Shown here one piece after another: positions 1 through 64,000 of a stretch of DNA of 64,000 nucleotides. Source of the stretch: an uncultured Candidatus Saccharibacteria bacterium (lineage in GTDB: Bacteria > Patescibacteriota > Minisyncoccia > Phycocordibacterales > DATGWK01); contig CAYRZH010000002.1 of NCBI GenBank assembly GCA_964428845.1, positions 6,924-70,923 on the forward strand, read 5' to 3'. Below the pieces are notes generated by a model, which saw only the letters and a list, made by a program, of their open reading frames with translations, made no database searches and was not told where the DNA came from. The position numbers were made by a program, and so were the translations under genes. Each line of letters opens with the position of its first letter. Position 1 is the stretch's first letter.

Positions 1-120
1 TTTTGCGAGCGTCGTATACCAGCTGGCAACAGATGGTGTGGTAAACACTGAGCCGATAATGCCGGCAAACTCGGAAATTGCGATGGCAACGATGAGTTTG
101 AGGGTGTGATTGGTTTTCAT
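1..120 (-). CDS. TspO/MBR (tryptophan-rich sensory protein) family protein, N-terminal 40 aa only; gene runs off the window start
   Basis: Reverse complement of 1-120 translates without stops as MKTNHTLKLIVAIAISEFAGIIGSVFTTPSVASWYTTLAK; the WY..L.KP N-terminus is typical of TspO. Its ATG (120-118) overlaps the mscL stop in an ATGA arrangement. Confidence 0.5.
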   Translation of the reverse strand, partial: MKTNHTLKLIVAIAISEFAGIIGSVFTTPSVASWYTTLAK

Positions 121-530
121 GAGTTATTTTTCAATATAACTTGAGTACAGTGAGAACAACGTCTGGCGTCAATTGGGATCTCGCTTAGACATTCCTTACA
201 TTTTTTCGTTGTCGGATCTGTCGGAGCCTCCTTTCGTGATCTTGAAATAAGGTAATTCATCGGTTTAATGACGAAGAAAAAGATTGCGGTCGCAACCAAG
301 ACGAATGAAATGAGGACATTAGCAAAGTGACCATACATAAACTGACTACCGTTTAGCGTAAATGAAAGTCCCCCGAAGTCTGGTACTTTTGCTATTGCGC
401 CGATAAACGGCGTGAGAATGTCTGTTACCAATGCGTTAACTACTGTTCCAAAAGAGGCGCCGATGATAACGCCCACCGCCAGATCGACAACATTGCCCCT
501 TAGTAGAAATTGCTTAAATTCTTTTAACAT
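117..530 (-). CDS. mscL: large-conductance mechanosensitive channel MscL with C-terminal CxxC..CxxC zinc-ribbon tail
   Basis: N-terminus MLKEFKQFLLRGNVVDLAVGVIIGASFG is near-identical to the canonical MscL N-terminus; two TM helices; C-terminus CKECLSEIPIDARRCSHC. Confidence 0.85.
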   Translation of the reverse strand: MLKEFKQFLLRGNVVDLAVGVIIGASFGTVVNALVTDILTPFIGAIAKVPDFGGLSFTLNGSQFMYGHFANVLISFVLVATAIFFFVIKPMNYLISRSRKEAPTDPTTKKCKECLSEIPIDARRCSHCTQVILKNNS

Positions 531-675
531 ATAAATAAATAATTAGATTAAAACTGTGATTAATTATAGCAAAAATTTAGGATTATATTGAGATATTTAA
601 AATCACTACTTTCAAATCGACTCGGTATCTAATACACTTGGAGTATATTAACGATAAGAAGAAGGCAAAATTTTT

Positions 676-1167
676 ATGAACAAAAACACACGGGTTATTA
701 TCACGATCGTCGCACTGGTAGTTATCATCGCCGGAACATATGCGTTAGTAAGTAATAGGGAAGGTGTGGTGAAGTCTCCCGATCAGAAGATGATAGAAGA
801 TGGTATTGTGAATGAAGGTCAAAATACAACAGATAAAGGCAATGCTCTTACGGAAATGGGTTCATATGAGGTCTATGCGCCAGAAAAGGTCATGCTTGCC
901 TCGGCCACTCATAATGTTGTTCTCTTTTTCCGGGCAAGCTGGTGCCCAACCTGTCGAGCTCTAGATGCAGATATCAGGGCTAGTCTCACAAAGATTCCAA
1001 GGAACCTCACTATCCTTGATGTGAACTATGACGACTCAACAACGCTCAAGAGAAAGTATGGGGTTACTTACCAGCATACGTTTGTGCAGGTAGACAAAGA
1101 TGGCAACCTTATCAAAAAATGGAGTGGTAGCCTGACACTCGCATCACTTGTGGCAGAGGTTAAATAA
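676..1167 (+). CDS. membrane-anchored thioredoxin-like protein (WCPTC active site)
   Basis: N-terminal TM helix followed by FFRASWCPTCRALD thioredoxin-fold CxxC motif. Confidence 0.65.
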   Translation: MNKNTRVIITIVALVVIIAGTYALVSNREGVVKSPDQKMIEDGIVNEGQNTTDKGNALTEMGSYEVYAPEKVMLASATHNVVLFFRASWCPTCRALDADIRASLTKIPRNLTILDVNYDDSTTLKRKYGVTYQHTFVQVDKDGNLIKKWSGSLTLASLVAEVK

Positions 1168-1170
1168 AAT

Positions 1171-2967
1171 ATGTTGCTTCTTCTGATTTCGTTTATTGCT
1201 GGGGTGTTGACTGTGCTAGCACCCTGCATTCTGCCACTCCTGCCAGTGATCATTGGCGGCTCACTTTCTGATGGAAGAGCAGGGGGGTTCAATAAAAAAA
1301 AGGTCTTTACAATCATCCTCTCACTTGGAGTGTCGGTTATTGTCTTCACTCTGCTCCTCAAAGCGAGTACGCTATTTATAAACATTCCTGAATATGTGTG
1401 GAAATGGATTTCTGGAGGGATAATAATATTTCTAGGTCTTGTCACCCTTTTCCCGTCACTTTGGGAGGGGAGATTGCTTGCAAAGCTGAGTGCACAGTCG
1501 AATAAGCTTATTGGTAAAGGTTTCCAAAAGAAAAGTCTTTGGGGCGACGTCATTATTGGTGCGGCACTTGGCCCTGTCTTTTCAACGTGCAGTCCGACAT
1601 ATTTTATTGTTCTTGCCACTGTGTTGCCGGTGAATTTTTTTCTGGGACTTGTAGACCTTTTGGCCTATACCATAGGTCTCTGTCTCTCACTTCTCATCAT
1701 AGCTCTTGTTGGTCAAAGGATCATGGACAGACTTGATGTTGCGGCTGATCCGAATGGGTGGTTCAAGAAAGCGCTTGGCGTTCTGTTTCTTGTCGTCGGC
1801 ATAGCTATTATTAGTGGTTTTGATAAGAGAACCCAACTTTTCCTTCTTGATTCGGGTTTTTTCGATGTGACGAAAATAGAGCAGAAATTATTAGAGAAAA
1901 ATAATGAGCCGGTAGATACTGTGCTCACCCCACCAGATACCCGCACGGTAGATACTTCAACAAGCACCCCAATAAATACTTCAACAGATACTTCGACAAA
2001 AAAAGATTTGACCATGGACCCAATCAAGGAACAGAAACAATCAAAATACAAAAAGGTTCCCGAGCTGAGTTCCATTGCTGGTTATCTGAATACTGATGGG
2101 AAGCCAATAACGCTAGCTGATCTTCGGGGGAAGGTAGTTCTCCTTGATATCTGGACGTACAGTTGCATAAATTGTCAGAGAACATTGCCGTATATAAATG
2201 AATGGTACGCTAAGTATAAAGATCAGGGATTTGTTGTGGTGGGGGTCCACACTCCAGAATTTGCCTTTGAAAAAATACAACTAAATGTCGAAAAAGCAAT
2301 CAATAGATTTGGCATAAAATATCCGGTGGTTCTCGATAACAACTACTCGACATGGAATGCTCTCGGTAACTTATATTGGCCACGTAAATATCTTGTCGAT
2401 ATTGATGGGTACATTGTCTACGACCATATTGGTGAAGGGGCATATGAGGAAACAGAGAGAGCTATCCAAAACGCTCTCAAAGAACGTGCTACCCGTATGG
2501 GCATAGAAAATGAGATAACTACGACTACAAGCAGGCCGGCAGGTGTTGTGTCGGTAGATTCAAGTAGGGTAAAAAGTCCCGAAACATATTTTGGGTCAGA
2601 CCGAAATGAATATCTGGCAAACGGTACCGCGGGCCGCCCAGGTGAACAGATTTTTTTGATTCCTACAACAACGTATTTTAACAAGTTGTATCTGGGTGGT
2701 ACCTGGAATATAACTTCTGAATATGCTGAAAATAAAAGTGTGGGAAGTATCGTTTTCGGTTATGAGGCAAAAAATGTTTACATCACTGCGGGATCGGCAG
2801 AAGGTACTGAAGTAGAAATTTATAAGGATAATGTGTTTGTAAAAAAAATAACCATCAAAGACGAAACCCTCTATCCGCTCATAGAAGATGTAGACTATGG
2901 GAAACATGTACTCAAGATTGTGATCCCAAAGTCTGGATTACAGGCATTTACCTTTACATTCGGGTAA
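1171..2967 (+). CDS. CcdA/DsbD-family thiol:disulfide transporter TM domain fused to a TlpA/ResA-like thioredoxin domain plus a C-terminal beta-rich domain
   Basis: N-terminal polytopic region with APCILPLLP (CcdA signature Cys). A Thr/Ser/Pro-rich linker follows, then DIWTYSCINCQRTLPYINEW (redoxin CxxC), then an extra ~130-aa C-terminal domain. Confidence 0.7.
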   Translation: MLLLLISFIAGVLTVLAPCILPLLPVIIGGSLSDGRAGGFNKKKVFTIILSLGVSVIVFTLLLKASTLFINIPEYVWKWISGGIIIFLGLVTLFPSLWEGRLLAKLSAQSNKLIGKGFQKKSLWGDVIIGAALGPVFSTCSPTYFIVLATVLPVNFFLGLVDLLAYTIGLCLSLLIIALVGQRIMDRLDVAADPNGWFKKALGVLFLVVGIAIISGFDKRTQLFLLDSGFFDVTKIEQKLLEKNNEPVDTVLTPPDTRTVDTSTSTPINTSTDTSTKKDLTMDPIKEQKQSKYKKVPELSSIAGYLNTDGKPITLADLRGKVVLLDIWTYSCINCQRTLPYINEWYAKYKDQGFVVVGVHTPEFAFEKIQLNVEKAINRFGIKYPVVLDNNYSTWNALGNLYWPRKYLVDIDGYIVYDHIGEGAYEETERAIQNALKERATRMGIENEITTTTSRPAGVVSVDSSRVKSPETYFGSDRNEYLANGTAGRPGEQIFLIPTTTYFNKLYLGGTWNITSEYAENKSVGSIVFGYEAKNVYITAGSAEGTEVEIYKDNVFVKKITIKDETLYPLIEDVDYGKHVLKIVIPKSGLQAFTFTFG

Positions 2968-2983
2968 AAAATAAATAATTGAT

Positions 2984-3021
2984 AAAAAAACGGCCAGAAT
3001 CCTCCTTAGAGAATCCTGGCC
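2984..3021 (-). terminator. intrinsic terminator (serves the minus-strand gene 3041-4051)
   Basis: GGCCAG..CTGGCC hairpin followed by a T-run on the minus strand. Confidence 0.5.
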
Positions 3022-3040
3022 GCACTGCTTCGATGATGAA

Positions 3041-4051
3041 CTACATGACTGATACGTTCTCGTCCGGATGGAATGCCTTCCGCAGTTCAGGCCTCTGATT
3101 CCACATCCGCACCGCCGTTCTCACAAGGTCGCGAATCTGGGGAAGCGTTCCCTGCAGACCGAGGACGTACATATGATGTGAGTCTGGCCGAAGCTGGAAC
3201 GTCACGTAGCTGACGGCGTCTTGGAGCATAACGCGGTCGTAGCCGCACATTTCAGCCGCCAGCACCTTCACCGACCCGAACTGGCCGGACGCTCCGCGAA
3301 ACTTTGCGCCGTCCAGGACTGCCTTCATTCCATTGAAGTAGACTTCATCCTGGAAGGTGATGCACAGCTCGTAGAGCATTCCGCCGATAGTGACGATGTC
3401 GTGATCCTTGTCAATCGCGCCGCGCGTCATGATCGAGGTGTCGAGCCAGAGGTTCTCATAGACATTGGCGCCTGTCTGGAGCTCCTCGAATCCCTGATCT
3501 GGTTCGCCGTAGATCGTAACGTGGACTGCACGATCACGGAATTCGCCGAATCTGGAATCAGGCGCGTCGTCGTTCTTCGTATCTGTGTACCACGCTTCGA
3601 CGGTGACCCAGACGATGTACTTCGTTTCCTTCCACACCGGATCGGAGTGCAGATAACCCGTGCCGTGCGCATTGAGGCGTTTGGACCTCCAGAGCACCCA
3701 CCAGGCATAAATCTCATCGAGACTTCGTTTGCGTTCCGCAGAGTTGCGCGGAAAGTTGAGCTGGTTGAGGATCTCGCCATCGGCGTCGATAGCGAATGCG
3801 TACTCGCCTCGGCGCATGACCTGATCCTTACGGTTGCCTTTGAGATGGAAGATACACGAGGAATCGCCGAGACCAACGTTGTCCGCTCTGCGATACATGA
3901 GATCTCCGTCCGCTTTTTCCACTCTGATGGTCAGATCATCAACCTTGACCCCGCGCTCGCCGTCGAAAGGTTCCATGCGGGACGCGATTATTCTTTCCAC
4001 GAAGGGATATTGCTTAAGCAACTCGCGGTTCTTCGAGGCCGTCGGCTTCAT
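3041..4051 (-). CDS. hypothetical protein (336 aa), GC-rich accessory gene
   Basis: ATG at 4051 preceded by an AGGAGGG RBS; about 58% GC against a ~40% background; no family recognised. Confidence 0.6.
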   Translation of the reverse strand: MKPTASKNRELLKQYPFVERIIASRMEPFDGERGVKVDDLTIRVEKADGDLMYRRADNVGLGDSSCIFHLKGNRKDQVMRRGEYAFAIDADGEILNQLNFPRNSAERKRSLDEIYAWWVLWRSKRLNAHGTGYLHSDPVWKETKYIVWVTVEAWYTDTKNDDAPDSRFGEFRDRAVHVTIYGEPDQGFEELQTGANVYENLWLDTSIMTRGAIDKDHDIVTIGGMLYELCITFQDEVYFNGMKAVLDGAKFRGASGQFGSVKVLAAEMCGYDRVMLQDAVSYVTFQLRPDSHHMYVLGLQGTLPQIRDLVRTAVRMWNQRPELRKAFHPDENVSVM

Positions 4052-4124
4052 TTCGTGCCCTCCTACGTTCCGTAGTTTTCAAATTGTTGGCGTTCCGCCA
4101 ACAGTCGGCCTACATCGGACGACA

Positions 4125-4157
4125 ATATAAAATATAATGATTTCTTCAATCCGTCAA
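4125..4157 (-). promoter_or_regulatory. sigma70-like promoter for gene 3041-4051
   Basis: Minus-sense TTGACG - ~17 nt - TATTTT, about 70 nt upstream of the ATG. Confidence 0.4.
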
Positions 4158-4196
4158 TTCTTTTTGAAGGTTCTTAACCGTACGAAAAAATGGAGA

Positions 4197-4245
4197 GGGA
4201 ATTGGGTTATTTGAAGTTTATTTAGTATAAAAGAAAACCGCCCCC
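4197..4245 (-). repeat. conserved ~50-bp inter-cassette repeat unit, copy A
   Basis: GGGAATTGGGTTATTTGAAGTTTATTTAGTATAAAAGAAAACCGCCCC is about 85% identical to copy B at 4827-4876; its 3' end forms one arm of a terminator hairpin. Confidence 0.6.
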
Positions 4246-4268
4246 AACGGCTTTCCGTTGGGGGCGGG
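4231..4268 (-). terminator. intrinsic terminator for gene 4276-4665
   Basis: CCGCCCCCAACGG ctttc CCGTTGGGGGCGG hairpin followed by TTTTCTTTT on the minus strand. Confidence 0.7.
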
Positions 4269-4275
4269 ACTGATT

Positions 4276-4665
4276 TCAGCTTGCGAGCTGGACCTCGGAC
4301 GCACTGATGATCGGCGCCCAGGCTTCTTCAAGGGTTGGGAAGGCCTTGAGCGCCACTTCCACAAACCCATGAAGATTTCGATACGCGAACTCGACATCGT
4401 TGCTGTAGAGAGGAACCTGCCTCTCGCTCGAATAGACGAGGGTTGCGAACCCTGTCAGCTTCCAGCATTCGACGGCTCTCGAATGCTTCATTACCCTGAA
4501 GGTCCATCTGCACGACTCAGATTCGACCGTGGCTTCGATTCCATCCTTAGAAGAAAAGGGGACCATGCCGAAGGTCATTCTGATGACCTGATCGATCTCC
4601 GACCGCATCCTGTCGATGTTCCGTGAGCCCCGAATCAGACGAGCCGCGGTCTCCGTGCTGTTCAT
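4276..4665 (-). CDS. hypothetical protein (129 aa), GC-rich
   Basis: ATG at 4665 preceded by AAAAGGAG; no family recognised. Confidence 0.55.
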   Translation of the reverse strand: MNSTETAARLIRGSRNIDRMRSEIDQVIRMTFGMVPFSSKDGIEATVESESCRWTFRVMKHSRAVECWKLTGFATLVYSSERQVPLYSNDVEFAYRNLHGFVEVALKAFPTLEEAWAPIISASEVQLAS

Positions 4666-4736
4666 TGCAAACTCCTTTTCTCAAAGGGCCCTCTCGGGCG
4701 GGTGATGAGCATCTCTGCTCGGGAACTAACTTTCCA

Positions 4737-4765
4737 TATATTACACTAAATAACAAAAAAAGTCA
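4737..4765 (-). promoter_or_regulatory. sigma70-like promoter for gene 4276-4665
   Basis: Minus-sense TTGACT - 17 nt - TAATAT. Confidence 0.5.
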
Positions 4766-4826
4766 AGTAATCGTAATGGTTCAATACCTTGGAAAATTTT
4801 AGAACTCTAGATGGGGGAAACGGCTA

Positions 4827-4876
4827 GGGGATTAAGTTATTTGAAATTTAGTTTTGTATAAAAGAAAGACCGCCCC
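4827..4876 (-). repeat. conserved ~50-bp inter-cassette repeat unit, copy B
   Basis: GGGGATTAAGTTATTTGAAATTTAGTTTTGTATAAAAGAAAGACCGCCCC. Confidence 0.6.
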
Positions 4877-4894
4877 GTGCACCAGGGCGGTCTT
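4868..4894 (-). terminator. intrinsic terminator for gene 4908-5315
   Basis: GACCGCCC cgtgcacca GGGCGGTC hairpin followed by a T-run on the minus strand. Confidence 0.7.
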
Positions 4895-4907
4895 GGTTCT
4901 TGTGGAG

Positions 4908-5315
4908 TTAGCTTTTGAGAGAAAGCCACTCCTTCTCCCCGAGTTGTCGTACACGCCCTTCGATGAGCGTCGCAATCATGCTGATCTCTTCCGCGGTTAC
5001 CCACGGTAGACCATCACTTTTGCGTCGACAAACCTGGGATATGTAGAAGCATCGTCGCACGAGCTCCTCCACAAGATCCAGGCGGTCTGATTGTTCGCAA
5101 GAGCCACGCGCCGTGACACTTGCCGCACTTGCGAGGAATCTCTCGACGTAGCCGAGATATTCATCGGGTGCCACGAGGCAGTGGAGAGGGTCAACCTCAT
5201 TCCATGCCTCGTAAACGATCGGACCGATTGGCCCCCATTTCTCCAGAAGTGCAGCCGAGATTCGACTCTCGTACGCACAGCTGAAAGAGGGAAGACCGGG
5301 GTTGTGGCTCGTCAT
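4908..5315 (-). CDS. hypothetical protein (135 aa), GC-rich
   Basis: The internal ATG at 5315 (MTSHNPGL...) is preceded by an AAAGGA RBS; the longer ORF-track start lacks an RBS. Confidence 0.5.
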   Translation of the reverse strand: MTSHNPGLPSFSCAYESRISAALLEKWGPIGPIVYEAWNEVDPLHCLVAPDEYLGYVERFLASAASVTARGSCEQSDRLDLVEELVRRCFYISQVCRRKSDGLPWVTAEEISMIATLIEGRVRQLGEKEWLSLKS

Positions 5316-5510
5316 GGTTTTTCCTTTGTGGTTCGGGGTTTCCGACACAATTAAGAAAAAACCTAACCTAACACTGCATGGCCCCACTTGGGTTCGCCAT
5401 GATGTGCCACAACCTTTCTGGTGTTTACCCTAACATATCGATAGTTTTTTGTCAAATAGTGCTCTGACTCGTGGGCAAGTTCAGAATTCTTAATTGGGTA
5501 AATATAGAAA

Positions 5511-5555
5511 GGGAATTGAGCCGATTAGGTTTTACATAAAACACAAAACCCGCCC
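5511..5555 (-). repeat. diverged third copy of the inter-cassette repeat unit, copy C
   Basis: GGGAATTGAGCCGATTAGGTTTTACATAAAACACAAAACCCGCCC shares both ends and the TTT..ATAAAA core with copies A and B. Confidence 0.4.
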
Positions 5556-5590
5556 TTCCAACGAGTCTTGTGACTAATTGAGAGTGCGGG

Positions 5591-5836
5591 TCATTCTTGC
5601 GCCATTTTCAGAAGCACCCCTTTCGCCCCGTTGAGCACCCGTATCTGGGTTTCGACACACGGTTCTAACGATTGAGGGACTCCCCCTGACAAAAGTCGCT
5701 GCAGGGTATTGACGTTCTGGCAGAAAATACAAAGGCCTTGAAGGAACATGGCAACAGTCTCAGCCGTTGGCATTTCACCCCTCAGGATCTTCCTTTGTAA
5801 CCCAGCGGCGATAACCAGCATGTCTTCGTCATTCAA
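5591..5836 (-). CDS. hypothetical small protein (~77-81 aa); start uncertain (TTG at 5836 or ATG at 5821)
   Basis: GC-rich ORF co-oriented with the three cassettes; an AGGAGG lies about 30 nt upstream. Confidence 0.35.
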   Translation of the reverse strand: MNDEDMLVIAAGLQRKILRGEMPTAETVAMFLQGLCIFCQNVNTLQRLLSGGVPQSLEPCVETQIRVLNGAKGVLLKMAQE

Positions 5837-6062
5837 ATGTGCAGTTAAAGGTGTGATTTGAACACCTCCTTTCTGTGTGAAATACTATCACAATAAAGAA
5901 TATGTGTCAACTACGCTAATGGCTCCGCACATTTCATCTTTACCGAACTGTATAAAATCTATCCACTAGTTAAATCGAGTATGGAAAGAATGAGAAGGTT
6001 GAGTTTCTTTGATATATCAATGAAATTTTCACAAAGTGCACATGTTCGTTTTTAGCAAAGGA

Positions 6063-6093
6063 AAAGGGTTCGCATATTGCGAACCCTTTAAAA
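6063..6093. terminator. bidirectional intrinsic terminator
   Basis: AAAGGGTTCGCA tat TGCGAACCCTTT perfect hairpin flanked by A/T runs. Confidence 0.6.
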
Positions 6094-6675
6094 CTAACGA
6101 ACCCTACCGGTTGCTCTCCATTTTTTCCAGATTGGTAACCATTTTCCCCGAAACAATCCAAGGTGAATTACATCGTGGTACCTTCCATTCTTGAAGAAAT
6201 GCTTTTTCTTCCTGCCCTCGATCTCGTAGCCGCAGTGTAAGCTATAGGCAAGACTGCGCATATTATAGGCGAGTGCCTCTGAGCATATCCTGCGAAGATT
6301 AAGAACATTGAAGGCATAGTCGAGGAGAGTCATCTTGGCGTCTGTGCCAAATCCCTTGCCCCAATATTTCTTCTCTCCGATAAGTGTTCCAGTCGTGGCT
6401 ACTCTGTGTACCCACTCAATCTGATGGATGCCGATGACCCCAATGGGAATACCTTGTTTGGTCTCAATACAAAGAACGATATTCTTGTCATCAGAATCGA
6501 GCTTGTTTAGCCATTCTTCCTCCTGCTTCTCTGTATGAGGAAATGCGATAGAAACAAATTCTCTTATTTCCGGATCATTAATCCAACGTGTGATAATTGG
6601 TACATCAGCCCTAGTGAGTGGACGAAGATTTACTTTTCTACCAGAAAGGAAAACAACTCTCTGCTTGTTTGTCAT
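6094..6675 (-). CDS. GNAT-family N-acetyltransferase (RimJ/RimL-like)
   Basis: Acetyltransferase fold motifs (IGVIGIH..VATTGTLIGEKKYWGKGFGTDA); ATG at 6675 with a GGAGAAAAAA RBS. Confidence 0.7.
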   Translation of the reverse strand: MTNKQRVVFLSGRKVNLRPLTRADVPIITRWINDPEIREFVSIAFPHTEKQEEEWLNKLDSDDKNIVLCIETKQGIPIGVIGIHQIEWVHRVATTGTLIGEKKYWGKGFGTDAKMTLLDYAFNVLNLRRICSEALAYNMRSLAYSLHCGYEIEGRKKKHFFKNGRYHDVIHLGLFRGKWLPIWKKWRATGRVR

Positions 6676-6919
6676 TTTTTCTCCGATCGTTAAAGAACAA
6701 AAATGCCTCAGCGACATGCCGAGACAATTTATACAACCCAACTTTTAGTTCCTTTTAATTAGATAGAGATGCATAGATTGTCCCAGCAAAAATGCCCTTG
6801 CCGTCGGCAAAGGTATTAAGCACAATATTCATTTGGGAACATCTATGATTATTCATAGCCAAATAAAGATAGCAGGAAAATATTGTGGTGTCAAACTGGG
6901 CCCCGCGTTGTTGAGGATG

Positions 6920-7264
6920 TTAGAACCCATTTAGCCAGTATCTTTTGATTATCGGCAAAGATAGAGTAGAGAGAATGTAACCTAAAACTGGGACAAAGGC
7001 TTTTAGCCAAAAGTTGTTTTCATGAATCATTACGAGCCAAATAGCGGCGACAATGTATGTGATTATCGAAATCGTGAATCTTCGAACCCAACTTACTTCC
7101 CAAGCCTTGTCATTTTCTACACGATTGTTACGCTCTCTAATTGTCTTAAGCTCAGTTTCTATTTCTTGTGTATTCATGAAAGTAATAATAGCAAACATAA
7201 AAAGAAAACCACCGGATGAGTACCCGGCGGTCTTTTGAGTGGCGTTTTTAGGTAACCACTTCAC
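6920..7264 (-). CDS. hypothetical small membrane protein
   Basis: Three predicted TM segments; no family recognised. Confidence 0.4.
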   Translation of the reverse strand: MKWLPKNATQKTAGYSSGGFLFMFAIITFMNTQEIETELKTIRERNNRVENDKAWEVSWVRRFTISIITYIVAAIWLVMIHENNFWLKAFVPVLGYILSTLSLPIIKRYWLNGF

Positions 7265-7832
7265 TACCTCTTATTTCTTCAGCTCCTTTTCTGTGAAGTG
7301 CGGCGGCGGCGATGAGGCCACAGAGGATCACACAGACACCTGGGTAGAATCGCTCTTCGATCAACCAACCCTTGCCTCCCATTAGTGAGAGGAAGTTGGC
7401 GACGACGTACCCAATGTATATGTACCCGGTCTGCTTGTCGGGCTTCCGCCATGATTCCACGATCTGCGGTACCCCTGCGATGAAAACCGCAAGAGTGCTC
7501 GCAACGATCGCTGTTCTCGATCCGCTCATTTTCCAAACCACCAAACAAATGATGACCAGTGCGAGTATGAGCCACTCGAACCAGGTCCATTTGAATAGTT
7601 TTTTGTAAAGAAGCGAAGCAATCACGAACGACCCGCCAATCACATAGAAGACGAGCAAGAGAAAGTTTCCTCTCTCAATGATCGTGCTCACCATTGCTAT
7701 GGCGTCCAAGAAGACCCAAAGCATCCAAGCTGCGACGCTTTGCTTTACTTCACCTCTCATGATGCCTCGGATAAGCGGGACGTATAGCAGGAAGGCAAGC
7801 AGACCGCCCGCCCAGGCCAAAGTGCTCTCCAT
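7248..7832 (-). CDS. hypothetical polytopic membrane protein (194 aa), GC-enriched
   Basis: About 6 hydrophobic helices; roughly 52% GC. Confidence 0.5.
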   Translation of the reverse strand: MESTLAWAGGLLAFLLYVPLIRGIMRGEVKQSVAAWMLWVFLDAIAMVSTIIERGNFLLLVFYVIGGSFVIASLLYKKLFKWTWFEWLILALVIICLVVWKMSGSRTAIVASTLAVFIAGVPQIVESWRKPDKQTGYIYIGYVVANFLSLMGGKGWLIEERFYPGVCVILCGLIAAAALHRKGAEEIRGSEVVT

Positions 7833-7924
7833 TGGGCGATCTCCTTTATTTGAACTGTTTTGGGAAGGTGCTAAAAAACTCTAGCTATATAGTAGCATTA
7901 TTTTTTAAACGAGTCAAGTTTCAG

Positions 7925-8242
7925 CTCCGCGGGTAGGATTCGAACCTACGACCAATCGCTTACATTTGCTCCAAGCTTTCGCTCGGTATGGACTATATCA
8001 TCATCCTTCACCTGGTGGGTGGTTTGGATGTGGGGCGCTTCGTTCTGCTCTTGCAGAACTACTCTCTTGCGAGATAGTCTCTGAACCTTTCCTTTGATAA
8101 TTAATCTGGGGACTTGGCTGCTGATTGCCCACGGCTTTACGTTTGGGTTTCCAGCAATTCACCTCATTTTTCAGCCCGTATTCCTACGGGAAGCTGCGTA
8201 ATTTCGACACAGGCGATCGCTCTACCACTGAGCTACCGCGGA
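7925..8242 (-). tRNA. tRNA-Asn(GUU) interrupted by a group I intron (exons 8242-8209 and 7962-7925)
   Basis: The 5' exon reads TCCGCGG TA GCTC AGTGGTA GAGC G ATCGC CUGU. The 3' exon reads UAA GCGAT TGGTC GTAGG TTCGAAT CCTAC CCGCGGA G. This gives a perfect 7-bp acceptor stem, a CUGUUAA anticodon loop and G73 discriminator (fits Asn); CCA is not encoded. Confidence 0.75.
7963..8208 (-). ncRNA. group I self-splicing intron (246 nt) in the tRNA-Asn anticodon loop
   Basis: The conserved core elements occur in the right order: P AATTGCTGGAAA (8159-8148), Q AATCAGCAGCC (8126-8116), R GTTCAGAGACTATC (8086-8073) and S GATGATATAGTCC (8002-7990). The 5' splice site follows a U, the intron ends in G, and a GCAG guide sequence can pair with exon CUGU (U.G). 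Confidence 0.75.
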
Positions 8243-8310
8243 ATATTATATTTTCTACAAACTTCAAAGAACGCTGAACATCATAGCAAAAACTCCTCTA
8301 TAATAAAAGC

Positions 8311-8544
8311 ATGTACATCAAAATCCGCGCCGTACCATCGGCTAAAAAAGAGCTGTTCGAGCAAGTCTCCAAAGACCACTTTAAGATTACTGTGCGCGAG
8401 AAGCCGAAGAACAACCAGGCCAATCAGCGCATCGTCGCTCTCGTGGCTTCCCACTTCAAGATCGCTTCAGGGAAGGTGAGAATTATTTCAGGCCATCATT
8501 CGCCAAGCAAAATTCTTTCAGTCGATATTGAAACAGTCGGTTAA
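8311..8544 (+). CDS. DUF167 / YggU-family protein
   Basis: MYIKIRAVPSAKKE....ITVREKPKNNQANQRIVALVASHF...GKVRIISG matches the YggU pattern. Confidence 0.65.
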   Translation: MYIKIRAVPSAKKELFEQVSKDHFKITVREKPKNNQANQRIVALVASHFKIASGKVRIISGHHSPSKILSVDIETVG

Positions 8545-8614
8545 ATGTGTCCTATAAATTCCCAAGCACTATCTTTTGCTGATTTTGTAATTTTCTTTAG
8601 ACCAATTTGTTATA

Positions 8615-9037
8615 ATGAAAAAGATTATCAGTAACCATACGAGCATGAAAATAAACATCAAAGCCACAAATATGCATTTGACTCCCGAAATATCAGATTA
8701 TCTAGAAAAGAAGATAAATATGCTCGACAGACTGATCGACCCAGCTGATACAAGCGTTTCCTGCAATATAGAAGTCGGCAAGACAACCAACCACCACAAA
8801 ACAGGAGATGTTTTTAGGACAGAAATAAATTTAACAAAAGATGGCAAATACTTTCGGGCAGTGGCGGAAGAGGAGACACTCAACGCCTCGATTGATGAAG
8901 CGAAAGATGAAATCATGCGAGAGCTTAAGAGCCACAAATCAAAACGCCAGACTCTCATTCGACGTGGTGGTGCGAGAATAAAGGATCTTATAAGGGGTGT
9001 TGGAAATCTGAAGAATTTGAGGCGGTGGAGGAGGTAG
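8615..9037 (+). CDS. hpf: ribosome hibernation promoting factor / RaiA-family protein
   Basis: MKINIKATNMHLTPEISDYLEKKI is a sigma-54 modulation / YfiA family signature; the start may be at 8645. Confidence 0.8.
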   Translation: MKKIISNHTSMKINIKATNMHLTPEISDYLEKKINMLDRLIDPADTSVSCNIEVGKTTNHHKTGDVFRTEINLTKDGKYFRAVAEEETLNASIDEAKDEIMRELKSHKSKRQTLIRRGGARIKDLIRGVGNLKNLRRWRR

Positions 9038-9244
9038 GGGTCTTGAATAGATATCGAAGCAGGACAGTGTCTGTTGTCTGGTTTGGAGATCGATCGAGGA
9101 GAGTCCGCAGGAAGATTTACTCATCCACATCACAGGGTTTTGAATAGACGCCGAGGCGAGACTAGCGAGCGCGACGGCGCGAGCTCGAGGAAAATTTTAG
9201 CAAAAATTTATCCGTGCTCGACGAGGTGTGCTATTCAAAACCCC
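9037..9244. repeat. MITE-like structured repeat, copy 1 (208 bp, terminal inverted repeats GGGGTCTTGAATAG / CTATTCAAAACCCC)
   Basis: It shares three modules with 31199-31496: GAGAGTCCGCAGGAAGATT, GGGGTTTTGAATAGAYGCCGAGGCGRG and TTTATCCGTGCTCGAC..CTATTCAARACCCC. It exactly fills the gap between the convergent hpf and fmt stop codons. Confidence 0.55.
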
Positions 9245-9246
9245 AA

Positions 9247-10101
9247 TCACCTCACTCCCCGCAAGAAATCTTCATAAGACATTTCTTTCTTACCCTCCGG
9301 TATCACTTTAGTTATCTCCAACTTCCCATCCGACATCTCGGCTTCTCGCACCACTACGCGTAGCTTTTTGCCTTTATGATCCGCGAAAAAATATGCGGTC
9401 GGCCAGTCTCTGTACGCGCGGATTTTCTTTAAGTTTTCTTCGGCGTTGCCCAAAAGATCAAGCAACCCATCCTCTTTTTTGATCTTCTTTGTAAATGTGG
9501 CACGAGCGTGGTCCTGCTCCGTTGCTTTTATTTTCCCTTCTACCCAACCTGGAAGTATTTTTACTAGAAGTTTGCCACCTGCTTCTGCAAGAGTGTTTCG
9601 AAGTCGATCTGCGTACGGTGGCCAGTCCGAAATCGCTACTTCCTCCTGCACTACGATGGGCCCGTGATCCACTTTTTCGTCAACGAGCATTATTGTTACC
9701 CCTGTTTTTTCTTCATTTAAAATTGCTGACTGAATAGGTGTGGCGCCGCGAAGCTTGGGGAGAAGGGAAGGGTGAACATTTAAGGTGCCATGCTTGGGAA
9801 TATTTAAAATATTTTTAGGAATAATTTTACCGTACGATGCTACGATAAAAAGGTCGGCCGAGAGCGCTGTAAGTTTTTCAGAAAAATTCTTATCGTTAAG
9901 CTTTTCCGGCTGGAGGCACGCGATAGAGTGCTTTTCTGCCAACATCTTTACCGGAGAGGGAGTGATTACCAATTTTCTTCCTTGTGGTTTGTCTGGAGTT
10001 GTTACAATAAGCGTGGGTAAAAAGCCACCGGCCAGGAGTTTGTCCAAGACGCGACACGAAAACTCCGAACTGCCGAAAAAGACGAAGCCAATTTTACTCA
10101 T
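9247..10101 (-). CDS. fmt: methionyl-tRNA formyltransferase
   Basis: Formyltransferase N-domain motifs (HPSLLPKLRGATPIQSAI) and Fmt C-domain. Confidence 0.85.
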   Translation of the reverse strand: MSKIGFVFFGSSEFSCRVLDKLLAGGFLPTLIVTTPDKPQGRKLVITPSPVKMLAEKHSIACLQPEKLNDKNFSEKLTALSADLFIVASYGKIIPKNILNIPKHGTLNVHPSLLPKLRGATPIQSAILNEEKTGVTIMLVDEKVDHGPIVVQEEVAISDWPPYADRLRNTLAEAGGKLLVKILPGWVEGKIKATEQDHARATFTKKIKKEDGLLDLLGNAEENLKKIRAYRDWPTAYFFADHKGKKLRVVVREAEMSDGKLEITKVIPEGKKEMSYEDFLRGVR

Positions 10102-10606
10102 TTTTTATTGGCGGTATATCTTTTAAGTCCAGTGCTTTGTCGGTAAACAAAACTCCATCAAGATGATCTGTCTCGTGCTGAAATATTTGTGAAAGCAGGC
10201 CTGATGCCCCCATCTTAAATGGTTCGCCAGTCTCACTGTAAGCTTCTATCGTTGCCTGGGTTGAGCGTTTTACCTTGCCGTAGAGATATCTTACGCTCAA
10301 GCATCCCTCTTCCATCCATTCAGTTTTTTTGGAAAGTTTTGTGATCCGAGGGTTTATAAAGACAAGGTCCTCGGATCTTTTTTCTATATTTTTTATAAGG
10401 GAAAGAGTTCGGCCGGATACCACAAAGATACGTAATGCTTCACCTATCTGGGGTGCGGCAATAGCCACACCATCATCCTGCGATTCGAGCGCCTCTTTCA
10501 TCTTGCGGATTATGTTTTGCACTGGGACACTTTTTATCGAGGAAACCGGGACTTCTTGGGCTATTTTCCGCAACGTCGGGTTATCTCTGTCAACAATTTC
10601 TATCAT
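10094..10606 (-). CDS. def: peptide deformylase
   Basis: EGCLSV and HETDHLDG metal-binding motifs. Confidence 0.85.
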   Translation of the reverse strand: MIEIVDRDNPTLRKIAQEVPVSSIKSVPVQNIIRKMKEALESQDDGVAIAAPQIGEALRIFVVSGRTLSLIKNIEKRSEDLVFINPRITKLSKKTEWMEEGCLSVRYLYGKVKRSTQATIEAYSETGEPFKMGASGLLSQIFQHETDHLDGVLFTDKALDLKDIPPIKNE

Positions 10607-10628
10607 TTATTGATTATATCAAATGGTC

Positions 10629-12509
10629 TTAAAGGATGCTCTCGGGATCTATCGAAACATCAAACTGTGGTGGAAGTGAGCGCAACTTCTCTAGAAGCAG
10701 AGGTTCCACCCATCGATCTCTTCCTATTTTTATAAGAGCATGCATCGTATATTTCCCCTTCAGGTGCGGGGTGAATGCGGGGTAAACCTGAACCGAATAA
10801 TCTCCAAAGACGTGTGTAAGGTTTTCCATTTCTTCTTTTACTGCTTCTTCCCGGCCGGAGAGTGAAATTTTTATTAAAACTGTGAACGGTGGGTAGTCGA
10901 AAGCGCGCCTCTCTTCTATTTCTTCTTTGTAAAAATCAATGAGGTTTCCTCCCATAGCAAATCCCCAAATGCGACTCTCTGCGTTTCGTGTCTGTATAAG
11001 GACTTGTTTTTGGGCCAGTGACCTTATTTTCAATAAAATGTATAGCACTTTCTCATTTACTTTGAGATCCGGCATACCGAACATAGAGTCTATCGAAACT
11101 ACTGCTGTATTTGGGACCATCTCATCTATATAGGGCAAAGCCATTTCTGTTCCGAGAAGAACACTGCCGGTTGTTTCCAAGAATTTTTTAGCTTCTGCTG
11201 TGGCCTTGTTGTGAGTTTTTGTATTGTCAGCATCAATTCTGAAAAAATTAATATTCGGGAAGTCTTTCTTGAAATCTTCAGCTACTAACTCGGCACCTAT
11301 ACCAAGTGTTTTGAGTCTCCACCCGCCACAACCGAGACACTTCTGGTCAACGGCTCTTTTCTCACCGCATCTGTGGCAAAAAAGAAATCTCTCTGTCGGG
11401 GAAGAGTGGAGAGTAATAGGAGCCTTACAGCGTCGACATTCGACAACCCTACTACAATCGGCACAGAGGGTGAGAGGGGAGAGACCACGACGACTTGCAA
11501 AAAGAAACAGTCTTTCATTATTCTTTTTGGTGTTTTGGATTAATTCTTCTAATTCGGGAGAAAAAATTTTGAACAAACCGTCTTTCTTTTCTGCTTGGCG
11601 CATGTCTACGAGAGACTGCTTCGCACTTGTTATAGATCTAAATTTGAGCGGCGAGAGTTCTGCAAACTCATCGTGCTTGTATCTCCAAACCGTTTCGACT
11701 CGCAGTAGTGTGTCACCGCAAACCAGTCGCGCCCCGACCGCCCTGGCGAAGTACTCGGCGAAGATGCGCAGGTCGACATGTGGTCTGGTGGGGAGTTTGT
11801 AGAGTCGGGAACCTTCTCTCTCCACGATAATAGTGCCGAGGTCTTTGCGCGGCACAGACAAAAATCCTCCCGTTCCTATTATAAGCACGGGGTGATTTTC
11901 CTTTAGAAGCTTATTCCAAAGCATTACTACATCTTTCTTTTTTAGTTGATTGTGAAAAACAAAAGAGTAAGGACCGATGCCTTTCTCTAGATGAGTTTTT
12001 GCTCGTAGAACATCAGCAGATGTAGGCAAACACAAAAAAACCGAAGAATTCTTGGCAAACTCTTCCCGCACGATGCTCTTGTAGTGGGCAAATCTTTCTT
12101 CGTCGTCTGATTGGATGACAAGTCTGTGGTGTTTGTGCGGAATTTGTTCATTGTCTGGCTCGTCCAGATCCTCGGCGGCCTCAAGGATCTGCTTTGGAAT
12201 AATACTTTTGAGAACACTGCCAGTAGTGCTAGCGAAATATTCTGCGGTTATGCTGGCCGCCTCGATAAATTTGCTGGAAATAAACTTAGAAGAAACAAGT
12301 TTTTCAGCCTTCTTTATTGAAAACGAAAGTGCTTTCAAGTCAGCTTTTTTGTCTGCCAAATCTTCTATGCCGACGACAAGTGCATGCACACTTTTTCCTC
12401 GCAATGGTACTTTCATAATCGACCCGACGCTCGCGTCTGTGGAAGTAAAATATGTAAGAGTCTCTTTGGAAATCCCGCGACTAAAAGGTATGACGCTGAT
12501 TATCTTCAT
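10629..12509 (-). CDS. priA: primosomal protein N' (PriA helicase)
   Basis: DEAD-like helicase motifs plus the PriA Cys-rich zinc module (CADCSRVVECRRC...CHRCGEKRAVDQKCLGCGG). Confidence 0.85.
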   Translation of the reverse strand: MKIISVIPFSRGISKETLTYFTSTDASVGSIMKVPLRGKSVHALVVGIEDLADKKADLKALSFSIKKAEKLVSSKFISSKFIEAASITAEYFASTTGSVLKSIIPKQILEAAEDLDEPDNEQIPHKHHRLVIQSDDEERFAHYKSIVREEFAKNSSVFLCLPTSADVLRAKTHLEKGIGPYSFVFHNQLKKKDVVMLWNKLLKENHPVLIIGTGGFLSVPRKDLGTIIVEREGSRLYKLPTRPHVDLRIFAEYFARAVGARLVCGDTLLRVETVWRYKHDEFAELSPLKFRSITSAKQSLVDMRQAEKKDGLFKIFSPELEELIQNTKKNNERLFLFASRRGLSPLTLCADCSRVVECRRCKAPITLHSSPTERFLFCHRCGEKRAVDQKCLGCGGWRLKTLGIGAELVAEDFKKDFPNINFFRIDADNTKTHNKATAEAKKFLETTGSVLLGTEMALPYIDEMVPNTAVVSIDSMFGMPDLKVNEKVLYILLKIRSLAQKQVLIQTRNAESRIWGFAMGGNLIDFYKEEIEERRAFDYPPFTVLIKISLSGREEAVKEEMENLTHVFGDYSVQVYPAFTPHLKGKYTMHALIKIGRDRWVEPLLLEKLRSLPPQFDVSIDPESIL

Positions 12510-12512
12510 TAG

Positions 12513-12548
12513 CTTGAATAGTAATCTTAGAGAATATATTTTACAAAC
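12513..12548 (-). promoter_or_regulatory. sigma70-like promoter for priA
   Basis: Minus-sense TTGTAA - 17 nt - TACTAT immediately upstream of the priA ATG. Confidence 0.4.
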
Positions 12549-12550
12549 CT

Positions 12551-12670
12551 AAGACAAAATCCGCACAAGCTACCTCGCCTCGCACGGATATTTTTCTGCT
12601 GAAAAATTCCTCGTGCTCGCGCCGTCGCGCTCGCAAGGCTTCGTCTCGGTACTTGTGCGGATTTTGTCTT
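12551..12670. repeat. 120-bp element with 19-bp perfect terminal inverted repeats (AAGACAAAATCCGCACAAG / CTTGTGCGGATTTTGTCTT) around a GC-rich core
   Basis: Seen directly; the right arm overlaps the murA stop codon. It sits between murA and priA on the minus strand and may be a terminator structure or a MITE. Confidence 0.5.
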
Positions 12671-14180
12671 ATAAATCTCTCAATATCTGAATCTTTGCAC
12701 CAAGGCTATTGAGTCGCTTGATGATATCTTCGTAGCCACGATTGATACTGTAAATATTTCGTAGCACCGAGGTGCCCGAAGCCGCGAGCATACCGATAAG
12801 GATAATTGCGGCGGGGCGAAGGGCTGGCGGGCAAATGACCTCTGCCGCCTTGAGCTTTGTCGGACCGGTGATATAGATGCGATGTGGGTCGGCAAGTAGT
12901 GTGTCGGCGCCGAGTTTGTCGAGCTCTTTGTAGTGTATGGCGCGTTTCTCATAGACCCAGTCGTGTATAAAGGTGGTACCTTTGGCTTGGGTGGCGATCA
13001 CCGCGAAAAATGGAAGATTGTCTATGTTTAGTCCTGGATATGGTCGTGCCTCGATCTTTTCCTCGAGAGCCACGAGTTCGCTTGGTGATGTCTTGATATC
13101 TACTAGATTGGTACGTTCATTTAAGGCTTTATAACTTTTTATAATTTTATATTTAAAACCCATCTTCTCGAGTTTGAGCAGTTCGAGTTCTAGAAAATCA
13201 ATAGGACAGCGGCGAATGGTTATGCTCGACTTGGTCACTGCTGCCACGGCGATAAAAAACATGGACTCGATCGGATCCTCGCTCACATAATACGTGATCG
13301 GCTGGTCTATCACTTCTTTACCATGGATAGTTATTGTCGTTGTGCCTATACCTTCTATCTTCACGCCCAATTTTTCTAAAAAAAAGCAGACTTCTTGGCC
13401 CATGTAGTTGGCAGAAGCAAACTTGATGACAGTTTTTCCCGGGATCTTGGCGGCGGCGATGATGGTATTTTCGGTAACTGTGTCACCAGACTCGTAGAGC
13501 ACGATATAGTTGGGTTTGAGTGCATCTCTCTTCACCTCATAATGTTTGGAGGTGGTTTTTATATCCACCCCAAACTTTTCTAGGGCAAAAACATGAGGCT
13601 GTATAGTCCTAGAACCAAGTCTACACCCGCCAGCCTGGGGGAGTTTAAAACTTTTCGAGTTATGTATTAGGGAGCCGATAAGCATGATAATGCTTCTAGT
13701 TTTCTCTGCGGCTTCTGTGTTTATCTTTTTTATATCAATATTTTTAGGTGGTTTTATCTCGAGATCAGCACCACTCCATTTTGCCGATACGCCCATGCTC
13801 TCGAAGACCTCTATCATCCTGCGAACTTCTTCTATGCGAGGAACATTTTTTAAGATTGTTTTGTTTTTGTTTAAAAGGGAAGCGGCAAGAAGACCCATGG
13901 TGCCGTTTTTTGAAGTTTTTGTGACGATCTCGCCGGAAAGTTTTCTCCCGCCATCTATTTTTACATTTATTGCGCCACGAGAAATATTTAGAATATCCTT
14001 GTTCAACACAGAGCTGATCTTTGAGAGTGTCTCCGTGCTTAGGTTCTGCTCACCCTTCTCGATACGAGCAATGACACTTTGGGTTGTTCCGAGTGCTTTA
14101 CCAAACTCTTTCTGGGTGATACCACGCTCTTCTCGGAGGGTATGTATAAGTTTGCCGATATGTGCGAGCTGACTTTTCAT
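12669..14180 (-). CDS. murA: UDP-N-acetylglucosamine 1-carboxyvinyltransferase with an N-terminal XRE-type helix-turn-helix domain (HTH-MurA fusion)
   Basis: The N-terminal ~75 aa (LIHTLREERGITQKEFGKALGTTQSVIARIEKGEQNLSTETLSKISSVL) is an XRE HTH. It continues in one frame into a MurA N-terminus (KNGTMGLLAASLL..NVP) and a full MurA body. Confidence 0.8.
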   Translation of the reverse strand: MKSQLAHIGKLIHTLREERGITQKEFGKALGTTQSVIARIEKGEQNLSTETLSKISSVLNKDILNISRGAINVKIDGGRKLSGEIVTKTSKNGTMGLLAASLLNKNKTILKNVPRIEEVRRMIEVFESMGVSAKWSGADLEIKPPKNIDIKKINTEAAEKTRSIIMLIGSLIHNSKSFKLPQAGGCRLGSRTIQPHVFALEKFGVDIKTTSKHYEVKRDALKPNYIVLYESGDTVTENTIIAAAKIPGKTVIKFASANYMGQEVCFFLEKLGVKIEGIGTTTITIHGKEVIDQPITYYVSEDPIESMFFIAVAAVTKSSITIRRCPIDFLELELLKLEKMGFKYKIIKSYKALNERTNLVDIKTSPSELVALEEKIEARPYPGLNIDNLPFFAVIATQAKGTTFIHDWVYEKRAIHYKELDKLGADTLLADPHRIYITGPTKLKAAEVICPPALRPAAIILIGMLAASGTSVLRNIYSINRGYEDIIKRLNSLGAKIQILRDL

Positions 14181-14285
14181 ATTTAAAATCAGCATAGCAT
14201 ATATGATATGTTTTGTCTTGTCATTGATGATCTGAATTGTGGATAATGATAAGTAATCTTTTCTAGGCCAAACTTTTTTCATAAA

Positions 14286-14320
14286 AAATAGTTGTCAATT
14301 GAGTGGAATCAGAATATTAT
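14286..14320 (+). promoter_or_regulatory. sigma70-like promoter for mreB
   Basis: TTGTCA - 17 nt - TATTAT. Confidence 0.4.
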
Positions 14321-14340
14321 TGAGTTCGATCACTAAAAAT

Positions 14341-15354
14341 ATGGCTTTTTTACGCAAAAAATTGGGAATCGATCTCGGTACCACAAGCACACTGGTTTTT
14401 GTCCCGGGCAAAGGGGTTGTCTTAAATGAACCCTCCGTGGTAGCTGTTTCTGAAGAGGACAACAAGATCATGGCTATTGGTATCGAAGCCAAAAGCATGA
14501 TCGGTAAGACTCCAGAAAGTATTATTGCCTACAGACCCATGAAGGATGGAGTTATTGCTGACTATCGTGTCACCGAGGCCATGCTTCGGTATTATATAAA
14601 TAAAGCTTTGCCGAAATGGAACCTTACAAAACCCGAAGTCCTCATCTCTGTCCCTGCTGGTGTAACTTCCACAGAACGTCGCGCGGTCATCGAGGCGGCG
14701 ATCAAGGCGGGGGCCAAGAATGCTTATGTGGTAAAAGAACCCATCCTTGCGGCAATCGGAGCGGGAATTCCGATCCAGGAAGCAGTAGGGCATATGATAG
14801 TCGATATCGGTGGAGGTACCACTGACGTTGCAGTGATCTCGCTCGGGGGTATAGTAGCGGCCAAATCCGTAAAATGTGCTGGCAACAAGATCGACTACGC
14901 TATTGCCGACTATATCAAGAAGACATTCAATCTAGCGATCGGAGACAAAACTGCTGAAGATGTGAAGATTAAGATAGGTTCGGCTATTCCACTCGACGAA
15001 GAACTCTCGATCACCATCAAAGGTCGAGACTTTATTTCTGGTCTACCACGCTCGGTTGAGATAAAGACAAACGAGATCGTCAAAGCTATAGGTAGGGAAT
15101 TGCGGGAAATGGTCAAAGCTATAAAAGATGTCTTTCAGGATACTCCGCCAGAGCTTGCCTCGGACATTATTGATAGGGGAATAATAATGACCGGAGGATC
15201 CTCTCAACTTCGAAATCTCCCAGAACTTGTTTATCGAAGAACCGGTGTGAAGGCTATTCTTGCAGAAGATCCAATTTTTTGTGTTGTGAAAGGTACAGGA
15301 ATAGCCCTCGAGCACTTAGCTGTGTATAAGAAAAGCATTATCGCCAAAAGGTAG
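14341..15354 (+). CDS. mreB: rod shape-determining protein MreB (paralog 1)
   Basis: Actin-like ATPase motifs (LGIDLGTTST, DIGGGTTD). Confidence 0.85.
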   Translation: MAFLRKKLGIDLGTTSTLVFVPGKGVVLNEPSVVAVSEEDNKIMAIGIEAKSMIGKTPESIIAYRPMKDGVIADYRVTEAMLRYYINKALPKWNLTKPEVLISVPAGVTSTERRAVIEAAIKAGAKNAYVVKEPILAAIGAGIPIQEAVGHMIVDIGGGTTDVAVISLGGIVAAKSVKCAGNKIDYAIADYIKKTFNLAIGDKTAEDVKIKIGSAIPLDEELSITIKGRDFISGLPRSVEIKTNEIVKAIGRELREMVKAIKDVFQDTPPELASDIIDRGIIMTGGSSQLRNLPELVYRRTGVKAILAEDPIFCVVKGTGIALEHLAVYKKSIIAKR

Positions 15355-15410
15355 TTATTTTTTGGCTTTTTTGACGATTGTTAAAAAAAGATTTTTAATA
15401 TTGGATGTTG

Positions 15411-15438
15411 TTGACCTCTACTGAAATTGGAGTAATAT
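15411..15438 (+). promoter_or_regulatory. sigma70-like promoter of the unassigned RNA
   Basis: TTGACC - 16 nt - TAATAT. Confidence 0.45.
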
Positions 15439-15444
15439 TTCAAA

Positions 15445-15745
15445 CCAGGAGCGTGCATCAGACGAAAGAGCTTCCCGCAACGCGGCTCAATTGCCGCAAC
15501 AAACCCTGACCTCTTGCCAAAGGCTCGGCTACAAACCCACCGTCCCAACAGTGGGCGACAAGGGAGCGTAGTTTCCGCAAGGAAGGAACCCGTCGGGTTC
15601 TCGATCCGTTGTCGGGAGGAGATTCCGGCAATAGTCCGGAACGAACCCCCCCAAGGGTAAAGGGAAGAGTACTGGGGTCCGCTCAAAAAGACTCTGCCAC
15701 GCACGCAAACCTATCCCCCCGGCCATCACGGTTGGGGGGATTTTC
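15445..15745 (+). ncRNA. unassigned structured RNA candidate (~300 nt, GC-rich)
   Basis: About 58% GC in a ~40% GC genome, with no credible ORF on either strand. It is bracketed by a strong promoter and a CCCCCC..GGGGGG-Urich intrinsic terminator and contains a GNRA-capped helix (UUUCC GCAA GGAAG). Confidence 0.4.
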
Positions 15746-15749
15746 ATTT
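15715..15749 (+). terminator. intrinsic terminator of the unassigned RNA
   Basis: CCCCCC ggccatcacggtt GGGGGG followed by ATTTTCATTT. Confidence 0.6.
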
Positions 15750-15807
15750 ATTTGTTAGCCTTTTAGATTTATTCGATGGCGGGTGTTTTTAGTATAATGT
15801 TTGTATC

Positions 15808-16518
15808 GTGGAAACTTTAAAGAGAATCTATAGGGAAACATCCACTTTGCACCACGCCTGCCTTCTTTTGGGAGAAAGCGACTCACTTCTTAAAAAATTA
15901 GTTGATTTTCTAGAAGATGAAACCTCTTTTCGTTCTCGCGGCAATCCAGACTTCTTCCAAATTTCTCTCGATGTCTGCGGCATCGACGAAGCTCGCATGC
16001 TCAAAGATAGAGCTTTGATGAGGCCTATTGGGGATATCAAGATAGTGATTGTTTCCTTTAACTCTATAACCACTGAAGCCCAAAATTCTCTCTTGAAGAT
16101 TTTTGAAGAACCTTTGGGTCAGACCCATTTTTTTGTTATCGCTCCCAACAAAGAAATATTTCTCGATACGTTATTATCAAGATTTTTTGTTGTTGATGGT
16201 GAACTAGACGGCAGTACTGACAGAAGTAAAATGGATAGTGTAGCCGAATCATTCTTGAAGTCATCTCCAAAAGACAGGATCTCTCAAGTCGCTAGCATGA
16301 TAGAAAAAAAGGATAAAACTGAAGTCGTTCGGTTTCTAAACTCCCTCGAAGGTTTGATATCCAAAAGTCTAAAAAAAGATGGGCCATCAGAGAGTTTGGT
16401 AAACATTTCAGAAGAGATACTTCGTTCAAAGAGTTTCCTCTACGATCGTTCTCCATCACTCAAGATGATTCTCGAACATTTATCTTGTATTATACCTATA
16501 TCCAATAAATCCAAATGA
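15808..16518 (+). CDS. holB: DNA polymerase III delta-prime subunit-like (clamp-loader) protein
   Basis: AAA+ clamp-loader-like N-domain (HHACLLLGE, DEARML..IVSFNSITTEAQNSLLKIFEEP). Confidence 0.65.
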   Translation: METLKRIYRETSTLHHACLLLGESDSLLKKLVDFLEDETSFRSRGNPDFFQISLDVCGIDEARMLKDRALMRPIGDIKIVIVSFNSITTEAQNSLLKIFEEPLGQTHFFVIAPNKEIFLDTLLSRFFVVDGELDGSTDRSKMDSVAESFLKSSPKDRISQVASMIEKKDKTEVVRFLNSLEGLISKSLKKDGPSESLVNISEEILRSKSFLYDRSPSLKMILEHLSCIIPISNKSK

Positions 16519-17009
16519 CCCTAGCTACTCATATCGTTGTTGGTGCTGCAGGTGCAAAAATCTTTGCCACAAATCCAATCCAAGGTTTTATTATTGGTTG
16601 GTTGAGTCACTATATTCTTGATTTTATTATTCACTGGGACTATCCGTTGTCTGTCACAAAGACGAAGAAAGTTCAATTTCCAGAAGGTAATCCCTTTTTA
16701 AATAAAGAAATACTCATAGATGTCTCCAAGGTAATTGTCGATGCTCTTTTGGGTTTTATTATCGTCTATCTTTTTTTGCGAGATGGAGTCCAGTTCTTTA
16801 ACCCTATTCTTTTTGCCGGTGCCCTTGGTGGTACAATCCCAGACTTTCTCCAGTTTCTTTATGCGATACGCAATATAAAGTTAGTTGGGGTTTTCCAGAA
16901 ATTCCACAATTTTATGCATGCCCAGAGAGATTTTTCTACCAGACCAATACTCGGGATTTCTATCCAGCTCATTTTAATTTTCGTTATTCTAGTTCTGTTT
17001 AATGGTTAA
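16515..17009 (+). CDS. hypothetical membrane protein (possibly DUF457/YdjM-like membrane hydrolase)
   Basis: MTLATHIVVGAAGAK N-terminus and 4-5 TM helices; overlaps the holB stop. Confidence 0.4.
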   Translation: MTLATHIVVGAAGAKIFATNPIQGFIIGWLSHYILDFIIHWDYPLSVTKTKKVQFPEGNPFLNKEILIDVSKVIVDALLGFIIVYLFLRDGVQFFNPILFAGALGGTIPDFLQFLYAIRNIKLVGVFQKFHNFMHAQRDFSTRPILGISIQLILIFVILVLFNG

Positions 17010-17018
17010 AATTTTGTT

Positions 17019-17606
17019 TTGTTCGACGTTCTGATACAATGTCTCTCAAACTCCATGGTTTACAATTTTTCTTCCTTTAAAGATAAAACAAAACAGACAG
17101 CCGCCTGGCTTTCAAGCGAGTTCAATTCAATCCGTACTGGTAGGGCTACTCCAGCTATCCTCGACAGCATTTCCGTAGAATCTTATGGAGCCAAGATGCC
17201 TATAAACCAGGTAGCGAGTGTGACCACCGAGGGTCCGCGCAGTCTTCGAGTTGCCCCATGGGACCAAAACCTCACGAAAACAATCGAGAAAGCAGTTATC
17301 GAGTCGCGGTTGGGGCTTTCCGTTGCTATAGATGAGAAGGGTCTTCGGATTACTTTTCCGGAGCTTACGGCAGAACGCAGGCAGTCACTCCTTAAGGTTG
17401 TCAAGCAGAAACTCGAGGAAGCCAGAGTTACTTTGCGCAAAGAACGAGATAGAGTCTGGGAAGATATTCAGGCAAAAGAAAAAGAGGGTGGTATGGGTGA
17501 AGACGAAAAATTCCGGCTGAAAGCAGAAATGCAAAAGATTATAGACGAAGCCAATAAAGAACTCGACACTCTAGCGCTCCGAAAGGAAGAAGAGGTGGCA
17601 AAATAA
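17019..17606 (+). CDS. frr: ribosome recycling factor
   Basis: EFNSIRTGRATPAILDSISVESYGAKMPINQVASV matches the RRF signature; the start may lie at a downstream Met. Confidence 0.85.
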   Translation: MFDVLIQCLSNSMVYNFSSFKDKTKQTAAWLSSEFNSIRTGRATPAILDSISVESYGAKMPINQVASVTTEGPRSLRVAPWDQNLTKTIEKAVIESRLGLSVAIDEKGLRITFPELTAERRQSLLKVVKQKLEEARVTLRKERDRVWEDIQAKEKEGGMGEDEKFRLKAEMQKIIDEANKELDTLALRKEEEVAK

Positions 17607-17612
17607 TTCTCG

Positions 17613-18770
17613 ATGCTCTCAATAATAATTTTTATAATAATTCTTGCAGCTCTGATTATCGTTCACGAGCTCGGGCATTTTCTGGTGGCGCGTGCGGTTC
17701 GGGTTCGCGTGGACGAGTTCGGCCTCGGCTATCCACCCCGAGCGACTAGATTGTTTAAGTGGAAAGAGACGGTTTTCACCTTAAACTGGCTTCCTTTCGG
17801 TGGCTTCGTCAAGATTTTTGGAGAAAATCCAGACGAAGAATCCATCTCGGGCCCAGAAAGCAGTAGTAGTCTGGTTCATAAACCAAAACTACACCAAGCT
17901 GCTGTCGTTGTGGCGGGCGTCGTTTTCAATGTTTTATTCGCTTGGGTCCTTATATCCTTGGGATTTATGATCGGTCTTCCAACACCCATATCAAGCGGTA
18001 TCGGTGTTCACGAAGTAAAAGATCCAAAACTTGTCATAACAAGTGTTTTGTCTGGCTCACCGGCATTTGAGGAAGGTTTAAAAGCAGGGGACGTGATAGT
18101 CTCGATCTCTACCGTGGATGAGGCGGCTCTGGTAAAAACTCCAAGTGCTACGGGTGGTGCATTGGGTACATCACAAGAAACCCCAGCCGCACTCAATCCA
18201 GAAGACGTCTCTAGTTTTATAAGTCAGAACGGAGATTCCGTAATTTCCATTACATATAGCCGTGGCGGAGAAATCGGCGAATTGAAAGCAACTCCTCGTG
18301 AAGGAATCATTCCCGAGAAAAAGGCCATTGGAATATCCATGGATACGATCGGTATTTTAGAGTTGCCGATTCACAAAGCATTTTGGGAAGGAGCGAAGAC
18401 GACAGTTCTTCTTACAAAGGCGACTATTGTTGGCATTGCTACGTTTATTTATGATTCGGTTCGCGGTCACTCCGACTTGTCCCAGGTGACTGGCCCTGTG
18501 GGGATTGTGGGTCTAGTGGGAGATGCTTCTAAGCTAGGGTTCATATACATACTTTCATTTACGGCTTTCATATCCATAAATCTTGCAGTGATAAATCTTA
18601 TTCCATTTCCAGCACTCGATGGCGGTCGTCTTTTGATGATCGTGATCGAGAGCATAAAGAAGTCGCCTATAAATCCAAAGATAGCAAATAGTGTCAATGC
18701 TCTCGGTTTCATTTTGCTCATCATTCTGATGCTTGTGGTGACGGCCAATGACATCGTTCGCTTATTCTAG
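17613..18770 (+). CDS. rseP: RIP zinc metalloprotease RseP/S2P (M50 family) with PDZ domain
   Basis: HELGHFLVAR HExxH motif in TM1, a PDZ segment, and the C-terminal NLIPFPALDGG motif. Confidence 0.8.
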   Translation: MLSIIIFIIILAALIIVHELGHFLVARAVRVRVDEFGLGYPPRATRLFKWKETVFTLNWLPFGGFVKIFGENPDEESISGPESSSSLVHKPKLHQAAVVVAGVVFNVLFAWVLISLGFMIGLPTPISSGIGVHEVKDPKLVITSVLSGSPAFEEGLKAGDVIVSISTVDEAALVKTPSATGGALGTSQETPAALNPEDVSSFISQNGDSVISITYSRGGEIGELKATPREGIIPEKKAIGISMDTIGILELPIHKAFWEGAKTTVLLTKATIVGIATFIYDSVRGHSDLSQVTGPVGIVGLVGDASKLGFIYILSFTAFISINLAVINLIPFPALDGGRLLMIVIESIKKSPINPKIANSVNALGFILLIILMLVVTANDIVRLF

Positions 18771-18808
18771 CTGTTGTACTGCTAAGTATTAAAATTTTCT
18801 TGATAAAA

Positions 18809-18836
18809 AAACACCCGCTTCCATTTTGGAAGCGGG
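18809..18836 (-). terminator. intrinsic terminator for gene 18877-19476
   Basis: ACCCGCTTCC atttt GGAAGCGGGT hairpin followed by TTTTTTT on the minus strand. Confidence 0.65.
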
Positions 18837-18876
18837 TAACGTACTGGGTCGTGTGAACGTGGACATGGGCATAGTG

Positions 18877-19476
18877 CTACTTTCTACTGCGCCTCTTCTT
18901 CTTCGACTTCGTCGAGGTGTCCTTCCAGCCGAGCCGGCCGGTGACTTTGTAGAGATTGAGCGGGGCGCCCTTCTTGCCGTCGCGGGGTTGCTTGCCGACA
19001 ACGACGATGCCATCGAGCAGACGCGACAAGATGAGAGAAACATGGTTCGGCATAAACGCCACGGACATTCTCGACAGCTTATCGGTCACATCGTGGCGAG
19101 TGAAACGCTCCAGACCACGCATACTCTCGACTGCCTGGAGGACATGGGGCTTCAGGTCGGTCATGGACAGCTCGTTGCCGTTGCGTGGGGTGGCTCTGCG
19201 CCGGCGCCTCTTGGTCTTTGCCGGGAGCGAAGTCCTCGTTTTGGTCAGGACTGCCGGCGAAGAGTTTACCGAGTTCGCGTGCCCGGAAGACTTGCTGGAT
19301 GGGTTTGTTCCATCGAGCCGCGCGCTCACAAGCTCCAGGCCGAACGACGCACAGAGGCTATCGAAGATCCTCTGTAGCTCGGCCATGTGCCTCTGATACT
19401 TGTCCTCGTATTCCCGACATCGCCTCTCGAATTCAGCCACCAACGCCGCCTGCAGAGCCCGTCTCTTCATAGGCAT
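18877..19476 (-). CDS. hypothetical basic protein with C-terminal winged-helix-like region (199 aa), GC-rich
   Basis: ATG at 19476 preceded by AAGGAG; Arg/Lys-rich; the C-terminal segment LSRMSVAFMPNHVSLILSRLLDGIVVVG..KGAPLNLYKVTG resembles a wHTH; about 60% GC. Confidence 0.55.
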   Translation of the reverse strand: MPMKRRALQAALVAEFERRCREYEDKYQRHMAELQRIFDSLCASFGLELVSARLDGTNPSSKSSGHANSVNSSPAVLTKTRTSLPAKTKRRRRRATPRNGNELSMTDLKPHVLQAVESMRGLERFTRHDVTDKLSRMSVAFMPNHVSLILSRLLDGIVVVGKQPRDGKKGAPLNLYKVTGRLGWKDTSTKSKKKRRSRK

Positions 19477-19642
19477 ATACTTACTCCTTGCCGTTTTACG
19501 GCTTTATGCGGGCTTGGAACCCTGTTTACCTGTTACTAGATCTCCAAGGTCTAGCGACATCTGTCTACCAAAACCACCATTCTGGGGTGGATATTACACA
19601 CCCTGTACATTTTGTCAATACATGGTAATATCTGTCCCAGTG

Positions 19643-19675
19643 GGCCTGTAATGGTTACAGGCCATTTAATGGTTC
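19643..19675. promoter_or_regulatory. perfect palindrome GGCCTGTAA-TGG-TTACAGGCC plus a TAATGGTT direct repeat in the divergent control region
   Basis: Seen directly, between divergent genes 18877-19476(-) and 19713-20018(+). Confidence 0.45.
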
Positions 19676-19712
19676 TTTTACAAAGGAATTTAGAATCCAA
19701 GAAAGGGAAATA

Positions 19713-20018
19713 GTGCTCAAGCCACAAGTCAGAAGGGATTCTGACAACGGTTTCATAAAGGCCGTTGTTGGGAAAGTTCGTGATAATGGCAAAGGTGTAT
19801 TTGCAGTCGCCTACCTACAGAATGGTGAAACCCACCCAAATATTTCTGCTGGAGAAAGCATCACGTTTTCTCTAGACGATTGGGGGGGGAGGCTCCAACC
19901 GCGCGTTGGACAAGTTGTTCTGTTGGGGGATGTTCAGTGTTTTGCCAAGGGATGGCGTGCATTGTCTGCACGCCCCGTCACACTCGAGCCACAAGCCACA
20001 GCCACAAGAAAGGGGTAG
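19713..20018 (+). CDS. hypothetical protein (101 aa), first gene of the GHKL operon
   Basis: GTG at 19713 with an AAGGGA RBS; the C-terminus EPQATATRKG is encoded by the 30-bp direct repeat. Confidence 0.5.
   Translation: MLKPQVRRDSDNGFIKAVVGKVRDNGKGVFAVAYLQNGETHPNISAGESITFSLDDWGGRLQPRVGQVVLLGDVQCFAKGWRALSARPVTLEPQATATRKG
19984..20013 (+). repeat. 30-bp direct repeat DR1 (TCGAGCCACAAGCCACAGCCACAAGAAAGG)
   Basis: Identical copy at 20808-20837; each copy encodes a C-terminal EPQATATRK and supplies the RBS of the next gene. Confidence 0.8.
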
Positions 20019-20020
20019 TT

Positions 20021-20848
20021 ATGCAGAGGAAAGTCAACAGGGGTTCAACGGCAGAATGTCTCAAGGTTTTTTCGGACGAGAATCGCTTCAATGTTACCAA
20101 CATAGCGCGGTGTCGCGTTCGCAATCAAGTCTGTACGCTTCTTAGGATATCAGCCTCGACTGGTCATGCTTGGTTTGCCAGGCAGATTCTGCCGACTGGT
20201 GTAAACATGTTCAAGTTGCAACTTCTTCTCGAAGTTTGTGGCTTTGAAATCAAAGAGCGGCAGAATCTAACTCCTCTGTCTCGCGCTCTTGCTGATCAGG
20301 TGGCCCTGAATGTTCTTTCGGTTGGAAGAGCAGCCTCATTCATTGGGTCAGATGAAGACAAGATTGTCGCGCTCGCGTCTGGTCGTGAAGGAGCCAGTCC
20401 AGATCGGATCTCGAGAACGACCGAATTAGTAGAGATGGAAAAGCCGGCGGCGGAATCAAGAATGGAATTTTTCCGTCAGTCCCTGAAAAAGTTTGGCGTA
20501 GTTTTTGCACAGGAAGCACCTTCGCAGGAGACAGTTCGTGTCGACGCAGATATGCAAGTGCCTACGTCGACTTTGTCACCATCGGCACCACCCTTGGCGA
20601 GCGACACTGATCGGACGCATGCTGTTCATGCGCTCGCGCATCTAGTTTTGGGGATCAAGCACCTTGCCGCAAGAGTGGCCTCCGACGAGTTTACTCCAGC
20701 GGAAAGAGATATGCTTCGTCGTATGACAGGTAATGGCCTTTCCAATGCGATCTTCGATCTTTCGAACATCTTTCACCGCTTGTGCGGTGAGAGAGCTCGG
20801 AGTCGAATCGAGCCACAAGCCACAGCCACAAGAAAGGAGCCGTTGTGA
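20021..20848 (+). CDS. hypothetical protein (275 aa), second gene of the GHKL operon
   Basis: The ATG at 20021 is 2 nt after the gene-1 stop, with an AAAGGGG RBS; the C-terminus EPQATATRKEPL comes from DR2. Confidence 0.55.
   Translation: MQRKVNRGSTAECLKVFSDENRFNVTNIARCRVRNQVCTLLRISASTGHAWFARQILPTGVNMFKLQLLLEVCGFEIKERQNLTPLSRALADQVALNVLSVGRAASFIGSDEDKIVALASGREGASPDRISRTTELVEMEKPAAESRMEFFRQSLKKFGVVFAQEAPSQETVRVDADMQVPTSTLSPSAPPLASDTDRTHAVHALAHLVLGIKHLAARVASDEFTPAERDMLRRMTGNGLSNAIFDLSNIFHRLCGERARSRIEPQATATRKEPL
20808..20837 (+). repeat. 30-bp direct repeat DR2
   Basis: Identical to DR1. Confidence 0.8.
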
Positions 20849-22566
20849 GGAATTTCACACCGCCGTCTACTGCTGGCAGACACACCGCCATTAAGTTCAA
20901 TCAGGGCCAGGCCCTCTTGCATCTTGCTGGCATGTACCCGACTTTGCATGAGGTTATCCTCGAGCTTGTCCAAAACGCCCTAGACAAGGACGTGCGGGCA
21001 ACTCGGATCTGGATCGTTGTCAATCAAAAGACTCGGCACATCGCGGTGCGCGACAATGGTGCCGGAACAACGCTTGATAGATTCAACGAGGCACTTGCGT
21101 CAGTCGCGGAACCAGGCCGCAAGGGCGAGGGGAGTCTGGGACAGTTTGGTATCGGTCTCATTTCTCCTCTTGGTAAGTGTAAAGAGTTTGTTTTTCTCTC
21201 CTGCCCAGCACCTCATATGTACGGGTTCCAGGAGTGGACGTTTAGAACCGATCACATCACTGCGCAAAGACAGGATCTGATGATCCCTCTACGAGCTCGA
21301 GATGATCTCACGCTTCAGGATAGACCTCCTCCAGGAAAAACCCGGCTCCAGTGGCGATCGGAAATGAGCCTTACTGGTATCACGACTGATGGTGTCGTTG
21401 GTCAGATTTCCATGGACGCTCTTATCGGGGGTATTCAAGACCGCTATGCCACCGTTATGCGGCGTAACAAGACTATCATTTCGGTGGAGATCACCGACAA
21501 GGATGGTAGTGTCGAACGGCGGCCCAATGTGACGGCTTCAGACTTTCGAGGTCGTGCTCTCGAAGAGTGGACGTATGTAGAGCCCTCTGCTGGCAGGACC
21601 ACATTTCGTTTGTTTGTTGCTCCCAAGTCCAAAACGGGACGAAGCGGGCGGGTGGTTGTGGGAATCATGGGGAATGATTTCAGAATTCCACTCCACTATG
21701 TCGTCCGATCTGCGACCGCTCTTCTTGGCGAAGAAGTGGTTACGGCACTGTCGTCTGGTCTTTTCGAGGGAGAAATCATCTCTGAGTGTGCCAAACTGCA
21801 CCCAAGTCGCAGAAGTCTTGTCAAAGACGATGCTTTCATTGGCTTCTGTTTGGCTATCGAGGAGTGGTATAACCAAGTTGGGTCAAAGTGTGTTGATGAG
21901 ATTCGTCAGTCCCGACAGGAACAACGGTTCCAGGATCTGGGACTGCGATCGATGAAGGTGATCGAGGGTCTGCTCAATAATCCCGCGCTTTCATCGCTCC
22001 GGGCGGTTATCGGTTCTTTTGGCCGAGGCACGGTCAGTAGTGCTCACCATGACCCCACGAAGAAGGTCGTAGGTGAGCAGGAAAAGCCAGCCTTGTCGGT
22101 TCAGGGAGTCTTTGCCACGCCGAGTGGAGAAGACCCGGAAGATCCTGACGACGGCGGAGGATCTTCTGCCGAGAAGCCGCCTCGGCCGCCTCTCACTGTC
22201 ACAGGTCCTAGAGGTCCAAGACGGAAGATCGTGAGAAGCTCGAGCTTCGGCTTGCAGTTTGCTCATGAGCCAGTTGAGGGTTCTCCCGACTTGTGGAATC
22301 TTGACACAAGAGAGGGTGTACTGACCTTCAACATCCGGCATCCACTCTGGGTTGCCTGTGATGTGAGGGACGTTCCACTCATGAAACTGCAGGAGTGGGT
22401 GGCGATACAGGCGTTGACGCTTGAGATGATGCCTCCGGCCCTGCGCGTTCCACAACGGCTTATTTTGGATGAGATCACCGTTTCGATGGTTTCCTGGATT
22501 CTTGGTGCTGACAAAGCGAGGGGTTCTATCCCGAACCCGAAGGGTAAGAGGAGACCCTCGCAGTAA
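20845..22566 (+). CDS. GHKL/Bergerat-fold ATPase (HATPase_c_3; MORC/Hsp90/MutL-like N-domain) with a ~440-aa uncharacterised C-terminal region
   Basis: N-box ELVQNALDKD, G1 box VRDNGAGT and G2 box GSLGQFGIGLIS are present in canonical spacing. A GTG start overlaps the gene-2 stop (GTGA) and is preceded by AAAGGAG. Confidence 0.65.
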   Translation: MRNFTPPSTAGRHTAIKFNQGQALLHLAGMYPTLHEVILELVQNALDKDVRATRIWIVVNQKTRHIAVRDNGAGTTLDRFNEALASVAEPGRKGEGSLGQFGIGLISPLGKCKEFVFLSCPAPHMYGFQEWTFRTDHITAQRQDLMIPLRARDDLTLQDRPPPGKTRLQWRSEMSLTGITTDGVVGQISMDALIGGIQDRYATVMRRNKTIISVEITDKDGSVERRPNVTASDFRGRALEEWTYVEPSAGRTTFRLFVAPKSKTGRSGRVVVGIMGNDFRIPLHYVVRSATALLGEEVVTALSSGLFEGEIISECAKLHPSRRSLVKDDAFIGFCLAIEEWYNQVGSKCVDEIRQSRQEQRFQDLGLRSMKVIEGLLNNPALSSLRAVIGSFGRGTVSSAHHDPTKKVVGEQEKPALSVQGVFATPSGEDPEDPDDGGGSSAEKPPRPPLTVTGPRGPRRKIVRSSSFGLQFAHEPVEGSPDLWNLDTREGVLTFNIRHPLWVACDVRDVPLMKLQEWVAIQALTLEMMPPALRVPQRLILDEITVSMVSWILGADKARGSIPNPKGKRRPSQ

Positions 22567-22597
22567 GGCAGGTGGCTCACCAGAGACATCTGACCAC

Positions 22598-22628
22598 CCC
22601 GGTACTTGTGTGCCGGGGTTTTTTTATA
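22598..22628 (+). terminator. intrinsic terminator of the GHKL operon
   Basis: CCCCGGTAC ttgtgtg CCGGGG followed by TTTTTTTA. Confidence 0.7.
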
Positions 22629-22695
22629 CCAAATAAAACTTGGAATTTACTTTTTTGAAGTAGACCCGTGGCGTTTTTTTGTGTACTATTTCGAC

Positions 22696-23949
22696 ATGCT
22701 GCAGTCGAAACTTTTTACGAAAACTAGAAAAAATGCTCCCAAGGATGAAGTTTCTCGAAACGCCGAGCTTCTCATCCGAGCCGGTTACATTCACAAAGAT
22801 ATGGCCGGTGTCTATTCTTTTCTACCTTTGGGTCTTCAGGTTTTAAATAATATAGTTTCCATAATCAGAGCCGAGATGAAATCGATCGGAGGTGAGGAAG
22901 TTTTCCTAGCGGCGCTTCAAGATAAAAATCTCTGGCTGAAGACTGGTAGATGGCAGGACGAAGCAATGGACAACTGGTTCAAGACGAAGCTAAAAAATGA
23001 CACCGAGCTTGGCCTTGCTGCCACTCACGAGGAACCGCTGACGAATCTTATGAAAGATCATATTCATTCATATCGGGATTTGCCTCGATACGTCTTTCAA
23101 TTCCAAACGAAGTTCAGGAATGAAACTAGAGCAAAAAGTGGAATCATGAGATGCAGAGAGTTTTTGATGAAGGATCTCTACTCATTTTCTCCAAGCGAGG
23201 AGAGTCATAAAGAGTTTTACGAAAAAGCAAAAGAATCCTACCGGAGAATTTTTGAAACCCTTGGAATAGGGGATCGGACATATTTGACCTTTTCTTCGGG
23301 CGGATCATTTTCTAGGTATTCTCACGAGTTTCAGACCCTTACGGAGGCTGGAGAAGACACAATCTTTGTACATGAGGGTAAGAAGATGGCTATAAACAAG
23401 GAGGTAATGAATGAGGAGGTTCTCGCTGATTTGGGTCTCAAGGAGTCAGATTTGGTAGAGAAAAAGGCTGTTGAAGTGGGGAATATCTTCAGTCTGGGTA
23501 CAAGATTTTCCGATGCCATAGAGCTTTCATTTGTAGACAGTGGTGGCAAAAAGATGCCAGTAGTCATGGGCAGTTATGGTATCAGTCCAGTCCGACTCAT
23601 GGGCACGATAGTAGAAGTGCTCGCGGACGAGAAGGGAATTGTCTGGCCCGAAAACATTGCTCCGTTTAAAGTTCATCTCATAGGGCTTGGCCAAGATGAT
23701 GAAACTGTTCGAAAGCAGGCCGATAAGATTTATACAGATCTGGAGGCACAGGGAATCTCCGTTTTATATGATGACCGCGATTTGCGTGCCGGTGAGAAAT
23801 TTGCCGACGCTGATTTGATCGGCATTCCATTTCGAGTGGTGGTCAGTGGAAAAACCCTAGAAGGCGGCGGGGTAGAGATAAAGAAAAGAACAGAAGAAGA
23901 AACAAAAATTATTCCAGAGAAGAAACTTAGAGAAATCCTGTCCTCCTAA
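22696..23949 (+). CDS. proS: prolyl-tRNA synthetase (compact form without an editing domain)
   Basis: Class II aaRS motifs, a ProRS N-terminus (RAGYI..AGVYSFLPLG), and a C-terminal anticodon-binding domain. Confidence 0.85.
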   Translation: MLQSKLFTKTRKNAPKDEVSRNAELLIRAGYIHKDMAGVYSFLPLGLQVLNNIVSIIRAEMKSIGGEEVFLAALQDKNLWLKTGRWQDEAMDNWFKTKLKNDTELGLAATHEEPLTNLMKDHIHSYRDLPRYVFQFQTKFRNETRAKSGIMRCREFLMKDLYSFSPSEESHKEFYEKAKESYRRIFETLGIGDRTYLTFSSGGSFSRYSHEFQTLTEAGEDTIFVHEGKKMAINKEVMNEEVLADLGLKESDLVEKKAVEVGNIFSLGTRFSDAIELSFVDSGGKKMPVVMGSYGISPVRLMGTIVEVLADEKGIVWPENIAPFKVHLIGLGQDDETVRKQADKIYTDLEAQGISVLYDDRDLRAGEKFADADLIGIPFRVVVSGKTLEGGGVEIKKRTEEETKIIPEKKLREILSS

Positions 23950-23952
23950 CCC

Positions 23953-25014
23953 ATGAAAAACTCGATTCTGAAACTCTATAACCTGTTATCGAACGATATC
24001 GGTATCGATCTCGGTACTGCAAATACTTTAGTGTACATGCGCGGCAGAGGGATCGTCATAAACGAGCCATCTGTAGTCGCGGTGAACCAAAAGACTGGCA
24101 GGATTGTTGCTATCGGTAGCCAGGCGAAGCAGATGCTCGGACGGACCCCTACTCACATAGTGGCTGTAAAACCATTGGTTGAGGGTGTTATTTCGGACTT
24201 TGAGGTCACAGAAGAAATGATTACCTACCTCATCAACTCTGGACAAAAGGATTCCAAGAAATTTCTAGGGCCGCGAGTGGTGGTTGGAGTTCCTTCAGGT
24301 ATCACCAATGTTGAGATCAGGGCGGTGCGTGATGCCACCAAGAACGCCGGAGCCAGAGAAGTTCATATTGTAGAAGAGCCCGTCGCTGCTGCTATTGGTA
24401 TAAGACTTCCTGTCATGGATCCGGTGGGTAGTATGGTTGTCGATATTGGAGGTGGTACCACAGATATTGCAGTCATCTCCCTTGGCGGAGTTGTCCGCTC
24501 CAAAAATGTTAGGATTGCCGGCGACAAGTTCGACAACGACATCATTTCCTATATCCGCGGGGAATTTAAAATTCTTATTGGCGACAAAACAGCAGAAAGC
24601 GTAAAACTTGCTATCGGGGCAGTTCTTCCTTCTATCCAAGGAATGGAAGCGGTTATTCGGGGTCGTGATCTTGTGACCGGTCTTCCGAAGGAGGTCGTGA
24701 TTACCGACACAGACGTTCGAGAGGCTATGTCACAGTCTATTGGCACGTTGGTGGAATCTGTAAAAGAAGTCATAGAGACGACACCACCAGAGATCCTTTC
24801 TGACGTCATGCACCGGGGGGTTTACCTTGCCGGCGGTGGGGCTCTCATCAAAGGTTTCAGCCAGCTTCTAGAAGACCATATCAAGATTCCAGTTCATATT
24901 GCCGAAGACCCCCTCACCGCTGTGGCTCGCGGAGCCGGTATCATCCTAGAAGACCTTCCTTACTTCAAAGAAGTGCTCATTGCAAACAAAGATGATTTAC
25001 CTCCGAAAAAGTAA
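23953..25014 (+). CDS. mreB: rod shape-determining protein MreB (paralog 2, in the mreBCD-mrdA cluster)
   Basis: IGIDLGTANT and DIGGGTTD motifs. Confidence 0.85.
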   Translation: MKNSILKLYNLLSNDIGIDLGTANTLVYMRGRGIVINEPSVVAVNQKTGRIVAIGSQAKQMLGRTPTHIVAVKPLVEGVISDFEVTEEMITYLINSGQKDSKKFLGPRVVVGVPSGITNVEIRAVRDATKNAGAREVHIVEEPVAAAIGIRLPVMDPVGSMVVDIGGGTTDIAVISLGGVVRSKNVRIAGDKFDNDIISYIRGEFKILIGDKTAESVKLAIGAVLPSIQGMEAVIRGRDLVTGLPKEVVITDTDVREAMSQSIGTLVESVKEVIETTPPEILSDVMHRGVYLAGGGALIKGFSQLLEDHIKIPVHIAEDPLTAVARGAGIILEDLPYFKEVLIANKDDLPPKK

Positions 25015-25783
25015 GAAGGGTGGTAAAAAAATAATTTTCATCAGCTCTTTGGTGATTTTGTTTCTTGTCTTAGCTTTCTTTCTGATGTCGAGAACTCCCG
25101 ACTCTCTTGCTACTGTCACAAGATCAGTAGGCTTTCCGATCTGGAAAGCCAGGAACTTTTTCGTGGATGAAACCAAAGACACTTTCAACTTTTTTCGCTC
25201 TCACAATGCCTTGATTACGGAGAATAAAAGATTGAAAGAAGAGAACGATACTCTAAGGTCAACACTTCTTGGTCTAGATACTCTCAAGTCAGAACATGAA
25301 AAACTTCTAGCCGACTTTGGGCGCAGCACTATAGAAAAAAAGGTTTTAGCTTCGGTACTGGTGAGGCCGCCACAGACGCCGTACGACACTCTCATTCTAG
25401 ACGTGGGAAGTGACAACGGAATCATTCCCGGCAATATCTTTTATAGTATGAGCGGCTTTGCTCTCGGTACCATAAACGATGTTACCAAACGGACTTCGAA
25501 AGCCATTCTTTTTTCTAGCACCGATGTTGAAGTTGAGGGGCTGGTCGAACGTAGTGGTTTTCCCATCAATCTCCGGGGTAAGGGAGGAGGAATTTTTGAA
25601 GTTCAGGCCCCGCAGGACGCAGATATCCTGAAGGACGATGTCGTTATTATGCCAACCTTGAGGGGTTCAATAATCGGTTTTGTAGCCGACATAGAATCAA
25701 GCGTTACGAGTGCCTTCAGGCGCGTTCTTGTTCAGATACCTATAAATGTTTCGCACCTGCGTTTCGTCCAGGTCGAGATCTGA
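24980..25783 (+). CDS. mreC: rod shape-determining protein MreC
   Basis: N-terminal TM helix, a coiled-coil (ENKRLKEENDTLRS) and a beta-rich C-domain; position after mreB. The start may be at 25085. Confidence 0.7.
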   Translation: MQTKMIYLRKSKKGGKKIIFISSLVILFLVLAFFLMSRTPDSLATVTRSVGFPIWKARNFFVDETKDTFNFFRSHNALITENKRLKEENDTLRSTLLGLDTLKSEHEKLLADFGRSTIEKKVLASVLVRPPQTPYDTLILDVGSDNGIIPGNIFYSMSGFALGTINDVTKRTSKAILFSSTDVEVEGLVERSGFPINLRGKGGGIFEVQAPQDADILKDDVVIMPTLRGSIIGFVADIESSVTSAFRRVLVQIPINVSHLRFVQVEI

Positions 25784-25803
25784 CGTTCGATAGCATTGTA
25801 GTA

Positions 25804-26079
25804 ATGAAAAAATTAATTATAAGAATAATAGTCAATGTCGCCGCAGCATTAAGTATTTTTATTATGCCTTGGTGGTTCTCCCTCCTTCTTATCATCAGTT
25901 TTCTCTTTTTATTTAATAATTATTATGAAATATTATTTTGGGGGTTTCTCATAGATGTCCTCTACGGAGTTCCTAACCATTCCTTTTTTCAGACCAATAT
26001 GTTATTTACCTCGATCTCATTTTTGGCTTTGGTCGTTTCTTTCTTTGCTAAGCGCAATCTAAGTATATATTCATCATGA
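25804..26079 (+). CDS. mreD: rod shape-determining protein MreD-like small membrane protein
   Basis: Small multi-TM protein between mreC and the PBP2 gene. Confidence 0.55.
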   Translation: MKKLIIRIIVNVAAALSIFIMPWWFSLLLIISFLFLFNNYYEILFWGFLIDVLYGVPNHSFFQTNMLFTSISFLALVVSFFAKRNLSIYSS

Positions 26080-27758
26080 TCTGGCCATTTAGAAAAACTT
26101 CCTACAGTGAAATCAATCCAGAGGAAATTTTTATTGATTCAAGCAACTTGCCTAAGTTTGATACACATCATTTTGAAGGCAGGCTTGAGAAGCCGATTAC
26201 GGCGAGAACCGTTATTATTCTATCCACAGTTTTCATAATCTGTGGCGCTGTTTTTCTTGGAAGGCTTTGGCTTCTACAAATAAACCGCGGTGAAGCGTAC
26301 AGTGTTCAAAGTGAGAACAACCGTTTGCGTTTCAGCGACATTTTTGCCAATCGTGGAGTCATTTTCGACCGCAATGGAGTGATCCTCGCTTCAAATAAAG
26401 AAGACCCCGGGGGTGCCGAATTCGCATTGCGCACATACCCAGAAATTCCAGGCTTGTCTCATGTTGTAGGGTATTTGAAATATCCAACCAAGGACGCTCA
26501 CGGCTTCTATTATAGGAAAAATTTTATCGGCGAAGACGGTATTGAGGCGGCCATGAACGACACACTCTCTGGTACCAACGGCATAAAGATCGTCGAAACA
26601 GATGCTTTGGGTAAAGTTCAATCGGAAAGTGTCACCCGTTTGCCAGAAGATGGCGAAAATATTGTTCTTTCTATAGATTCTAAAGTTCAAAGCGAACTAT
26701 ATAAAATAATCAAAGATGTCGCCGAAGCCAAGGGATTTAGTGGCGGATCTGGCCTTATCATGGATGTGAGAAACGGAGAACTTCTTTCGCTCGTGAGTTA
26801 TCCAGAATATAGTTCGGCACTCATGACTCAAGGAAATTCTGAAGATTTCAAAAAATATCTAAACGATAGCGCTAAACCATTTCTCAACAGAGCTGTTTCT
26901 GGTCTGTATACTCCAGGTTCTATCATAAAGCCGATTCTCGCTATGGCTGCTCTAAAAGAGGGAATCATTGATCCCAATAAGCAAATATTGAGTACCGGCT
27001 CAATCTCTGTTCCGAATCCATATTTCCCAGACAAAGATACTGTTTTTCTGGATTGGAAAGCTCACGGCTATGTAGATATGCGTAGAGCGATAGCTGTCTC
27101 CTCAAACGTGTATTTCTACTCGATAGGTGGTGGTTTTTCTGATCAGAAGGGTCTTGGTATAGAAAAGATTGAAAAATATGTAAGACTTTTTGGTTTGGGA
27201 GAAAAAACAGGCATAAATCTCTCGAGCGAACAAGTTGGTGTTATACCAAACCCTCGGTGGAAAAAGGAAGTATTTGATGGAGATCTTTGGCGAATAGGGG
27301 ACACTTACAACAGTTCGATCGGCCAGTACGGTTTTCAGGTTACACCTGTGCAGGTGGTGCGCTACATTGGGGCATTGGCAAATGGGGGGTCACTTTTTAC
27401 TCCGACTCTTCTCAAAGATAGCAGTTCTACCAAGGTAGGGAAGCTCGACTTCATGCCCGAGCATTTTGACATCATTCGCGAAGGAATGCGCGGATCGGTC
27501 CTTGATGGCACAGCTTCTGGTCTCAATGTGCCCTTTGTAGAAGTTGCGGCTAAAACGGGAACAGCCGAGATTGGTACAGTAAGACAGCTCGTCAATTCTT
27601 GGTCGGTCGGCTTTTTCCCATACAAAAATCCAAGGTATGCGTTCGTTATTCTTATGGAACGCGGCCCACGTAGCAATCAAGTCGGAGCTACTGCTGTGAT
27701 GAGACAGATGATTGATTGGTTGAATATATATGGCCAGGAATATGTTATCCCAAGCTAG
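26076..27758 (+). CDS. mrdA: penicillin-binding protein 2 (elongasome transpeptidase)
   Basis: SxxK (GSIIKP), SxN and KTGTA transpeptidase motifs, plus an N-terminal TM anchor. Confidence 0.85.
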   Translation: MIWPFRKTSYSEINPEEIFIDSSNLPKFDTHHFEGRLEKPITARTVIILSTVFIICGAVFLGRLWLLQINRGEAYSVQSENNRLRFSDIFANRGVIFDRNGVILASNKEDPGGAEFALRTYPEIPGLSHVVGYLKYPTKDAHGFYYRKNFIGEDGIEAAMNDTLSGTNGIKIVETDALGKVQSESVTRLPEDGENIVLSIDSKVQSELYKIIKDVAEAKGFSGGSGLIMDVRNGELLSLVSYPEYSSALMTQGNSEDFKKYLNDSAKPFLNRAVSGLYTPGSIIKPILAMAALKEGIIDPNKQILSTGSISVPNPYFPDKDTVFLDWKAHGYVDMRRAIAVSSNVYFYSIGGGFSDQKGLGIEKIEKYVRLFGLGEKTGINLSSEQVGVIPNPRWKKEVFDGDLWRIGDTYNSSIGQYGFQVTPVQVVRYIGALANGGSLFTPTLLKDSSSTKVGKLDFMPEHFDIIREGMRGSVLDGTASGLNVPFVEVAAKTGTAEIGTVRQLVNSWSVGFFPYKNPRYAFVILMERGPRSNQVGATAVMRQMIDWLNIYGQEYVIPS

Positions 27759-27821
27759 TGTTTGACTTAATGGATAGAGGCAAGATACAATTGTCCCAAT
27801 GTTTTTTAAAACGAATCATCT

Positions 27822-28292
27822 ATGGAAGGAAGTCAAGAATATTTAACACAGGAAAAATACGACGAGTTTAGTAAAGAGCTCGAAAATCTCAAATCCGTTA
27901 GACGTAAAGAGGTCGCCGAGAATCTTGAGTATGCTAAGTCTCTCGGTGATCTTTCCGAAAACGCCGAGTATCACGAAGCTCGCGACATGCAGGCCAACAT
28001 CGAGGACCGTATCTCAAAACTCGAGGGTATATTGAAGCTGGCTATCATAGTTCCACCGTCACATGATACTGCCACTGTGACCATAGGTTCTGTGGTTACG
28101 GTAGAGAAAGAGGGAGAAACCGACAAAAGAACTTATACTATTGTAGGCTCGGAAGAGGCTGATATGAGCACGGGCAAAATTTCTATAAAATCTCCACTTG
28201 GGCTTAGCATTATGGGGAAAAAGAAAAAAGAATCTTTCACTTTTAAAACTCCTGGCGGCTCTGTCACATACAAGGTAGTTGATATAAAATAG
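27822..28292 (+). CDS. greA: transcription elongation factor GreA
   Basis: GreA coiled-coil N-domain with the LGDLSENAEYHEARD motif and an FKBP-like C-domain. Confidence 0.85.
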   Translation: MEGSQEYLTQEKYDEFSKELENLKSVRRKEVAENLEYAKSLGDLSENAEYHEARDMQANIEDRISKLEGILKLAIIVPPSHDTATVTIGSVVTVEKEGETDKRTYTIVGSEEADMSTGKISIKSPLGLSIMGKKKKESFTFKTPGGSVTYKVVDIK

Positions 28293-28297
28293 ATGGC

Positions 28298-29830
28298 ATG
28301 TCAACTATTGATGAAATAAGAGAAAATAGATTAAAGAAACTCTCTGAGCTCAAAGAGAAGGGGATAGACCCGTACCCGATTGAGTCAAAGCAGGATTACA
28401 CACTTGCTGAAGTCAGGGCGAACTTCGCCAAACTCTCGGGCGGGTCAACATCGAGCTCCCCAACCTCTGGCTCTGGGTCAGGTCCTTCTAAATCATCTAA
28501 GTCAAAAAAAACCCTGACTCTTGTCGGACGTGTCCTTTCTCTCCGTCCGCAGGGTGCCATCATCTTTTTTGATTTCAATGATGGTACGGGGAAGCTCCAA
28601 GGTCTTCTCAAAAAAGAAGAGAAGATAAGTGACGAAGACTTCGATCTTTTTGCCAATTATGTAGATATCGGTGACTTTGTCGAAGTCACCGGGTCTTTGT
28701 TTACTACGACTCGCGGGGAGGAGAGTATCCAGGTGGCTAAGTGGCGTATGCTTGCCAAGAGTTTGCGCCCACTACCAGAGAAATGGCACGGCCTCCAGGA
28801 CGTAGAGGAGCGCTTTAGGCGCCGCTACCTAGACCTGATCGCCAACGAGGAGGTGAAGAAGAGGTTTATTACACGTTCGAACATTATCCGAGAACTGCGG
28901 ACCAATCTAGAAAAAGAAGGCTTTATCGAAGTCGAAACCCCAGTGCTTCAGGAGCTCGCCGGTGGCGCATCTGCAGAGCCTTTCAAAACTCACCACAACG
29001 CACTCGATTGTGACTTTTTCCTACGCATTGCTCCAGAGCTTTTTCTCAAAAAGCTTCTTATTGGAGGTTTCCCGAAAGTCTACGAAATCAGTCGAAACTT
29101 TAGAAATGAAGGGATAGATGTTACTCACAACCCAGAATTTACTAGTCTCGAATACTACGAAAGTTGGAGTGACTCGGAGAAACAGAGAGCTTTTGCAGAA
29201 AAGATTTTTAAAAACATCGTAAAAAAGGTTTTTGGAGACACTGCGATAACTTTTGATGGAAATTCTATTGATTTTGGAAAGAAATTTAACGTCATTTCCT
29301 TTTTTGATCTTCTCAAAAGATATGCACTACTTACTCATCCGGAAAACGCTACTCTTGAGGATTTGAGACTCAAGGCCAACCAACTAGGTGTAAAATTTGC
29401 TCCCGGCGACTCTCTTGAGAAGATTATGGATGGTATTTATAAAAAGACGTGTCGCCCAAAACTTATCCAGCCGACTTTTGTAGTCGATTATCCAGCAAAC
29501 TATCTGCCACTGGCCAAGAAATCTCCCGAAAATCCGAAGCTCGTCGATGCATTTCAACTTATTGTTGGAGGTCTCGAGCTCGTAAAAGCTTTTACGGAGC
29601 TGAACGATCCTCTCGATCAACATGAGCGCTTCATGAACCAGGAGAAAAACAAGGAGCGCGGTGACAAAGAAGCCCAGCCCAATGATAAAGATTTTGTCGA
29701 AGCCCTTGAGTACGGCATGCCTCCAGCCGGTGGGGTAGGTATCGGTATCGATCGCCTAGTGATGCTTCTCACTGACACCAAAAATATCCGTGAAGTGATT
29801 CTATTTCCGACATTGAGGCCGAGGCAGTAA
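28298..29830 (+). CDS. lysS: lysyl-tRNA synthetase (class II) with a Ser/Gly-rich low-complexity insertion
   Basis: OB anticodon-binding domain and class II motifs (FRNEG, GGVGIGIDR); an insertion SGGSTSSSPTSGSGSGPSKSSKSKK lies near the N-terminus. Confidence 0.9.
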   Translation: MSTIDEIRENRLKKLSELKEKGIDPYPIESKQDYTLAEVRANFAKLSGGSTSSSPTSGSGSGPSKSSKSKKTLTLVGRVLSLRPQGAIIFFDFNDGTGKLQGLLKKEEKISDEDFDLFANYVDIGDFVEVTGSLFTTTRGEESIQVAKWRMLAKSLRPLPEKWHGLQDVEERFRRRYLDLIANEEVKKRFITRSNIIRELRTNLEKEGFIEVETPVLQELAGGASAEPFKTHHNALDCDFFLRIAPELFLKKLLIGGFPKVYEISRNFRNEGIDVTHNPEFTSLEYYESWSDSEKQRAFAEKIFKNIVKKVFGDTAITFDGNSIDFGKKFNVISFFDLLKRYALLTHPENATLEDLRLKANQLGVKFAPGDSLEKIMDGIYKKTCRPKLIQPTFVVDYPANYLPLAKKSPENPKLVDAFQLIVGGLELVKAFTELNDPLDQHERFMNQEKNKERGDKEAQPNDKDFVEALEYGMPPAGGVGIGIDRLVMLLTDTKNIREVILFPTLRPRQ

Positions 29831-29845
29831 TTTTTTAGTAAGAAA

Positions 29846-29870
29846 AAAGCGTTGCTGTTGTGCAACGCTC
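29846..29870 (-). terminator. intrinsic terminator
   Basis: AGCGTTGC tgttg TGCAACGCT hairpin followed by a T-run on the minus strand. Confidence 0.5.
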
Positions 29871-29887
29871 CGCTGTCTGACTCGATC

Positions 29888-30301
29888 TCATGGGATATTG
29901 CCGCTATAGATGATCCTGGAGAAATCGATGTCCTTCTCCGAGAGTGTTTTTAGCGACATATTCATCTCCGCGTCTCTTGAGTAGATAAAGTAGGTGCCGG
30001 GTTCGAGTGCTACGACACCATGGTCCTTGGTAAAGAACGTGTTACCGTCAGCTTCCTCGACGTCGGCAACTCCCAGCTCTCTGTTCACCTTAAGTACCCT
30101 GTACGGGACGTTCGGCCGAAATTGTTGTTCAGGTGTCTGCGAGCGTGGTAGAGGAATTGGGAAAGCTCTCGGACTCTGCATTTCGGCCAAGGTCAGCTCC
30201 TTCAGGAAGAAGAAAGGTCCAAGAAACAAAACGATTATTGCTCCAATGACGATGATAAAAGCTGTTAGATCAGCAGATCCCCTGCGACTGAATTTCCTCA
30301 T
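29888..30301 (-). CDS. hypothetical membrane-anchored protein (138 aa)
   Basis: ATG at 30301 with an AAGGGAG RBS; N-terminal TM helix; a C-terminal beta-rich domain with the motif LEPGTYFIY. Confidence 0.5.
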   Translation of the reverse strand: MRKFSRRGSADLTAFIIVIGAIIVLFLGPFFFLKELTLAEMQSPRAFPIPLPRSQTPEQQFRPNVPYRVLKVNRELGVADVEEADGNTFFTKDHGVVALEPGTYFIYSRDAEMNMSLKTLSEKDIDFSRIIYSGNIP

Positions 30302-30453
30302 TTCTTCACTCCCTTTCGTTATGGTGGTGTGATGATTGTTTGCAACAAACACAATTCTGCCAACATACTACATATGGCTAAATCATCAGTCAAGATAGCC
30401 CAATAGTTCAATTGCTTAGGCTATTTGAGTAATACACTGTTTCCCAAAATGAA

Positions 30454-30480
30454 ACCCCCACAGTCTCCCGTGGGGGTTTT
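30454..30480. terminator. intrinsic terminator
   Basis: ACCCCCAC agtctccc GTGGGGGT hairpin followed by TTTGAAT; it shares GGGGTTTTGAAT with the MITE-like repeat end. Confidence 0.5.
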
Positions 30481-30505
30481 GAATGTGAACGTAGAACTCG
30501 TGAAC

Positions 30506-31066
30506 TCAGCAGGCCGCGAGCGATCCGCTGCGGGGGGGCTGGGGACCAACCCCGACCGCTTCCGTACCGACGGGTGGTCTGTTGTTGGCAACGATGGATC
30601 CCGGTAGACCCTCAACATACGCCAGTGATTCGGTAGTAGTCCGAGTGACACCGGCGAAACCTCCCTGGAGCACCACTTTCGTGGTGACGATGTATCGGTA
30701 CTTCCCAGGTGTCAGATTCAGGAAAACCTCGTCCTCCCGACCATGAATGGAGATATCCCGTAGCGGCCGCACGACGCGCAACCGGCCGTTTTGTACGACG
30801 AGCATGTACTCAACATCGTCGTGACGAAAGCCCCCCCTCACCTCGAGGATGTCGCCTGGCTCGAACACCTTACTGATGAACATGGGGCAGCCGATCCTGG
30901 CCTTGTAGGAATCTCGATCTCGCACAGTGGCGGCGATAAAGGAACACACAATGATGAGCACGATGAGCACCAGGACAATTGCGGCTGCCTCCCCAAAGGT
31001 GAACCAGGATCCTCCCGAGCTCATCTGGTCCGACGTCTGCGCCAACACGAGACTGAAATTGAACAC
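30506..31066 (-). CDS. hypothetical membrane-anchored protein (186 aa), GC-rich paralog of 29888-30301
   Basis: GTG at 31066 with an AAAGGAG RBS; TM helix; the motif LTPGKYRYIV parallels LEPGTYFIY of the neighbouring gene; about 58% GC. Confidence 0.5.
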   Translation of the reverse strand: MFNFSLVLAQTSDQMSSGGSWFTFGEAAAIVLVLIVLIIVCSFIAATVRDRDSYKARIGCPMFISKVFEPGDILEVRGGFRHDDVEYMLVVQNGRLRVVRPLRDISIHGREDEVFLNLTPGKYRYIVTTKVVLQGGFAGVTRTTTESLAYVEGLPGSIVANNRPPVGTEAVGVGPQPPRSGSLAAC

Positions 31067-31198
31067 GTTCTTCTCCTTTTTCCAAAGTGCTTGGTTGCGG
31101 TGCCCGACATAGGCAACCGATTATTTCCAAGGTTGATTATAGCACGCTTGATAGCATCTTGTCAATGAGTAAAACAAAATCCCCAGCAAACTTGCCAC

Positions 31199-31496
31199 GA
31201 GAGAGTCCGCAGGAAGATTCGGTATCTACATCATGGGGTTTTGAATAGATGCCGAGGCGGGATGATGTCTGGCCACAGAGATCGTTCGAGGAGAGTCCGC
31301 AGGAAGATTTGCATGGTCTGTCAAGTTGGCCAGATATCTAGAGTAGGTTCTCTTATATAGATTACCTGGCCAACTTTACAGAAATCTTCCGAGGATTAGG
31401 AAATTTGTCCGCTGGGACAAATTTCCGCTCTCCGAGAGCGATACTCTGTGGCGGACATGTTTATCCGTGCTCGACAGGCTGTCTATTCAAGACCCC
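31199..31496. repeat. MITE-like structured repeat, copy 2 (~298 bp)
   Basis: Contains the same three modules as copy 1. Nested perfect inverted repeats (CAAGTTGGCCAG/CTGGCCAACTT; GGCCACAGAG/CTCTGTGGC) point to a long imperfect hairpin. Confidence 0.55.
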
Positions 31497-31622
31497 TTTG
31501 GGAGGGGCAATGCTTGCTGGGGGTTTGTTGTGGCCGGTCTTTCTGTGGATAACAGTGTATTCTTGTGGGATAAAGTGGTATATACTTTGTATCAAGTGGG
31601 TGAAGGTGGTAAACTTTGATTC

Positions 31623-32057
31623 ATGCTCATCGGTGAATACACTCATACCATCGACAACAAGAACCGCATTTCTCTTCCTGCAAAATTTAGGAAAGAAATC
31701 GGCAAAAAAATTGTTGTCACTCACGGTCTAGATAACTGTCTCTTTCTCTATTCGACTCCCGAGTGGAAGAAAATTTCCGAGAAACTTGGGAACCTCGGAA
31801 TGGGGCAGGCAGATACTAGAGGGTTCAATCGTTTTATGCTCGCAGGCGCAGTTGAGATCGATGTGGATTCCATAGGAAGGATCCTCATCCCAGATTTTTT
31901 GAAGAAGTTCGCCGGGTTTGTGGAAAAAGTTGTTTTCACTGGCGTACACAATCGCATAGAGATCTGGGACGAAGTTCGCTGGGGTGAGTATAAAGCGAAG
32001 ATTGAGAAGCAGGCCGATAAGCTTGCCGAAAAACTTGGTGAGATTGGTGTGTTTTAG
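31623..32057 (+). CDS. mraZ: division/cell-wall cluster transcriptional regulator MraZ
   Basis: MLIGEYTHTIDNKNRISLPAKFR with duplicated MraZ repeats. Confidence 0.9.
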   Translation: MLIGEYTHTIDNKNRISLPAKFRKEIGKKIVVTHGLDNCLFLYSTPEWKKISEKLGNLGMGQADTRGFNRFMLAGAVEIDVDSIGRILIPDFLKKFAGFVEKVVFTGVHNRIEIWDEVRWGEYKAKIEKQADKLAEKLGEIGVF

Positions 32058-32073
32058 AAGATAAAGCACTCCA

Positions 32074-32967
32074 ATGGCCCATACAAGCGTTCTTTTACAA
32101 GCTTCAATAGACGGACTCGACCTTAAGGCAGGTGAAATTTTTGTTGATGGCACTTTGGGTGGCGGTGGCCACAGCGAAGAGGTCATTCGACGCTTTGGCG
32201 AGAGCGTAACCATCATAGGTTTGGATATGGATGTGGATGCGCTCAAACGTTCTCGCGAAAGACTCGAAAACCTCGGAGGCAAAATTATCTTTAGACAAGC
32301 TAATTTCAAAGACATAGACAAAATTCTCCTTGATCTCAATATTCCTTCTGTACAGAAGATTCTTCTAGATATTGGAACAAGTTCGTTCCAGATCGAAGAT
32401 TCAGGCAGGGGATTCAGCTTTAAGTCTGACGAGCCTCTTCAAATGACCTTTGTTAAAGATATTTCACCAGAGACTGTTACCGCGCGGGATGTGGTAAATG
32501 ACTGGGAGGAAGAAAGTTTAGGAAACGTCATCTATGGTTTCGGAGGTGAAAGATATGGCAGGCGTATCGCCCGAGCCATAGTCGAAGAGAGAGGAAATAA
32601 ACCAATCGAGACTACCGGTGAATTGGTGAACATTATCATCAAGGCGACTCCCTTTTCTTATCACCGAGGCAAAATCCACCCCGCTACCAGAACATTTCAA
32701 GCCATCCGCATTGCAGTGAACGACGAGCTTGGTGCACTGAAGCAGGGAATCACCAAAGGCTTCGAGAAACTTTCTGTCGGTGGACGTTTGGCGGTAATTT
32801 CTTTCCATAGTCTGGAAGATAGAATCGTAAAAGATTTTTTCAAGCAGATGAAGAACGAGGGCAGAGCAGACCTTATTACCAAAAAGCCGATTATAGCGAC
32901 CGAGGAGGAAGTTGAAGCAAACCCACGTGCTAGGAGCGCCAAACTCCGAATTATTTCAAAACTTTAG
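32074..32967 (+). CDS. rsmH: 16S rRNA (cytosine1402-N4)-methyltransferase
   Basis: HTSVLL..DGTLGGGGHS SAM-binding motifs. Confidence 0.9.
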   Translation: MAHTSVLLQASIDGLDLKAGEIFVDGTLGGGGHSEEVIRRFGESVTIIGLDMDVDALKRSRERLENLGGKIIFRQANFKDIDKILLDLNIPSVQKILLDIGTSSFQIEDSGRGFSFKSDEPLQMTFVKDISPETVTARDVVNDWEEESLGNVIYGFGGERYGRRIARAIVEERGNKPIETTGELVNIIIKATPFSYHRGKIHPATRTFQAIRIAVNDELGALKQGITKGFEKLSVGGRLAVISFHSLEDRIVKDFFKQMKNEGRADLITKKPIIATEEEVEANPRARSAKLRIISKL

Positions 32968-32983
32968 GAAAAGTTATTTAAAA

Positions 32984-33301
32984 ATGATAAGCAATTCAAT
33001 ACCATTTATAAACAAAAAAAGCACTTTTTGGATGCTAATTTTGGTTCTCGCGTTTGTTTTGGGTGTTTACCTCTATTCTCTGAACAGTGTAATGTTCAAT
33101 ATTGTCAAAAGAGGTGAAGCCGAAAAGAGTCTATCAAACCTGAAAACTTCAGTTACCGAGATAGAATCAAGTTATCTTGCACTTAAAAACAACATAACTC
33201 TAGATCTAGCATACTCACGCGGCTTTCAAGAGGTGGAAATTAGCGCATTCATTCCGAAGAAGTCTGTGAGCGCGGCACAAACCCTTTCGTTCATAGAGTA
33301 G
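32984..33301 (+). CDS. FtsL/DivIC-like cell-division membrane protein
   Basis: A single TM helix followed by a coiled-coil; position between rsmH and ftsI. Confidence 0.5.
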   Translation: MISNSIPFINKKSTFWMLILVLAFVLGVYLYSLNSVMFNIVKRGEAEKSLSNLKTSVTEIESSYLALKNNITLDLAYSRGFQEVEISAFIPKKSVSAAQTLSFIE

Positions 33302-33318
33302 TGCTATAATTCTTCTCT

Positions 33319-35031
33319 ATGAGATCGGAGCTCGTTTTGATTAGAGTTCGTCTACTCTTTTTTTTGCTTTTGATTTTTGCCATCATCCTCGTCTCTCGTC
33401 TATATTTTGTGCAAATTGTTTCCGGTGAAATTTACAGTACCAAGGCGGACCGACAGTATTTAAAGCCAAATTCATCGATTCTCAATCGAGGGACAATCTA
33501 TTTTAAAACTAAAGATGGTGAAATTGTTACTGCCGCTCATCAGAAGACGGGTGACACTATTGCTATAAATCCAAGTATTCTCAAAGATCCGGAAATGGCT
33601 TTCGAGCAAATTTCGAAAGTCGTCTCAATAGACAAAGAGAATTTTCTTTTGAGAGCCGCAAAGAAAAATGATCCCTATGAGGAAGTTCTAAAAAAGGTTG
33701 ATCTTGGTGATGGGGAAAAAATTCGTGACCTCAATATTCCTGGTGTGAACGCCTACAAAGAAAAATGGAGATTTTATCCAAACCATTCTGCCGGTGCCCA
33801 TGTTTTGGGCATTATGGCCCATAAAGGGGATGAATATGCAGGACGTTATGGGTTAGAACAATATTACGAAGATATTCTGGTGAGGAAAAATGAATTGTCT
33901 TATTCAAATTTCTTTGTCGAGATGTTTTTAAACGTCAAGAAAACCTTTTCTGGTGAAGACTCGGCTGAAGGGGACATCGTTACTTCTATCGAGCCGACAG
34001 TAGAATCATTCTTGGAACGAGAGGTGGAAACAATAAACAAAACCTGGAACGGAGAATTTAGTGGAGGAATAATAATAAATCCGAAAAATGGAGAAATAAT
34101 TGCCATGGCTATTTCTCCAACTTTCAATCCAAATGATTTAAAGAACGTCGACGATATCAATGTTTTCTCAAATAAGTTGGTAGAAGGTGTTTATGAGATG
34201 GGATCCGTGGTTAAGCCCATAACCCTTGTAAGTGGTTTGGACTCGGGTGCGATAACAGCTCGGACGACGTACTTTGACTCTGGCTCTATCACTTTAAACA
34301 ACAAAACAATTTCAAATTTTGATAAAAAAGGGCGAGGTTTGGTGGACATGCAAAAAGTTCTCAATGACTCCCTAAACACCGGTGCCGCATTTGTCATGAG
34401 TAAAATGGGGAAGGAAAAGTTTTCGGAATATATGCTAAACTTCGGCTTCGGCGAAAAAACGGGTGTCGATCTGCCAAATGAAGCAGCGCCTCTGGCAGAC
34501 AACCTCAAGAGCCCTCGAGAAATCGAGCACGCCACTGCCTCCTTCGGCCAAGGGGTAGCCATAAGTCCGATTTCAGCTGCTAGGGCCTTCTCTGTTATCG
34601 CAAATGGCGGCACACTCATTACCCCTCACATAGTCACCAATATCAAATATAAAAGTGGGATGACAAAGGACATTTCTTTTCCGGAGGGGAAAAGGGTTTT
34701 GAAAAAAGAGAGTGCCGAGGAAATTTCGAGAATGCTCGTCGAGGTTGTCGATGACGCGCTTCTTGGGGGGGTTTTGAAACTTCCTCATTATAGTGTGGCT
34801 GCCAAAACTGGCACGGCCCAGATTGCCAAGGAAAATAGTGGCGGATACTACGACGACCGATATCTACACTCATTTTTCGGATTTTTCCCAGCCTATGATG
34901 CTAAGTTTCTAGTTTTCCTTATTACATATAAACCTGGTCAAGTAAAATATGCTTCGGAAACTTTAGCACGCCCCTTTTTCAATATTGTTAAATATCTGAT
35001 AAATTATTACAAAATCCCACCAGACCGATAA
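33319..35031 (+). CDS. ftsI: penicillin-binding protein (FtsI-type divisome transpeptidase)
   Basis: SVVKP (SxxK), SxN and KTGTA motifs, plus an N-terminal TM anchor. Confidence 0.85.
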   Translation: MRSELVLIRVRLLFFLLLIFAIILVSRLYFVQIVSGEIYSTKADRQYLKPNSSILNRGTIYFKTKDGEIVTAAHQKTGDTIAINPSILKDPEMAFEQISKVVSIDKENFLLRAAKKNDPYEEVLKKVDLGDGEKIRDLNIPGVNAYKEKWRFYPNHSAGAHVLGIMAHKGDEYAGRYGLEQYYEDILVRKNELSYSNFFVEMFLNVKKTFSGEDSAEGDIVTSIEPTVESFLEREVETINKTWNGEFSGGIIINPKNGEIIAMAISPTFNPNDLKNVDDINVFSNKLVEGVYEMGSVVKPITLVSGLDSGAITARTTYFDSGSITLNNKTISNFDKKGRGLVDMQKVLNDSLNTGAAFVMSKMGKEKFSEYMLNFGFGEKTGVDLPNEAAPLADNLKSPREIEHATASFGQGVAISPISAARAFSVIANGGTLITPHIVTNIKYKSGMTKDISFPEGKRVLKKESAEEISRMLVEVVDDALLGGVLKLPHYSVAAKTGTAQIAKENSGGYYDDRYLHSFFGFFPAYDAKFLVFLITYKPGQVKYASETLARPFFNIVKYLINYYKIPPDR

Positions 35032-35037
35032 ATCCTA

Positions 35038-36357
35038 ATGAAAAAAATATTCAAAAAAATAGTTGTTTGGATTCTTACAGCCGAAGCTCATTTGGTACTC
35101 AAAAAATACAAGCCGAAAATAATTGCAGTTACTGGTAGCGTCGGGAAGACGTCGACCAAAGATGCTATCTACACCATTCTTGCTAGTAAGGCCCATGTAC
35201 GGAAGAGCCAGAAAAGTTTCAATAGTGAGATAGGGGTGCCCCTGACAATTTTGGGTTTAGAGAACGCCTGGAGCAGTCCTCTTGGGTGGCTACACAACTT
35301 TATAGAGGGTTTGATTCTAATAATCTTGCCAAGTATTTATCCAAAAATTGTTATTCTGGAAATAGGTGCAGATAGACCTGGTGATATAGAAAAGATTGGC
35401 AGGTGGATTCACCCGAATATTGTAGTAATAACAAGGTTGAGCAAAGTACCTGTCCACGTCGAGTTTTTTTCTTCCCCTGAAGATGTTAAAAGGGAAAAAG
35501 AATTTCTGGCAAAAGCTCTAAAAAAGGAAGGAATATTAATTTTGAACGCCGATGATGAAGATGTGATGTCCTTTGCGAAGAATGGAAATAGTAATGGAAA
35601 GAATGCTCGTCTCGTCACATATGGTTTTAAAAATAATGCCAAAGTGAAGGCCTCTGAATATAAAATTATTTATGAAAACCGAGACAGTATCAAATTTCCG
35701 ATAGGGATTAGTTACAAGGTGAACTTTGAAACAACGATCTCGGAGGTAACCGTTGGGGGTACGGTGGGTATGCAAAATGCTTATACAAGCCTCGCAGCGA
35801 TCGCTGCAGGTGTTTCGAGTGGATATGACCTTCCAAAGCTTGTAGGTATTTTGAGTGAACATAAAACACCTCCGGGCAGAATGAAAATAATTGATGGATT
35901 GAATAACTCCATTATTATCGATGATTCCTACAATTCTTCTCCTGTGGCGCAGAGTGAAGCCTTGGAAGCGTTACGTGACTTAGATGCACATGGACGCAAA
36001 ATAGTAATACTGGGTGATATGCTCGAGCTGGGGCCATTCTCTGTAGGTGAGCACAAATTGGTCGGAGAGAAGGTGGCAGAAGTAGCATCAAACCTGATCA
36101 CCGTAGGGGTAAGGGCTAGGGCTATCCGAGATGCGGCAATCAATGCTGGCATGAGCGCGAGTTCCACTATTTCCTTTGAGGATTCACGACAAGCTGGAGA
36201 ATATGCCAAATCTCTGATTGGTCCAGGAGATGTAGTTCTCGTGAAGGGCTCTCAAGGAGGTATTCGTATGGAAAGGGCCGTAGAGGCACTTATGGCTAGG
36301 CCGGAGGAAAAAGAAGAGCTACTTGTTCGTCAGGAGCCCGAGTGGCAGAAAAGATAA
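35038..36357 (+). CDS. murF: UDP-N-acetylmuramoyl-tripeptide--D-alanyl-D-alanine ligase
   Basis: Mur ligase P-loop IAVTGSVGKTSTK and Mur ligase middle and C-terminal domains. Confidence 0.8.
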   Translation: MKKIFKKIVVWILTAEAHLVLKKYKPKIIAVTGSVGKTSTKDAIYTILASKAHVRKSQKSFNSEIGVPLTILGLENAWSSPLGWLHNFIEGLILIILPSIYPKIVILEIGADRPGDIEKIGRWIHPNIVVITRLSKVPVHVEFFSSPEDVKREKEFLAKALKKEGILILNADDEDVMSFAKNGNSNGKNARLVTYGFKNNAKVKASEYKIIYENRDSIKFPIGISYKVNFETTISEVTVGGTVGMQNAYTSLAAIAAGVSSGYDLPKLVGILSEHKTPPGRMKIIDGLNNSIIIDDSYNSSPVAQSEALEALRDLDAHGRKIVILGDMLELGPFSVGEHKLVGEKVAEVASNLITVGVRARAIRDAAINAGMSASSTISFEDSRQAGEYAKSLIGPGDVVLVKGSQGGIRMERAVEALMARPEEKEELLVRQEPEWQKR

Positions 36358-36438
36358 AATTTGTGTAGTGTATTGCGTATCGCGCGCATATTTGTCTTCG
36401 TGGCTAATTTATTTTTATATGCACTGCGCGCCTTTAGC

Positions 36439-36510
36439 GGCCCTATCGTCTAACGGTTAGGACGGGAGCTTCTCAAGCTCCAAATCCGGGTTCGATTCCC
36501 GGTAGGGTCA
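36439..36510 (+). tRNA. tRNA-Glu(CUC)
   Basis: GGCCCTA TC GTCT AACGGTTA GGAC G GGAGC TTCTCAA GCTCC AAAT CCGGG TTCGATT CCCGG TAGGGTC A; a Glu-like D-arm. Confidence 0.75.
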
Positions 36511-36650
36511 GAGATTTGAGCGGGCCGAGAAGCTCTGGCCCTAAGCGGGCCGACTTCTCGGCCCGCGTCCGGGAATCGAACGCCGGAGCGATGTTTCGCC
36601 AGTAGGCGAAACCGCGAGGCGGTGCCCAGCCCGAGGCTAGGGCGGCGAGC
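36511..36650. other. GC-rich hairpin-dense segment following the tRNA (includes an inverted T-arm-like fragment)
   Basis: Perfect hairpins GCGGGCCGA cttc TCGGCCCGC (36546-36567) and GTTTCGCC agta GGCGAAAC (36592-36615); GTCCGGGAATCGAACGCC is an inverted partial copy of the tRNA T-arm. Confidence 0.4.
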
Positions 36651-36681
36651 CGAGAGGCGCGGGAGATTCCCGGTAGGGTAA
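36651..36681 (+). repeat. direct repeat DR-a containing a copy of the tRNA-Glu 3' end (att-like)
   Basis: CGAGAGGCGCGGGAGATTCCCGGTAGGGTAA; 14 of its bases (ATTCCCGGTAGGGT) match the tRNA 3' end. Confidence 0.6.
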
Positions 36682-36760
36682 TAGATGCTAAATATTAATT
36701 TGATCATTTGTGTTATATTCTCATAAGAAACACCTTAGCCATTACAGGAGGGAGTAATAA

Positions 36761-37060
36761 ATGAATATTATCAGAGCATGCTGTTTACTTTACCTTTGTA
36801 TTTGTATACCTTCAGACCTAAACCCCATGCTATGGATTGCAGGTAAATTCCTGGAGAGAAATCCCTTGCTACTCTCTATACATCTCTTGCTGTACCTGGC
36901 TTCAGGGATTTTCTTTTGTATAACAATTGGCTATGAAAAAAGAACTGCCAGAAAAAGAATAAGGCTAGGACTCTGTCCTGCGTGTGGTTATGATTGGCGA
37001 GTCACACCTCGAAGATGTCCTGAATGCGGAAGAATTCCGAGGCGCTACAGAATTGTCTGA
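36761..37060 (+). CDS. hypothetical small membrane protein with a C-terminal CxxC..CxxC zinc ribbon (99 aa)
   Basis: ATG preceded by a GGAGGGAG RBS; two TM helices; C-terminal CPACGYDWRVTPRRCPECG; located between DR-a and DR-b. Confidence 0.5.
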   Translation: MNIIRACCLLYLCICIPSDLNPMLWIAGKFLERNPLLLSIHLLLYLASGIFFCITIGYEKRTARKRIRLGLCPACGYDWRVTPRRCPECGRIPRRYRIV

Positions 37061-37073
37061 GCGTCTTTTTAGT

Positions 37074-37104
37074 CGAGAGGCGCGGGAGATTCCCGGTAGG
37101 GTCA
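37074..37104 (+). repeat. direct repeat DR-b (second copy, 30/31 identical to DR-a)
   Basis: CGAGAGGCGCGGGAGATTCCCGGTAGGGTCA; 17 nt are identical to the tRNA-Glu 3' end including the discriminator. Confidence 0.6.
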
Positions 37105-37149
37105 TGCGAGCAAAAAATCACGGCCTTTTGCTCATATTAGATAAAACAA

Positions 37150-37190
37150 AACCCCGTCCAAACAAGCGCGGGGCTTGTCTGAAACGGGGT
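37150..37190 (-). terminator. intrinsic terminator for gene 37201-37779
   Basis: Minus-sense CCCCGTTTCAGACAAG ccccgcg CTTGTTTGGACGGGG followed by TTTTGTTTT. Confidence 0.6.
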
Positions 37191-37200
37191 GAATGAATGA

Positions 37201-37779
37201 TCAGATGCGGCGGAAGAAGCTCAAGAAGTTGGTGATTCTCCTCACCACACTACGCTGGCTCAATCTCCCACGGAGTTCCCTGATCGTTGCCAACGCTCCA
37301 CCCAACTGCTGTTGGGTTTGCATGAGCTCGTTTTCGAGTTGCTTACGAGATTTGCCGTTCTGGCGTCCCTCGTAGCTCTCCTCGGGACGGATCGCGCCGG
37401 TCTTCACCATGTGCAGAATCGCCCTGAGGTCTTCCATGTTGTCGGCGATGATCCTGAGCGAGTACACCGGCAATTCGCGCCTGGAGTTTCCGCGTTCTCC
37501 CGGCGTGAGCTCGCATACTGCACTCCCATGCCGATAGACGCCGGATTCTCTGGGGCCCATTCGTGGGATTTCCTCGTGGCACGAGATTCTTACCACCAGA
37601 TTCTTCAGCGCGTCGGGGATGTCGTTGTCTTCTCTCCATGAGATATAAGGGGTAGAATCTCTATCGTACACATACTCACCAAAGATAGTTGTCTGATCTG
37701 CTGTGCCGTTCCTGCCGGGCTGACTCTTGTACTCGGGGAGCTCACGAACCTCGCCGCTTAGGTACACGTTGATGGACAT
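37201..37779 (-). CDS. hypothetical protein (192 aa), GC-rich, C-terminal coiled-coil
   Basis: The internal ATG at 37779 has an AAAAGGAG RBS; about 58% GC; no family recognised. Confidence 0.5.
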   Translation of the reverse strand: MSINVYLSGEVRELPEYKSQPGRNGTADQTTIFGEYVYDRDSTPYISWREDNDIPDALKNLVVRISCHEEIPRMGPRESGVYRHGSAVCELTPGERGNSRRELPVYSLRIIADNMEDLRAILHMVKTGAIRPEESYEGRQNGKSRKQLENELMQTQQQLGGALATIRELRGRLSQRSVVRRITNFLSFFRRI

Positions 37780-38089
37780 GACTTTCTCCTTTTGTCGCTC
37801 TGGAATCGGTAGGGTTACTGGCCCAGTCCGTTCCACAAGTCGATCTGGTATCATGGTAGCATATACTATTACTTATGTCAATAGTTTTATATTTTCCAAA
37901 TAACCCCTGAAATTAGGCTTTCTAGCTTCTGTAAAATAAAATCTTTCCGAGGCTAGGGTGGCGAGTAGACAAATATCTATAGTAGGTAGAGAATTTGGGT
38001 AAAGGTCGGTCGTCACTACTCCTCTTTAAGATACCCGCAGTTGCGGGCCAAAAAACGACGGTAAAGATTAGGATTAACAACAAAAGATT

Positions 38090-38230
38090 ATGGCAACACA
38101 AAACCACGCCAACCCGATTGACAGAAAAAGATTCCTACGAAAAGAAGGCCATCTGACTCGTCCACCACGCCTCGAAGGTGTAGTTAAAGAAAAAATGATG
38201 AAAGCAGTTAAGAAGAAGCCAAATGTTTAA
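38090..38230 (+). CDS. possible small basic protein (46 aa) overlapping the start of the PRTase gene
   Basis: ORF MATQNHANPIDRKRFLRKEGHLTRPPRLEGVVKEKMMKAVKKKPNV found by eye (below the ORF-track cutoff); weak RBS. Confidence 0.25.
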   Translation: MATQNHANPIDRKRFLRKEGHLTRPPRLEGVVKEKMMKAVKKKPNV

Positions 38231-38846
38231 AGACCGAAGAGAGGCAGGACGCAAACTGGCAGAAAAACTTGAAGCCTACCGTGGTGAAAACGGACTGATA
38301 CTTGCATTACCGCGAGGCGGGGTAGTTCTTGGGCATGAGATTGCCCATGCTCTTTCGATGCCGCTTGATATCATAACAACTCGAAAGATAGGACACCCAT
38401 CGAACCCAGAATATGCTATCGGAGCAGTAGATCAGGATGGTGTGACTATCCTAAATGAATCGGAAATCGCTTCAGTTGATAAGGAGTGGCTAAGAGACGA
38501 GGTCGAAAAACAAAAGGCGGAAGCGGTCCGCCGCAACGATTTGTATCGCAAACAAAGTAGAGCCCTTGAGGTTGGCGATAAAATCATAATCATCGTAGAT
38601 GACGGCATCGCCACTGGTTTTACCATGCGGCTCGCTGTGAAAGTGATCAAAAACAGAAACCCCAAAAGGGTAATTGTGGCGGTACCTGTTGCATCTCAAG
38701 AAACTATACAAAGGCTCAAAAAAGAGGGAGCGGATGAAATAATTGTACTTGAACCACCAGAGGAATTTATGGGAGCTGTCGGTGCGCATTACCAGCAATT
38801 TGACCAAGTTGATGATGAAGAAGTTATTAATCTGTTAAATTTATAA
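38223..38846 (+). CDS. phosphoribosyltransferase-family protein (COG1926-like)
   Basis: PRTase fold motif IIIVDDGIATGFT. Confidence 0.7.
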   Translation: MFKDRREAGRKLAEKLEAYRGENGLILALPRGGVVLGHEIAHALSMPLDIITTRKIGHPSNPEYAIGAVDQDGVTILNESEIASVDKEWLRDEVEKQKAEAVRRNDLYRKQSRALEVGDKIIIIVDDGIATGFTMRLAVKVIKNRNPKRVIVAVPVASQETIQRLKKEGADEIIVLEPPEEFMGAVGAHYQQFDQVDDEEVINLLNL

Positions 38847-38851
38847 TTTTT

Positions 38852-39082
38852 ATGAATCAAAAAAATATTTTGAAAATAGTTTTCATTCTCTCGCTTTTGG
38901 GGACCATTTTTTCTGGGACACTGTCATATATGGAGATTTTTAGTTCAACAGCAACGTGTCCTGCTCTCGGTGCTCCAGGTACGATTCTCGGATATCCCGC
39001 TTGTGTCTATGGTTTCGGCATGTTTATTCTACTCACGATAATCTCGGCGATCGGCCTCTGGGGCAATAAAAAACAAGAATAA
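38852..39082 (+). CDS. hypothetical small membrane protein with paired Cys (CPALG..PAC)
   Basis: Two TM helices; immediately follows the PRTase gene. Confidence 0.4.
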   Translation: MNQKNILKIVFILSLLGTIFSGTLSYMEIFSSTATCPALGAPGTILGYPACVYGFGMFILLTIISAIGLWGNKKQE

Positions 39083-39179
39083 AATTTCCTAAGGAATAAA
39101 TCTTGGCACGCCCTTGCAAAAAGCCGCTATATTGGCGTAGACTTCCTAGTGGATCGAATCAAACCAAGGGAGACTTACC

Positions 39180-39470
39180 ATGGAGCAAATGTCCCGAGAC
39201 GAATGGGAGTGGTTGCAGAAGCATGCCCGGATTGAGAATGGTGTTTACGTCTGCAAGCAGACGGGCGCTACGATAGCGACAGCCTTGGTTCCCAGATCAC
39301 TTTGGTTTAGGGGGTTTATGGGTGGTCCTGGCGAAGTGGAGTCGATACTGCATGTTTGTTGTCCATCCTGTCAGCCAGGCAAAGTCCCGCCTGAAAGAGG
39401 GACGAGCATCTACGAAGATGATATCGTCACAGTCGATGTGAATCCTGTTTTTCCAGCCGCTACTAGCTAG
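39180..39470 (+). CDS. hypothetical protein (96 aa), GC-rich
   Basis: AAGGGAGA RBS; Cys cluster VCK..HVCCPSCQ; about 57% GC. Confidence 0.45.
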   Translation: MEQMSRDEWEWLQKHARIENGVYVCKQTGATIATALVPRSLWFRGFMGGPGEVESILHVCCPSCQPGKVPPERGTSIYEDDIVTVDVNPVFPAATS

Positions 39471-39474
39471 CGGT

Positions 39475-39514
39475 CTTTTTTTGTACAAAAAAAGAGCAGG
39501 ATTGATTCCTGCCC
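39475..39514. terminator. bidirectional terminator between the convergent GC-rich genes
   Basis: CTTTTTTTGTACAAAAAAAG palindrome plus a GCAGGA ttgat TCCTGC hairpin. Confidence 0.5.
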
Positions 39515-39521
39515 TCGATGG

Positions 39522-39893
39522 TCAAACAACCCCCCGCATTCTCTCCTCGCGAGTAAGTCCAGGCCAGGGGAGGGACTTAGGTACTCGCCGCCTCTTGGGC
39601 GTGGCACTACTTGTCACCCTTGACGCACGAACTACGCCCATCTTCTCTCGCTCGCGCAAAAGCTCACGCTTCTGTGCTGCCCGTTTGCCGAAGAACTTGC
39701 CCATCTCGGCCATACAGGCGGCGATCGTTTCCGGCGACCGAATGTTATGGTCTCGGATGGTTCGGAAAAGAAGGGCCCTGAAATCTGGACGTTCCTTCTT
39801 TCCGCTCCGATGAAGGCTCATCTCGGCGGCATATCGCGTTGAAGCCTTGTCGATAAGCATCCGCACCACGGGGTCAACTGGTCTTTCTTCCAC
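39522..39893 (-). CDS. hypothetical basic protein (123 aa), GC-rich
   Basis: GTG start with an AAAGGAG RBS; Arg/Lys-rich C-terminus. Confidence 0.4.
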   Translation of the reverse strand: MEERPVDPVVRMLIDKASTRYAAEMSLHRSGKKERPDFRALLFRTIRDHNIRSPETIAACMAEMGKFFGKRAAQKRELLREREKMGVVRASRVTSSATPKRRRVPKSLPWPGLTREERMRGVV

Positions 39894-39974
39894 TCCGATA
39901 CTCCTTTATCCAGAGGTGAATGATTTTGTTCTTTCTATTGCAATTATACCACTTACCATGGCATTGTCAAACGA

Positions 39975-40427
39975 TTATCCCCACAACCCCTCCACAACCG
40001 CCTTCACATCGTCTCCTGCCGCTTTTCCTTTGAGCTCTTTCATTACTGCACCCATAAGCATTCCGGCCTTAGACTTATCCGCCACACCCATTTCGTCTTT
40101 CTTTTTTTTAGCAACAACCGCAATTTCCTCGCGGCTCATCATTTTCGGACTGTATTCTTCAATTATCTTTAATTCAGCAGTCTCCGCTGCTACAAGATCC
40201 TCCCTCGCACCTTTCTTAAACTGCTCGATTGAGTCCTTTCTTTGTTTTATTGCTCTTTGGATTACTACGAGGGCGTCAGCATCAGATATTGTCTCGTCCG
40301 GCTTTCTCATTTTTGCCACGAGTTCATTTGTGAATGCGGCGATGAGGCCACGCAGTACCGTCACGCGGACGCTATCCTTTGCAAGCATCGCTTTCTTCAT
40401 ATCCTCACGAATTTTTTCTTGGATCAT
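39975..40427 (-). CDS. GatB/YqeY domain-containing protein
   Basis: IQEKIREDMKKAMLAKDSVRVTVLRGLIAAF matches the YqeY N-terminus. Confidence 0.75.
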   Translation of the reverse strand: MIQEKIREDMKKAMLAKDSVRVTVLRGLIAAFTNELVAKMRKPDETISDADALVVIQRAIKQRKDSIEQFKKGAREDLVAAETAELKIIEEYSPKMMSREEIAVVAKKKKDEMGVADKSKAGMLMGAVMKELKGKAAGDDVKAVVEGLWG

Positions 40428-40500
40428 ATTTGTTTCGCGCTTTGTGTTTTTAATTTTTCTTACTCTATCACATTTCGAAGCTCGTTGATATAATGGGCGC

Positions 40501-41571
40501 ATGATTTATGGTCTCATTATCGGCGGCATAGTGGTCGTGATCCTCATAAATGCACTTTTTTTCTGGTTTATCACCCAGAGGCTCGGTAAAAGGGGAGAGG
40601 AACCAGCGAAAAATGATGCAGGCCTCAACTTACTCCTCCAGCAAATGAATGAGCTCTCGAGAAACATGGACCTCAAAATGGGAGAGACGAGCCGCCAAGT
40701 CCACGACTCTATGCGTTCCCAATTTAGCGAGTCTGCCAAGCTCATCCGCGAAGTGACCCAAGGACTTACCAAGCTCGACGAGACCAACAAGCAGGTGGTC
40801 TCTTTTGCAGACCAACTTCAGTCACTCCAAGACATTTTGAAAAACCCAAAGCAGCGTGGAATCCTCGGCGAGTATTATCTCGAGGCCCTCCTTAAAAATG
40901 TTCTTCCTCCAGGAAGCTACCAGATGCAGTATCCGTTTAAAGACGGAACCATTGTGGACGCTGTGGTTTTTGTAAAAGACAAGATCATACCTATTGACTC
41001 TAAGTTTTCTCTTGAAAACTACAACCGTCTTGTCGAAGAGAGGGACCCAGTCGAAAAAGAAAAACTAGAAAAAGCTTTTCGCGCCGATCTCAAGCTCCGT
41101 ATTGACGAAACATCTAAGTATGTAAAGCCGGCGGAAAATACCATGGACTTTGCCTTCATGTTTATTCCTCACGAAGCCATATACTATGATCTTCTCGTGG
41201 CTCAAGTCGGAGCAGTAAAAGTAAATACCCGCGACCTCATCGACTATGCATTCAAAGATCGTCGAGTCATCATCGTCTCGCCGACATCCTTCCTGGCGTA
41301 CCTCCAGACAGTTCTTCAGGGCCTGAAGGCTCTGCAGATAGAGGAGTCAGCCAAAGAGATACTTGGGCGTGTGGAAGTCCTAGGGAAGCACCTGGGGGCC
41401 TATGAGCAGTTTATGGGGTCCCTGGGTAGCTCGCTCGGTACTACCGTCAATCATTACAACAGAGCTCATAAAGAACTCCAGAAGATAGACAAGGATGTGC
41501 TGAAAATAACGGGAATTTCGGCGGGGGTAGAAGCCGCTCTCATAGAAAAACCCGAGGCGGGGGAGAGCTAA
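40501..41571 (+). CDS. rmuC: DNA recombination protein RmuC
   Basis: N-terminal TM helix and coiled-coil plus the RmuC core (GILGEYYLEALL, FMFIPHEAIY). Confidence 0.8.
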   Translation: MIYGLIIGGIVVVILINALFFWFITQRLGKRGEEPAKNDAGLNLLLQQMNELSRNMDLKMGETSRQVHDSMRSQFSESAKLIREVTQGLTKLDETNKQVVSFADQLQSLQDILKNPKQRGILGEYYLEALLKNVLPPGSYQMQYPFKDGTIVDAVVFVKDKIIPIDSKFSLENYNRLVEERDPVEKEKLEKAFRADLKLRIDETSKYVKPAENTMDFAFMFIPHEAIYYDLLVAQVGAVKVNTRDLIDYAFKDRRVIIVSPTSFLAYLQTVLQGLKALQIEESAKEILGRVEVLGKHLGAYEQFMGSLGSSLGTTVNHYNRAHKELQKIDKDVLKITGISAGVEAALIEKPEAGES

Positions 41572-41678
41572 GGTCATTTGCAGGTATTGGGCCTGTGTTG
41601 AGTGGGCAGATCTCGAAATTTCTTGAATTATGGCCTAGAGATTGCATTTTCCAAAGCTGTGTGTAGAATAGGGGAATT

Positions 41679-41996
41679 ATGGAATATGCCGTTATAGAGA
41701 CGGGTGGCAAACAATACCAGGTAAAAGCTGGCGATGTTTTAAAGATCGAAAAAATGCCAGGAGATTTTAGGGCGGGTGATTCTATCACCTTCGACAAAGT
41801 ATTATTGGTTGATAACGGTAAAGATACAACCATTGGCACTCCCTACATTTCTGGGGCTAAGGTCCTCGCAAAATTTGAGAAGGCTGGGCGCAATAAAACT
41901 GTTGATGTGGTTAAGTATAAACAAAAGAGTAGGTACTATAAGAAATATGGGCATCGTCAGCCATATTTTGAGGTTAAGATTGAGTCTATAAAATAA
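41679..41996 (+). CDS. rplU: 50S ribosomal protein L21
   Basis: MEYAVIETGGKQYQVKAGDVLKIEK is the L21 signature. Confidence 0.9.
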   Translation: MEYAVIETGGKQYQVKAGDVLKIEKMPGDFRAGDSITFDKVLLVDNGKDTTIGTPYISGAKVLAKFEKAGRNKTVDVVKYKQKSRYYKKYGHRQPYFEVKIESIK

Positions 41997-42012
41997 GCCG
42001 AACGATAGTATA

Positions 42013-42630
42013 TCACTGCCTGTTTCTAAGGGCATTTTTTATTGTCTCGTTGTCCGAATATTCTAATTCTGTCCCTAGCGAAAGACCCTTGCCCAATGTA
42101 GTAATTTTTAGTGGATATTTGTCTAAAAAGGGAGAGAGCGCCCTCTTTACAAAATCCGCCGTGTTTTCTCCAAGGGAATTGAAGTTCATGGCCAGGATGA
42201 TTTCTGTGAGACCACCTCTAGCTCGTTCCTCCACTGTTTTTAAAAGTTCTTTCAGGCGGATTCGTTTTTCTGGGGCGTCTTCAAGTATTGGTACCGAACC
42301 ACCGAGTACGAAGTAGTTTCCCTTAAAGGAACCAGTTTTTTCAATATTTTCCATATCCACGTCGTAGCTCACTATAGCCAAGAGCGAATTATCCCTATTT
42401 TTATCTCTGCATATTTTGCATTTATCTGTCGCTACCGATTCTCTTGGGAAAAATCGAAAGCAGGACTTGCAGGTAGAAACTTCTTTCTTTATGTCAGCAA
42501 TAAGGAGTGTAAGCTCGTCTATGTAACCTGAATTCTTTGTTAAAAGGAAATATACGAACCTTCTTGCCTGGCGCCCGCCGATCCCAGGAAATTCTGAAAA
42601 TAGTTCAGTAAGTTTGTTAAGAACGTTCAT
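42013..42630 (-). CDS. recR: recombination protein RecR
   Basis: HhH N-terminus (LPGIGGRQARR), a C4 zinc finger and a Toprim domain. Confidence 0.9.
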   Translation of the reverse strand: MNVLNKLTELFSEFPGIGGRQARRFVYFLLTKNSGYIDELTLLIADIKKEVSTCKSCFRFFPRESVATDKCKICRDKNRDNSLLAIVSYDVDMENIEKTGSFKGNYFVLGGSVPILEDAPEKRIRLKELLKTVEERARGGLTEIILAMNFNSLGENTADFVKRALSPFLDKYPLKITTLGKGLSLGTELEYSDNETIKNALRNRQ

Positions 42631-42659
42631 TTTGGATTATCTGTTTGGTTATCTAACAG

Positions 42660-44039
42660 TTAAAACTGGGCAAACTCTTTCTCGGCTCCACCAAAATTGC
42701 TCTTGTTGATACTTTGAAATGTCACCTTCTTATCATTGAAAAATAGTTCTACTTTCCCGGTTTCGCCATTTCTATGCTTCTCAATCAATATTTCGGCGAT
42801 ATTAGTTTTTTCTGATTCCTCTTTATATTTATCCTCGCGGTGAATGAACATAACAACGTCAGCATCCTGCTCTATGGAGCCGGAATCACGCAGGTCGGAA
42901 AGGCGAGGCCTGCCTCCGCGTTGTTCAACTGCGCGAGAAAGCTGTGATAGAGCAAGTATTGGTATGTCGAGCTCACGGGCGAGGTTTTTAAGGGACCTGG
43001 ATATTTCAGTGACTTGTTGCACCAAGTTATCACTGACACGGGCACCTACGGGAACCATGAGTTGGAGATAGTCAACCACCAAGAGCTTCAACCCCTTTTC
43101 ACTCTTTAGCCGACGGGCGATAGAGCGCATTTTGAGAATACTGTTGCCCGGCTGGTCATCGATGTAGATAGGGGCCTTGGAAAGGCGGTCTAGAGACTGC
43201 CTAATCGAGGCGAATTCATCCTCCTGGGTGAGGCGACCGGTACGAAGCTTCCAAGCGTCAACGTTTGACTGGGAAGCCAGCATTCTGTCGACAAGTTGCT
43301 GTGAGCTCATCTCCAGAGAAAAAATACCAACAGGAGTGTTGTGATTTATCGCCGTCTGTCGGGCAATGTCTAGAGCCAAAGAAGTTTTGCCCATAGAAGG
43401 TCGTGCAGCAAGGATTATAAGATCAGAATTTTGGAATCCAGATAGTTTGCTGTCAAGTTCCTGAAAACCGGTTGGCACACCGCGCAAACCCTCCTTGGTA
43501 TTGTGTAATCTGTCGAGGCGCTCCCAAGCTTCGGAAAGTTCGTCTTTAAGCTCTACAAATTTGTGTACTCCGGAGTAACTTGTAACATCAAAGATTTTCT
43601 TCTCTGCTCGATCAAGCATTTCCTCAAGATCTGTCGCTTCGTCGAAACCTAGATTTGAAATATGCTCGGCCACCTCAATGAGCCGGCGCATCATATATTT
43701 CTTCTGGACTATCTCTGCATAATACTTAGCGTTGGAAGAAGAGGGGACACTGCCAACAAGACTAGAAAGAAAAGTCGCGCCACCTATTTGGTCCAGCTGA
43801 TTTTTCTCCTTGAGCCGAGATGAGACAGAGAGAAGATCGATCGGGTTGCTTTTCCGAAAAAGCTCGAACATGGCATCAAATATAATTCGATTTTTTTCAG
43901 AATAGAAAGCATCTCGAGAGATAATATCGATGACTTCATACATCGCCTCCGGACGAAGCATGATCGAGCCAAGGAGGGCGGTTTCGGCCTCAAGGCTCTG
44001 TGGTGGTATGCGCAGATGGCTTTTAAGTTCCGGCGTCAT
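42660..44039 (-). CDS. dnaB: replicative DNA helicase DnaB
   Basis: DnaB N-domain, Walker A ARPSMGKTS, and the RecA-like C-domain. Confidence 0.9.
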   Translation of the reverse strand: MTPELKSHLRIPPQSLEAETALLGSIMLRPEAMYEVIDIISRDAFYSEKNRIIFDAMFELFRKSNPIDLLSVSSRLKEKNQLDQIGGATFLSSLVGSVPSSSNAKYYAEIVQKKYMMRRLIEVAEHISNLGFDEATDLEEMLDRAEKKIFDVTSYSGVHKFVELKDELSEAWERLDRLHNTKEGLRGVPTGFQELDSKLSGFQNSDLIILAARPSMGKTSLALDIARQTAINHNTPVGIFSLEMSSQQLVDRMLASQSNVDAWKLRTGRLTQEDEFASIRQSLDRLSKAPIYIDDQPGNSILKMRSIARRLKSEKGLKLLVVDYLQLMVPVGARVSDNLVQQVTEISRSLKNLARELDIPILALSQLSRAVEQRGGRPRLSDLRDSGSIEQDADVVMFIHREDKYKEESEKTNIAEILIEKHRNGETGKVELFFNDKKVTFQSINKSNFGGAEKEFAQF

Positions 44040-44117
44040 CCCAACATATTACCAGAGGTTGCCCTTTATCAAGTAGTGACAAGTTTGCCTAAACTGTTTC
44101 TAAGATGTTTATAAATA

Positions 44118-45512
44118 TTACAACTTCTTAACTTTCGCAGTTTCCCCGTCTGCAGTGTCTTCCACGCTGTACCCCTTATTTGTTATTTCGTCACGAAGAG
44201 CATCAGCTGTTTCCCAATCCTTTTGGCTTCTTGCTATCTCACGCTTCTCCAGGAGTTCTTTTACTTCTTTGGGTACATTTATAGCTGTTTTCTTTGATTC
44301 TTCCCCTAATTTTAGAATCTCCAGTCCGAGTACTTTGTCCATGTCTGCTATTGTGGCTCTTTTGTCTGCATCAGTAGTTTCAGTATCTTTTAGCAACTGC
44401 CAGGCAAGGGAGACGGCTCCTGGGGTGTCAAGATCATTATTTATTATTTCTTTAAACTTTCTTGAATATGAGTCTGATACGGATCCACCGGCTGGCATTT
44501 GGCCTACATGACCTGCAAGCTTGAACAGAGCGGTCTCTGCAGCACTGATAGCTTCGAAAGAAAATGTGATGGGGGAGTGATAATGTGCCGTCAGAAGCCA
44601 ATATCTGTAAGCGAGCGGGCGAATGCCTTTGTCCTCGAGATCTTTCAATCTAATAAAATTATTTTCAGACTTGGACATTTTGCCGCTAGGAACATTTACA
44701 AACGCATTGTGAAGCCAGTATCTGACAAACTGCTTTCCCGTTGCTGCTTCTGATTGGGCAATTTCGTTGTTGTGGTGGATCGGAATATGATCGATACCAC
44801 CAGTATGAATATCAAATGTTTCTCCTAGGTATTTCATGGACATCGCCGAACACTCTATATGCCAGCCAGGGAAGCCGACCCCCCAAGGAGATGGCCATTC
44901 CTGTTGTCGCGCTTCTCCTTTCTTTGAAAATTTCCAGAGAGCGAAGTCTGTCGGGTTCCTCTTTTCTTTATTTACACCTATCCTTGCTCCTTCCTCCAAT
45001 CCTTCCAGATTTATATTTCCAAGTTTGCCGTAGTCTCGGAACTTGGACGTGTCAAAGTAAACCCCATCTGTAGTTTTGTATGTAAAATCCTTTTGTTCCA
45101 GTCTCTCTATCAAGGCTATCTGTTCCTTTATATGCTCGGTGGCATGTGGAAAGATCGTGTCTGTGATATTTATGTTGAGTTTTTTTAAATCATCAAAAAA
45201 GGCCTTTTCGTAAAATTGGCTTATTTCTTTCGCCGTTTTTCCTTCCTTCTTGGCACTTTCTTCTATCTTGTCTCTGCCTGTATCTGGATCACCCGCCGGT
45301 TCGCCAACGTCGGTAATATTCAAAACCTGTTTGACTTTGTAACCATTCAGCTCCAAGGTGCGTCTCAACACATCTGCAAATACATAGGAGCGCATATTGC
45401 CGATATGGGCATAGTTGTAAACTGTCGGGCCACAATTGTACATTGTGACAATCGTCTTATCTAAGGGTTTAAAAACCTCTTTTTTGTTTGTGAGAGTATT
45501 CCCAAGTTTCAT
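44118..45512 (-). CDS. cysS: cysteinyl-tRNA synthetase
   Basis: HIGN (HIGH-class) and KMSKS motifs; the ATG at 45512 overlaps the upstream corA-like stop by 1 nt. Confidence 0.9.
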   Translation of the reverse strand: MKLGNTLTNKKEVFKPLDKTIVTMYNCGPTVYNYAHIGNMRSYVFADVLRRTLELNGYKVKQVLNITDVGEPAGDPDTGRDKIEESAKKEGKTAKEISQFYEKAFFDDLKKLNINITDTIFPHATEHIKEQIALIERLEQKDFTYKTTDGVYFDTSKFRDYGKLGNINLEGLEEGARIGVNKEKRNPTDFALWKFSKKGEARQQEWPSPWGVGFPGWHIECSAMSMKYLGETFDIHTGGIDHIPIHHNNEIAQSEAATGKQFVRYWLHNAFVNVPSGKMSKSENNFIRLKDLEDKGIRPLAYRYWLLTAHYHSPITFSFEAISAAETALFKLAGHVGQMPAGGSVSDSYSRKFKEIINNDLDTPGAVSLAWQLLKDTETTDADKRATIADMDKVLGLEILKLGEESKKTAINVPKEVKELLEKREIARSQKDWETADALRDEITNKGYSVEDTADGETAKVKKL

Positions 45513-46429
45513 TAGAGCCACTTTTGGTGTCTGAAAAATGCAAAAAGAAAAATGCCGATAAACAGGACTGATACTGTAAGAATCCAAAAATCATTTTCCA
45601 TTCCAATGATTGGTCGAGAAACTGAATCGATCTGGAATATTCCAATGACAAGAGATATTGGTACGGCGATAAAGGCGAGGACGGTGACCACTTTGGCAAC
45701 CTCACTTTGCTCGGTATTCAATAGAGAGTTGTTTGTTTCTCGAAGTTCGGAAATTATTTCCCTTTGACTTTCGATCGTGTGTTTGAGCTTGTCATAGTCT
45801 CCGAGAATACTTCGCATATGAAATGAGAAATATTCACCGTGAGCTCTTCCACCGTGCTCGCGGAGTGAGGCCAGGATCTCTTCGTGTTGAAAGAGAGTTC
45901 GTTTAAAATCGATAAGGACACGCCCGACGAGAGACAGAGATCTAACCATTTCTTTTTCTTTGCCCTTGAAAACATTGTTTTCAATCTCACTTGTCCAACT
46001 ATCTATATACGCGAGCTCATTGAATGCTGCGTCGTAGAGTTCTCGAAGCATTCGAAGAAAAATGAAATCGGCTGGATTCGGGATCTCTTTTTTATCCAAA
46101 ACAGATTCCGTTTCAAGAATTTTACTAAAAGTATGAAGGGCGTCTATGTTGTCGAATCGTGCCGTAATAACAACATTTTTACCGATGATAAAGTCGATTT
46201 CCTGGTCACTTCGTTCGCTCGTGTGGGAATGTTTGAAGGCGGGGAAGCGTAAAACCAGATATGTAAAATGCTCGTGAAATTCTATATACGGCTTGTTGGT
46301 CGGTATCAGAAGCTCTCTTGCGACAGGTCGGTCGATTTTGTAAATATCAATCACATGATTGATATCTTCTTCTGTGGGATGATTTAGATCAAGCCAGACT
46401 GCGTCTTTGTATCGATATGTGGAGATCAT
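45512..46429 (-). CDS. CorA-family divalent cation transporter-like protein (GMEN variant of the GMN motif)
   Basis: Cytoplasmic alpha/beta domain plus two C-terminal TM helices with IGMEND between them. Confidence 0.7.
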   Translation of the reverse strand: MISTYRYKDAVWLDLNHPTEEDINHVIDIYKIDRPVARELLIPTNKPYIEFHEHFTYLVLRFPAFKHSHTSERSDQEIDFIIGKNVVITARFDNIDALHTFSKILETESVLDKKEIPNPADFIFLRMLRELYDAAFNELAYIDSWTSEIENNVFKGKEKEMVRSLSLVGRVLIDFKRTLFQHEEILASLREHGGRAHGEYFSFHMRSILGDYDKLKHTIESQREIISELRETNNSLLNTEQSEVAKVVTVLAFIAVPISLVIGIFQIDSVSRPIIGMENDFWILTVSVLFIGIFLFAFFRHQKWL

Positions 46430-46508
46430 ATTGTTTCCAAAATTATATCAAACACGGAAGTTGACTACAACAATTCGCTTTGCGATAATTGCATTAAGTA
46501 ACTAAGTC

Positions 46509-47759
46509 ATGGAAATCAAAACCAAGCGGTACACCCCCGTCATTTTTGCCCTCCTGATCGTCGGGGCGTCTTTTTTTACAGGTTTTTTTATTGGCAAGGA
46601 TAGTGCCAATGTCGTAAGCGAGATTGAAGTTCTCGAGAACAAAACGCCAACAGTAAAGCAAACAGTCGATTTCTCTCCTTTCTGGAAAGTTTGGAATATT
46701 CTTGATGATAAATTTGTTCCTGCCGTGCTTACAACTTCAACCCCCACCACTTCTCTTGGTATTAGTAATGTAGAAGAAAGAGTTTGGGGGGCAATAGAAG
46801 GAATGGTTCGGTCTTTCGGTGATCCATACACCACATTTTTTCCACCGGTTGAATCTGAAATTTTCGAAAGTGATATTAGCGGAAATTTTGAGGGTGTAGG
46901 TATGGAAATAGGTGTTCGAGATGAAGTCTTGACCGTAGTCGCACCGCTTAAAGGAACGCCAGCTTATAGAGCCGGAATAAAAACTGGAGATAAAATAATC
47001 AGGATTAACGATACTACTACAGAAGGACTAAGTGTCGACGAAGCAGTAAAGACGATTCGTGGCAAAGGTGGAACCAAGGTTACCTTCACGATTATCCGAA
47101 ATGGCGAAAAGGAACCTTTGGTCATCGCGGTTACCCGTGGAGTAATAGACATTCCAACTATCGAATCGACCTTGAGACCAGATGGGATATTCCTAATCCG
47201 GCTTTTCAACTTTTCGGCCACATCACCAAATCTGTTTAGAAACTCTATCCGCAAATTTGTTTCATCTGGATCGAACAAATTAATCCTCGATCTCCGCGGT
47301 AACCCTGGGGGTTATCTTGAAGCAGCGATAGATATGGCGAGCTGGTTTTTGCCGACTGGGGCGGTAGTTGTGAAGGAAGATTTCAAGGAGAGTTCAGAGC
47401 TCGTTGTGCATAGAAGTAAAGGTTACGATATTTTCAACAAGAACCTTAAGGTGGTAGTTCTTATCGATGGCGGATCCGCTTCTGCTTCAGAAATCCTCGC
47501 GGGAGCTCTTCAAGAAAATGGAGTTGCCAAGCTTGTAGGAACCAGGTCGTTTGGCAAAGGATCGGTGCAGGAGTTAGTAAAAATAACCCCGGATACTTCT
47601 CTTAAGGTTACTATCGCTAGATGGCTTACTCCACAGAATCATTCTATCTCCGCAGGAGGACTCACTCCAGATTTCGAAGTTAAACTAAATGAAAAAGATT
47701 TTGCTAAAGGGATCGATGCCCAGATAAACAAGGCAGTTGAATTACTTCTACAAAAATGA
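46509..47759 (+). CDS. carboxyl-terminal processing protease (S41 family) with PDZ domain
   Basis: PDZ segment, and RGNPGG and GSASASEILAGAL S41 motifs. Confidence 0.85.
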   Translation: MEIKTKRYTPVIFALLIVGASFFTGFFIGKDSANVVSEIEVLENKTPTVKQTVDFSPFWKVWNILDDKFVPAVLTTSTPTTSLGISNVEERVWGAIEGMVRSFGDPYTTFFPPVESEIFESDISGNFEGVGMEIGVRDEVLTVVAPLKGTPAYRAGIKTGDKIIRINDTTTEGLSVDEAVKTIRGKGGTKVTFTIIRNGEKEPLVIAVTRGVIDIPTIESTLRPDGIFLIRLFNFSATSPNLFRNSIRKFVSSGSNKLILDLRGNPGGYLEAAIDMASWFLPTGAVVVKEDFKESSELVVHRSKGYDIFNKNLKVVVLIDGGSASASEILAGALQENGVAKLVGTRSFGKGSVQELVKITPDTSLKVTIARWLTPQNHSISAGGLTPDFEVKLNEKDFAKGIDAQINKAVELLLQK

Positions 47760-47774
47760 TAGAAATAAGCCTCT

Positions 47775-48218
47775 ATGAAAATAATTTTAAACAAAGATGT
47801 TTCGGGCGTTGGCAAAAAATATAGCGTTAAAAATGTGTCAGATGGTTACGCCTTAAACTTTCTTATCCCGAACGGCTTTGCTGTGGTTGCTACTGCGGCC
47901 CTAATAAAGCAGAGTGAAACACTTAAGGCGGCCGAGGAGGAAGGAAAGAAAGTAAAAGAGGATCTCTTGGCCAAAAATCTGAAAGCGGTAGAGGCTATTG
48001 AAGTTACGATCGCAGAGAAAGCAAACGACAAAGGTCATTTATTTTCGGGAATTCACAAGGAGAAAATCTCAGAGGAAATTAAGAAACAAACAGGTCTTGA
48101 TATCAGTCCAGAGTTTATGTCCCTCGACAAACCACTAAAAGAAATAGGGGATCACAAGATTCAAGTTTCAGTTTCTGGAAAAGTTGCTAGCTTTGTAGTT
48201 CACGTCGTAGCCCTCTAA
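47775..48218 (+). CDS. rplI: 50S ribosomal protein L9
   Basis: MKIILNKDVSGVGKKYSVKNVSDGYALNFLIP is the L9 N-domain. Confidence 0.85.
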   Translation: MKIILNKDVSGVGKKYSVKNVSDGYALNFLIPNGFAVVATAALIKQSETLKAAEEEGKKVKEDLLAKNLKAVEAIEVTIAEKANDKGHLFSGIHKEKISEEIKKQTGLDISPEFMSLDKPLKEIGDHKIQVSVSGKVASFVVHVVAL

Positions 48219-48229
48219 GAGAAAACCAA

Positions 48230-48502
48230 CTAGGAAACGCTCACTATCTTCTTACTCTTCTTTACTCCGTCGAGATGAGTCTTTCTTTTGTAATCGTAGG
48301 CCACAAAACCTTCCTTAAGAGCATATAGAGTGTGGTCCTTGCCCATAGCCACATTTCTTCCAGGTATTACATCAGTACCTCTTTGGCGTACCAAAATAGC
48401 ACCGGCTGACGCCTTTTCTCCGGAGTTTACTTTTATGCCGAGATACTTTGGATTCGAATCTCGACCATTTTTTGTTGAACCGCCTGCTTTTTTGGTTGCC
48501 AT
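48230..48502 (-). CDS. rpmA: 50S ribosomal protein L27
   Basis: [24 protein letters not shown] is the L27 signature. Confidence 0.9.
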
Positions 48503-48535
48503 ATTGGTCTATTTGGTAATATAATTGCGTTCAAA

Positions 48536-48916
48536 ATGAGTATATCCTACGACAGGAAAAAAATCAATAAAATCCTACTTTTGCTAGTTATTTTTGTTCT
48601 CGCCCCGCTTCTTTCATTTGGAATCATAGAGGTTGCCACTGCTGTGAGGGAAAAGAACCCAATTATTGTCTTCCTCCCAGAAAGGACCATCGAAAGCACA
48701 ACAAAAGATAAGAAAAGTGATAAAACAGAAGTTTCAGAAGGTTTGGCTGCGGTAGTTGCCTCAAAGAAGGGTGACAAGTATCATTTACTAGATTGTCCTG
48801 GGGCAAAGACGATTTTACCGGAGAATAAAATATTTTTTACAAGTACTGCTGAAGCCGAAAAAGCCGGATACAGCCGGGCGAAAAATTGTAAGGGTTTAAA
48901 TACAGAACCAAAATGA
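48536..48916 (+). CDS. hypothetical membrane-anchored protein with an Ada-like metal-binding C-terminal domain
   Basis: TM helix, then YHLLDCPGAKTILPENKIFFTSTAEAEKAGYSRAKNC, which resembles the Ada Zn-binding pattern. Confidence 0.4.
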   Translation: MSISYDRKKINKILLLLVIFVLAPLLSFGIIEVATAVREKNPIIVFLPERTIESTTKDKKSDKTEVSEGLAAVVASKKGDKYHLLDCPGAKTILPENKIFFTSTAEAEKAGYSRAKNCKGLNTEPK

Positions 48917-49500
48917 TCATTCTCGACGTTGAGACAACAGGGGCGAACCCCCATACCCATTCTCTAGTGAGTATTGGGGCGATCGACTTTGAAAATCCGG
49001 AAGAAAAATTTTATGAAGAATGTCGAATTTGGGATGGAGCTCACATTGAACCAGAGGCTCTCGCTGTAAATGGATATACTGAAGCAGAAATAAGAGACCC
49101 ATCCAAGAAGCGGGATGGGGAAATTCTCACCCTGTTTCTCGATTGGATTCTTGGCCGAGCGGATAATCTGATAGGTGGGCAAAATCCCTTTTTTGATACT
49201 GGTTTCCTCGAGGCTACGGCGGCAAGAGAACATATCAATTTTCCGATTGCTCGTCGCATAATTGATCTTCACTCGATCTGCTACTTCCATATGACAAAAA
49301 GAAACATCAAACCTCCATCAAAAAACAAGAAATCAGATCTTAATTCAGACGCCATTATGACTTATGTTGGTATAGGTCCTGAACCTAAACCTCATGTCGC
49401 CATCAATGGCGCCATCTGGGAAGCAGAAGCTTTTTCTAGACTTTTCTATGATAGGGCACTCTTTAAGCAATTCGAACACCACAAAATCCCCTGGAATTAG
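48913..49500 (+). CDS. DEDD-family 3'-5' exonuclease (DnaQ-like), stand-alone
   Basis: Exo I motif ILDVETTG, and Exo II/III regions. Confidence 0.7.
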   Translation: MIILDVETTGANPHTHSLVSIGAIDFENPEEKFYEECRIWDGAHIEPEALAVNGYTEAEIRDPSKKRDGEILTLFLDWILGRADNLIGGQNPFFDTGFLEATAAREHINFPIARRIIDLHSICYFHMTKRNIKPPSKNKKSDLNSDAIMTYVGIGPEPKPHVAINGAIWEAEAFSRLFYDRALFKQFEHHKIPWN

Positions 49501-49584
49501 CCTAAAAGACTTAAAATTGACTTGATTTGGCTAAACATATAGCATACGACTGCAACTTCCTGGAGACAGGTTTTTGTCTCTCGA

Positions 49585-50865
49585 ATGAACCAAGCTACCC
49601 GAGAAAGGATATCTAACCTCAAAATCTCCCTAAAATTGGGCTTTTTCCTGGCGCTTAGACAGATACGTCGAAGTAGCGCCTGGACGACAATCCTGATTAT
49701 TTTTGTGATGACCCTGACCTTCCTAAATCTTGTCGTGGTAAGTGGGATTCTTGTGGGCCTTATAGAAGGGTCAGTTGAGACTGTCCGTGCGCACTATACA
49801 AGTGACATTATCATTTCGGTTTTGAAGGAAAAGACGTATATCGAAAATAGCCCAAGGATCATTGAAATTGCCAAGAATTTGCCATGGACTGAAGCGGTCA
49901 CCGGAAGATATATGGAGGGTGGTGTGATTGAGGCAAAATACAAGGAACGCATAAAAGAAAATGATCTTATCGACAGTGTCGGTACTCTGATCACGGGAAT
50001 AAATCCTGAAGATGAAGATGCAGTGACGAAGCTCTCTGAACTTGTTGGTGAGGGGTCATATCTACTTTCTACCGATTATGATCAGGTTCTCCTGGGTTAT
50101 CAACTTCTGAAAAAATACTTGCCGATTGAGTCACCTGGCTTCACTACTCTTAGCGATGTTGAGGTGGGGGACAAGGTGAGAATAATTGTAAATGACAACA
50201 TCCGTGAAGTAACAGTGAAAGGGATTATCAAAGGAAAAGTTGATGAAGTTGGGCGCAGAGTATTTTTCGTTGATAGCCAATTACGTAACCTACTTGGGCG
50301 CAATGATTATGCTGTTGATGAAATTTCCATAAAGCTTAAGCCTGGAGCTGATGTAGAGGTCGCCAAGGAGGCTCTTATTGCGAGTGGAGTGGATAAGTTT
50401 GCGAAAGTTCAAACATATGAAGATGCCCAACCTAAGTTTCTCAAAGATATAAAAGATACTTTTGCCCTACTTGGCAATCTCATAAGTTCGATCGGCCTTG
50501 TGGTGGCTTCGATTACGATTTTTATTGTTATCTTCATAAATGCCATTACCCGCAGAAAGTCTATCGGCATCCTGAAGGGGGTTGGTATTCATTCTGTCGC
50601 TATCGAGTTTGCATATATAATTCAGTCATTGTTCTATGCCGTAGCCGGCACTGCTATCGGTATTATAGTCATCTTTCTTTTCCTCAAACCATTTATCGCT
50701 GCTCACCCGATAAATTTCCCATTTAGCGATGGGATACTCGTAGCAACCGTTCCTGGAGTGCTTATCCGTGCCCTGATTCTTTTTATCGCGACACTCATTG
50801 CTGGTTATATCCCAGCGAAAATAGTCGTAAAGCAGAATACTCTTGATGCCATCTTGGGCAGATAA
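49585..50865 (+). CDS. ABC transporter permease, FtsX/MacB/DevC-like
   Basis: Four TM helices with a large extracytoplasmic domain between TM1 and TM2. Confidence 0.8.
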   Translation: MNQATRERISNLKISLKLGFFLALRQIRRSSAWTTILIIFVMTLTFLNLVVVSGILVGLIEGSVETVRAHYTSDIIISVLKEKTYIENSPRIIEIAKNLPWTEAVTGRYMEGGVIEAKYKERIKENDLIDSVGTLITGINPEDEDAVTKLSELVGEGSYLLSTDYDQVLLGYQLLKKYLPIESPGFTTLSDVEVGDKVRIIVNDNIREVTVKGIIKGKVDEVGRRVFFVDSQLRNLLGRNDYAVDEISIKLKPGADVEVAKEALIASGVDKFAKVQTYEDAQPKFLKDIKDTFALLGNLISSIGLVVASITIFIVIFINAITRRKSIGILKGVGIHSVAIEFAYIIQSLFYAVAGTAIGIIVIFLFLKPFIAAHPINFPFSDGILVATVPGVLIRALILFIATLIAGYIPAKIVVKQNTLDAILGR

Positions 50866-50868
50866 AAT

Positions 50869-51561
50869 ATGATAGAAGTAAAAAAACTTAGAAAATCATT
50901 TGGTAGTGGAGACGGCGAGCTTGTCGTCCTAAAGGACTTGTCCTTTTCTGTGAAAAAAGGCGAGTTTATTTCGGTCACCGGAAGGTCTGGTTCTGGAAAA
51001 AGTACCCTTTTGTATCAACTCGGTCTTCTTGATATACCAAATTCGGGAGACATTTCGATCGACGGGGTCGATGTCAGAGCTCTCAAAAGTGCGTCACGTA
51101 CCCAATTTCGACTAGAAAAGCTCGGATATGTTTTTCAAGATTATGCGCTTATCACCGAACTCACCGCTATAGAGAATGTGATGGTTACGCTACTTATGCA
51201 GGGAATGACCAGAAAAGAAGCTAGGGAAAAGGCAAAGAAAGTACTATCTAAAGTGGGGTTAGCCGACAAGCTCGACAATCTACCAAGTCAACTTTCGGGA
51301 GGTCAGCAACAAAGAGTTAGCATCGCCCGTGCCATAGGGCATGATCCCAAAATTATTTTCGCCGATGAGCCTACAGCAAATCTAGACAGTGAAACCGCGG
51401 CCATGGTGCTCAAAACTCTCTTGGAGTTGAATAAAGAAGGACAAACCATTATTATGGTCACGCACGAGGAAGAGTATGCCAATCTAACCGACCGAATTGT
51501 TACTCTTTCAGACGGAATAATCGTTTCGGATATTGTAAACAAAAATAAAAATGTTAAATAA
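50869..51561 (+). CDS. ABC transporter ATP-binding protein (MacB/LolD/DevA-like)
   Basis: Walker A GRSGSGKST, signature LSGGQQQR, Walker B IIFADEPT. Confidence 0.9.
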   Translation: MIEVKKLRKSFGSGDGELVVLKDLSFSVKKGEFISVTGRSGSGKSTLLYQLGLLDIPNSGDISIDGVDVRALKSASRTQFRLEKLGYVFQDYALITELTAIENVMVTLLMQGMTRKEAREKAKKVLSKVGLADKLDNLPSQLSGGQQQRVSIARAIGHDPKIIFADEPTANLDSETAAMVLKTLLELNKEGQTIIMVTHEEEYANLTDRIVTLSDGIIVSDIVNKNKNVK

Positions 51562-53065
51562 AATCAATACAAAACTGAAAAGTGGAGTAGCGAAAAGTTT
51601 CGGCTTTATTAAGGCCCATTATATCCTCTCAAGCATTGTGGCCCTCGCGATAATCATACCCGTTGCGGTGTCACTCGGTAGGGGAGATGGAAGGGAATTT
51701 GTTGTGGTGAAACAAGGGACGATCGTCGAAACGGTTCGAGCTTCCGGTAAAATAAAGCCAGCAGAGGACGCTAATCTTGGCTTCAATAGGGGAGGTAGAG
51801 TGCTTGCGGTCAACGTCAAAGCAGGGGACACCGTCAAGGCGGGGCAAATCTTGGTTGCACTAGACAACAGCGAACTACTTGCCAACCTAAAAAAGGCACG
51901 TGCTGAACTTTCTCTCCAGGATATTACTGGCTCAAACGCTGAAGTGACTCTTGCAGATGCCGAAAACAATCTTATAGCAAAAATAAATGACGCATACACA
52001 AAATCCGATGACGCTGTAAGAAATTACTCTGACCAGTTCTTTGGGGGAACTCCACCGTCACTTTCGTTCAAGAGGTCGTTTGTTGAGGGCGGTGCCACCA
52101 TCTTTCTAAACATTGATCCCAAAGCGGAACTTTCAGTCGTAGGAAAGCGAACAGCAATAAGCAAAATGCTCCCGGAGTGGTTTTCTATGTTGACAAACTT
52201 AAAGAGAGGCAGTGACTATGAAGTATATATCACAGGGGCAAAGCGCAATCTGGAAACGATAAGGGTGTTTCTGGACGAATTATCTGTTGCTATAAACAAT
52301 CTTACCGTTCCGAGCTTCGAGTACAATTCAATTTTTGCCGGATTTAGGAATGATATCTCGAGCGCCAGGACAAACGTCAATACAGCCATAACAAACCTCA
52401 TCGCTGCAGAAGAAAAATATAATTCGGCGAAGCTCGATGCCAGTGCCAGCGCAGGCAATATGTCTACGCAACAAGCTCGAGTTCTTGCAAATGAGGCAAA
52501 CGTTCAGAGTATCGAAGCAGAACTTACTCAAATGATAATCAGAGCGCCTTTCGAAGGTACTATCACGAAAGTAGATTTGAGTGTCGGAGAGATAGCGAAG
52601 GCTGGCGAGAGCGCCATTTCTCTCATTTCGAGCAATAAGATAGAGATCGAATCAAACGTCTCTGAAGTAAATATTGGAAAAATCAAAGCCTCAAATCCGG
52701 TTAGAATAACCCTGGATGCTTTCGAGGGTAGGGAATTTTCTGGATTTGTCCGTCACGTCGAACCCGCCGAGACTATTGTGGATAATGTTGTGACATACAA
52801 AGTAGTGGTTGATTTTAAGGAAGGTCATAGTGATTTAAAAAGTGGTCTCACTGCCAATCTAGATATTGAGACATTTCGCAAGGACGATACTTTGATCGTG
52901 CCCCAGTTTGCTATTTTAAGTGAAGGCGGCAAGACTTATGTCAGTAAGCTTGATGGTGGTAAGATAGTTAAAACCGAGGTAGAAACCGGTGCTAGAGGTA
53001 GTGATGGTATGATTGAAATTGTTTCTGGATTAAGGGCGGGGGATGAAATAGAAATAAATAAGTAA
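51551..53065 (+). CDS. HlyD/membrane-fusion (periplasmic adaptor) family protein
   Basis: N-terminal TM helix, biotinyl-lipoyl-like and beta-barrel MFP segments (IIRAPFEGTITKVDLSVGE). Confidence 0.75.
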   Translation: MLNKINTKLKSGVAKSFGFIKAHYILSSIVALAIIIPVAVSLGRGDGREFVVVKQGTIVETVRASGKIKPAEDANLGFNRGGRVLAVNVKAGDTVKAGQILVALDNSELLANLKKARAELSLQDITGSNAEVTLADAENNLIAKINDAYTKSDDAVRNYSDQFFGGTPPSLSFKRSFVEGGATIFLNIDPKAELSVVGKRTAISKMLPEWFSMLTNLKRGSDYEVYITGAKRNLETIRVFLDELSVAINNLTVPSFEYNSIFAGFRNDISSARTNVNTAITNLIAAEEKYNSAKLDASASAGNMSTQQARVLANEANVQSIEAELTQMIIRAPFEGTITKVDLSVGEIAKAGESAISLISSNKIEIESNVSEVNIGKIKASNPVRITLDAFEGREFSGFVRHVEPAETIVDNVVTYKVVVDFKEGHSDLKSGLTANLDIETFRKDDTLIVPQFAILSEGGKTYVSKLDGGKIVKTEVETGARGSDGMIEIVSGLRAGDEIEINK

Positions 53066-53081
53066 AAAACAAGAAAACAAA

Positions 53082-53990
53082 GTGAGCGGCTATTCGGTTA
53101 TTCTTTTTTACAAATACGTAAATCTTCCTGATCCTCTCAAAGTAAAAGAGGAACAGCTTTTGCTCTGCACCAAGTTAAATCTTAAAGGGCGCATTATCCT
53201 TGCAGAGGAGGGGATCAACGCCACACTTGAGGGAACCAATGAAAATATTAAGGAATATTGCGATTGCCTCCTCGCCAATGACCTCTTCCGAGATATTCAT
53301 ATAAAAAGAAGTTCGAGTTCGGGCACCTCCTTACCTAGACTTATTGTCAAAGTGAGACCAGAGATTGTAGCATCGAAGCTTTCCAAAGAGATTGACCCAA
53401 CCAAAGCTACAGGGAAATATCTACCACCTGAAACACTTAAGGCTTGGATAGATGACGGCAAGGATTTTCAGATCGTTGATATGCGCAACGACTACGAATT
53501 CAAATCCGGCCATTTTGCAGGATCCATTCCATCAGGTATGAAAAACTTTAGAGATATCAAAGATGTGCCCCAAAAACTCTCCGATCTCAAGGAGAAAACT
53601 ATAGTTGCGGTTTGTACCGGGGGTATCCGATGTGAAAAGGCCAGTGCCAACCTTCTAGCGGCTGGGTGGAAACATGTCTACCAGTTAGAAGGTGGAATCG
53701 TTACTTATATGGAGAAATATCCTAGCCATGCATTTAAGGGAACTTTGTATGTTTTTGATAACCGTATAACAATGGATTTTGATGATCCAGATAAGCATAT
53801 CGTAGTAGGAAAGTGTGAAAAGTGTCTAAAATCATCAGAAAATTACATAAATTGTGCTAATGATAACTGCCATATTCACTTTATATGCTGTAAAGGGTGT
53901 CTCGATGCCTCGGGTAGGGGATTTTGTTCCAGTTTGTGTGAGAAAGCCTATGAATCCCAAAGCCTCGAAATTGCAGGAAAAGCCATATAA
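53082..53990 (+). CDS. trhO: rhodanese-domain tRNA U34 hydroxylase TrhO (UPF0176/YceA family)
   Basis: YceA N-domain (ILFYKYVNLPDP..GRIILAEEGINATLEG) and a rhodanese active-site CTGGIRCEKAS. Confidence 0.8.
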   Translation: MSGYSVILFYKYVNLPDPLKVKEEQLLLCTKLNLKGRIILAEEGINATLEGTNENIKEYCDCLLANDLFRDIHIKRSSSSGTSLPRLIVKVRPEIVASKLSKEIDPTKATGKYLPPETLKAWIDDGKDFQIVDMRNDYEFKSGHFAGSIPSGMKNFRDIKDVPQKLSDLKEKTIVAVCTGGIRCEKASANLLAAGWKHVYQLEGGIVTYMEKYPSHAFKGTLYVFDNRITMDFDDPDKHIVVGKCEKCLKSSENYINCANDNCHIHFICCKGCLDASGRGFCSSLCEKAYESQSLEIAGKAI

Positions 53991-54018
53991 TTAGCCATTT
54001 TTATACCATAGAAACGAG

Positions 54019-54056
54019 CGTTTGTCATTGACAAACGTTTCTCAATATGCTACTAT
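54019..54056 (+). promoter_or_regulatory. promoter with an embedded palindromic operator CGTTTGTCA-T-TGACAAACG overlapping the -35 box
   Basis: The 19-bp near-perfect palindrome lies at 54019-54037; TTGACA (54028-33), a 17-nt spacer, then TACTAT (54051-56). Confidence 0.45.
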
Positions 54057-54063
54057 ATTGTGG

Positions 54064-54087
54064 ACTCAGTTGCGACTGAGTTTTTTG
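54064..54087 (+). terminator. hairpin plus U-run (trhO terminator or attenuator in the leader of the following gene)
   Basis: ACTCAG ttgcga CTGAGT followed by TTTTTT. Confidence 0.5.
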
Positions 54088-54138
54088 TTTTCTTGATCAT
54101 TATTTGATCGATTCCAATCTAAAATCTAATCCAAAACT

Positions 54139-54621
54139 ATGTTTAATTTAGCCGTTATTGGTCTATATGTTGTTTCTGGCCTTGCCGGTGATGCTATGCC
54201 TGCCATGCCGATTCCAACTGAAACATCTGTAAACCAGATTCAATTGGAAGCAAGGAAACAGGACGAGTCTAAAGAAATCACAACCGAAGCCTACGTTAAA
54301 AATTATTTCTCTGACACCCCGATTCTTGCCGAGGTTGCAAGATGTGAATCCCAGTTTAGACAGACTGACAAAAGTGGTCGTGTCATCCGTGGGAAAGCCA
54401 ATCGTTACGACGTTGGTGTCATGCAGATTAATGAGCTATACCACTTAGATAAGTCTAAGAATCTTGGCTACGACATCTATACTACAGAAGGTAACCTTGC
54501 GTATGCTCGCTACCTTTATGAAAAGGAAGGAGCACGCCCATGGATGGCCTCTTCAGGATGTTGGGCAAAGTTTAGAGAAATAGCTTTAAGCAACGGAAGT
54601 AATTTCGATCACACTCTCTAA
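54139..54621 (+). CDS. secreted lytic-transglycosylase/lysozyme-like domain protein
   Basis: Signal peptide/TM, then ARCESQF...GVMQINE, which resembles the catalytic ES..GLMQ motif of SLT-domain enzymes. Confidence 0.5.
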   Translation: MFNLAVIGLYVVSGLAGDAMPAMPIPTETSVNQIQLEARKQDESKEITTEAYVKNYFSDTPILAEVARCESQFRQTDKSGRVIRGKANRYDVGVMQINELYHLDKSKNLGYDIYTTEGNLAYARYLYEKEGARPWMASSGCWAKFREIALSNGSNFDHTL

Positions 54622-54648
54622 AAAACTAGAAGCAACTAATTAAACTTA

Positions 54649-54675
54649 AAACCCCGCATGTGCGGGGTTTTAAGT
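54649..54675. terminator. bidirectional intrinsic terminator
   Basis: AAAACCCCGCA tgt GCGGGGTTTT. Confidence 0.7.
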
Positions 54676-54844
54676 TTGTAAAGAGAGTGATTTTTATAAG
54701 TATTTTTTTATACAATCAAGCAAAATAAACAGATTGACACTGGTGGGGAAGGGGAGTAAATTCAAATGCGGAATCGAACATTGAATTTATAAAAAGTAAT
54801 CAAAAATACACACCGGGCTCTTGCCCAGAAAGGTTGAGTGAGAA

Positions 54845-55918
54845 ATGACGATTGTGGCGAGATCCCAGGCCGTTCTCCCGGTAAATGCCGAAAGTTCAAA
54901 CGACCTCCTCATCTCTGAATTTGCCCGCTATTTGGGTAAGACCCAGAAAAGAAGTCCTCATACAGTGATCAATTATTGCCGTGATGTGAAATCATTGGCA
55001 GGTGTTCTTTCGGACGAATTTGGAGAGGATGCCAGGCTCGCAACCATGTCAGCCGATGAGCTGAATGTATGCCTCGGTATTTTCAGGAACAATCTGGGTT
55101 ACAAAACAAATACCGTAGCAAGGAAGGTCTGCGCCCTAAAGGCTTTCTTCAAGTGGTTTGCGGAACATAGAGATGATGGGGTAGAAACGGGCCCTGTCGG
55201 ATTCCTCTCTGCACTTCGCGCGAAGAGACACAGAGAAACAATTTCCAGATTTCTGACTCTTTCCCATGTAACCAAACTGATGCGGTTTGGTGTAAATACT
55301 GGAATTGTATGCAGGGCGCGAGATACCTTGGCGATAAGACTCTTCCTGTTTACAGGAATTAGCTGTCGTGAACTTGTTGCTATCAATCTGGGTGATTTCA
55401 CGTTGGAGCGGGACGCAATTACTCGTAGGGTGGTGAAGATCGTCAGTGTCAGAGTCGGCCAAGCTCACACAATCTCACTCGACAGGCCCGAAATTCAAGA
55501 AGCATTGGTCGGCTACCTTAATCTCGTTTACCCCAAGTTTTTAGGGCAACCGAGTGTTGGCAGTAGTCATAGCTCTCTTCGCTCTCTTCCTCTTATGGTC
55601 AGTGGTAAGAATAGCAAAGTGAGGATAAAGGGCAGGTCTATAAGGAGGAATCTCCAAAAAATCGGGCGCAAACTCGGCATTAGCCAATCAGGCGTAGAGC
55701 TTGGTCCGACATCTCTTAGGCATCGGTTCGTCATCGATCGTCTGAAAGACCGCACTCCTCGAGCCGCAATATCTCAACTACTGGGCAAGCGACACGCTCA
55801 CTGTATATGGTGGCTAAATCGACTGGCTGCCGACATCGTCAATGCCGGTGCCCTGCAGGACAGTTATGGGGAAGGGGAAGTGGCCAAGCCACAAAATCAC
55901 CCTAAGCAAGTAAAGTGA
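54845..55918 (+). CDS. tyrosine recombinase/phage-integrase-family protein (catalytic Tyr not at the canonical position), GC-rich
   Basis: SAM-like core-binding N-domain (FARYLGKTQKRSPHTVINYCRDVKSL), box I TGISCRE, and box II SLRHRF..LLGKRHA. The HxxxxxxxxxY spacing is absent; about 53% GC. Confidence 0.55.
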   Translation: MTIVARSQAVLPVNAESSNDLLISEFARYLGKTQKRSPHTVINYCRDVKSLAGVLSDEFGEDARLATMSADELNVCLGIFRNNLGYKTNTVARKVCALKAFFKWFAEHRDDGVETGPVGFLSALRAKRHRETISRFLTLSHVTKLMRFGVNTGIVCRARDTLAIRLFLFTGISCRELVAINLGDFTLERDAITRRVVKIVSVRVGQAHTISLDRPEIQEALVGYLNLVYPKFLGQPSVGSSHSSLRSLPLMVSGKNSKVRIKGRSIRRNLQKIGRKLGISQSGVELGPTSLRHRFVIDRLKDRTPRAAISQLLGKRHAHCIWWLNRLAADIVNAGALQDSYGEGEVAKPQNHPKQVK

Positions 55919-55934
55919 AAACCAATTTACCATC

Positions 55935-55960
55935 GGACCCTCCCAGTTGGGCGGGTTTTT
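55935..55960 (+). terminator. intrinsic terminator
   Basis: CCCTCCC agtt GGGCGGG followed by TTTTTT. Confidence 0.55.
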
Positions 55961-56172
55961 TCATAAATAAATTATTTTTTATTCGCTAAGAAGATCAGAT
56001 AACTCAAATCTCAACGTCTATCTTTTATGGTAAGGGAAGGGGTTTAGAGAGAGTATACAAACGTCGCACAATATATCTTTTGCGACACTACCTATATAAT
56101 AAACAAGGATTTTAAAAATACCACTTCCCCACTCGAAAAAAAGATTTTTTGAGCTTCTTCAGATTGATAAAT

Positions 56173-57174
56173 CTATTTAAATATTTTCTTTGCTCTCTCC
56201 CAGAATTCTGGATGACCATTTTCTTTCATCCAGTACCACCATTCTGCGCCCCACAGAAGTTGTTCGTCAAAACCGGCTCTTTTGGCAAACTCAATTGATT
56301 TATTAAACTTATCAATGTTCATGCGTTTGAGCTGGACATCGATTTCTGTATCGATAATAGGCTTAAGGAGCCACGGTTCAGCCGACAATTCACTCAATAT
56401 AATATTTTTTTGCCCATAAAACGATTTTACGAGGTTCTTTTTTAAGAGAAAGAAGGCTGGTGTAATTGGATACCTAAGTGGTCCCAATTTATGATTCCAA
56501 ATGTATAGGTATAGACTTGTCGCAAAAACGTCAGAATTTCTGTAAGCCTTGTACCAGAGACCAAGCTCGCCACTGTCGGTGAGCAGGATTTTTGTATCCG
56601 GGTCGATTTCTTTTACTAGACTGATTTCTTTCTTCAAAAATTCCTCGTTAGAAAAACTCCCGCAATGATTTTCTGCAAAAGAGGTCAAAAAAACTTCGTT
56701 TTCAACTTGCCAATATTTAATGCTTGGTCGATCTTTATAACGTTGCACTACCGCCGTTATATATTCGAGCACTTTGACCCTTTTCTCTTCGTCGTTGAGC
56801 CCAGAAACCCATTTGGGCTCGTGACACTCTGGCCAACCTGGCAGACGTCGCCCAATGGCAAGAATAATTGAGGAACCTCGCTTTTCGGCCTCATTTACCT
56901 GGAAATCTAAGTCTTTAAAGTTAAAAAGAGCTTCTTCTGGCTGAATATTGGGCCAATGGGCAGAAAGGCGTAGATATTTCACCTTCAGGTCATCCAATAT
57001 CGCTAAAAATGCCTCTTTCCAGTTGATTTTGAGTTCATCTGCGTGATATTTACTGAAAGATGCACCATAAGTGATTTTGTCGGGCGTTTCCTGCCAAAAA
57101 AACACAAATCCAAGGAAAATTAGGACAATTATCAAAATTACCGTTAGCCTGATTTTTGTAATTTTTTTTCTCAT
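56173..57174 (-). CDS. membrane-anchored TIM-barrel glycoside hydrolase-like protein (GH5/GH113-like)
   Basis: N-terminal TM helix; WQVENE-type catalytic acid motif. Confidence 0.5.
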   Translation of the reverse strand: MRKKITKIRLTVILIIVLIFLGFVFFWQETPDKITYGASFSKYHADELKINWKEAFLAILDDLKVKYLRLSAHWPNIQPEEALFNFKDLDFQVNEAEKRGSSIILAIGRRLPGWPECHEPKWVSGLNDEEKRVKVLEYITAVVQRYKDRPSIKYWQVENEVFLTSFAENHCGSFSNEEFLKKEISLVKEIDPDTKILLTDSGELGLWYKAYRNSDVFATSLYLYIWNHKLGPLRYPITPAFFLLKKNLVKSFYGQKNIILSELSAEPWLLKPIIDTEIDVQLKRMNIDKFNKSIEFAKRAGFDEQLLWGAEWWYWMKENGHPEFWERAKKIFK

Positions 57175-57178
57175 TGAT

Positions 57179-58066
57179 TCAGATAAACAAAACAAAGAAG
57201 CCTATAACAATAAGTAGAGTTGCTGCGGTTTTATGCAGGAATTCATGTTGGTGTTGTCTTCCTGAAAAATATTCTGGAAATTTTCTGCTCCATAACACAG
57301 CAAATAGAAATAGGAAAAGATATTGTAAAGCGGCCAAAGCATTGACGATCGATACGTCACCATATTTCAGAGCCAAAAGAATAAATATAAAAGCAATGCC
57401 GGCAAGTATCTTGTTACCTACCACCAGTTTCCTTTTGTACTTCGGGGATTGCCCGAAGTCATCTCTTATCAGTTTATAGACTCCTGGCCAAAGAAGGAGT
57501 AATAGAACAACAAATACGTTTGCCATTCGTGACCAGAAAAAACCATTTAAAAAGTCCTCATATCGAAAGAGCATCTTCATGGTTATGAGGGAAAAACCAA
57601 AAAAGAAACCCGAGCTCACAATGTAAAAAAATGATTTGTGGGTGAATTTGAAATGTGAAAACAAAGTCATTCCTAAGATTAAAATAAAAAAGCCGGCTAT
57701 AAAATGATTTGGTAGCTTCTCTCCAAGAGCGACACTGCTTAGGATAAATGTCGTTAGCGCAGCGGATCCCCCGACTACCGGCATCAATTCGGAAGGATCT
57801 GACCACAGAAATGATTCATAAAGAAAAAGTATTGAGACTACGAAAGCTACTGCTCCAAGCAATGAAAGAATAATGGTTTCTGGGGTGGGAATCTCAACTC
57901 CTCCAAGTGGCAAAAGTACGATGACAAAACCCGAAAGTAACCCTACATAAAAAGTGTAGACAATTGGTTTTGAGACAGTGCGAGTGGCGACGATTTGTCG
58001 ATCTATAAAAACCACTACGGCATTCAGAAATTGACCGATGATTACGAACAGTAGCCAGTTATACAT
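57179..58066 (-). CDS. polytopic membrane protein (~10 TM; DMT/EamA-like transporter candidate)
   Basis: Hydrophobic helices throughout; position between two glycoside hydrolase genes. Confidence 0.45.
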   Translation of the reverse strand: MYNWLLFVIIGQFLNAVVVFIDRQIVATRTVSKPIVYTFYVGLLSGFVIVLLPLGGVEIPTPETIILSLLGAVAFVVSILFLYESFLWSDPSELMPVVGGSAALTTFILSSVALGEKLPNHFIAGFFILILGMTLFSHFKFTHKSFFYIVSSGFFFGFSLITMKMLFRYEDFLNGFFWSRMANVFVVLLLLLWPGVYKLIRDDFGQSPKYKRKLVVGNKILAGIAFIFILLALKYGDVSIVNALAALQYLFLFLFAVLWSRKFPEYFSGRQHQHEFLHKTAATLLIVIGFFVLFI

Positions 58067-58074
58067 AACTTCTA

Positions 58075-59256
58075 TTATATCGGAAGAGTTCCGGTCTCGC
58101 AGATTTTCTTGTATACAAAGGCGGATTCCCTAACCTTTCTTCTCTGCGTAGTATAGTCCATCTCAAGCAAACCGAAACGTTTATTGAAACCCTCTGCCCA
58201 CTCATAGTTGTCCAGTAGAGACCAATAAAAATACCCGTGTACATTTACCCCCTCCCCCATCGCCTTGTGTATGAAAAATAAATGGTCGATGATGAAGCGC
58301 TCACGCTTTGTGTCACTACTATCTGCTATGCCATTTTCCGTTACATAAATCGGTTTGTTGTATCGTTTAAGTTCTTTGAGTACGTGATATATGCCTTCTG
58401 GATATATGTCCCAACCCATATCCGTTTTTTCGTACTCTATTTTTCTGCCGAAGGATCTGTGCATATAGTAGTTCAGGCCGATGAAGTCAGTCTTCCCAGA
58501 GAGTCGGTTGAGAAAATGTCTATTCCAGAACCAACTCATGAAAATAACAACTAGTTTGTAGATAGGATTTTGAGACGTGGAATGAAAGTACATATTATTC
58601 TTAACGATACCTACGGGGAAGTCATTTTTTATTATTTTTATTGCCTTATAAGCAGATAGATGACTTTTAGCTAAGTTGTTTAAAATCTTCAAATAAGTTA
58701 GGAAGGATTTCTTTTTAAACGGGGGCCACTTTCCTTGGATCCACCCGTTTCCGGCGAAAACCAGAGGCTCATTCATCGTCATAAAAAAAACTCCATCACA
58801 TTCTTCTCCTAGTTTCTTTACTACGTATTCGCAATATTTCGAAAAATACTTTGATATTTCAAAATTTTCAAAGCCGCCCTTAGCTGCTATCCACTCTGGT
58901 AAAGTGAAATGCCAAAGTGTCACGAAAGGAACTACCCCCCTACGTTTCAGGGCTCGTATTACATCTCTATAATGCTTTATCTCGTTCTCATCGAACTCAT
59001 TCTCTTTTGGTTCGATCCGTGACCATTCTATAGATAAACGGTGTGCTTTCTGGTTTAGCTTTTGAATGTTATCGAAATCCTCTTCATAGTGACCATAATG
59101 TTCGCACGCTCTCCCGCAAGCAGGCACTCTCCCCTCTTTTGCGGCTCTTGCCCAATCGTTGTTTTGAATCCCTCCTTCGACTTGGTAGGAAGCCGTGGCG
59201 CTACCCCACAGAAAACCTTTCGGAAATTCTATTTTGTCACTACTTTCCGTGCTCAT
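58075..59256 (-). CDS. GH1-family beta-glucosidase
   Basis: FLWGSATASYQVEGG N-terminus, MNEP acid/base and YVTENG nucleophile motifs. Confidence 0.9.
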   Translation of the reverse strand: MSTESSDKIEFPKGFLWGSATASYQVEGGIQNNDWARAAKEGRVPACGRACEHYGHYEEDFDNIQKLNQKAHRLSIEWSRIEPKENEFDENEIKHYRDVIRALKRRGVVPFVTLWHFTLPEWIAAKGGFENFEISKYFSKYCEYVVKKLGEECDGVFFMTMNEPLVFAGNGWIQGKWPPFKKKSFLTYLKILNNLAKSHLSAYKAIKIIKNDFPVGIVKNNMYFHSTSQNPIYKLVVIFMSWFWNRHFLNRLSGKTDFIGLNYYMHRSFGRKIEYEKTDMGWDIYPEGIYHVLKELKRYNKPIYVTENGIADSSDTKRERFIIDHLFFIHKAMGEGVNVHGYFYWSLLDNYEWAEGFNKRFGLLEMDYTTQRRKVRESAFVYKKICETGTLPI

Positions 59257-59407
59257 TCTATATTTTTAGTCAAGCAAACTCTCCCACCAGTTGAATGTTA
59301 AGTGTAGAAATAAATACAGTGGACCGTAAATCGGAAGCAGAAGGAAAAATAATAGGATTTTTAGACCTCTCATGTTTTAAATATTGGCGGCAGTATATCA
59401 TATCTAC

Positions 59408-59629
59408 CTATTTTTTAAACAGACCCGTTAGGAAATTCCAAATGAAATGAGCTGGCACGGAAAGATAATGTGTCCACAAAAAAATAGCTAGTCCTTTTAT
59501 GTAATCTACCCACTCTGAAATTTTCAAGGATTTCAAAAACTCTAAAATATTGAAATCAAATAGATATTTAAGAAGAACCAGAGCTATGATTATAAGTAAG
59601 ATTTTTTTGATAAATCCTTGGTTTCTCAT
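59408..59629 (-). CDS. hypothetical small membrane protein
   Basis: Two TM helices. Confidence 0.3.
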   Translation of the reverse strand: MRNQGFIKKILLIIIALVLLKYLFDFNILEFLKSLKISEWVDYIKGLAIFLWTHYLSVPAHFIWNFLTGLFKK

Positions 59630-59648
59630 GCCATCTATTATAGCAAAT

Positions 59649-60917
59649 TTAGAGGTATAAAAGAGGGTTCAAGTAAGCGCGAGTGTCAGCAACCGGCACC
59701 AGTGCTCCAGTACAATTTTTGCTCTGTCCTGTGGTAAACCTAACAATCCTGGTTCCCTGTGAAGCGTAGACACCGAAATGCAGGTGAGGTCCAGTAGAAT
59801 ACCCGGTGTTCCCACTGTATCCAATAATGTCGCCGACAGTCACCCTTTCACCATTATTTACTTTTATAAGGTCGAGGTGGGCGTAAAGTGTGGAGAGGCC
59901 GTTGTTGTGCTTGAGCAAAATCCATTTGCCGTACGAGTAACATCGAGGGACCAAGCTGGTATTGCCTGTTCCCTCAACAACCCCACTAGCCGCCGCTTTA
60001 ACTGGTGTGCCGCGGGGTGCTCTGAAGTCAACACCGTTATGCCCTTTTCCGCTGTAAGCGGCTGTTTTCGAAAACTCTGTATCGCCAAATTGTTGAGTGA
60101 CAAGAATATTGTCGAGAGGCCAGAAGAGGATACCTTTGCCGGAGCTCGGATAGCTCTTTGGGTCTATGATAAGTCGGAGTTGGTTTTCATATTCACTAAG
60201 TTCTCTTTCAAAAGCCTCACTTAGGCGCTTCTTCTCATCAAGAATCTTTCGATAGTTTGATTCTTTGCTTTTTGTCTCGGATAGTAAGACACTTTTTTCT
60301 TGCTTATTTATTTCAATGATTTTTTTCTTATCGCCGAGTTCATCATCAAGGGCGAGCAATATTTTCTTTTGTTTTTCGGTTTCTGCTTGTCGGTTTTCTA
60401 GTTCTCTTTTTTGATTCTGTAAATCCTTAACATAATCCCTTATGGCGGTTTGGATTTTTTCTATATTTTGGAAATCATCCCAAAGGACGTTGATACTGTC
60501 ATAAACCAATACGGTCTCTACCATCGAAGTATCGTCCTTCTGTTGTATATCTCTCAGAGTGTTTGCAACAACACCCATTTTTTGTTCTATACTTTGTTCG
60601 CTTTTCCCTATTTCAAAATCGAGCTCCCTTAGAGTAAGGGTAGCGTTGGATATTTTGTTTTGAGTAACTTGTAATTCTTTGTTTAGCTTGTCACGAGAGA
60701 TATCTAGAGATTTGACTGTAGCCTCAAGGCTCTTACTCTCTTTATTTACAATCTCGATCTGTTCCCCCAACTGTTTGATTTCCTTGTTTAGTATCTCGAT
60801 TTGGGCATTTTTTGTTTCAATATTTTTCTTTATTTCTGCTTCCGTTTGGGCAGAAGTGATGTGCGCGGAAAGTCCGAAACAAAAAAATATCCAAAAGAAG
60901 ACTTTTAATGCATTCAT
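59649..60917 (-). CDS. M23-family peptidase with N-terminal coiled-coil (EnvC/NlpD-like)
   Basis: Signal peptide, a long coiled-coil, and the M23 motifs HNGVDF and GYSTGPHLHF. Confidence 0.8.
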   Translation of the reverse strand: MNALKVFFWIFFCFGLSAHITSAQTEAEIKKNIETKNAQIEILNKEIKQLGEQIEIVNKESKSLEATVKSLDISRDKLNKELQVTQNKISNATLTLRELDFEIGKSEQSIEQKMGVVANTLRDIQQKDDTSMVETVLVYDSINVLWDDFQNIEKIQTAIRDYVKDLQNQKRELENRQAETEKQKKILLALDDELGDKKKIIEINKQEKSVLLSETKSKESNYRKILDEKKRLSEAFERELSEYENQLRLIIDPKSYPSSGKGILFWPLDNILVTQQFGDTEFSKTAAYSGKGHNGVDFRAPRGTPVKAAASGVVEGTGNTSLVPRCYSYGKWILLKHNNGLSTLYAHLDLIKVNNGERVTVGDIIGYSGNTGYSTGPHLHFGVYASQGTRIVRFTTGQSKNCTGALVPVADTRAYLNPLLYL

Positions 60918-62293
60918 AGGAAAAATCTCGCTGCTTTTTCTAATCTGGATATTGAATCCTTTTTTCCGAGAATTGAGATGACGGTAAAAGGGTCTGGAGA
61001 TTTCATTTTGCCGGTTAGAGCAAATCTCACTGGCCAGAGTACATTTCCCCTACCCTTTTCTGATGCATAGTTCCAAAGAAGTTCCTTTATGGATTCACTT
61101 TTAGAAAAAGTCTCTTCGCGAGCGCCCGAGAGCAATCGGATAGCCTCTCTTAGATGTGCCGCGGTCGTCGCCTCCGTTTTCTCTTCTTTCCATATCAAGT
61201 CTTCTTTTTTGTATGTTGGTTCTTCGAAAAAATAGTCCAATTCTCCAGCTTCAATCATCGAATCTATGTCGCTTAAAACATGTATTCGATCAAGAATAAC
61301 CGGAGTAATTTTTTCGACTAAAATTTTCGATATTTTCCAATGATTTTTCTTTACTAGTTCAGAATTTTTAATTCGGGCCTCTATTTCCTGTCCCAAAGTA
61401 TGTAAGGATTTCTTTTTTAAATATTCCCTATTGAGCCATCGGAGTTTCTCTTCATTGTATATCGCTCCGCTTTTTTGCACTTTGGATATGTCAAAAATTT
61501 TAACAAGTTCATCCAAGCTGAATATTTCCTGCTCGCCGCCAGGATTCCATCCCAAAAGAGCCATATAATTTAATAAGGTTTCGGGCATGTAACCCTGATC
61601 TCGATAATCCGTAAGTGCTCTAGCTCCTCTGCGTTTTGAGAGTTTCGATTTGTCGGGAGCTAGTATAAGAGGTAAATGGGCGTATATGGGTCTACGAGCG
61701 CCGATAGCTTCCCCTATAAGAATTTGTCTGGGCGTATTTGAAATATGCTCCTCGCCTCGGATGACATGAGTAACAGCCATCTCATGGTCATCTACTACAA
61801 CTGCAAAATGGTATAGTGGCTCGTTCAGACTCTTCGCTATCACAAAATCTCCAAGTTCGGTTGTGTCAAACTTTGTCTCCCCGCGGATTAGGTCGAAAAA
61901 GTTTATGGTGGTATTGGGATTTTTGAAACGTATGACCTCGCTCCTCTCCCCCTCTTTTAGGTTGGTCTCTTCTTCCTTAGAAACGTAAGCCTTCCCGCCG
62001 GCTATCAGTTTTTGGAGATATTTTATGTATATTTCCGTTCGCTCTGATTGTTTGTATGTCTCGTCGAATTTTAGGCCAAGCCACTCTAATCCATCCAAAA
62101 TATTTTTTTCATATTCGGGTTTTGATCGCTCTTTGTCTGTATCCTCGATTCTCAAAATTACCTTACCGCCTGCATGCCTCGCATAAAGGAAATTAAAGAG
62201 AGCAGTTCGAAAACCTCCGACGTGAAGTGTTCCCGTTGGGCTTGGGGCGAAACGCGTAACCACACTGTTATGATTTTCGTGTTTTTGTGTCAT
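60914..62293 (-). CDS. gltX: glutamyl-tRNA synthetase
   Basis: HVGG (HIGH) and KLSKR (KMSKS) motifs. Confidence 0.9.
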   Translation of the reverse strand: MTQKHENHNSVVTRFAPSPTGTLHVGGFRTALFNFLYARHAGGKVILRIEDTDKERSKPEYEKNILDGLEWLGLKFDETYKQSERTEIYIKYLQKLIAGGKAYVSKEEETNLKEGERSEVIRFKNPNTTINFFDLIRGETKFDTTELGDFVIAKSLNEPLYHFAVVVDDHEMAVTHVIRGEEHISNTPRQILIGEAIGARRPIYAHLPLILAPDKSKLSKRRGARALTDYRDQGYMPETLLNYMALLGWNPGGEQEIFSLDELVKIFDISKVQKSGAIYNEEKLRWLNREYLKKKSLHTLGQEIEARIKNSELVKKNHWKISKILVEKITPVILDRIHVLSDIDSMIEAGELDYFFEEPTYKKEDLIWKEEKTEATTAAHLREAIRLLSGAREETFSKSESIKELLWNYASEKGRGNVLWPVRFALTGKMKSPDPFTVISILGKKDSISRLEKAARFFL

Positions 62294-62296
62294 GTT

Positions 62297-63424
62297 CTAG
62301 AGTTCGTGTTTAAGGGCGATTGCTAGGATTTCCTTGGCGATAATGCGAGCCGAGTCTTTTTTTACAAAAGCGGCAGCTCCTTGTTTCATTGCCTCCCTTG
62401 TTTTGCCGTCTGTGGCTAAGCGTCTGATTTCAGAGGCGAGAATGTGTGAAGTAAGATTCGATTCCTCAATGACCACAGCTGCCCCGCTTCGAGCATAAGC
62501 ATAAGCGTTCTTCCTTTGGTGATCCCCATTTGTTTCCGTGATTGGGATAATTATGGCTGGTACACCCCAGGCCGCAATTTCAAAAATGGCAGAGCCGGCT
62601 CGGGAGATTATTATATCCGCAACGCCTGCGGCCATGCGAAGAGCAAGGACATTTAGATAATCAAAAGGTTTGTAACGACCTTTGTTCGGATCACCAGTAA
62701 GTACCGCTTCTACTCTGTTTTTTACATCCGAATAGTTTGCCTTGCCCGTCTGGTGAATAACCTGAAATTCTTTTAGAAGATCTGGCAGGATATCAACAAT
62801 AGTGTCGTTAATTATCTGGGCGCCAAGTGAACCTCCCAGGACGAGTATTGTCGGTACATCATTAGATAACTTTAGAAATTCATGAGCGCCGCTTTTTAGG
62901 GGTTCCAGAAGCTCTTTTCTTATTGGGTTTCCTGTGTATGCCACTTTCTCTGCAGGAAAGAATTCGGCCGCCTCCTCGTAGGAAACGGCGATCCTCTTGG
63001 CAAACCTTGCCGCCCAACGATTCACTCTTCCCGGCACGCTGTCTGACTCGTGGATGACAACAGGAATACCCAGTAGGCGGGCGGCAAAAAGAACCGGGAA
63101 GCTAGCATAGCCCCCTTTTCCAAAGACTACATCAGGAAAAATTGAAAAGACGTCCCAGGTTGACGTAATTATTCCCCAACCGGTTTTAAATAAATCAAAA
63201 AAATTTAAGATAGAAAAATAAAGTCTCAATTTTCCAGCCGAATTTTTCTTATAGATTATACCGTTATCAAAAAGAACCGCCGGATCATATGGAGTCGGAG
63301 CCATAAAATAGAGCTCTGGAGCGATGAGTCGATATTCTCTGGCGAGCGCATTGATTTCTTCAGCTACTGATACGATCGGGTAGAAATGACCCCCAGTTCC
63401 TCCTCCTGTAAACAGAATTTTCAT
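62297..63424 (-). CDS. murG: undecaprenyldiphospho-muramoylpentapeptide beta-N-acetylglucosaminyltransferase MurG
   Basis: MKILFTGGGTGGHFYP N-terminus; GT28 fold. Confidence 0.9.
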   Translation of the reverse strand: MKILFTGGGTGGHFYPIVSVAEEINALAREYRLIAPELYFMAPTPYDPAVLFDNGIIYKKNSAGKLRLYFSILNFFDLFKTGWGIITSTWDVFSIFPDVVFGKGGYASFPVLFAARLLGIPVVIHESDSVPGRVNRWAARFAKRIAVSYEEAAEFFPAEKVAYTGNPIRKELLEPLKSGAHEFLKLSNDVPTILVLGGSLGAQIINDTIVDILPDLLKEFQVIHQTGKANYSDVKNRVEAVLTGDPNKGRYKPFDYLNVLALRMAAGVADIIISRAGSAIFEIAAWGVPAIIIPITETNGDHQRKNAYAYARSGAAVVIEESNLTSHILASEIRRLATDGKTREAMKQGAAAFVKKDSARIIAKEILAIALKHEL

Positions 63425-63429
63425 ATTTG

Positions 63430-64000
63430 TTAAGTTTTTTGCCTAGTGTAGCGCGAAATATTCAAGACAATTCCAACCTCGGCCAAGGTGATAAGCATGG
63501 CTGATCCGCCGTGACTCACAAAAAGCAAAGGTATACCTGATAGTGGAAGAACTCCAAGCATTGCTCCCATATTGACAAATGATTGAGTCAAAATCAGTAT
63601 AACAATTCCCAAAGCCAAAAGTCCACCAAAACTATCTGGGGCTCGAGTAACTATTTTGAAGCCACGGAAGGCGAAAAATATGTACATACATATGAGACCA
63701 ATTCCACCCACAAATCCAAACTCTTCTGCCATAACCGCAAAGATTGAATCCCCGATCGGTTCTGGTAGAAAATTAAACTTCTGTATACTTTGCCCAAAAC
63801 CTCTACCCAAAACTCCGCCAGACCCTATGGCGATAAGAGATTGCTGGATCTGATAACTCGAACCAAACGAATCCTGCGCCGGGTTTATAAATGTTCTTAG
63901 TCTGTCCTTTATGTAAGGTCGTTCATGAATCACCACGGCGAAGCCGATGAGTGCGATCAGTGCGACAAGTAAAATATGCTTCCATGAAATTCCACCGGCT
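63430..64000 (-). CDS. ftsW: SEDS-family peptidoglycan glycosyltransferase FtsW/RodA, C-terminal part (gene continues beyond the window end)
   Basis: The C-terminal region LPEPIGDSIFAVMAEEFGFVGG is typical of FtsW/RodA; the reading frame is open through position 64000. Confidence 0.75.
   Translation of the reverse strand, partial: AGGISWKHILLVALIALIGFAVVIHERPYIKDRLRTFINPAQDSFGSSYQIQQSLIAIGSGGVLGRGFGQSIQKFNFLPEPIGDSIFAVMAEEFGFVGGIGLICMYIFFAFRGFKIVTRAPDSFGGLLALGIVILILTQSFVNMGAMLGVLPLSGIPLLFVSHGGSAMLITLAEVGIVLNISRYTRQKT

Follow-up and report, generated by a model that had tools for sequence, protein, structure and literature searches.

How four small genes without a recognized family come to stand in a row among housekeeping genes, and whether such a row is an operon, an integron-like cassette array, or a set of phage-like modules, is the question raised by the locus described here. 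It lies on a chromosome of the Patescibacteria (CPR), bacteria with tiny genomes, dependence on host cells, and many genes of unknown function. The sequence analyzed (the window; all coordinates refer to it) comprises 64,000 nt of contig CAYRZH010000002.1 (GCA_964428845.1; positions 6,924-70,923, forward strand) from an uncultured Candidatus Saccharibacteria bacterium. The original prediction described four co-oriented small genes, each running from promoter to terminator and separated by a conserved unit, and the placement of open reading frames, promoters, and terminators bears this out. The genes (g1 to g4) are all on the minus strand, and none shares its promoter, leader, or terminator with another, as follows.

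3041-4051, minus strand: g1, 336 aa; GC 0.562, GC3 0.71
4276-4665, minus strand: g2, 129 aa; GC 0.556, GC3 0.70
4908-5315, minus strand: g3, 135 aa from ATG; GC 0.556, GC3 0.59
5591-5836, minus strand: g4, 81 aa from TTG; GC 0.512, GC3 0.57
4129..4157, minus strand: g1 promoter, TTGACG-17-TATTTT; called by scan
4738..4766, minus strand: g2 promoter, TTGACT-17-TAATAT; called by scan
5427..5455, minus strand: g3 promoter, TTGACA-17-TAGGGT after TGT; read from the sequence, fails the scan rule
5882..5910, minus strand: g4 promoter, TTGACA-17-TAGTAT with TG upstream; called by scan
2990..3023, minus strand: g1 intrinsic terminator, 15-pair hairpin then TTTTTTT; scan
4238..4267, minus strand: g2 terminator, 13-pair hairpin with 11 G-C pairs, then T run; scan
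4866..4894, minus strand: g3 terminator, hairpin then T run; scan, also conserved in locus L010
5542..5572, minus strand: g4 terminator, hairpin then T run; scan
4050..4139, minus strand: g1 5' leader, three hairpins; P2 and P3 with apex CGGAACG, P3 abutting the Shine-Dalgarno (SD) sequence AGGAGG
5316..5424, minus strand: g3 leader, strongly folded; SD and AUG paired

The start of g4 is uncertain: after GGAGG at 5869-5865, an in-frame ATC (5857) follows at 7 nt and the TTG at 28 nt, and the protein would possibly have 88 aa if begun at the ATC. The GC content of 56-58% claimed for all four genes fits g1 to g3 but is too high for g4, and GC3 (0.57-0.71) is above that of the remaining window genes (~0.35-0.48; background ~0.42). 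A single foreign-GC block, as originally suggested, is not supported, as g1 lies near priA-def-fmt in further lineages too. Pfam, PHROGs, PADLOC, and NCBIfam yielded no family for any of the four proteins (PHROGs matches were weak, E >= 0.2), in keeping with the prediction, but g1 has >160 unannotated homologues and g3 has six. The four proteins are of unequal length and have no detectable similarity to one another.

Sigma70-like promoters had been proposed for all four genes. The scan calls those of g1, g2, and g4, while the g3 promoter is conserved in locus L010, where the homologous position reads TTGACA-17-TAGTAT; the g1 promoter position is near-consensus in 24 other loci. The number of promoter-like sites in the region (3 observed versus 4.4 expected from shuffling) is not above chance, and it is the placement of the promoters, rather than the site count, that carries the weight. 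The GC-rich hairpin and U-run expected after every gene were located in all four cases, each 3' of the stop codon, and the scan found 9 terminator-like sites where 4.3 ± 2.0 were expected. These predicted promoters and terminators are presumably active, and SD-centered folding is possible in the leaders of all four genes.

Between the genes lies a unit that had been described as ~50 nt long, with two copies about 85% identical and a diverged third. The comparison gave 83% identity (43/52 columns) between 4197-4246 and 4827-4877, and 59-63% for the third copy (5509-5556). This 50-nt unit is the 5' portion of a longer element of ~90-130 nt that extends from the terminator to the -35 box, in the following copies.

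4160..4252, minus strand: unit copy between g2 and g1, including the earlier-noted unit 4197-4246; nhmmer against the g3/g2 copy, E=8e-5 to 1e-4
4788..4871, minus strand: unit copy between g3 and g2, earlier noted as 4827-4877; cross-genome profile E=0.023 before inclusion in the profile
5460..5550, minus strand: unit copy between g4 and g3, TTTTATG..AATTCCCT..AGAATTCTGAAC..AGAGCAC..TTGACA; the best preserved at full length
5902..6089, minus strand: second unit subtype, from the GNAT terminator to the g4 -35 box; homologous to L011 2981-3173

The order of elements is terminator hairpin and T run, TTTTATAC, a pyrimidine-rich stretch (AATTCCCT..CCCA), the AGTTCTGAA box, GGAGCAC, and TTGACA. The pairwise nhmmer comparison of the first two intergenic regions used a 330-kb search space. 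A 24-nt core pattern occurs twice (0.00 expected), and in its exact form it is rare, with 2 true matches in 241 million metagenome records. Similarity between copies (a GC-rich stem, a T run, and an AT-rich tail) could partly reflect convergence of terminators. RNAalifold on 15 copies returned 0 consensus pairs, and Rfam had no family at its gathering score, with sub-threshold matches driven by the terminators; the earlier suggestion of a small RNA is accordingly not supported. Nor is a MITE- or REP-like repeat, as no inverted repeats were found to bound the units and there is no fold.

Further copies of the unit, which the original prediction had proposed to look for in relatives, turned up in five or more other CPR contigs, bounding different cargo there; of the options offered for the unit, it is the mobile promoter-terminator module that this supports. 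Profile matches number 6-7 in L025, 7-9 in L011, 2 in L016, 2 in L039, and 1 in L040. All copies share the orientation of the adjacent genes, and the cargo consists of unrelated orphan genes. In L040, the gene after the unit is that of an ordinary CsoR-like repressor. The links between the window and other genomes were modest at first detection (E=8e-3, for window 5550-5458 with a profile seeded from L025 only, and 0.023); the iterated profile reached the window copy at 5460-5550 with E=1e-11 to 1e-13, and the remaining window copy is tied in by the pairwise match only. The spacer between the GNAT gene and g4 matches that between csp and the g3 homologue of L011 at E=1e-9, the homology stopping just past the -35 box; relative to L011, the window has g4 and one unit between the shared spacer and g3. 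Within one genome, unit copies are 88-96% identical, which points to recent copying or conversion. In L025, 6 plus-strand promoters agree with the consensus at 11-12 of 12 positions, and terminators number 19 (6.0 expected); L011 has 12 strong plus-strand promoters.

Homology between genomes ends where the modules end. At 85% identity, the g3 module matches L010 over a stretch that begins a little upstream of the promoter and closes at the terminator, and the neighbors are unrelated. For g1, modules in other CPR genomes share 84-91% identity over no more than ~1.19 kb, starting near -114 of the ATG and stopping near +52 after the stop codon; flanking sequence is unrelated over 10-11 kb. Matches of the window to other loci are confined to 4109-3039 and 5411-4860, and among 80 array open reading frames from 8 loci, g1 and g3 alone recur. 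Between L016 and L018, the edge of g1 homology is at the promoter, ~50 nt downstream of the unit; therefore, the unit is not always the breakpoint. Module-limited homology of g1 and g3 matches the structural definition of a moron. Together with the promoter, leader, and terminator of each gene, this module-bounded homology supports an array of putatively autonomous modules and not an operon.

The g1 family is restricted to CPR and comprises >160 proteins (49-81% identity), none with a Pfam domain. Structure prediction, one of the checks proposed at the outset, gave a confident AlphaFold2 model for g1 (pLDDT 94), yet one with no neighbor in PDB or BFVD, and a model of g3 too poor for use. The g1 leader RNA (about 88 nt) has no Rfam match. 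A covariance model (R1) scores 77 bits at the window leader and detects a single copy, never more or fewer, in front of each g1 homologue; of the cells, 89% are paired, with compensatory changes in 17 of 19 pairs. Across 25 sequences, the CGGAACG apices of P2 and P3 and the AGGAGG directly after P3 form a CsrA-type GGA pattern. No CsrA-like open reading frame was found in the 330 kb searched. In 23 of 25 cases, the g1 homologue is GC-richer than its locus. In this genome, as in three or four other lineages, g1 lies near priA-def-fmt, and given this linkage it is probably a long-standing resident of the neighborhood, to which g2, g3, and g4 were probably added upstream.

A search of 5.8 billion protein clusters returned nothing but g2 itself, and g4 had two spurious repeat-protein matches among 1.84 billion representatives. 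The g3 homologues form a small CPR family and stand in differing neighborhoods in L010, L011, and L012. The g3 leader has a minimum free energy of -52.2 kcal/mol (z=-4.4; 0 of 200 shuffles equally stable) and is better conserved relative to L010 than the coding sequence is.

Our preferred reading, to which we give about an even chance, is that the locus is built of autonomous modules that resemble morons, with composite units of terminator and promoter between them that resemble PeSLs (promoter-early stem-loops). Each module would comprise a sigma70-type promoter, a structured leader, a coding sequence, and an intrinsic terminator, and would be kept apart from the next by the composite unit of ~90-130 nt. 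The unit would stop transcription of one gene and start that of the next, so that each gene would be expressed singly. It would also serve as shared sequence at which unrelated genes may be gained, lost, or swapped, and such exchange would proceed by recombination at the units. Under this proposal, g1, the probable resident near priA-def-fmt, would itself pass from genome to genome as a module of 1.2 kb, promoter and terminator included, and g2, g3, and g4 would be lineage-specific upstream additions.

The unit might instead be a cis-regulatory platform, contacted upstream of the -35 box by a CPR transcription factor or RNA polymerase and held by selection; arrays would then be sets of co-regulated genes (e.g., for stress or host interaction), and the unit would have no role in movement. 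We consider such a shared regulon possible but rather doubtful, and it is compatible with the module-array explanation. Several observations are in its favor: (i) the best-conserved columns between genomes are AGTTCT(G/A)A, GGAGCA, and TTGACA; (ii) the AGTTCTGAA box lies ~25 nt upstream of the -35 box, with a spacing of 24-28 nt in the well-preserved copies (L025, L039, L040, L011, and window 5460-5550), although it is irregular in two window copies; and (iii) conservation of the unit is at the level of DNA sequence, with no consensus RNA fold. The ordinary repressor gene behind the unit in L040 and the foldable leaders of all four genes fit as well, and a protein may bind the box. However, conservation extends over ~60-110 nt and includes the terminator-adjacent region, which far exceeds one operator, and the 88-96% identity of copies within a genome speaks for recent copying or conversion. 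Moreover, one L016 copy has no co-oriented promoter or gene after it, L010 keeps the g3 promoter while the box is absent, and in the apparent palindrome GTTCnGAAC the right half is not conserved.

The readings that invoke a recombinase, a phage, or duplication fare less well. An integron-like platform, in which a dedicated recombinase, with its gene at some other place in the genome, acts on the unit as its site, would account for the co-oriented, hairpin-bearing repeats that follow each small orphan gene 3', their high identity inside an array, and the end of the L010 contig directly after the terminator. It is nevertheless very unlikely: the cognate recombinase proposed as a check was not found among the open reading frames scanned at window 1-19 kb, whose products are housekeeping or unannotated and contain no recombinase domain; the hairpin stem is short, perfectly paired, and GC-rich, with a T run after it, unlike the imperfect palindrome of attC type; the unit beyond it has no fold; every gene has its own promoter; and boundaries vary (the promoter in L016/L018, the -35 box in the window versus L011). 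We also regard as unlikely that the array is left over from the early region of a prophage or plasmid, its genes being true phage morons or serving host takeover. Phage early regions typically look like these arrays, being made up of small orphans that have consensus promoters and terminators, the base composition is unlike that of the host, and L025 has a NADAR-like gene, assigned by eye from the sequence. Against this, g1 is absent from IMG/VR, INPHARED and PLSDB gave no DNA or protein match, BFVD gave no structural neighbor, PHROGs gave weak matches only, the flanks are housekeeping genes, and genes for structural proteins, integrase, or replication did not turn up. These collections cover CPR phages poorly, so that the database negatives are weaker than they look. 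The moron-like character originally proposed holds for the predicted autonomous unit and the deviant composition but not for a phage or prophage location. Finally, local tandem duplication of one ancestral module, with coding parts diverged past recognition, would fit three tandem units of decaying similarity (83%, then ~60%), but with four dissimilar proteins of unequal length, g1 and g3 occurring apart in other genomes, and units common to unrelated arrays elsewhere, it is hardly credible.

If modules separated by composite units are indeed exchanged as proposed, dispersed units and shared 1.2-kb modules would give a concrete, searchable signature of CPR gene flux, and a mechanism of T4-like phages would be carried over to cellular chromosomes. 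A bolder and improbable extension is that an undescribed CPR cassette-capture system recognizes the unit as its site, with a recombinase or competence-linked pathway inserting promoter-to-terminator modules beside existing units. If true, the arrays would be chromosomal platforms for acquiring orphan genes, integron-like but with self-expressing cassettes. The widespread g1 family, with its confidently predicted fold, and the covariation-backed g1 leader are two ready experimental targets.

Among known systems, the PeSLs of T4-like phages are repeated intergenic composites of a strong sigma70-like promoter and a terminator stem-loop; they stand mostly upstream of small ORFans in variable regions and are proposed exchange points between unrelated sequences, where recombination between copies yields indels, replacements, or mini-circles (PMC2839356, PMC4122927). 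The units described here are likewise repeated composites of a sigma70-like promoter and a terminator stem-loop, mostly upstream of orphans (g2, g4), with only two cargo families shared among the 80 open reading frames, and in L025, L039, and L040 a stem-loop spans the -35 to -10 interval, as in the commonest PeSL subclass. They differ in being located in CPR chromosomes amid housekeeping genes and not in a T4-like phage, in being longer, with a pyrimidine-rich stretch and the box between terminator and promoter, and in having the stem-loop upstream of the promoter in the window copies.

Phage morons, described by Hendrix and colleagues, are reportedly autonomous promoter-gene-terminator units in lambdoid prophages. 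Our modules are similar in their single gene with a predicted promoter and terminator of its own, in a composition off that of the neighbors, and in their position between unrelated genes with homology limited to the module, but they have no prophage context, and are chained with a conserved repeat between them, with g1 staying linked to priA-def-fmt across several lineages. Chromosomal integron arrays (e.g., Vibrio VCR) share the co-oriented small orphans, each followed by a ~100-nt repeat that is highly similar within an array and bears a hairpin; here, however, there is no IntI in window 1-19 kb and no attC architecture, which would be an imperfect palindrome with R''/L''/L'/R' boxes folding as a single strand, and the cassettes have their own promoters and terminators, while integron cassettes are mostly promoterless and expressed from Pc. 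Putative mobile promoters (Matus-Garcia et al. 2012) are said to be homologous promoter regions before non-homologous genes, and here too one upstream region fronts unrelated genes within and between genomes, although it is fused to the preceding terminator and arrayed with ORFan cargo. In its layout, the array is like the gene-shuffling cassettes of T4-like phages and unlike an operon or an integron.

The array of four co-oriented small genes (g1 to g4) described in the original prediction was confirmed, its open reading frames, promoters, terminators and repeat copies all being located as follows.

3041-4051, minus strand: g1, 336 aa, GC 0.56, GC3 0.71
4276-4665, minus strand: g2, 129 aa, GC 0.56, GC3 0.70
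4908-5315, minus strand: g3, 135 aa from ATG, GC 0.56, GC3 0.59
5591-5836, minus strand: g4, 81 aa from TTG, GC 0.51, GC3 0.57
5910-5882, minus strand: promoter-like site of g4 (scan call)
5455-5427, minus strand: promoter of g3, weak -10 box after TGT
4766-4738, minus strand: promoter-like site of g2 (scan call)
4157-4129, minus strand: promoter-like site of g1 (scan call)
5572-5542, 4894-4866, 4267-4238 and 3023-2990, minus strand: terminators, hairpin plus T run (scan calls)
4050-4139, minus strand: g1 leader, 88 nt, three hairpins

Most genes of the window have a GC3 of 0.35-0.48. Terminator-like sites were enriched in the scan (9 vs 4.3 +/- 2.0 expected); promoter-like sites were not, and therefore only their placement counts as evidence. 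At the position equivalent to the g3 promoter in L010, a locus from another genome carrying a g3 homologue, the -10 box is a better one. As a start of g4, the in-frame ATC at 5857 has a better spacing to GGAGG (5869-5865) than the TTG does; a hairpin in its leader was rejected, being no more stable than shuffles (z=-0.25).

The 50-bp unit of the original prediction is a real repeat but covers only the end next to the terminator of an element that is about 90-130 nt in full and runs from the terminator to the -35 box. Its copies at 4197-4246 and 4827-4877 are 83% identical and the third, at 5509-5556, is 59-63% identical; the intergenic regions holding the first two match each other at E=1e-4. 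L011, which carries a g3 homologue, contains at least 10 co-oriented small genes with nine unit copies of about 90 nt (88-96% identical) directly after terminators, and in L025 a g1 homologue is part of an array, at least 10 small genes long, in which the unit is again repeated after terminators (about eight copies by eye vs 6-7 by profile). Six promoters of L025 agree with the consensus at 11-12 of 12 positions, and its terminator-like sites number 19 vs 6.0 expected. In L016, two copies flank g1 and one more small gene. All unit copies are oriented like the adjacent genes, and g1 and g3 alone recur among 80 array ORFs.

A profile built from L025 only matched the window at 5550-5458 (E=8e-3) and L016 (E=4.5e-3). 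Iteration added the L011 copies, two in L039 and one in L040, these last two loci having come from a pattern scan of metagenomes that gave only two true matches and one chance match; the iterated profile matched the window at 4871-4790 (E=0.023) before that copy joined it. With an L011-only profile, the window units were the best matches, yet only at E=1.6-2.8. Matches elsewhere in the window (23.2, 31.8, 29.2 and 15.1 kb) were dismissed, as they fall inside coding sequence. The columns conserved across genomes read TTTTATA(C/T)A, TTCC, ATACT, CCCCA.TC.A.AGTTCT(G/A)A and GGAGCA, followed by the -35 box. A second unit subtype forms the spacer between the GNAT gene and g4, and matches the spacer before the g3 homologue of L011 (E=1e-9), the homology ending right after TTGACACA.

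Many array promoters sit within a long inverted repeat whose arms measure up to 15-17 bp and which extends from the -35 box to beyond the -10 box:

L025, 4323-4364, 5507-5548, 6014-6055 and 2143-2180: promoter inverted repeats
L039: promoter inverted repeat
L040, 278-302: promoter inverted repeat
L011, 3165-3205: promoter inverted repeat

The sequence differs from one repeat to the next; 0-3 of 300 shuffles gave a repeat as good. The window's four promoters have no such repeats.

Homology between genomes is bounded by the modules. L016 and L018 are 91% identical over 1192 nt, from 114 nt before the ATG of g1 to about 52 nt past its stop, with no further match across 10-11 kb outside the g1 module. 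Sharing is likewise confined to this module in L001/L003 (84%), L021/L024 (91%) and L016/L017 (86%). From the unit block TCAAYTCCMTTTCTAT through promoter, leader and coding sequence to the terminator, the g3 module shows 85% identity with L010; the neighbours of the L010 homologue are a HAD hydrolase and a tRNA. Against all fetched loci, matches of the window were confined to 4109-3039 and 5411-4860. The neighbours of g1 homologues vary by genome, with g2-g4 absent there. However, in the window, L001, L008/L023 and L034, def-fmt is only a few kb away from g1, in some cases together with priA or yfiA, and this linkage is too frequent for chance; g1 is thus probably an old resident of the neighbourhood that is exchanged as a module too, and g2-g4 are probably additions upstream of it. 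Short contigs bearing g1 or g3 often end at or next to a terminator or unit (L016 4840-4875; L010 ends inside the T run), perhaps because assemblies break where an element is repeated.

The best-supported reading of these arrays has two parts, terminator-promoter insulation and homology-based module exchange. Judging from the predicted signals, the unit would terminate one transcript and launch the next, making each gene an insulated, self-sufficient module, and the shared unit sequence would supply homology where modules can be acquired, dropped or exchanged for others. The comparison with L011 fits such exchange, since a shared spacer is followed by g4 and a unit in the window only, and then by g3; the breakpoint between L016 and L018, however, lies at the promoter, outside the unit. 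A regulatory role of the AGTTCTGAA box, which well-preserved copies carry 24-28 nt upstream of the -35 box, is an alternative compatible with this reading. An interpretation as a palindrome, GTTCnGAAC, was given up since its right half lacks conservation. The consensus RNA structure of the unit contains 0 pairs and Rfam gave no match, so the unit either works at the DNA level or is just inherited sequence; this argues against the small RNA also considered in the original prediction.

The cassette layout had suggested an integron-like array. No recombinase domain occurs in the ORFs scanned across 1-19 kb of the window (which encodes MscL, thioredoxins, DsbD, GNAT, HPF, Fmt, Def, PriA, MurA, MreB, HolB, RRF and RseP), no attC-like fold was found, and every gene has a promoter, all of which speak against this reading. 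A MITE was rejected, as the units have no bounding terminal inverted repeats. As to a phage or plasmid origin, g1 is absent from IMG/VR and the array had no match in INPHARED or PLSDB; this is moderate evidence against it, given that mobile elements of the CPR (Patescibacteria) are poorly sampled in all three.

Apart from the array, the g1 family and its leader each count as a finding. None of g1-g4 matched Pfam, PHROGs, PADLOC or NCBIfam. More than 160 g1 homologues (49-81% identity) were found, every named one from Patescibacteria and none annotated; a scan of GTDB species genomes gave 24 loci labelled as CPR lineages, bar a few assigned to other phyla, which are regarded as mislabelled. The AlphaFold2 model of g1 is confident (pLDDT 94, pTM 0.87), but the best Foldseek match in the PDB reached only E 1e-2 and TM 0.13; BFVD gave no structural match, and the alignment profile none among PDB sequences. 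In 23 of 25 genomes g1 is GC-richer than the rest of its locus, by up to 18 points, despite the priA-def-fmt linkage in several lineages; recurrent transfer out of GC-rich donors, or selection acting at synonymous sites, could be the cause. A 284-aa ORF antisense within g1 (3221-4075, plus strand) is probably a by-product of high GC3. No relatives of g2 exist among 5.8 billion protein clusters, and matches of g4 from a sensitive search of 1.84 billion representatives were rejected as artefacts of a tandem-repeat protein. Six g3 homologues share the motif EAWNxVDPLHCLxxPDEYLGY; the predicted model is poor (pLDDT 56) and unfit for a fold search.

At 25/25 loci g1 is preceded by a three-hairpin leader, about 88 nt long; besides the window, it was noted directly upstream of the g1 homologues of L001, L003, L006, L008 and L013-L036. 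The apex CGGAACG is common to P2 and P3, the latter adjoining the SD AGGAGG. The leader is strongly supported by covariation. Pairing holds in 89% of cells (19-45% with partners slid) and compensatory changes occur in 17 of 19 pairs, values reached by 0 of 500 shuffles. Its covariance model, R1, detected exactly one copy at each locus (55-92 bits), in every case immediately upstream of g1; there was no second copy anywhere searched, the g2 leader included. With no Rfam family matching, the leader is a candidate new cis-regulatory RNA, whose likely role would be to let an RNA-binding protein control translation; a search of 330 kb turned up no CsrA-like gene. The g3 leader region (5290-5424, minus strand) has a predicted fold of -52.2 kcal/mol (z=-4.4), in which the 5' end pairs with the start-codon region and the SD with a U-rich stretch, and its conservation with L010 exceeds that of the coding sequence. 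The fold suggests a leader that keeps translation closed by default. A uORF there was rejected, its frame not being conserved in L010.

Elsewhere in the window, isolated genes with a GC3 of 0.60-0.76 and no Pfam match lie on the minus strand at 18877-19476, 30506-31066, 37201-37854, 39522-39893 and 7248-7832. Each of the five has its own near-consensus promoter, long leader and terminator, and autonomous modules of the array kind appear scattered through the genome. A tRNA gene at about 7905-8255 (minus strand), possibly tRNA-His, is interrupted within its anticodon loop, where a group I intron splits it (Rfam match 7970-8315, 82 bits); ARAGORN makes no call there. At 12669-14282 (minus strand), a MurA-type enolpyruvyl transferase (Pfam EPSP_synthase) has a Cro/C1-type HTH (HTH_3, E=6e-17) joined to its N-terminus, an unusual fusion, and the MscL at 117-530 (minus strand) carries a C-terminal zinc-ribbon-like UPF0547 segment below the Pfam cut-off.

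In a full-text search of the literature, nothing was found that describes units of this kind in CPR genomes, a negative of little weight. In T4-like phages, modules are gained, lost or replaced at the shared unit sequence of promoter-early stem-loops (PeSLs) (PMC2839356, PMC4122927). The units described here fall within the structural definition of a PeSL, and a promoter inside an inverted repeat, as in L025, L039, L040 and L011, is the commonest PeSL layout; they differ in lying in a cellular CPR chromosome, in being longer and in having a conserved stretch between terminator and promoter. The modules likewise fit the structural definition of morons, to which the original prediction had likened them, with the difference that they are not in a phage.

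Follow-up and report, generated by a model that had tools for sequence, protein, structure and literature searches.

Morons are single genes that lie between otherwise adjacent phage genes and carry their own promoter and terminator; their GC content is unlike that of their neighbors, and they spread horizontally by a mechanism as yet unexplained (PMC3594210). The GC-rich blocks characterized here lie in the window, by which we mean the whole 64,000-nucleotide stretch of DNA that was analyzed. One of them resembles the prokaryotic MORC/paraMORC-type GHKL ATPase modules that Iyer, Abhiman and Aravind are said to have described in 2008. We consider it probable that the blocks were acquired horizontally as self-contained expression cassettes, which are drawn from a GC-richer pool that extends across the Patescibacteria and drift AT-ward after arrival. 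They are not one type of island but autonomous promoter-ORF-terminator units, which occur singly or in short arrays.

GC-rich blocks in a conserved backbone

A sequence-only reading had described six GC-rich blocks in a backbone of about 40% GC. The GC content was 44.4% for the whole window and 42.8-42.9% for the backbone outside high-GC blocks (42.9% outside those claimed), so the backbone is nearer to 43% than to 40%; the pooled islands had 54.9% GC compared with 42.8% for the backbone. Five of the six blocks (52-58% GC; Table 1) had z scores of 3.9 to 7.1 and lay above all same-size windows outside the blocks. The sixth was only marginal (z 2.5; 0.490 vs. a maximum of 0.486 among outside windows of its size), and two-state segmentation called no high-GC tract at 54.8-55.9 kb. 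Segmentation placed high-GC tracts at 2991-4723, 4868-5317, 18812-22618, 30455-31055, 36421-36678, 36963-37848, and 39191-39897, and added one that the earlier reading had overlooked (15445-15739, 60% GC). MITE-like repeats, separate from the cassettes, were seen elsewhere in the window.

The GC excess sat mainly at third codon positions (GC3 of 0.55-0.76 in island ORFs vs. about 0.37-0.47 in backbone genes). The composition-normalized trinucleotide signature of the islands correlated with that of the backbone at r 0.78, compared with 0.97 (minimum 0.92) for backbone controls, and islands 1-3 had an oligonucleotide signature in common that was unlike the backbone. Uniform composition had been named in advance as evidence against the mosaic; composition computed properly, by windows and segmentation, was not uniform, and window GC, segmentation, GC3, and trinucleotide signature agree that the contrast is real.

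Table 1. Positions of the blocks, cassettes, and RNA genes in the window. Promoters and terminators of cassettes 1a-1d, 3a, 3b, 4, 5a, and 5b are predicted from consensus scans and sequence reading.
Feature	Position	Strand	Details
Block 1	3000-5900		51.6% GC
Block 2	18800-22600		53.2% GC
Block 3	30500-31100		57.9% GC
Block 4	36500-37800		51.8% GC
Block 5	39200-39900		54.4% GC
Block 6	54800-55900		49.0% GC; Xer-like recombinase gene
Cassette 1a	2990-4157	-	terminator 2990-3023; ORF 3041-4051 (336 aa, 56% GC, GC3 0.71); promoter 4129-4157
Cassette 1b	4238-4766	-	terminator 4238-4267; ORF 4276-4665 (129 aa, 56% GC, GC3 0.70); promoter 4738-4766
Cassette 1c	4866-5455	-	terminator 4866-4894; ORF 4908-5387; weak promoter, identified by eye, near 5427-5455
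Cassette 1d	5542-5910	-	terminator 5542-5572; ORF 5591-5836 (81 aa, 51% GC); promoter 5882-5910
Cassette 0	7248-7917	-	ORF 7248-7832 (194-aa membrane protein, 51.5% GC, GC3 0.62); putative -35 box 7912-7917, read from sequence, 6 nt past tRNA-Asn 3' end
tRNA-Asn(GUU)	7924-8242	-	246-nt group I intron 7963-8208 (Rfam RF00028, 82 bits; ARAGORN intron mode)
Island 2	18812-22619		four genes; terminators at both ends, 18812-38 (-) and 22596-619 (+)
Island 2 gene, 199 aa	18877-19476	-	GC3 0.76
Island 2 gene, 101 aa	19713-20018
Island 2 gene, about 275 aa	20021-20848
Island 2 gene, 573 aa	20845-22566		MORC-like GHKL ATPase
Cassette 3b	29846-30393	-	terminator 29846-29871; ORF 29888-30352 (membrane-anchored, 48% GC); promoter 30365-30393
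Cassette 3a	30446-31165	-	terminator ~30446-30480; ORF 30506-31066 (186 aa, membrane-anchored, 59% GC, GC3 0.70); promoter 31136-31165
tRNA-Glu(CUC) and repeats	36439-37104	+	tRNA 36439-36510; further 15-mer copies 36665-36679 and 37088-37102
Cassette 4	37140-37965	-	terminator ~37140-37180; ORF 37201-37779 (55% GC, GC3 0.66); promoter 37853-37881; putative att-arm remnant 37947-37965
Island 5	39100-39970		two convergent cassettes
Cassette 5a	ORF 39180-39470	+	96 aa; terminator 39456-39474
Cassette 5b	ORF 39522-39893	-	123 aa; perfect promoter 39943-39970; terminator 39492-39516
Xer-like tyrosine recombinase gene	54845-55918	+	49% GC, marginal compositional outlier

The backbone resembles that of Paceibacteria (Patescibacteria/CPR), i.e., of an ultra-small bacterium. 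Comparison with relatives, a check that had been proposed, showed that the window and the relative L099 are collinear gene for gene from frr to rmuC, islands excepted. The islands lie between rseP and proS, between an aaRS gene and mraZ, and between murF and yqeY. The rseP and proS genes are 17 nt apart in L099 vs. 3.8 kb in the window, and the aaRS-mraZ gap is filled by the GHKL cassette in L099 but by cassettes 3a and 3b in the window. Cassettes 3a and 3b were missing from relatives, and blocks 3-5 were absent from the other relatives compared. The blocks are supported as insertions of foreign-type DNA in a conserved backbone. As the earlier reading had stated, islands adjoin tRNA-Glu and a dcw boundary (mraZ), and the dcw cluster lies in two parts: mraZ to murF occupy 31.6-36.4 kb, whereas the minus strand carries murG and ftsW at 62.3-64 kb. 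Relatives have the same murF ... yqeY-rmuC order, so the split is ancestral to the clade and the islands are not its cause.

A mosaic of this kind could arise if foreign fragments were joined in metagenome assembly, or if the GC-rich tracts were structured RNA genes. The sequence evidently stems from a metagenome-assembled genome, its sole exact database match being in a 108-kb NCBI contig, and some GC-rich tracts are RNA: tRNA-Glu, the intron-bearing tRNA-Asn, and probably the tract at about 15445-15745, a non-coding RNA candidate. However, over 20 independent assemblies produced by separate projects showed the same arrangement and contrast, synteny carries on at both sides of each island, island boundaries coincide with predicted promoters and terminators, and dN/dS, confident folds, and the pattern of GC3 all back coding. 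An artefact is hardly credible and is already largely refuted.

Cassette anatomy and tRNA-linked arrays

The claim that each block has its own promoters and terminators agrees with the predictions in Table 1; the promoter of cassette 3a is a perfect TTGACA-N18-TATAAT. That the genes are unrecognizable holds for curated families, since no island gene matched one in Pfam, PADLOC, PHROGs, or NCBIfam, the ATPase domain excepted, and the product of cassette 0 had no Pfam match above cut-off. It does not hold in the sense of orphans or junk, as conserved families with named Patescibacteria members are among them. Homologues are scarce or lacking for cassettes 1b, 1c, 1d, 3a, 3b, and 5b, which are therefore placed in the class by anatomy and composition only; the cassette 3a protein matched only itself among 1.8 billion representatives. 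Homologues were P0136 (62%) and P0231 for cassette 1b, P0118 (74%) for cassette 1c, and P0224, from Patescibacteria, for the 96-aa protein of island 5. The alignment of P0118 begins at residue 25, and the true start of the cassette 1c protein is probably Met25, at 5315. The cassette 4 protein has 192 aa when counted from Met26 of a 217-aa ORF.

Two arrays in the window are downstream of tRNA genes. tRNA-Asn heads an accessory array on its own strand (7917 down to 2990); the array adjoins the tRNA gene, but no repeat of the tRNA end was found. Within it, the four junctions of the island 1 array have a homologous segment of ~70 nt in common, which appears to be specific to the host and not to the cassette, and cassette 1a has a structured 5' leader, with predicted hairpins at about 4104-4123, 4087-4101, and 4063-4075 followed by the Shine-Dalgarno sequence. 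The 15-mer at the 3' end of tRNA-Glu occurred in three exact copies vs. 0.08 expected, and these bound two units, one of 171 nt (66% GC) and one of 423 nt with a zinc-ribbon ORF (36761-37060).

The 336-aa gene of cassette 1a recurs at unrelated sites. In most of about 25 loci it was GC-richer than the host or the distal flanks (e.g., 56 vs. 36, 56 vs. 40, and 57 vs. 45%), with a GC3 of 0.70-0.80 vs. a host GC3 of 0.25-0.45, and flanking genes were unrelated despite protein identities of 84-89%. The family is under purifying selection (dN/dS of 0.1-0.2). The cassette is enriched downstream of tRNA genes, with a same-strand tRNA within 600 nt upstream in five of 16 loci (binomial P ~1e-5); not all loci of this gene are tRNA-adjacent, the share being roughly one third to one half. 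Homologues of the 192-aa gene numbered over 70 and included some from Magasanikbacteria. Confident AF2 models were obtained for the 336-aa and 192-aa proteins (pLDDT 94.9 and 91.8), and neither matched a known fold.

Alternatively, the cassettes may be morons in the strict sense: cargo that survived when larger tRNA-integrating elements or prophages lost their integrase and other genes by deletion. Copies of tRNA 3' ends, as integrases leave, were present at the tRNA-Glu of the window, in L061, and in L059, and no recombinase is encoded by the cassettes. At several loci (L067, L079, and L061, as well as island 1) GC-rich genes unrelated to one another stand in arrays, and morons are defined by such anatomy (PMC3594210). 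Against this origin, the high-GC tract often coincided with a single 336-aa gene and was exactly one gene in L062, L063/64, L075, L078, and L087. Copies about 85% identical in DNA shared nothing outside the segment from about the -35 box through the terminator, in unrelated contexts, and in L060 the -35 box begins right at the tRNA 3' end, so that no element remnant lies between them. Moreover, PHROGs gave only weak matches, to the ATPase domain, among island genes, and the 336-aa and 192-aa families had no relatives in IMG/VR. We regard descent from larger elements as unlikely and favor the acquisition of self-contained cassettes.

The GHKL ATPase cassette and the source of the GC excess

The 573-aa protein of island 2 is a predicted ATPase with an N-terminal Bergerat-fold ATP-binding domain (Pfam HATPase_c_3, 38.2 bits vs. 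a cut-off of 25) and matches of the MORC, sacsin, and MutL type; the nearest solved sequence was MORC3, a weak match (E 0.0028). It had 88 homologues. PADLOC gave only weak ATPase-domain matches (TmtA, 5e-5), so the protein is not in any catalogued defense system. No two of the genomes examined had the four-gene cassette at the same site, and tRNA adjacency was seen at none of the GHKL loci. Speculatively, the MORC-like module and the small membrane-anchored or novel-fold proteins of the other cassettes hint at roles in conflict or host interaction.

The GC content of the GHKL cassette was above that of its flanks in nine of nine genomes, by 1.7 to 12.8 points, even where the host genome had 58% GC. 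The offset tracks host GC and is poorly explained by a single donor pool of fixed GC, which is in line with GC-richness being kept up in place, by GC-biased gene conversion or by selection on codon use or mRNA structure, and not marking recent transfer. The GC3 of the 336-aa clade likewise stayed at 0.70-0.80 despite a dS of 0.6-0.9 between its copies in hosts of 36-45% GC, and no GC-rich reservoir was found, i.e., no host or element context with flanks as GC-rich as the cassettes. However, synonymous changes on terminal branches were 49 GC-to-AT vs. 11 AT-to-GC (11:0 and 18:0 in two lineages), which indicates decay, not equilibrium. The implied equilibrium GC3 was ~0.41 vs. 0.76 observed, in a test by parsimony on few sites, a method biased toward common-to-rare changes. 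In addition, diverged 336-aa family members in L071, L072, and L077 matched the GC of their hosts, and cassettes occupied different sites in collinear genomes, so transfer did occur. Maintenance in place seems quite improbable, and the GC-to-AT flux is consistent with recent entry from a pool of higher GC. The sequence-only reading had looked to a co-occurring organism as donor; the source looks like a lineage-wide cassette pool, usually GC-richer than the host that carries it. Taken as a whole, that reading is partly supported.

Insertion of the cassettes and comparison with known systems

Mobile-type genes had been ascribed to the blocks, but none of the island ORFs gave a recombinase domain in profile searches, and neither the cassettes nor their surroundings yielded a recombinase, a transposase, terminal inverted repeats, or a target-site duplication. 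Comparison of 336-aa copies gave cassette ends without terminal inverted repeats, target-site duplication, or transposase; by these marks the 336-aa cassette is no insertion sequence, MITE, or transposon. The lone recombinase of the window is Xer-like (Pfam Phage_int_SAM_1, 4.8e-11; catalytic domain weak) and aligned full-length to XerC, XerD, and XerA models, far below their cut-offs. Its gene was not shown to be part of the cassettes: it is 15 kb or more from any array and compositionally marginal, and no homologue of it lay within 10 kb of cassettes at other loci.

On the reading that we favor, a unit comprises a predicted sigma-70-type promoter, a strong Shine-Dalgarno sequence, one ORF or a short operon, and a predicted intrinsic terminator, and it sits in an intergenic gap of an otherwise collinear chromosome. 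The source pool would consist of accessory genes common across Patescibacteria and GC-richer mostly at synonymous sites, and after arrival the cassettes would drift to the AT-rich composition of the host. We infer that single-gene cassettes are inserted by site-specific recombination supplied in trans, at tRNA gene 3' ends or at regenerated host junction sequence. The GHKL cassette, which has no tRNA linkage, would use another route. A bolder version is conceivable but doubtful: a Patescibacteria pool of autonomous cassettes that move as single genes without their own recombinase, are inserted in trans at tRNA 3' ends into heterogeneous arrays, and carry persistently GC-rich cargo, with at least one family having a dedicated structured 5' leader. 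If true, such gene capture would form a system of its own, separate from integrons, insertion sequences, and islands that bear an integrase.

Like an integron array, island 1 strings together single ORFs that are unrelated and all point the same way, and a junction sequence is repeated between them. Integron cassettes are usually promoterless, whereas each cassette here has its own predicted promoter and an ordinary terminator, and no intI gene is adjacent to the arrays. The post-ORF hairpins resemble ordinary terminators with T-runs, and no attC-type site was recognized, as judged without an attC model. The sole tyrosine recombinase, Xer-like and far below all model cut-offs, is 15-17 kb or more from the arrays. 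Islands that tyrosine integrases insert at tRNA genes share with these loci the position of arrays 3' of tRNA genes, the direct repeat of a tRNA 3' end (here of tRNA-Glu), and the atypical composition. They differ in that there is no integrase in or beside the islands here, the units go down to single genes (0.5-1.2 kb), near relatives of a single cassette use many different tRNAs (Ser, Ala, Val, Arg, Asn, and Glu), and the islands are GC-richer than the host where the usual direction is AT-richer.

The GHKL cassette resembles prokaryotic MORC/paraMORC modules in the N-terminal HATPase_c_3 domain (MORC, MutL, and sacsin type) and in being a small mobile operon of variable context with a putative DNA-binding partner. 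In contrast, the C-terminal two thirds of the 573-aa protein and its three partner proteins match no family. The closest known analogue is the phage moron (Juhala/Hendrix). As in morons, a predicted promoter and factor-independent terminator surround one ORF, and cassette GC differs from that of surrounding genes, both in the window and in other genomes. Unlike morons, the units here lie among the housekeeping genes of a cellular chromosome instead of in a phage or prophage, and they are arrayed on one strand, downstream of tRNA genes.

Composition and anatomy of the islands

The GC content of the window was 44.4% overall, 42.9% outside the six blocks singled out by the sequence-only reading and 52.5% inside them. 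Block GC exceeded that of any same-size window outside the blocks (z 3.9-7.1), the sixth being marginal (z 2.5). Two-state segmentation separated islands of 54.9% GC from a backbone of 42.8%; it called an extra tract at 15.4 kb and left the sixth block uncalled. Third codon positions held the GC excess (GC3 of 0.55-0.76 in island ORFs vs. about 0.37-0.47 in backbone genes), and GC2 of the island ORFs was ordinary. Composition-normalised trinucleotide signatures of islands and backbone correlated at 0.78, compared with 0.97 (minimum 0.92) for backbone controls, and those of islands 1, 2, and 3 were closer to one another than to the backbone. The proposed compositional mosaic was thus borne out by the block z-scores, GC3 and trinucleotide contrast, and windowed GC and the trinucleotide signature spoke against a uniform composition. 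The backbone, put at about 40% GC by that reading, is lower than the blocks but nearer 43%. The first five blocks (islands 1-5) stand; the sixth (49.0% GC) is weak and consists of one Xer-like tyrosine recombinase gene.

Positions of features in the window and, where named, in homologous loci of other genomes
Feature	Position	Strand	Remark
Block 1	about 3.0-5.9 kb		51.6% GC
Block 2	about 18.8-22.6 kb		53.2% GC
Block 3	about 30.5-31.1 kb		57.9% GC
Block 4	about 36.5-37.8 kb		51.8% GC
Block 5	about 39.2-39.9 kb		54.4% GC
Block 6	about 54.8-55.9 kb		49.0% GC
High-GC tracts	2991-4723, 4868-5317, 18812-22618, 30455-31055, 36421-36678, 36963-37848, 39191-39897		two-state segmentation
Extra tract	15445-15739		two-state segmentation
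Accessory array	2990-7917
336-aa ORF	3041-4051	-	cassette 1a
Leader of 336-aa gene	4052-4123	-
tRNA-Asn(GUU) gene	7924-8242	-
Group I intron	7963-8208	-	246 nt
MITE-like repeats	9038-9243, 31236-31495, 12550-12671
Candidate RNA	15411-15750	+	about 300 nt, 60% GC
Island 2	18812-22619
40-nt repeat	19984-20023, 20808-20847		90% identity
Island 2 terminator	22596-22619		proS side
proS ORF start region	22606-22696
Cassette 3b	29846-30393	-
Cassette 3a	30446-31165	-
tRNA-Glu end copies	36494, 36665, 37088		last 15 nt, exact
Arm fragment	37947
171-nt unit	36511-36681		66% GC
192-aa ORF	37201-37779	-	cassette 4
Tandem units, L061	8186-8350
Tandem units, L059	1152-1400
Small ORF, L062	5285-5569
Small ORF, L061	7678-8007
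Small ORF, L055	9813-10172

Each island is made up of self-contained transcription units, and the consensus -35/-10 boxes and terminator hairpins at the island ORFs agree with the earlier claim that the blocks carry their own promoters and terminators. Island 1 comprises four tandem minus-strand units (ORFs of 336, 129, 159 or 135, and 81 aa), each with a TTGAC-type -35 box, a -10 box, a Shine-Dalgarno sequence, one ORF and a GC-rich hairpin that leads into a T-run; the four junctions have about 70 nt of homologous sequence in common. Upstream, in the same orientation, come genes for a GNAT protein and a small membrane protein, and then a 194-aa membrane-protein gene (GC3 0.62) whose -35 box lies 6 nt past the tRNA-Asn(GUU) gene. 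Because these units run on the same strand to tRNA-Asn, the region constitutes an accessory array of uniform orientation behind a tRNA gene. A search for repeats of the tRNA-Asn 3' end found none.

Island 2 has a terminator at either end and contains a divergent 199-aa gene and a three-gene operon, whose products are a 101-aa protein, one of about 275 aa and a GHKL ATPase of 573 aa. A 40-nt repeat, consisting of the preceding ORF's last codons and Shine-Dalgarno sequence, lies just 5' of two start codons, that of the 275-aa gene and that of the GHKL gene; therefore, one inter-cistronic junction is present twice in the operon. The longest proS ORF begins with a TTG that overlaps the island 2 terminator, and translation probably begins at the ATG close to 22696. 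Island 3 consists of two tandem minus-strand units, cassettes 3a and 3b, with no detectable paralogy between them and one perfect promoter (TTGACA-N18-TATAAT). Island 5 consists of two convergent units, one also with a perfect promoter.

Island 4 lies behind tRNA-Glu(CUC), whose 3'-terminal 15 nt are present in three exact copies (0.08 expected). A shared arm precedes each of the two extra copies, and a fragment of the arm recurs downstream. The tRNA-Glu repeats delimit a 171-nt unit, for which Rfam has no family, and an AT-rich 423-nt unit with a zinc-ribbon ORF; the third segment, which is GC-rich, is the 192-aa gene together with a promoter and a terminator of its own. Island 4 behind tRNA-Glu and island 3 in the gap between a class II aminoacyl-tRNA synthetase (aaRS) gene and mraZ are the blocks that, as had been noted, abut tRNA genes or the dcw boundary. 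The window also contains MITE-like intergenic repeats, one between cassette 3a and mraZ. The inverted repeat GGGKYTTGAATAGA, with five close copies (eight matches at two or fewer mismatches vs. 2.1 expected), delimits two of them, and the terminal inverted repeats of a related 122-nt element are 20 nt long and perfect.

Backbone synteny and cassette families in other genomes

The backbone encodes ordinary housekeeping functions: a DsbD/thioredoxin-type protein, rseP, proS, the class II aaRS, mraZ, murF, yqeY, rmuC, murG and ftsW, with frr, mreB, mreC, a PBP and greA recognised by eye and via L099, the locus of a syntenic relative. The closest murF relatives (44-56% identical) are all metagenome-assembled and labelled Patescibacteria, Parcubacteria or Paceibacterota; some close ones bear the label Saccharibacteria. 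L099 and the window are collinear from frr to rmuC, and most backbone proteins are 50-78% identical (mreC and ftsL lower). The differences fall at the islands: rseP and proS are 17 nt apart in L099 vs. separated by the 3.8-kb island 2 in the window, the aaRS-mraZ gap holds a GHKL cassette in L099 (its ATPase only 40% identical) vs. cassettes 3a and 3b in the window, and gene content differs in the murF-yqeY gap. The other relatives compared lacked the block 3, 4, and 5 genes too. Islands as insertions into a collinear backbone, with the same cassettes in other genomes, make the earlier foreign-DNA reading broadly right. The reported split of the dcw cluster is present, but the islands did not make it: the window and its relatives share the order murF, a variable gap, then yqeY-rmuC-rplU-recR-dnaB-cysS, and since relatives have the same split, it is ancestral.

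A word-indexed homology search with concatenated island proteins returned almost nothing, and families surfaced only with full HMMER. Against 1.8 billion representatives, single-gene proteins gave more than 60 homologues for the 336-aa protein and more than 70 for the 192-aa protein (Magasanikbacteria proteins included); the 129-, 159-, and 96-aa proteins had one or two apiece, and the 186-aa protein had no homologue. The cassettes traced elsewhere are families present in other Patescibacteria. The 336-aa, 192-aa and GHKL proteins are conserved families, two with confidently predicted folds that had no counterpart among the solved structures searched. IMG/VR scans found no relatives of the 336-aa or 192-aa families, PADLOC and PHROGs gave weak matches only, to the ATPase domain, and a literature search for GC-rich islands in Patescibacteria yielded nothing relevant.

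The GHKL ATPase had 88 homologues, the named ones from Paceibacterota or Sungbacteria. Eight other genomes carry it in the same small cassette; its partner proteins of about 100 and 250 aa are detectably related to those of the window in several loci and similarly arranged in the rest, and a divergent gene (about 200 aa) often accompanies them. The cassette occupies a different chromosomal location in each genome: SMC/RNase R, RNase R/rpsP, a gene adjoining leuS, PMM/purD, UDG/alaS, topA/parB and aaRS/mraZ. Cassette GC exceeded that of the flanks in 9/9 loci, window included, by 1.7 to 12.8 points.

A metagenome scan recovered 37 loci of the 336-aa family. The gene was far GC-richer than its distal flanks in most loci (for example, 56/36, 56/40, 57/45, 54/37, and 55/36% GC), with GC3 of 0.70-0.80 vs. 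0.25-0.45 in the host, and in several loci the high-GC tract is the single ORF. Loci whose proteins share 84-89% identity have unrelated neighbours. DNA similarity of the copies starts close to the -35 box and breaks off 10-80 nt past the stop codon, at the terminator or close by, so what the copies share is the transcription unit (about 1.2 kb). For the two families with genomic context examined, GC exceeds that of the host in most or all of the genomes covered. In loci outside the window, neither the 336-aa family nor the GHKL cassette was accompanied by any of the window's other island genes, and the islands as fragments of one element were therefore rejected.

tRNA association and structured RNAs

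The 336-aa family favours sites behind tRNA genes. Among the 16 loci with enough upstream sequence, 5 have a same-strand tRNA (Ser-UGA, Ala-UGC, Ala-GGC, Val-CAC, and Arg-GCG) that ends no more than 600 nt 5' of the start codon, with a binomial probability of about 1e-5 if about one tRNA per 20 kb is assumed; two further loci have a tRNA within 2.5 kb. In locus L060, the -35 box lies immediately at the tRNA 3' end with zero spacer. Extra tRNA 3'-end copies occur in L061 and L059, as at tRNA-Glu in the window. The GHKL cassette loci showed no tRNA link. In L061 and L059, short GC-rich tandem units behind the tRNA, too small for coding, each close with a tRNA 3'-end copy and resemble the 171-nt unit of the window. 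Small ORFs lie beside a tRNA or cassette in three unrelated loci: that of L055 is a Pfam GIY-YIG protein, that of L062 is GIY-YIG-like by eye and that of L061 is 37% identical to the latter. None of this type was seen beside the window islands.

The 336-aa gene has a conserved 5' leader with three hairpins, at the same position in the window and in homologous loci L059-L083. Two hairpins, CUAGCG-GAA-CGCUAG and CUACG-GAA-CGUAG, have an identical CG-GAA-CG top, and the last of the three adjoins the Shine-Dalgarno sequence. Across 17 loci, 90.6% of cells paired vs. 82% in shuffles (0/500 as high), both-sided changes occurred at ten pairs, and slid controls paired at 40% or less; this covariation supports the predicted structure. 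Rfam has no family for the leader, and within the window the twin hairpins were found only 5' of the 336-aa gene. The leader may be the binding site of a regulatory protein.

A group I intron separates anticodon positions 35 and 36 of the tRNA-Asn(GUU) gene, which default ARAGORN missed. Group I introns of bacterial tRNAs are known mainly from tRNA-Leu, tRNA-fMet, tRNA-Arg and tRNA-Ile, and an intron in tRNA-Asn of a Patescibacterium looks unusual. The interval from mreB to a holB-like gene contains a candidate structured non-coding RNA, with a near-consensus promoter (TTGACC-N17-TAATAT), an intrinsic terminator and many hairpins with GCAA/GNRA-type loops. The GC1, GC2, and GC3 of an overlapping ORF are flat, Rfam gave no matching family even at an E-value limit of 1, and the fold had a z-score of -2.2.

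Origin of the GC-richness and relation to known systems

Inheritance from a GC-richer pool is the favoured source of the GC-richness of the cassettes. Singleton synonymous changes among five related 336-aa copies numbered 49 GC-to-AT vs. 11 AT-to-GC, implying an equilibrium GC3 near 0.41 vs. the observed 0.76. This excess is the pattern expected of recent arrivals, and the cassettes would be decaying in AT-rich hosts; three diverged 336-aa members, already at host GC, fit such decay. Maintenance of high GC in place is a possible contribution: no GC-rich source context was seen among the loci examined, the GHKL cassette is GC-richer even in a GC-rich Sungbacteria host (66% there vs. 58% for the host), and GC3 stays high in the 336-aa clade despite dS of 0.6-0.9. 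Against maintenance stand the same decay pattern and the host-like diverged members. Should the offset turn out to be upheld in place and not inherited, it would be relevant to the debated roles of biased gene conversion and selection in bacterial GC content.

Patescibacteria (CPR) genomes are tiny and streamlined, and little is known of how they gain accessory genes. The mosaic is composed of minimal autonomous cassettes, which suggests that much flexible gene content of CPR arrives as minimal, ready-to-express units. The sequence by itself is enough to recognise such units (high GC3, consensus promoter, terminator), which often lie behind tRNA genes and provide a practical marker for the accessory genome in CPR assemblies. 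Three conserved protein families and a conserved leader RNA motif are defined here. Foreign DNA in this setting is usually GC-richer than the host, the opposite of the usual rule.

Phage morons are defined by their own promoter, their own terminator and a GC content unlike that of their neighbours (PMC3594210). The window units share these features, with predicted promoters and terminators, but lie on a cellular chromosome, with phage context absent by PHROGs and IMG/VR. Insertion-sequence hallmarks are absent from them. Similarity to tRNA-linked islets is evident, but without an integrase, and so is similarity to integron arrays, but with promoters and no adjacent intI; no attC-type site was recognised, the hairpins after the ORFs resembling ordinary terminators. 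On the basis of these comparisons, the units may be filed as moron-like chromosomal cassettes.

Follow-up and report, generated by a model that had tools for sequence, protein, structure and literature searches.

The stretch of DNA that was analyzed, referred to here as the window, is 64,000 nucleotides long. On its minus strand, from 8242 to 7925, it carries a gene for tRNA-Asn(GUU) in which a group I intron of 246 nt interrupts the anticodon between positions 35 and 36 (Table 1). The splice junctions lie at 8209|8208 (5') and 7963|7962 (3'). When the exons are joined, they form a 72-nt cloverleaf with the anticodon loop CUGUUAA, a U1-A72 pair and G73; the CCA end is not encoded. ARAGORN identified the spliced sequence as Asn(gtt) and, with introns allowed, the genomic sequence as Asn gtt i(35,246). 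Both results bear out the original prediction. This had described a tRNA-Asn(GUU) with this loop, a perfect cloverleaf and a 246-nt intron, and had named a tRNA search with the spliced sequence as a check. The minus-strand location of the gene was left unsaid in it. The best match to the spliced tRNA is the annotated tRNA-Asn of E. coli (83-85% over 60 nt in E. coli genomes). A default ARAGORN scan of the window missed the split tRNA-Asn gene and reported tRNA-Glu alone, which is the only other tRNA gene found within the 64 kb. A 121-aa open reading frame on the plus strand (8114..8479) was treated as spurious. It lies antisense over the intron and runs into the DUF167 gene.

Table 1. Exons, intron and ribozyme helices of the split tRNA-Asn gene, in window coordinates
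Feature	Position	Strand	Description
5' exon	8242..8209	minus	34 nt, TCCGCGGTAGCTCAGTGGTAGAGCGATCGCCTGT, ending ...CCUGU; acceptor 5' strand, D arm, anticodon stem 5' strand, loop C32 U33 G34 U35
Intron	8208..7963	minus	246 nt; begins GTCGAAATTACGCAGC, first nucleotide G (8208); ends GGAGCAAATG, ...AAAUG, ωG (7963)
P1	8194..8212	minus	exon CUGU and intron GU (8212..8207) paired with guide ACGCAG (8199..8194)
P2	8175..8190	minus	CCCGUA/UACGGG, GGAA (GNRA) loop; 94.8% paired; 6/6 pairs change on both sides
P3 5' strand	8160..8166	minus	UGAGGUG, pairs with 8037..8031; 97.2% paired; 4/7 pairs change on both sides
P4 and P5/P5a	8119..8156	minus	P4 UGCUGG/UCAGCA (P and Q elements) encloses P5/P5a CCC..ACG/CGU..GGG; P4 100% paired, 4/6 pairs compensatory
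P6/P6a	8090..8112	minus	UCC...GAU/AUC...GGA; shorter and weaker than its counterpart in most relatives
P7 5' strand	8075..8081	minus	G[A]GACUA (R element), pairs with 7995..7990 to give the P3/P7 pseudoknot
P7.1	8074..8063	minus	UCUC-GCAA-GAGA, GCAA loop; 97% paired
P7.2	8059..8042	minus	GUUCUGC-AAGA-GCAGAAC; 85% paired; 7/7 pairs changed on both sides
P3 3' strand	8031..8037	minus	CGCCCCA
P8/P8a	8002..8030	minus	CAUCC...CACC/GGUG...GGAUG; P8 97.7% paired, 4/5 pairs compensatory
P7 3' strand	7990..7995	minus	UAGUCC, inside the S element GAUGAUAUAGUCC
P9	7971..7986	minus	CCGAGC/GCUUGG, GAAA loop, then AGCAAAU and ωG (7963); 5/6 pairs change on both sides; 63.5% paired, stem poorly aligned by MAFFT
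3' exon	7962..7925	minus	38 nt, TAAGCGATTGGTCGTAGGTTCGAATCCTACCCGCGGAG, starting UAAGCGAU; U36 A37 A38, anticodon stem 3' strand, 5-nt variable loop, T arm, acceptor 3' strand, discriminator G73

The neighbours of the tRNA-Asn gene (window 7925..12509) were named by inspection of their translations. They are a DUF167-like gene, a gene for a hibernation-promoting-factor-like protein (HPF), fmt, def and priA. The same order recurs beside intron-containing tRNA-Asn genes in many Patescibacteria metagenome-assembled genomes (MAGs), with 40-57% protein identity. Loci with the conserved order are L067, L047, L045, L065, L108, L022, L117 and L034, and their introns are either short or carry an HNH-like open reading frame. 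Together with the nearest introns, which come from Paceibacterota MAGs, this synteny identifies the window as part of a Patescibacteria (CPR) genome. Judged by these sequence comparisons, the host is Paceibacteria-like.

Upstream of the tRNA on the minus strand (window 8243..8320), no convincing sigma-70-type promoter with normal spacing was found. The sole TATAAT on the tRNA strand is perfect and stops 2 nt short of the mature 5' end, a distance too small for it to act as the promoter of this tRNA. The tRNA shares a 68-nt spacer with the divergent DUF167 gene, and a promoter-like site for DUF167 ends 7 nt before its ATG. Elsewhere in the window, the region 3041..5400 contains long open reading frames that overlap on both strands (336 aa on the minus strand and 284 aa on the plus strand). 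Its G+C content is about 48%, compared with about 44% nearby, and none of its open reading frames has an obvious housekeeping identity. This region may be foreign or mobile DNA.

Structure and conservation of the intron

The Rfam group I model (Intron_gpI, RF00028), which had been proposed as a check, scores 82.1 bits on the locus, where the gathering threshold is 50. The E-value is 2.5e-19 and the full model (1-253) is covered. The core blocks were found on the minus strand in the predicted order, AATTGCTGGAAA (P), AATCAGCAGCC (Q), GTTCAGAGACTATC (R) and GATGATATAGTCC (S), and those of P4 and P7 pair. An anchored group I pattern had no matches in 100 shuffles of the window. A chance resemblance to a group I intron is ruled out by the E-value and by the result with the shuffles. 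The sequence evidence thus confirms that tRNA-Asn(GUU) contains a group I intron at 35/36. The Rfam match extends from 8315 to 7970, which is 107 nt beyond the true 5' end of the intron and 7 nt short of ωG. The overshoot arises because the covariance model places its P1/P2 on the 5' exon and the upstream spacer. When compared with the boundaries from ARAGORN, the coordinates of the covariance model are therefore not those of the intron, and automated annotation from the Rfam match alone would misplace it.

The P1-P9 structure was written manually by homology and inspection and was then checked by covariation. Thermodynamic folding alone (z = -3.2) recovered most of the hairpins. The manual, homology-guided structure was used because thermodynamic folding mispairs P1 and P3 and cannot show the pseudoknot, which is beyond its reach. 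The 5' splice site lies at a U35·G wobble in P1, whose U is the last nucleotide of the 5' exon (8209). The P1 loop of the window intron is 7 nt. A P10 of 3 bp may form between UUA (8201..8199) and UAA of the 3' exon. P3 (7 bp) contains one A·C mismatch. P7 has a bulged A, followed by a G-C pair at the position of the guanosine-binding site. We take these to be the positions of C262-G312, A263 and G264-C311 in Tetrahymena. Between P7 and the 3' strand of P3 are two extra hairpins, P7.1 and P7.2 (8042..8074), which represent an insertion of about 35 nt relative to the Rfam model, after AGACUA. There is no open reading frame of more than 53 aa on the sense strand of the intron and none for a homing endonuclease, in keeping with the compact, endonuclease-free intron that had been predicted.

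Relatives were sought by scanning species-representative genomes for the S element, then for ωG followed by UAA, and then for a T-loop at fixed spacing. The scan gave at least 119 loci, and complete split tRNA-Asn(GUU) genes with the intron at 35/36 were parsed in at least 96 of them. The 98 parsed split genes consist of 96 public loci, the window and L016, which was later dropped as its parsed 5' exon looked spurious. Among the matches listed, G73 is present in 98/98 and U1-A72 in 97/98 parsed genes, and virtually every short member has the guide GCAGC(U/C). All 98 members also end in G, as does the window intron (...AAAUG), but the search pattern required this G. The intron with the closest sequence among the matches listed is L065, which is 77% identical.

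For covariation, the window was aligned with 25 relatives of like architecture. On the explicit P1-P9 map, 87.7% of cells in the 26 sequences pair, compared with 37-46% when the 3' partners are slid by 1-3 columns; the structure was derived from one aligned sequence, which favours the true register in these percentages and affects the counts of double changes less. Changes on both sides were seen in 50 of 69 pairs, and none of 500 shuffles attained the observed values. Compensatory change occurs in every helix but P7, including P7.1/P7.2 and the intron pair adjacent to the splice site. P7 is invariant in 26/26 sequences, and its support is thus by conservation only. In P1, CUGU/GCAG with U35·G is found in all 26 sequences, as would be expected from the predicted guide and the U before the 5' splice site. 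The four exon pairs are invariant, and the next pair, which belongs to the intron, covaries (GC in 11, AU in 5, CG in 3 and GU in 1).

Of the alignment columns, 89 are conserved to at least 90% in the 25 relatives, and the window intron matches every one of them; this copy therefore looks like an intact ribozyme. It could instead be a decayed relic that no longer splices, which would make the locus a tRNA pseudogene and leave the supply of tRNA-Asn to a different gene copy in the genome. Such decay could be read from the A·C mismatch in P3, the short P6, and the lack of an identified promoter and of a homing endonuclease. The mismatch, however, is common to L065 and L069, every helix can be formed, and each exon is a perfect half of a cloverleaf. 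With no departure at any of the conserved columns, a relic is very improbable.

Splicing and relation to known tRNA introns

Introns of this kind have been described before. Williams (2020; bioRxiv 10.1101/2020.01.27.920355) raised the number of bacterial tRNA types known to be interrupted by introns from the classic four to 21 and, as cited in PMC13011429, mapped the Asn 35/36 class computationally as "Asn.4Ug," position 4 being 35/36. In 95 complete Patescibacteria genomes, Nakagawa et al. (mSystems 2026, PMC13011429; preprint July 2025) found 15 tRNA-Asn(GUU) introns at 35/36, and this was the dominant tRNA intron of the phylum. They also noted that standard tools miss or misname these tRNA genes. 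With the class mapped in 2020, these 15 cases, and at least 96 further examples here, the insertion in tRNA-Asn cannot be called unusual, as the original prediction had it. In vitro, the introns of GCA_016700035.1 tRNA-Asn and GCA_001029755.1 tRNA-Asp self-spliced; splicing was precise at 35/36 and GTP-dependent, and changing ωG to C abolished exon ligation (PMC13011429).

The window intron shares with the Asn.4Ug class the tRNA, the anticodon, the site, the phylum, U-1, ωG, the GCAG guide and the core blocks, and like its members it is missed by default tRNA finders. Over aligned positions it is 72-74% identical to published members. It has 73.6% identity to the tRNA-Asn intron of GCA_016700035.1, which was spliced at 35/36 in vitro, and 72.1% to that of the Paceibacteria member GCA_016699245.1 (Table S3, PMC13011429). 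The latter has the same arrangement of P7.1/P7.2 as the window. The spliced intron, from a member of Saccharimonadia, has one long hairpin between P7 and the 3' strand of P3, whereas the window has two. The window intron and its 5' exon were absent from those supplementary sequences of PMC13011429 that were compared. It differs from the class in nothing of kind and is a further member of a published, biochemically validated group that is already known. The additions made here are modest: the two-hairpin variant of P7.1/P7.2, the conserved synteny, and a membership in draft genomes well above the 15 cases reported from complete genomes.

The window gene is very probably a tRNA-Asn(GUU) that is interrupted between U35 and U36 by an IA-like group I ribozyme without an open reading frame, of the Asn.4Ug class of Patescibacteria. 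The A·C mismatch in P3, the unusually short P6 and the lack of a convincing promoter weigh against this reading. Under the proposed model, transcription of the minus strand would yield a precursor of about 320 nt, in which the intron would fold into P1-P9 with the P3/P7 pseudoknot. The guide 5'-ACGCAG would pair with C32-U35 of the exon and the first two bases of the intron, so that the U35·G wobble would fall where cleavage occurs. Free guanosine in the P7 pocket would attack after U35. The guanosine would be replaced by ωG, and the 3'-OH of U35 would attack the 3' splice site. The joining of U35 to U36 would restore the GUU anticodon, and RNase P trimming and CCA addition would complete the tRNA. 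Catalysis by the window copy and all of the downstream processing are inferred.

The same DNA can also be read as tRNA-Thr(UGU) with the intron at 33/34 if both boundaries are moved 2 nt upstream. This ambiguity of register is documented in PMC13011429, and ARAGORN and tFind often annotate the class as Thr. Across relatives of the same architecture the ARAGORN result flips, with Thr(tgt) i(33) given to many of them. Moreover, 69 of the 98 family introns among the matches listed end in GUG, which provides a terminal G in both registers. For the window gene, however, the Thr register is hardly credible. The window intron ends in AAAUG and in that register would end in A, without ωG. The 5' splice site would follow U33, which forms a Watson-Crick pair with A in P1 and not a U·G wobble. 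U1-A72, G73 and the best match to an annotated tRNA-Asn fit Asn and not Thr, and ARAGORN calls the window gene Asn. In addition, the in vitro product of a homolog was sequenced and has the 35/36 junction (PMC13011429). The boundaries of the Asn register are thus the ones adopted here.

The small P6 of the window copy could also indicate that the intron depends for splicing on a protein cofactor, such as a maturase-like or aminoacyl-tRNA-synthetase-type helper, and is not autonomous. Some organelle and phage IA/IB introns need proteins for efficient folding in vivo, which counts in favour of such a dependence. It is nevertheless improbable here. No maturase-like open reading frame was found within or beside the window intron, and the homologous 35/36 introns of tRNA-Asn and of tRNA-Asp were spliced accurately as naked RNA with GTP (PMC13011429).

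The original prediction had set the intron beside the best-known bacterial tRNA introns, a list that reflects the view before 2020. These are the IC3 introns of tRNA-Leu(UAA) at 34/35 (cyanobacterial and plastid), tRNA-fMet at 33/34, Agrobacterium tRNA-Arg(CCU) at 36/37 and Azoarcus tRNA-Ile(CAU). The comparison holds in that these, like the window intron, are compact, self-splicing ribozymes of about 200-250 nt in the anticodon loop, without an open reading frame. They also have the P4/P7 consensus blocks GCCAAG, AGACUA and AUAGUC in common with it. The implied kinship with IC3 does not hold. In IC3 introns P7 leads straight to the 3' strand of P3, whereas the window intron has two extra hairpins there. 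Membership in IC3 is ruled out by P7.1/P7.2 (about 35 nt), the different tRNA and the different insertion site. The published survey placed 25 of 28 introns at 35/36 in subgroup IA and none of the Patescibacteria tRNA introns in IC (PMC13011429). The P7.1/P7.2 architecture and this survey suggest that the window intron is IA-like.

It has also been considered that the intron is retained as an RNA-level valve on the supply of tRNA-Asn, with maturation tied to free guanosine nucleotide and Mg2+. This seems unlikely. If true, it would couple the translation capacity of a reduced, regulator-poor genome to its energy state. A valve presumes that the tRNA-Asn gene is probably single, at a locus in a deeply conserved neighbourhood that is divergent from DUF167/HPF and beside fmt/def/priA. 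The GCAG guide also matches C32-U35 of all tRNAs with GUN anticodons (Asn, Asp, Tyr, and His). Such a fit would account for the recurrence of the 35/36 site in Asn, Asp and Tyr.

For the preferred reading, an Asn.4Ug intron in tRNA-Asn(GUU), the practical consequences concern annotation. When default finders miss the gene, tRNA-Asn would seem to be absent from the genome, whose completeness score would fall. Intron-aware tools can misname the class as Thr(UGU), and exact boundaries mend the annotation.

Other introns at tRNA-Asn 35/36

A second architecture, designated type B, is also present at tRNA-Asn 35/36. Its core reads ...GCCGTAGAGACTAGATACC...AAGATATAGTCC, it is without P7.1/P7.2, and its P3-P6 sequence is different. 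Type B accounts for 18 of the 98 parsed split genes among the matches listed, compared with 72 of the window type. Type B loci include L011, L017, L025, L037, L040, L042, L044, L054, L084, L085, L090, L105, L112 and L119. Since both types are found at one site, tRNA-Asn 35/36 hosts at least two lineages of introns.

Long introns (500-630 nt) are present in 28 of 96 relatives among the matches listed (L012, L020, L034, L036, L038, L039, L055 and about 20 others). Most of these have, in the P1 loop, a sense-strand open reading frame of 100-135 aa that lies after the 5' splice site and before the GCAGCY guide. The CxxC...HH...CxxC motifs of these open reading frames resemble Pfam HNH. When four of them were scanned with the Pfam HNH model, one passed (28.1 bits), two reached 19.1-19.5 bits against a cut-off of 21.4, and one had no match. 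HNH genes in tRNA-Asn introns were reported in 4 cases in complete genomes (PMC13011429), a number that is far exceeded by the 28 of 96 long loci among the matches listed. The HNH-encoding introns have the same core and insertion site as the window intron. They differ in the open reading frame in the P1 loop, which the short loop of the window intron does not contain. Relatives with the HNH open reading frame are likely the mobile forms. The window intron is probably inherited vertically, because it has no homing endonuclease, and the conserved gene neighbourhood fits with this. It is a non-autonomous form.

Split tRNA-Asn(GUU) genes with the intron at 35/36 were also observed in MAGs that are labelled Omnitrophota (L001, L013, L015, L057, and L093), Elusimicrobia (L076 and L078) and Planctomycetales (L035). 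These three groups are outside the phyla given for 35/36 introns in PMC13011429. Nine further loci are labelled "Gammaproteobacteria," and their exons are identical to those of Parcubacteria. These nine labels look unreliable. Finally, four "viral" contigs of IMG/VR (L122, L127, L128, and L136), one of which is 543 kb, carry a split tRNA-Asn(GUU) at 35/36 with an intron of the window type. They may be misfiled CPR genomes or genuine phage-borne copies.
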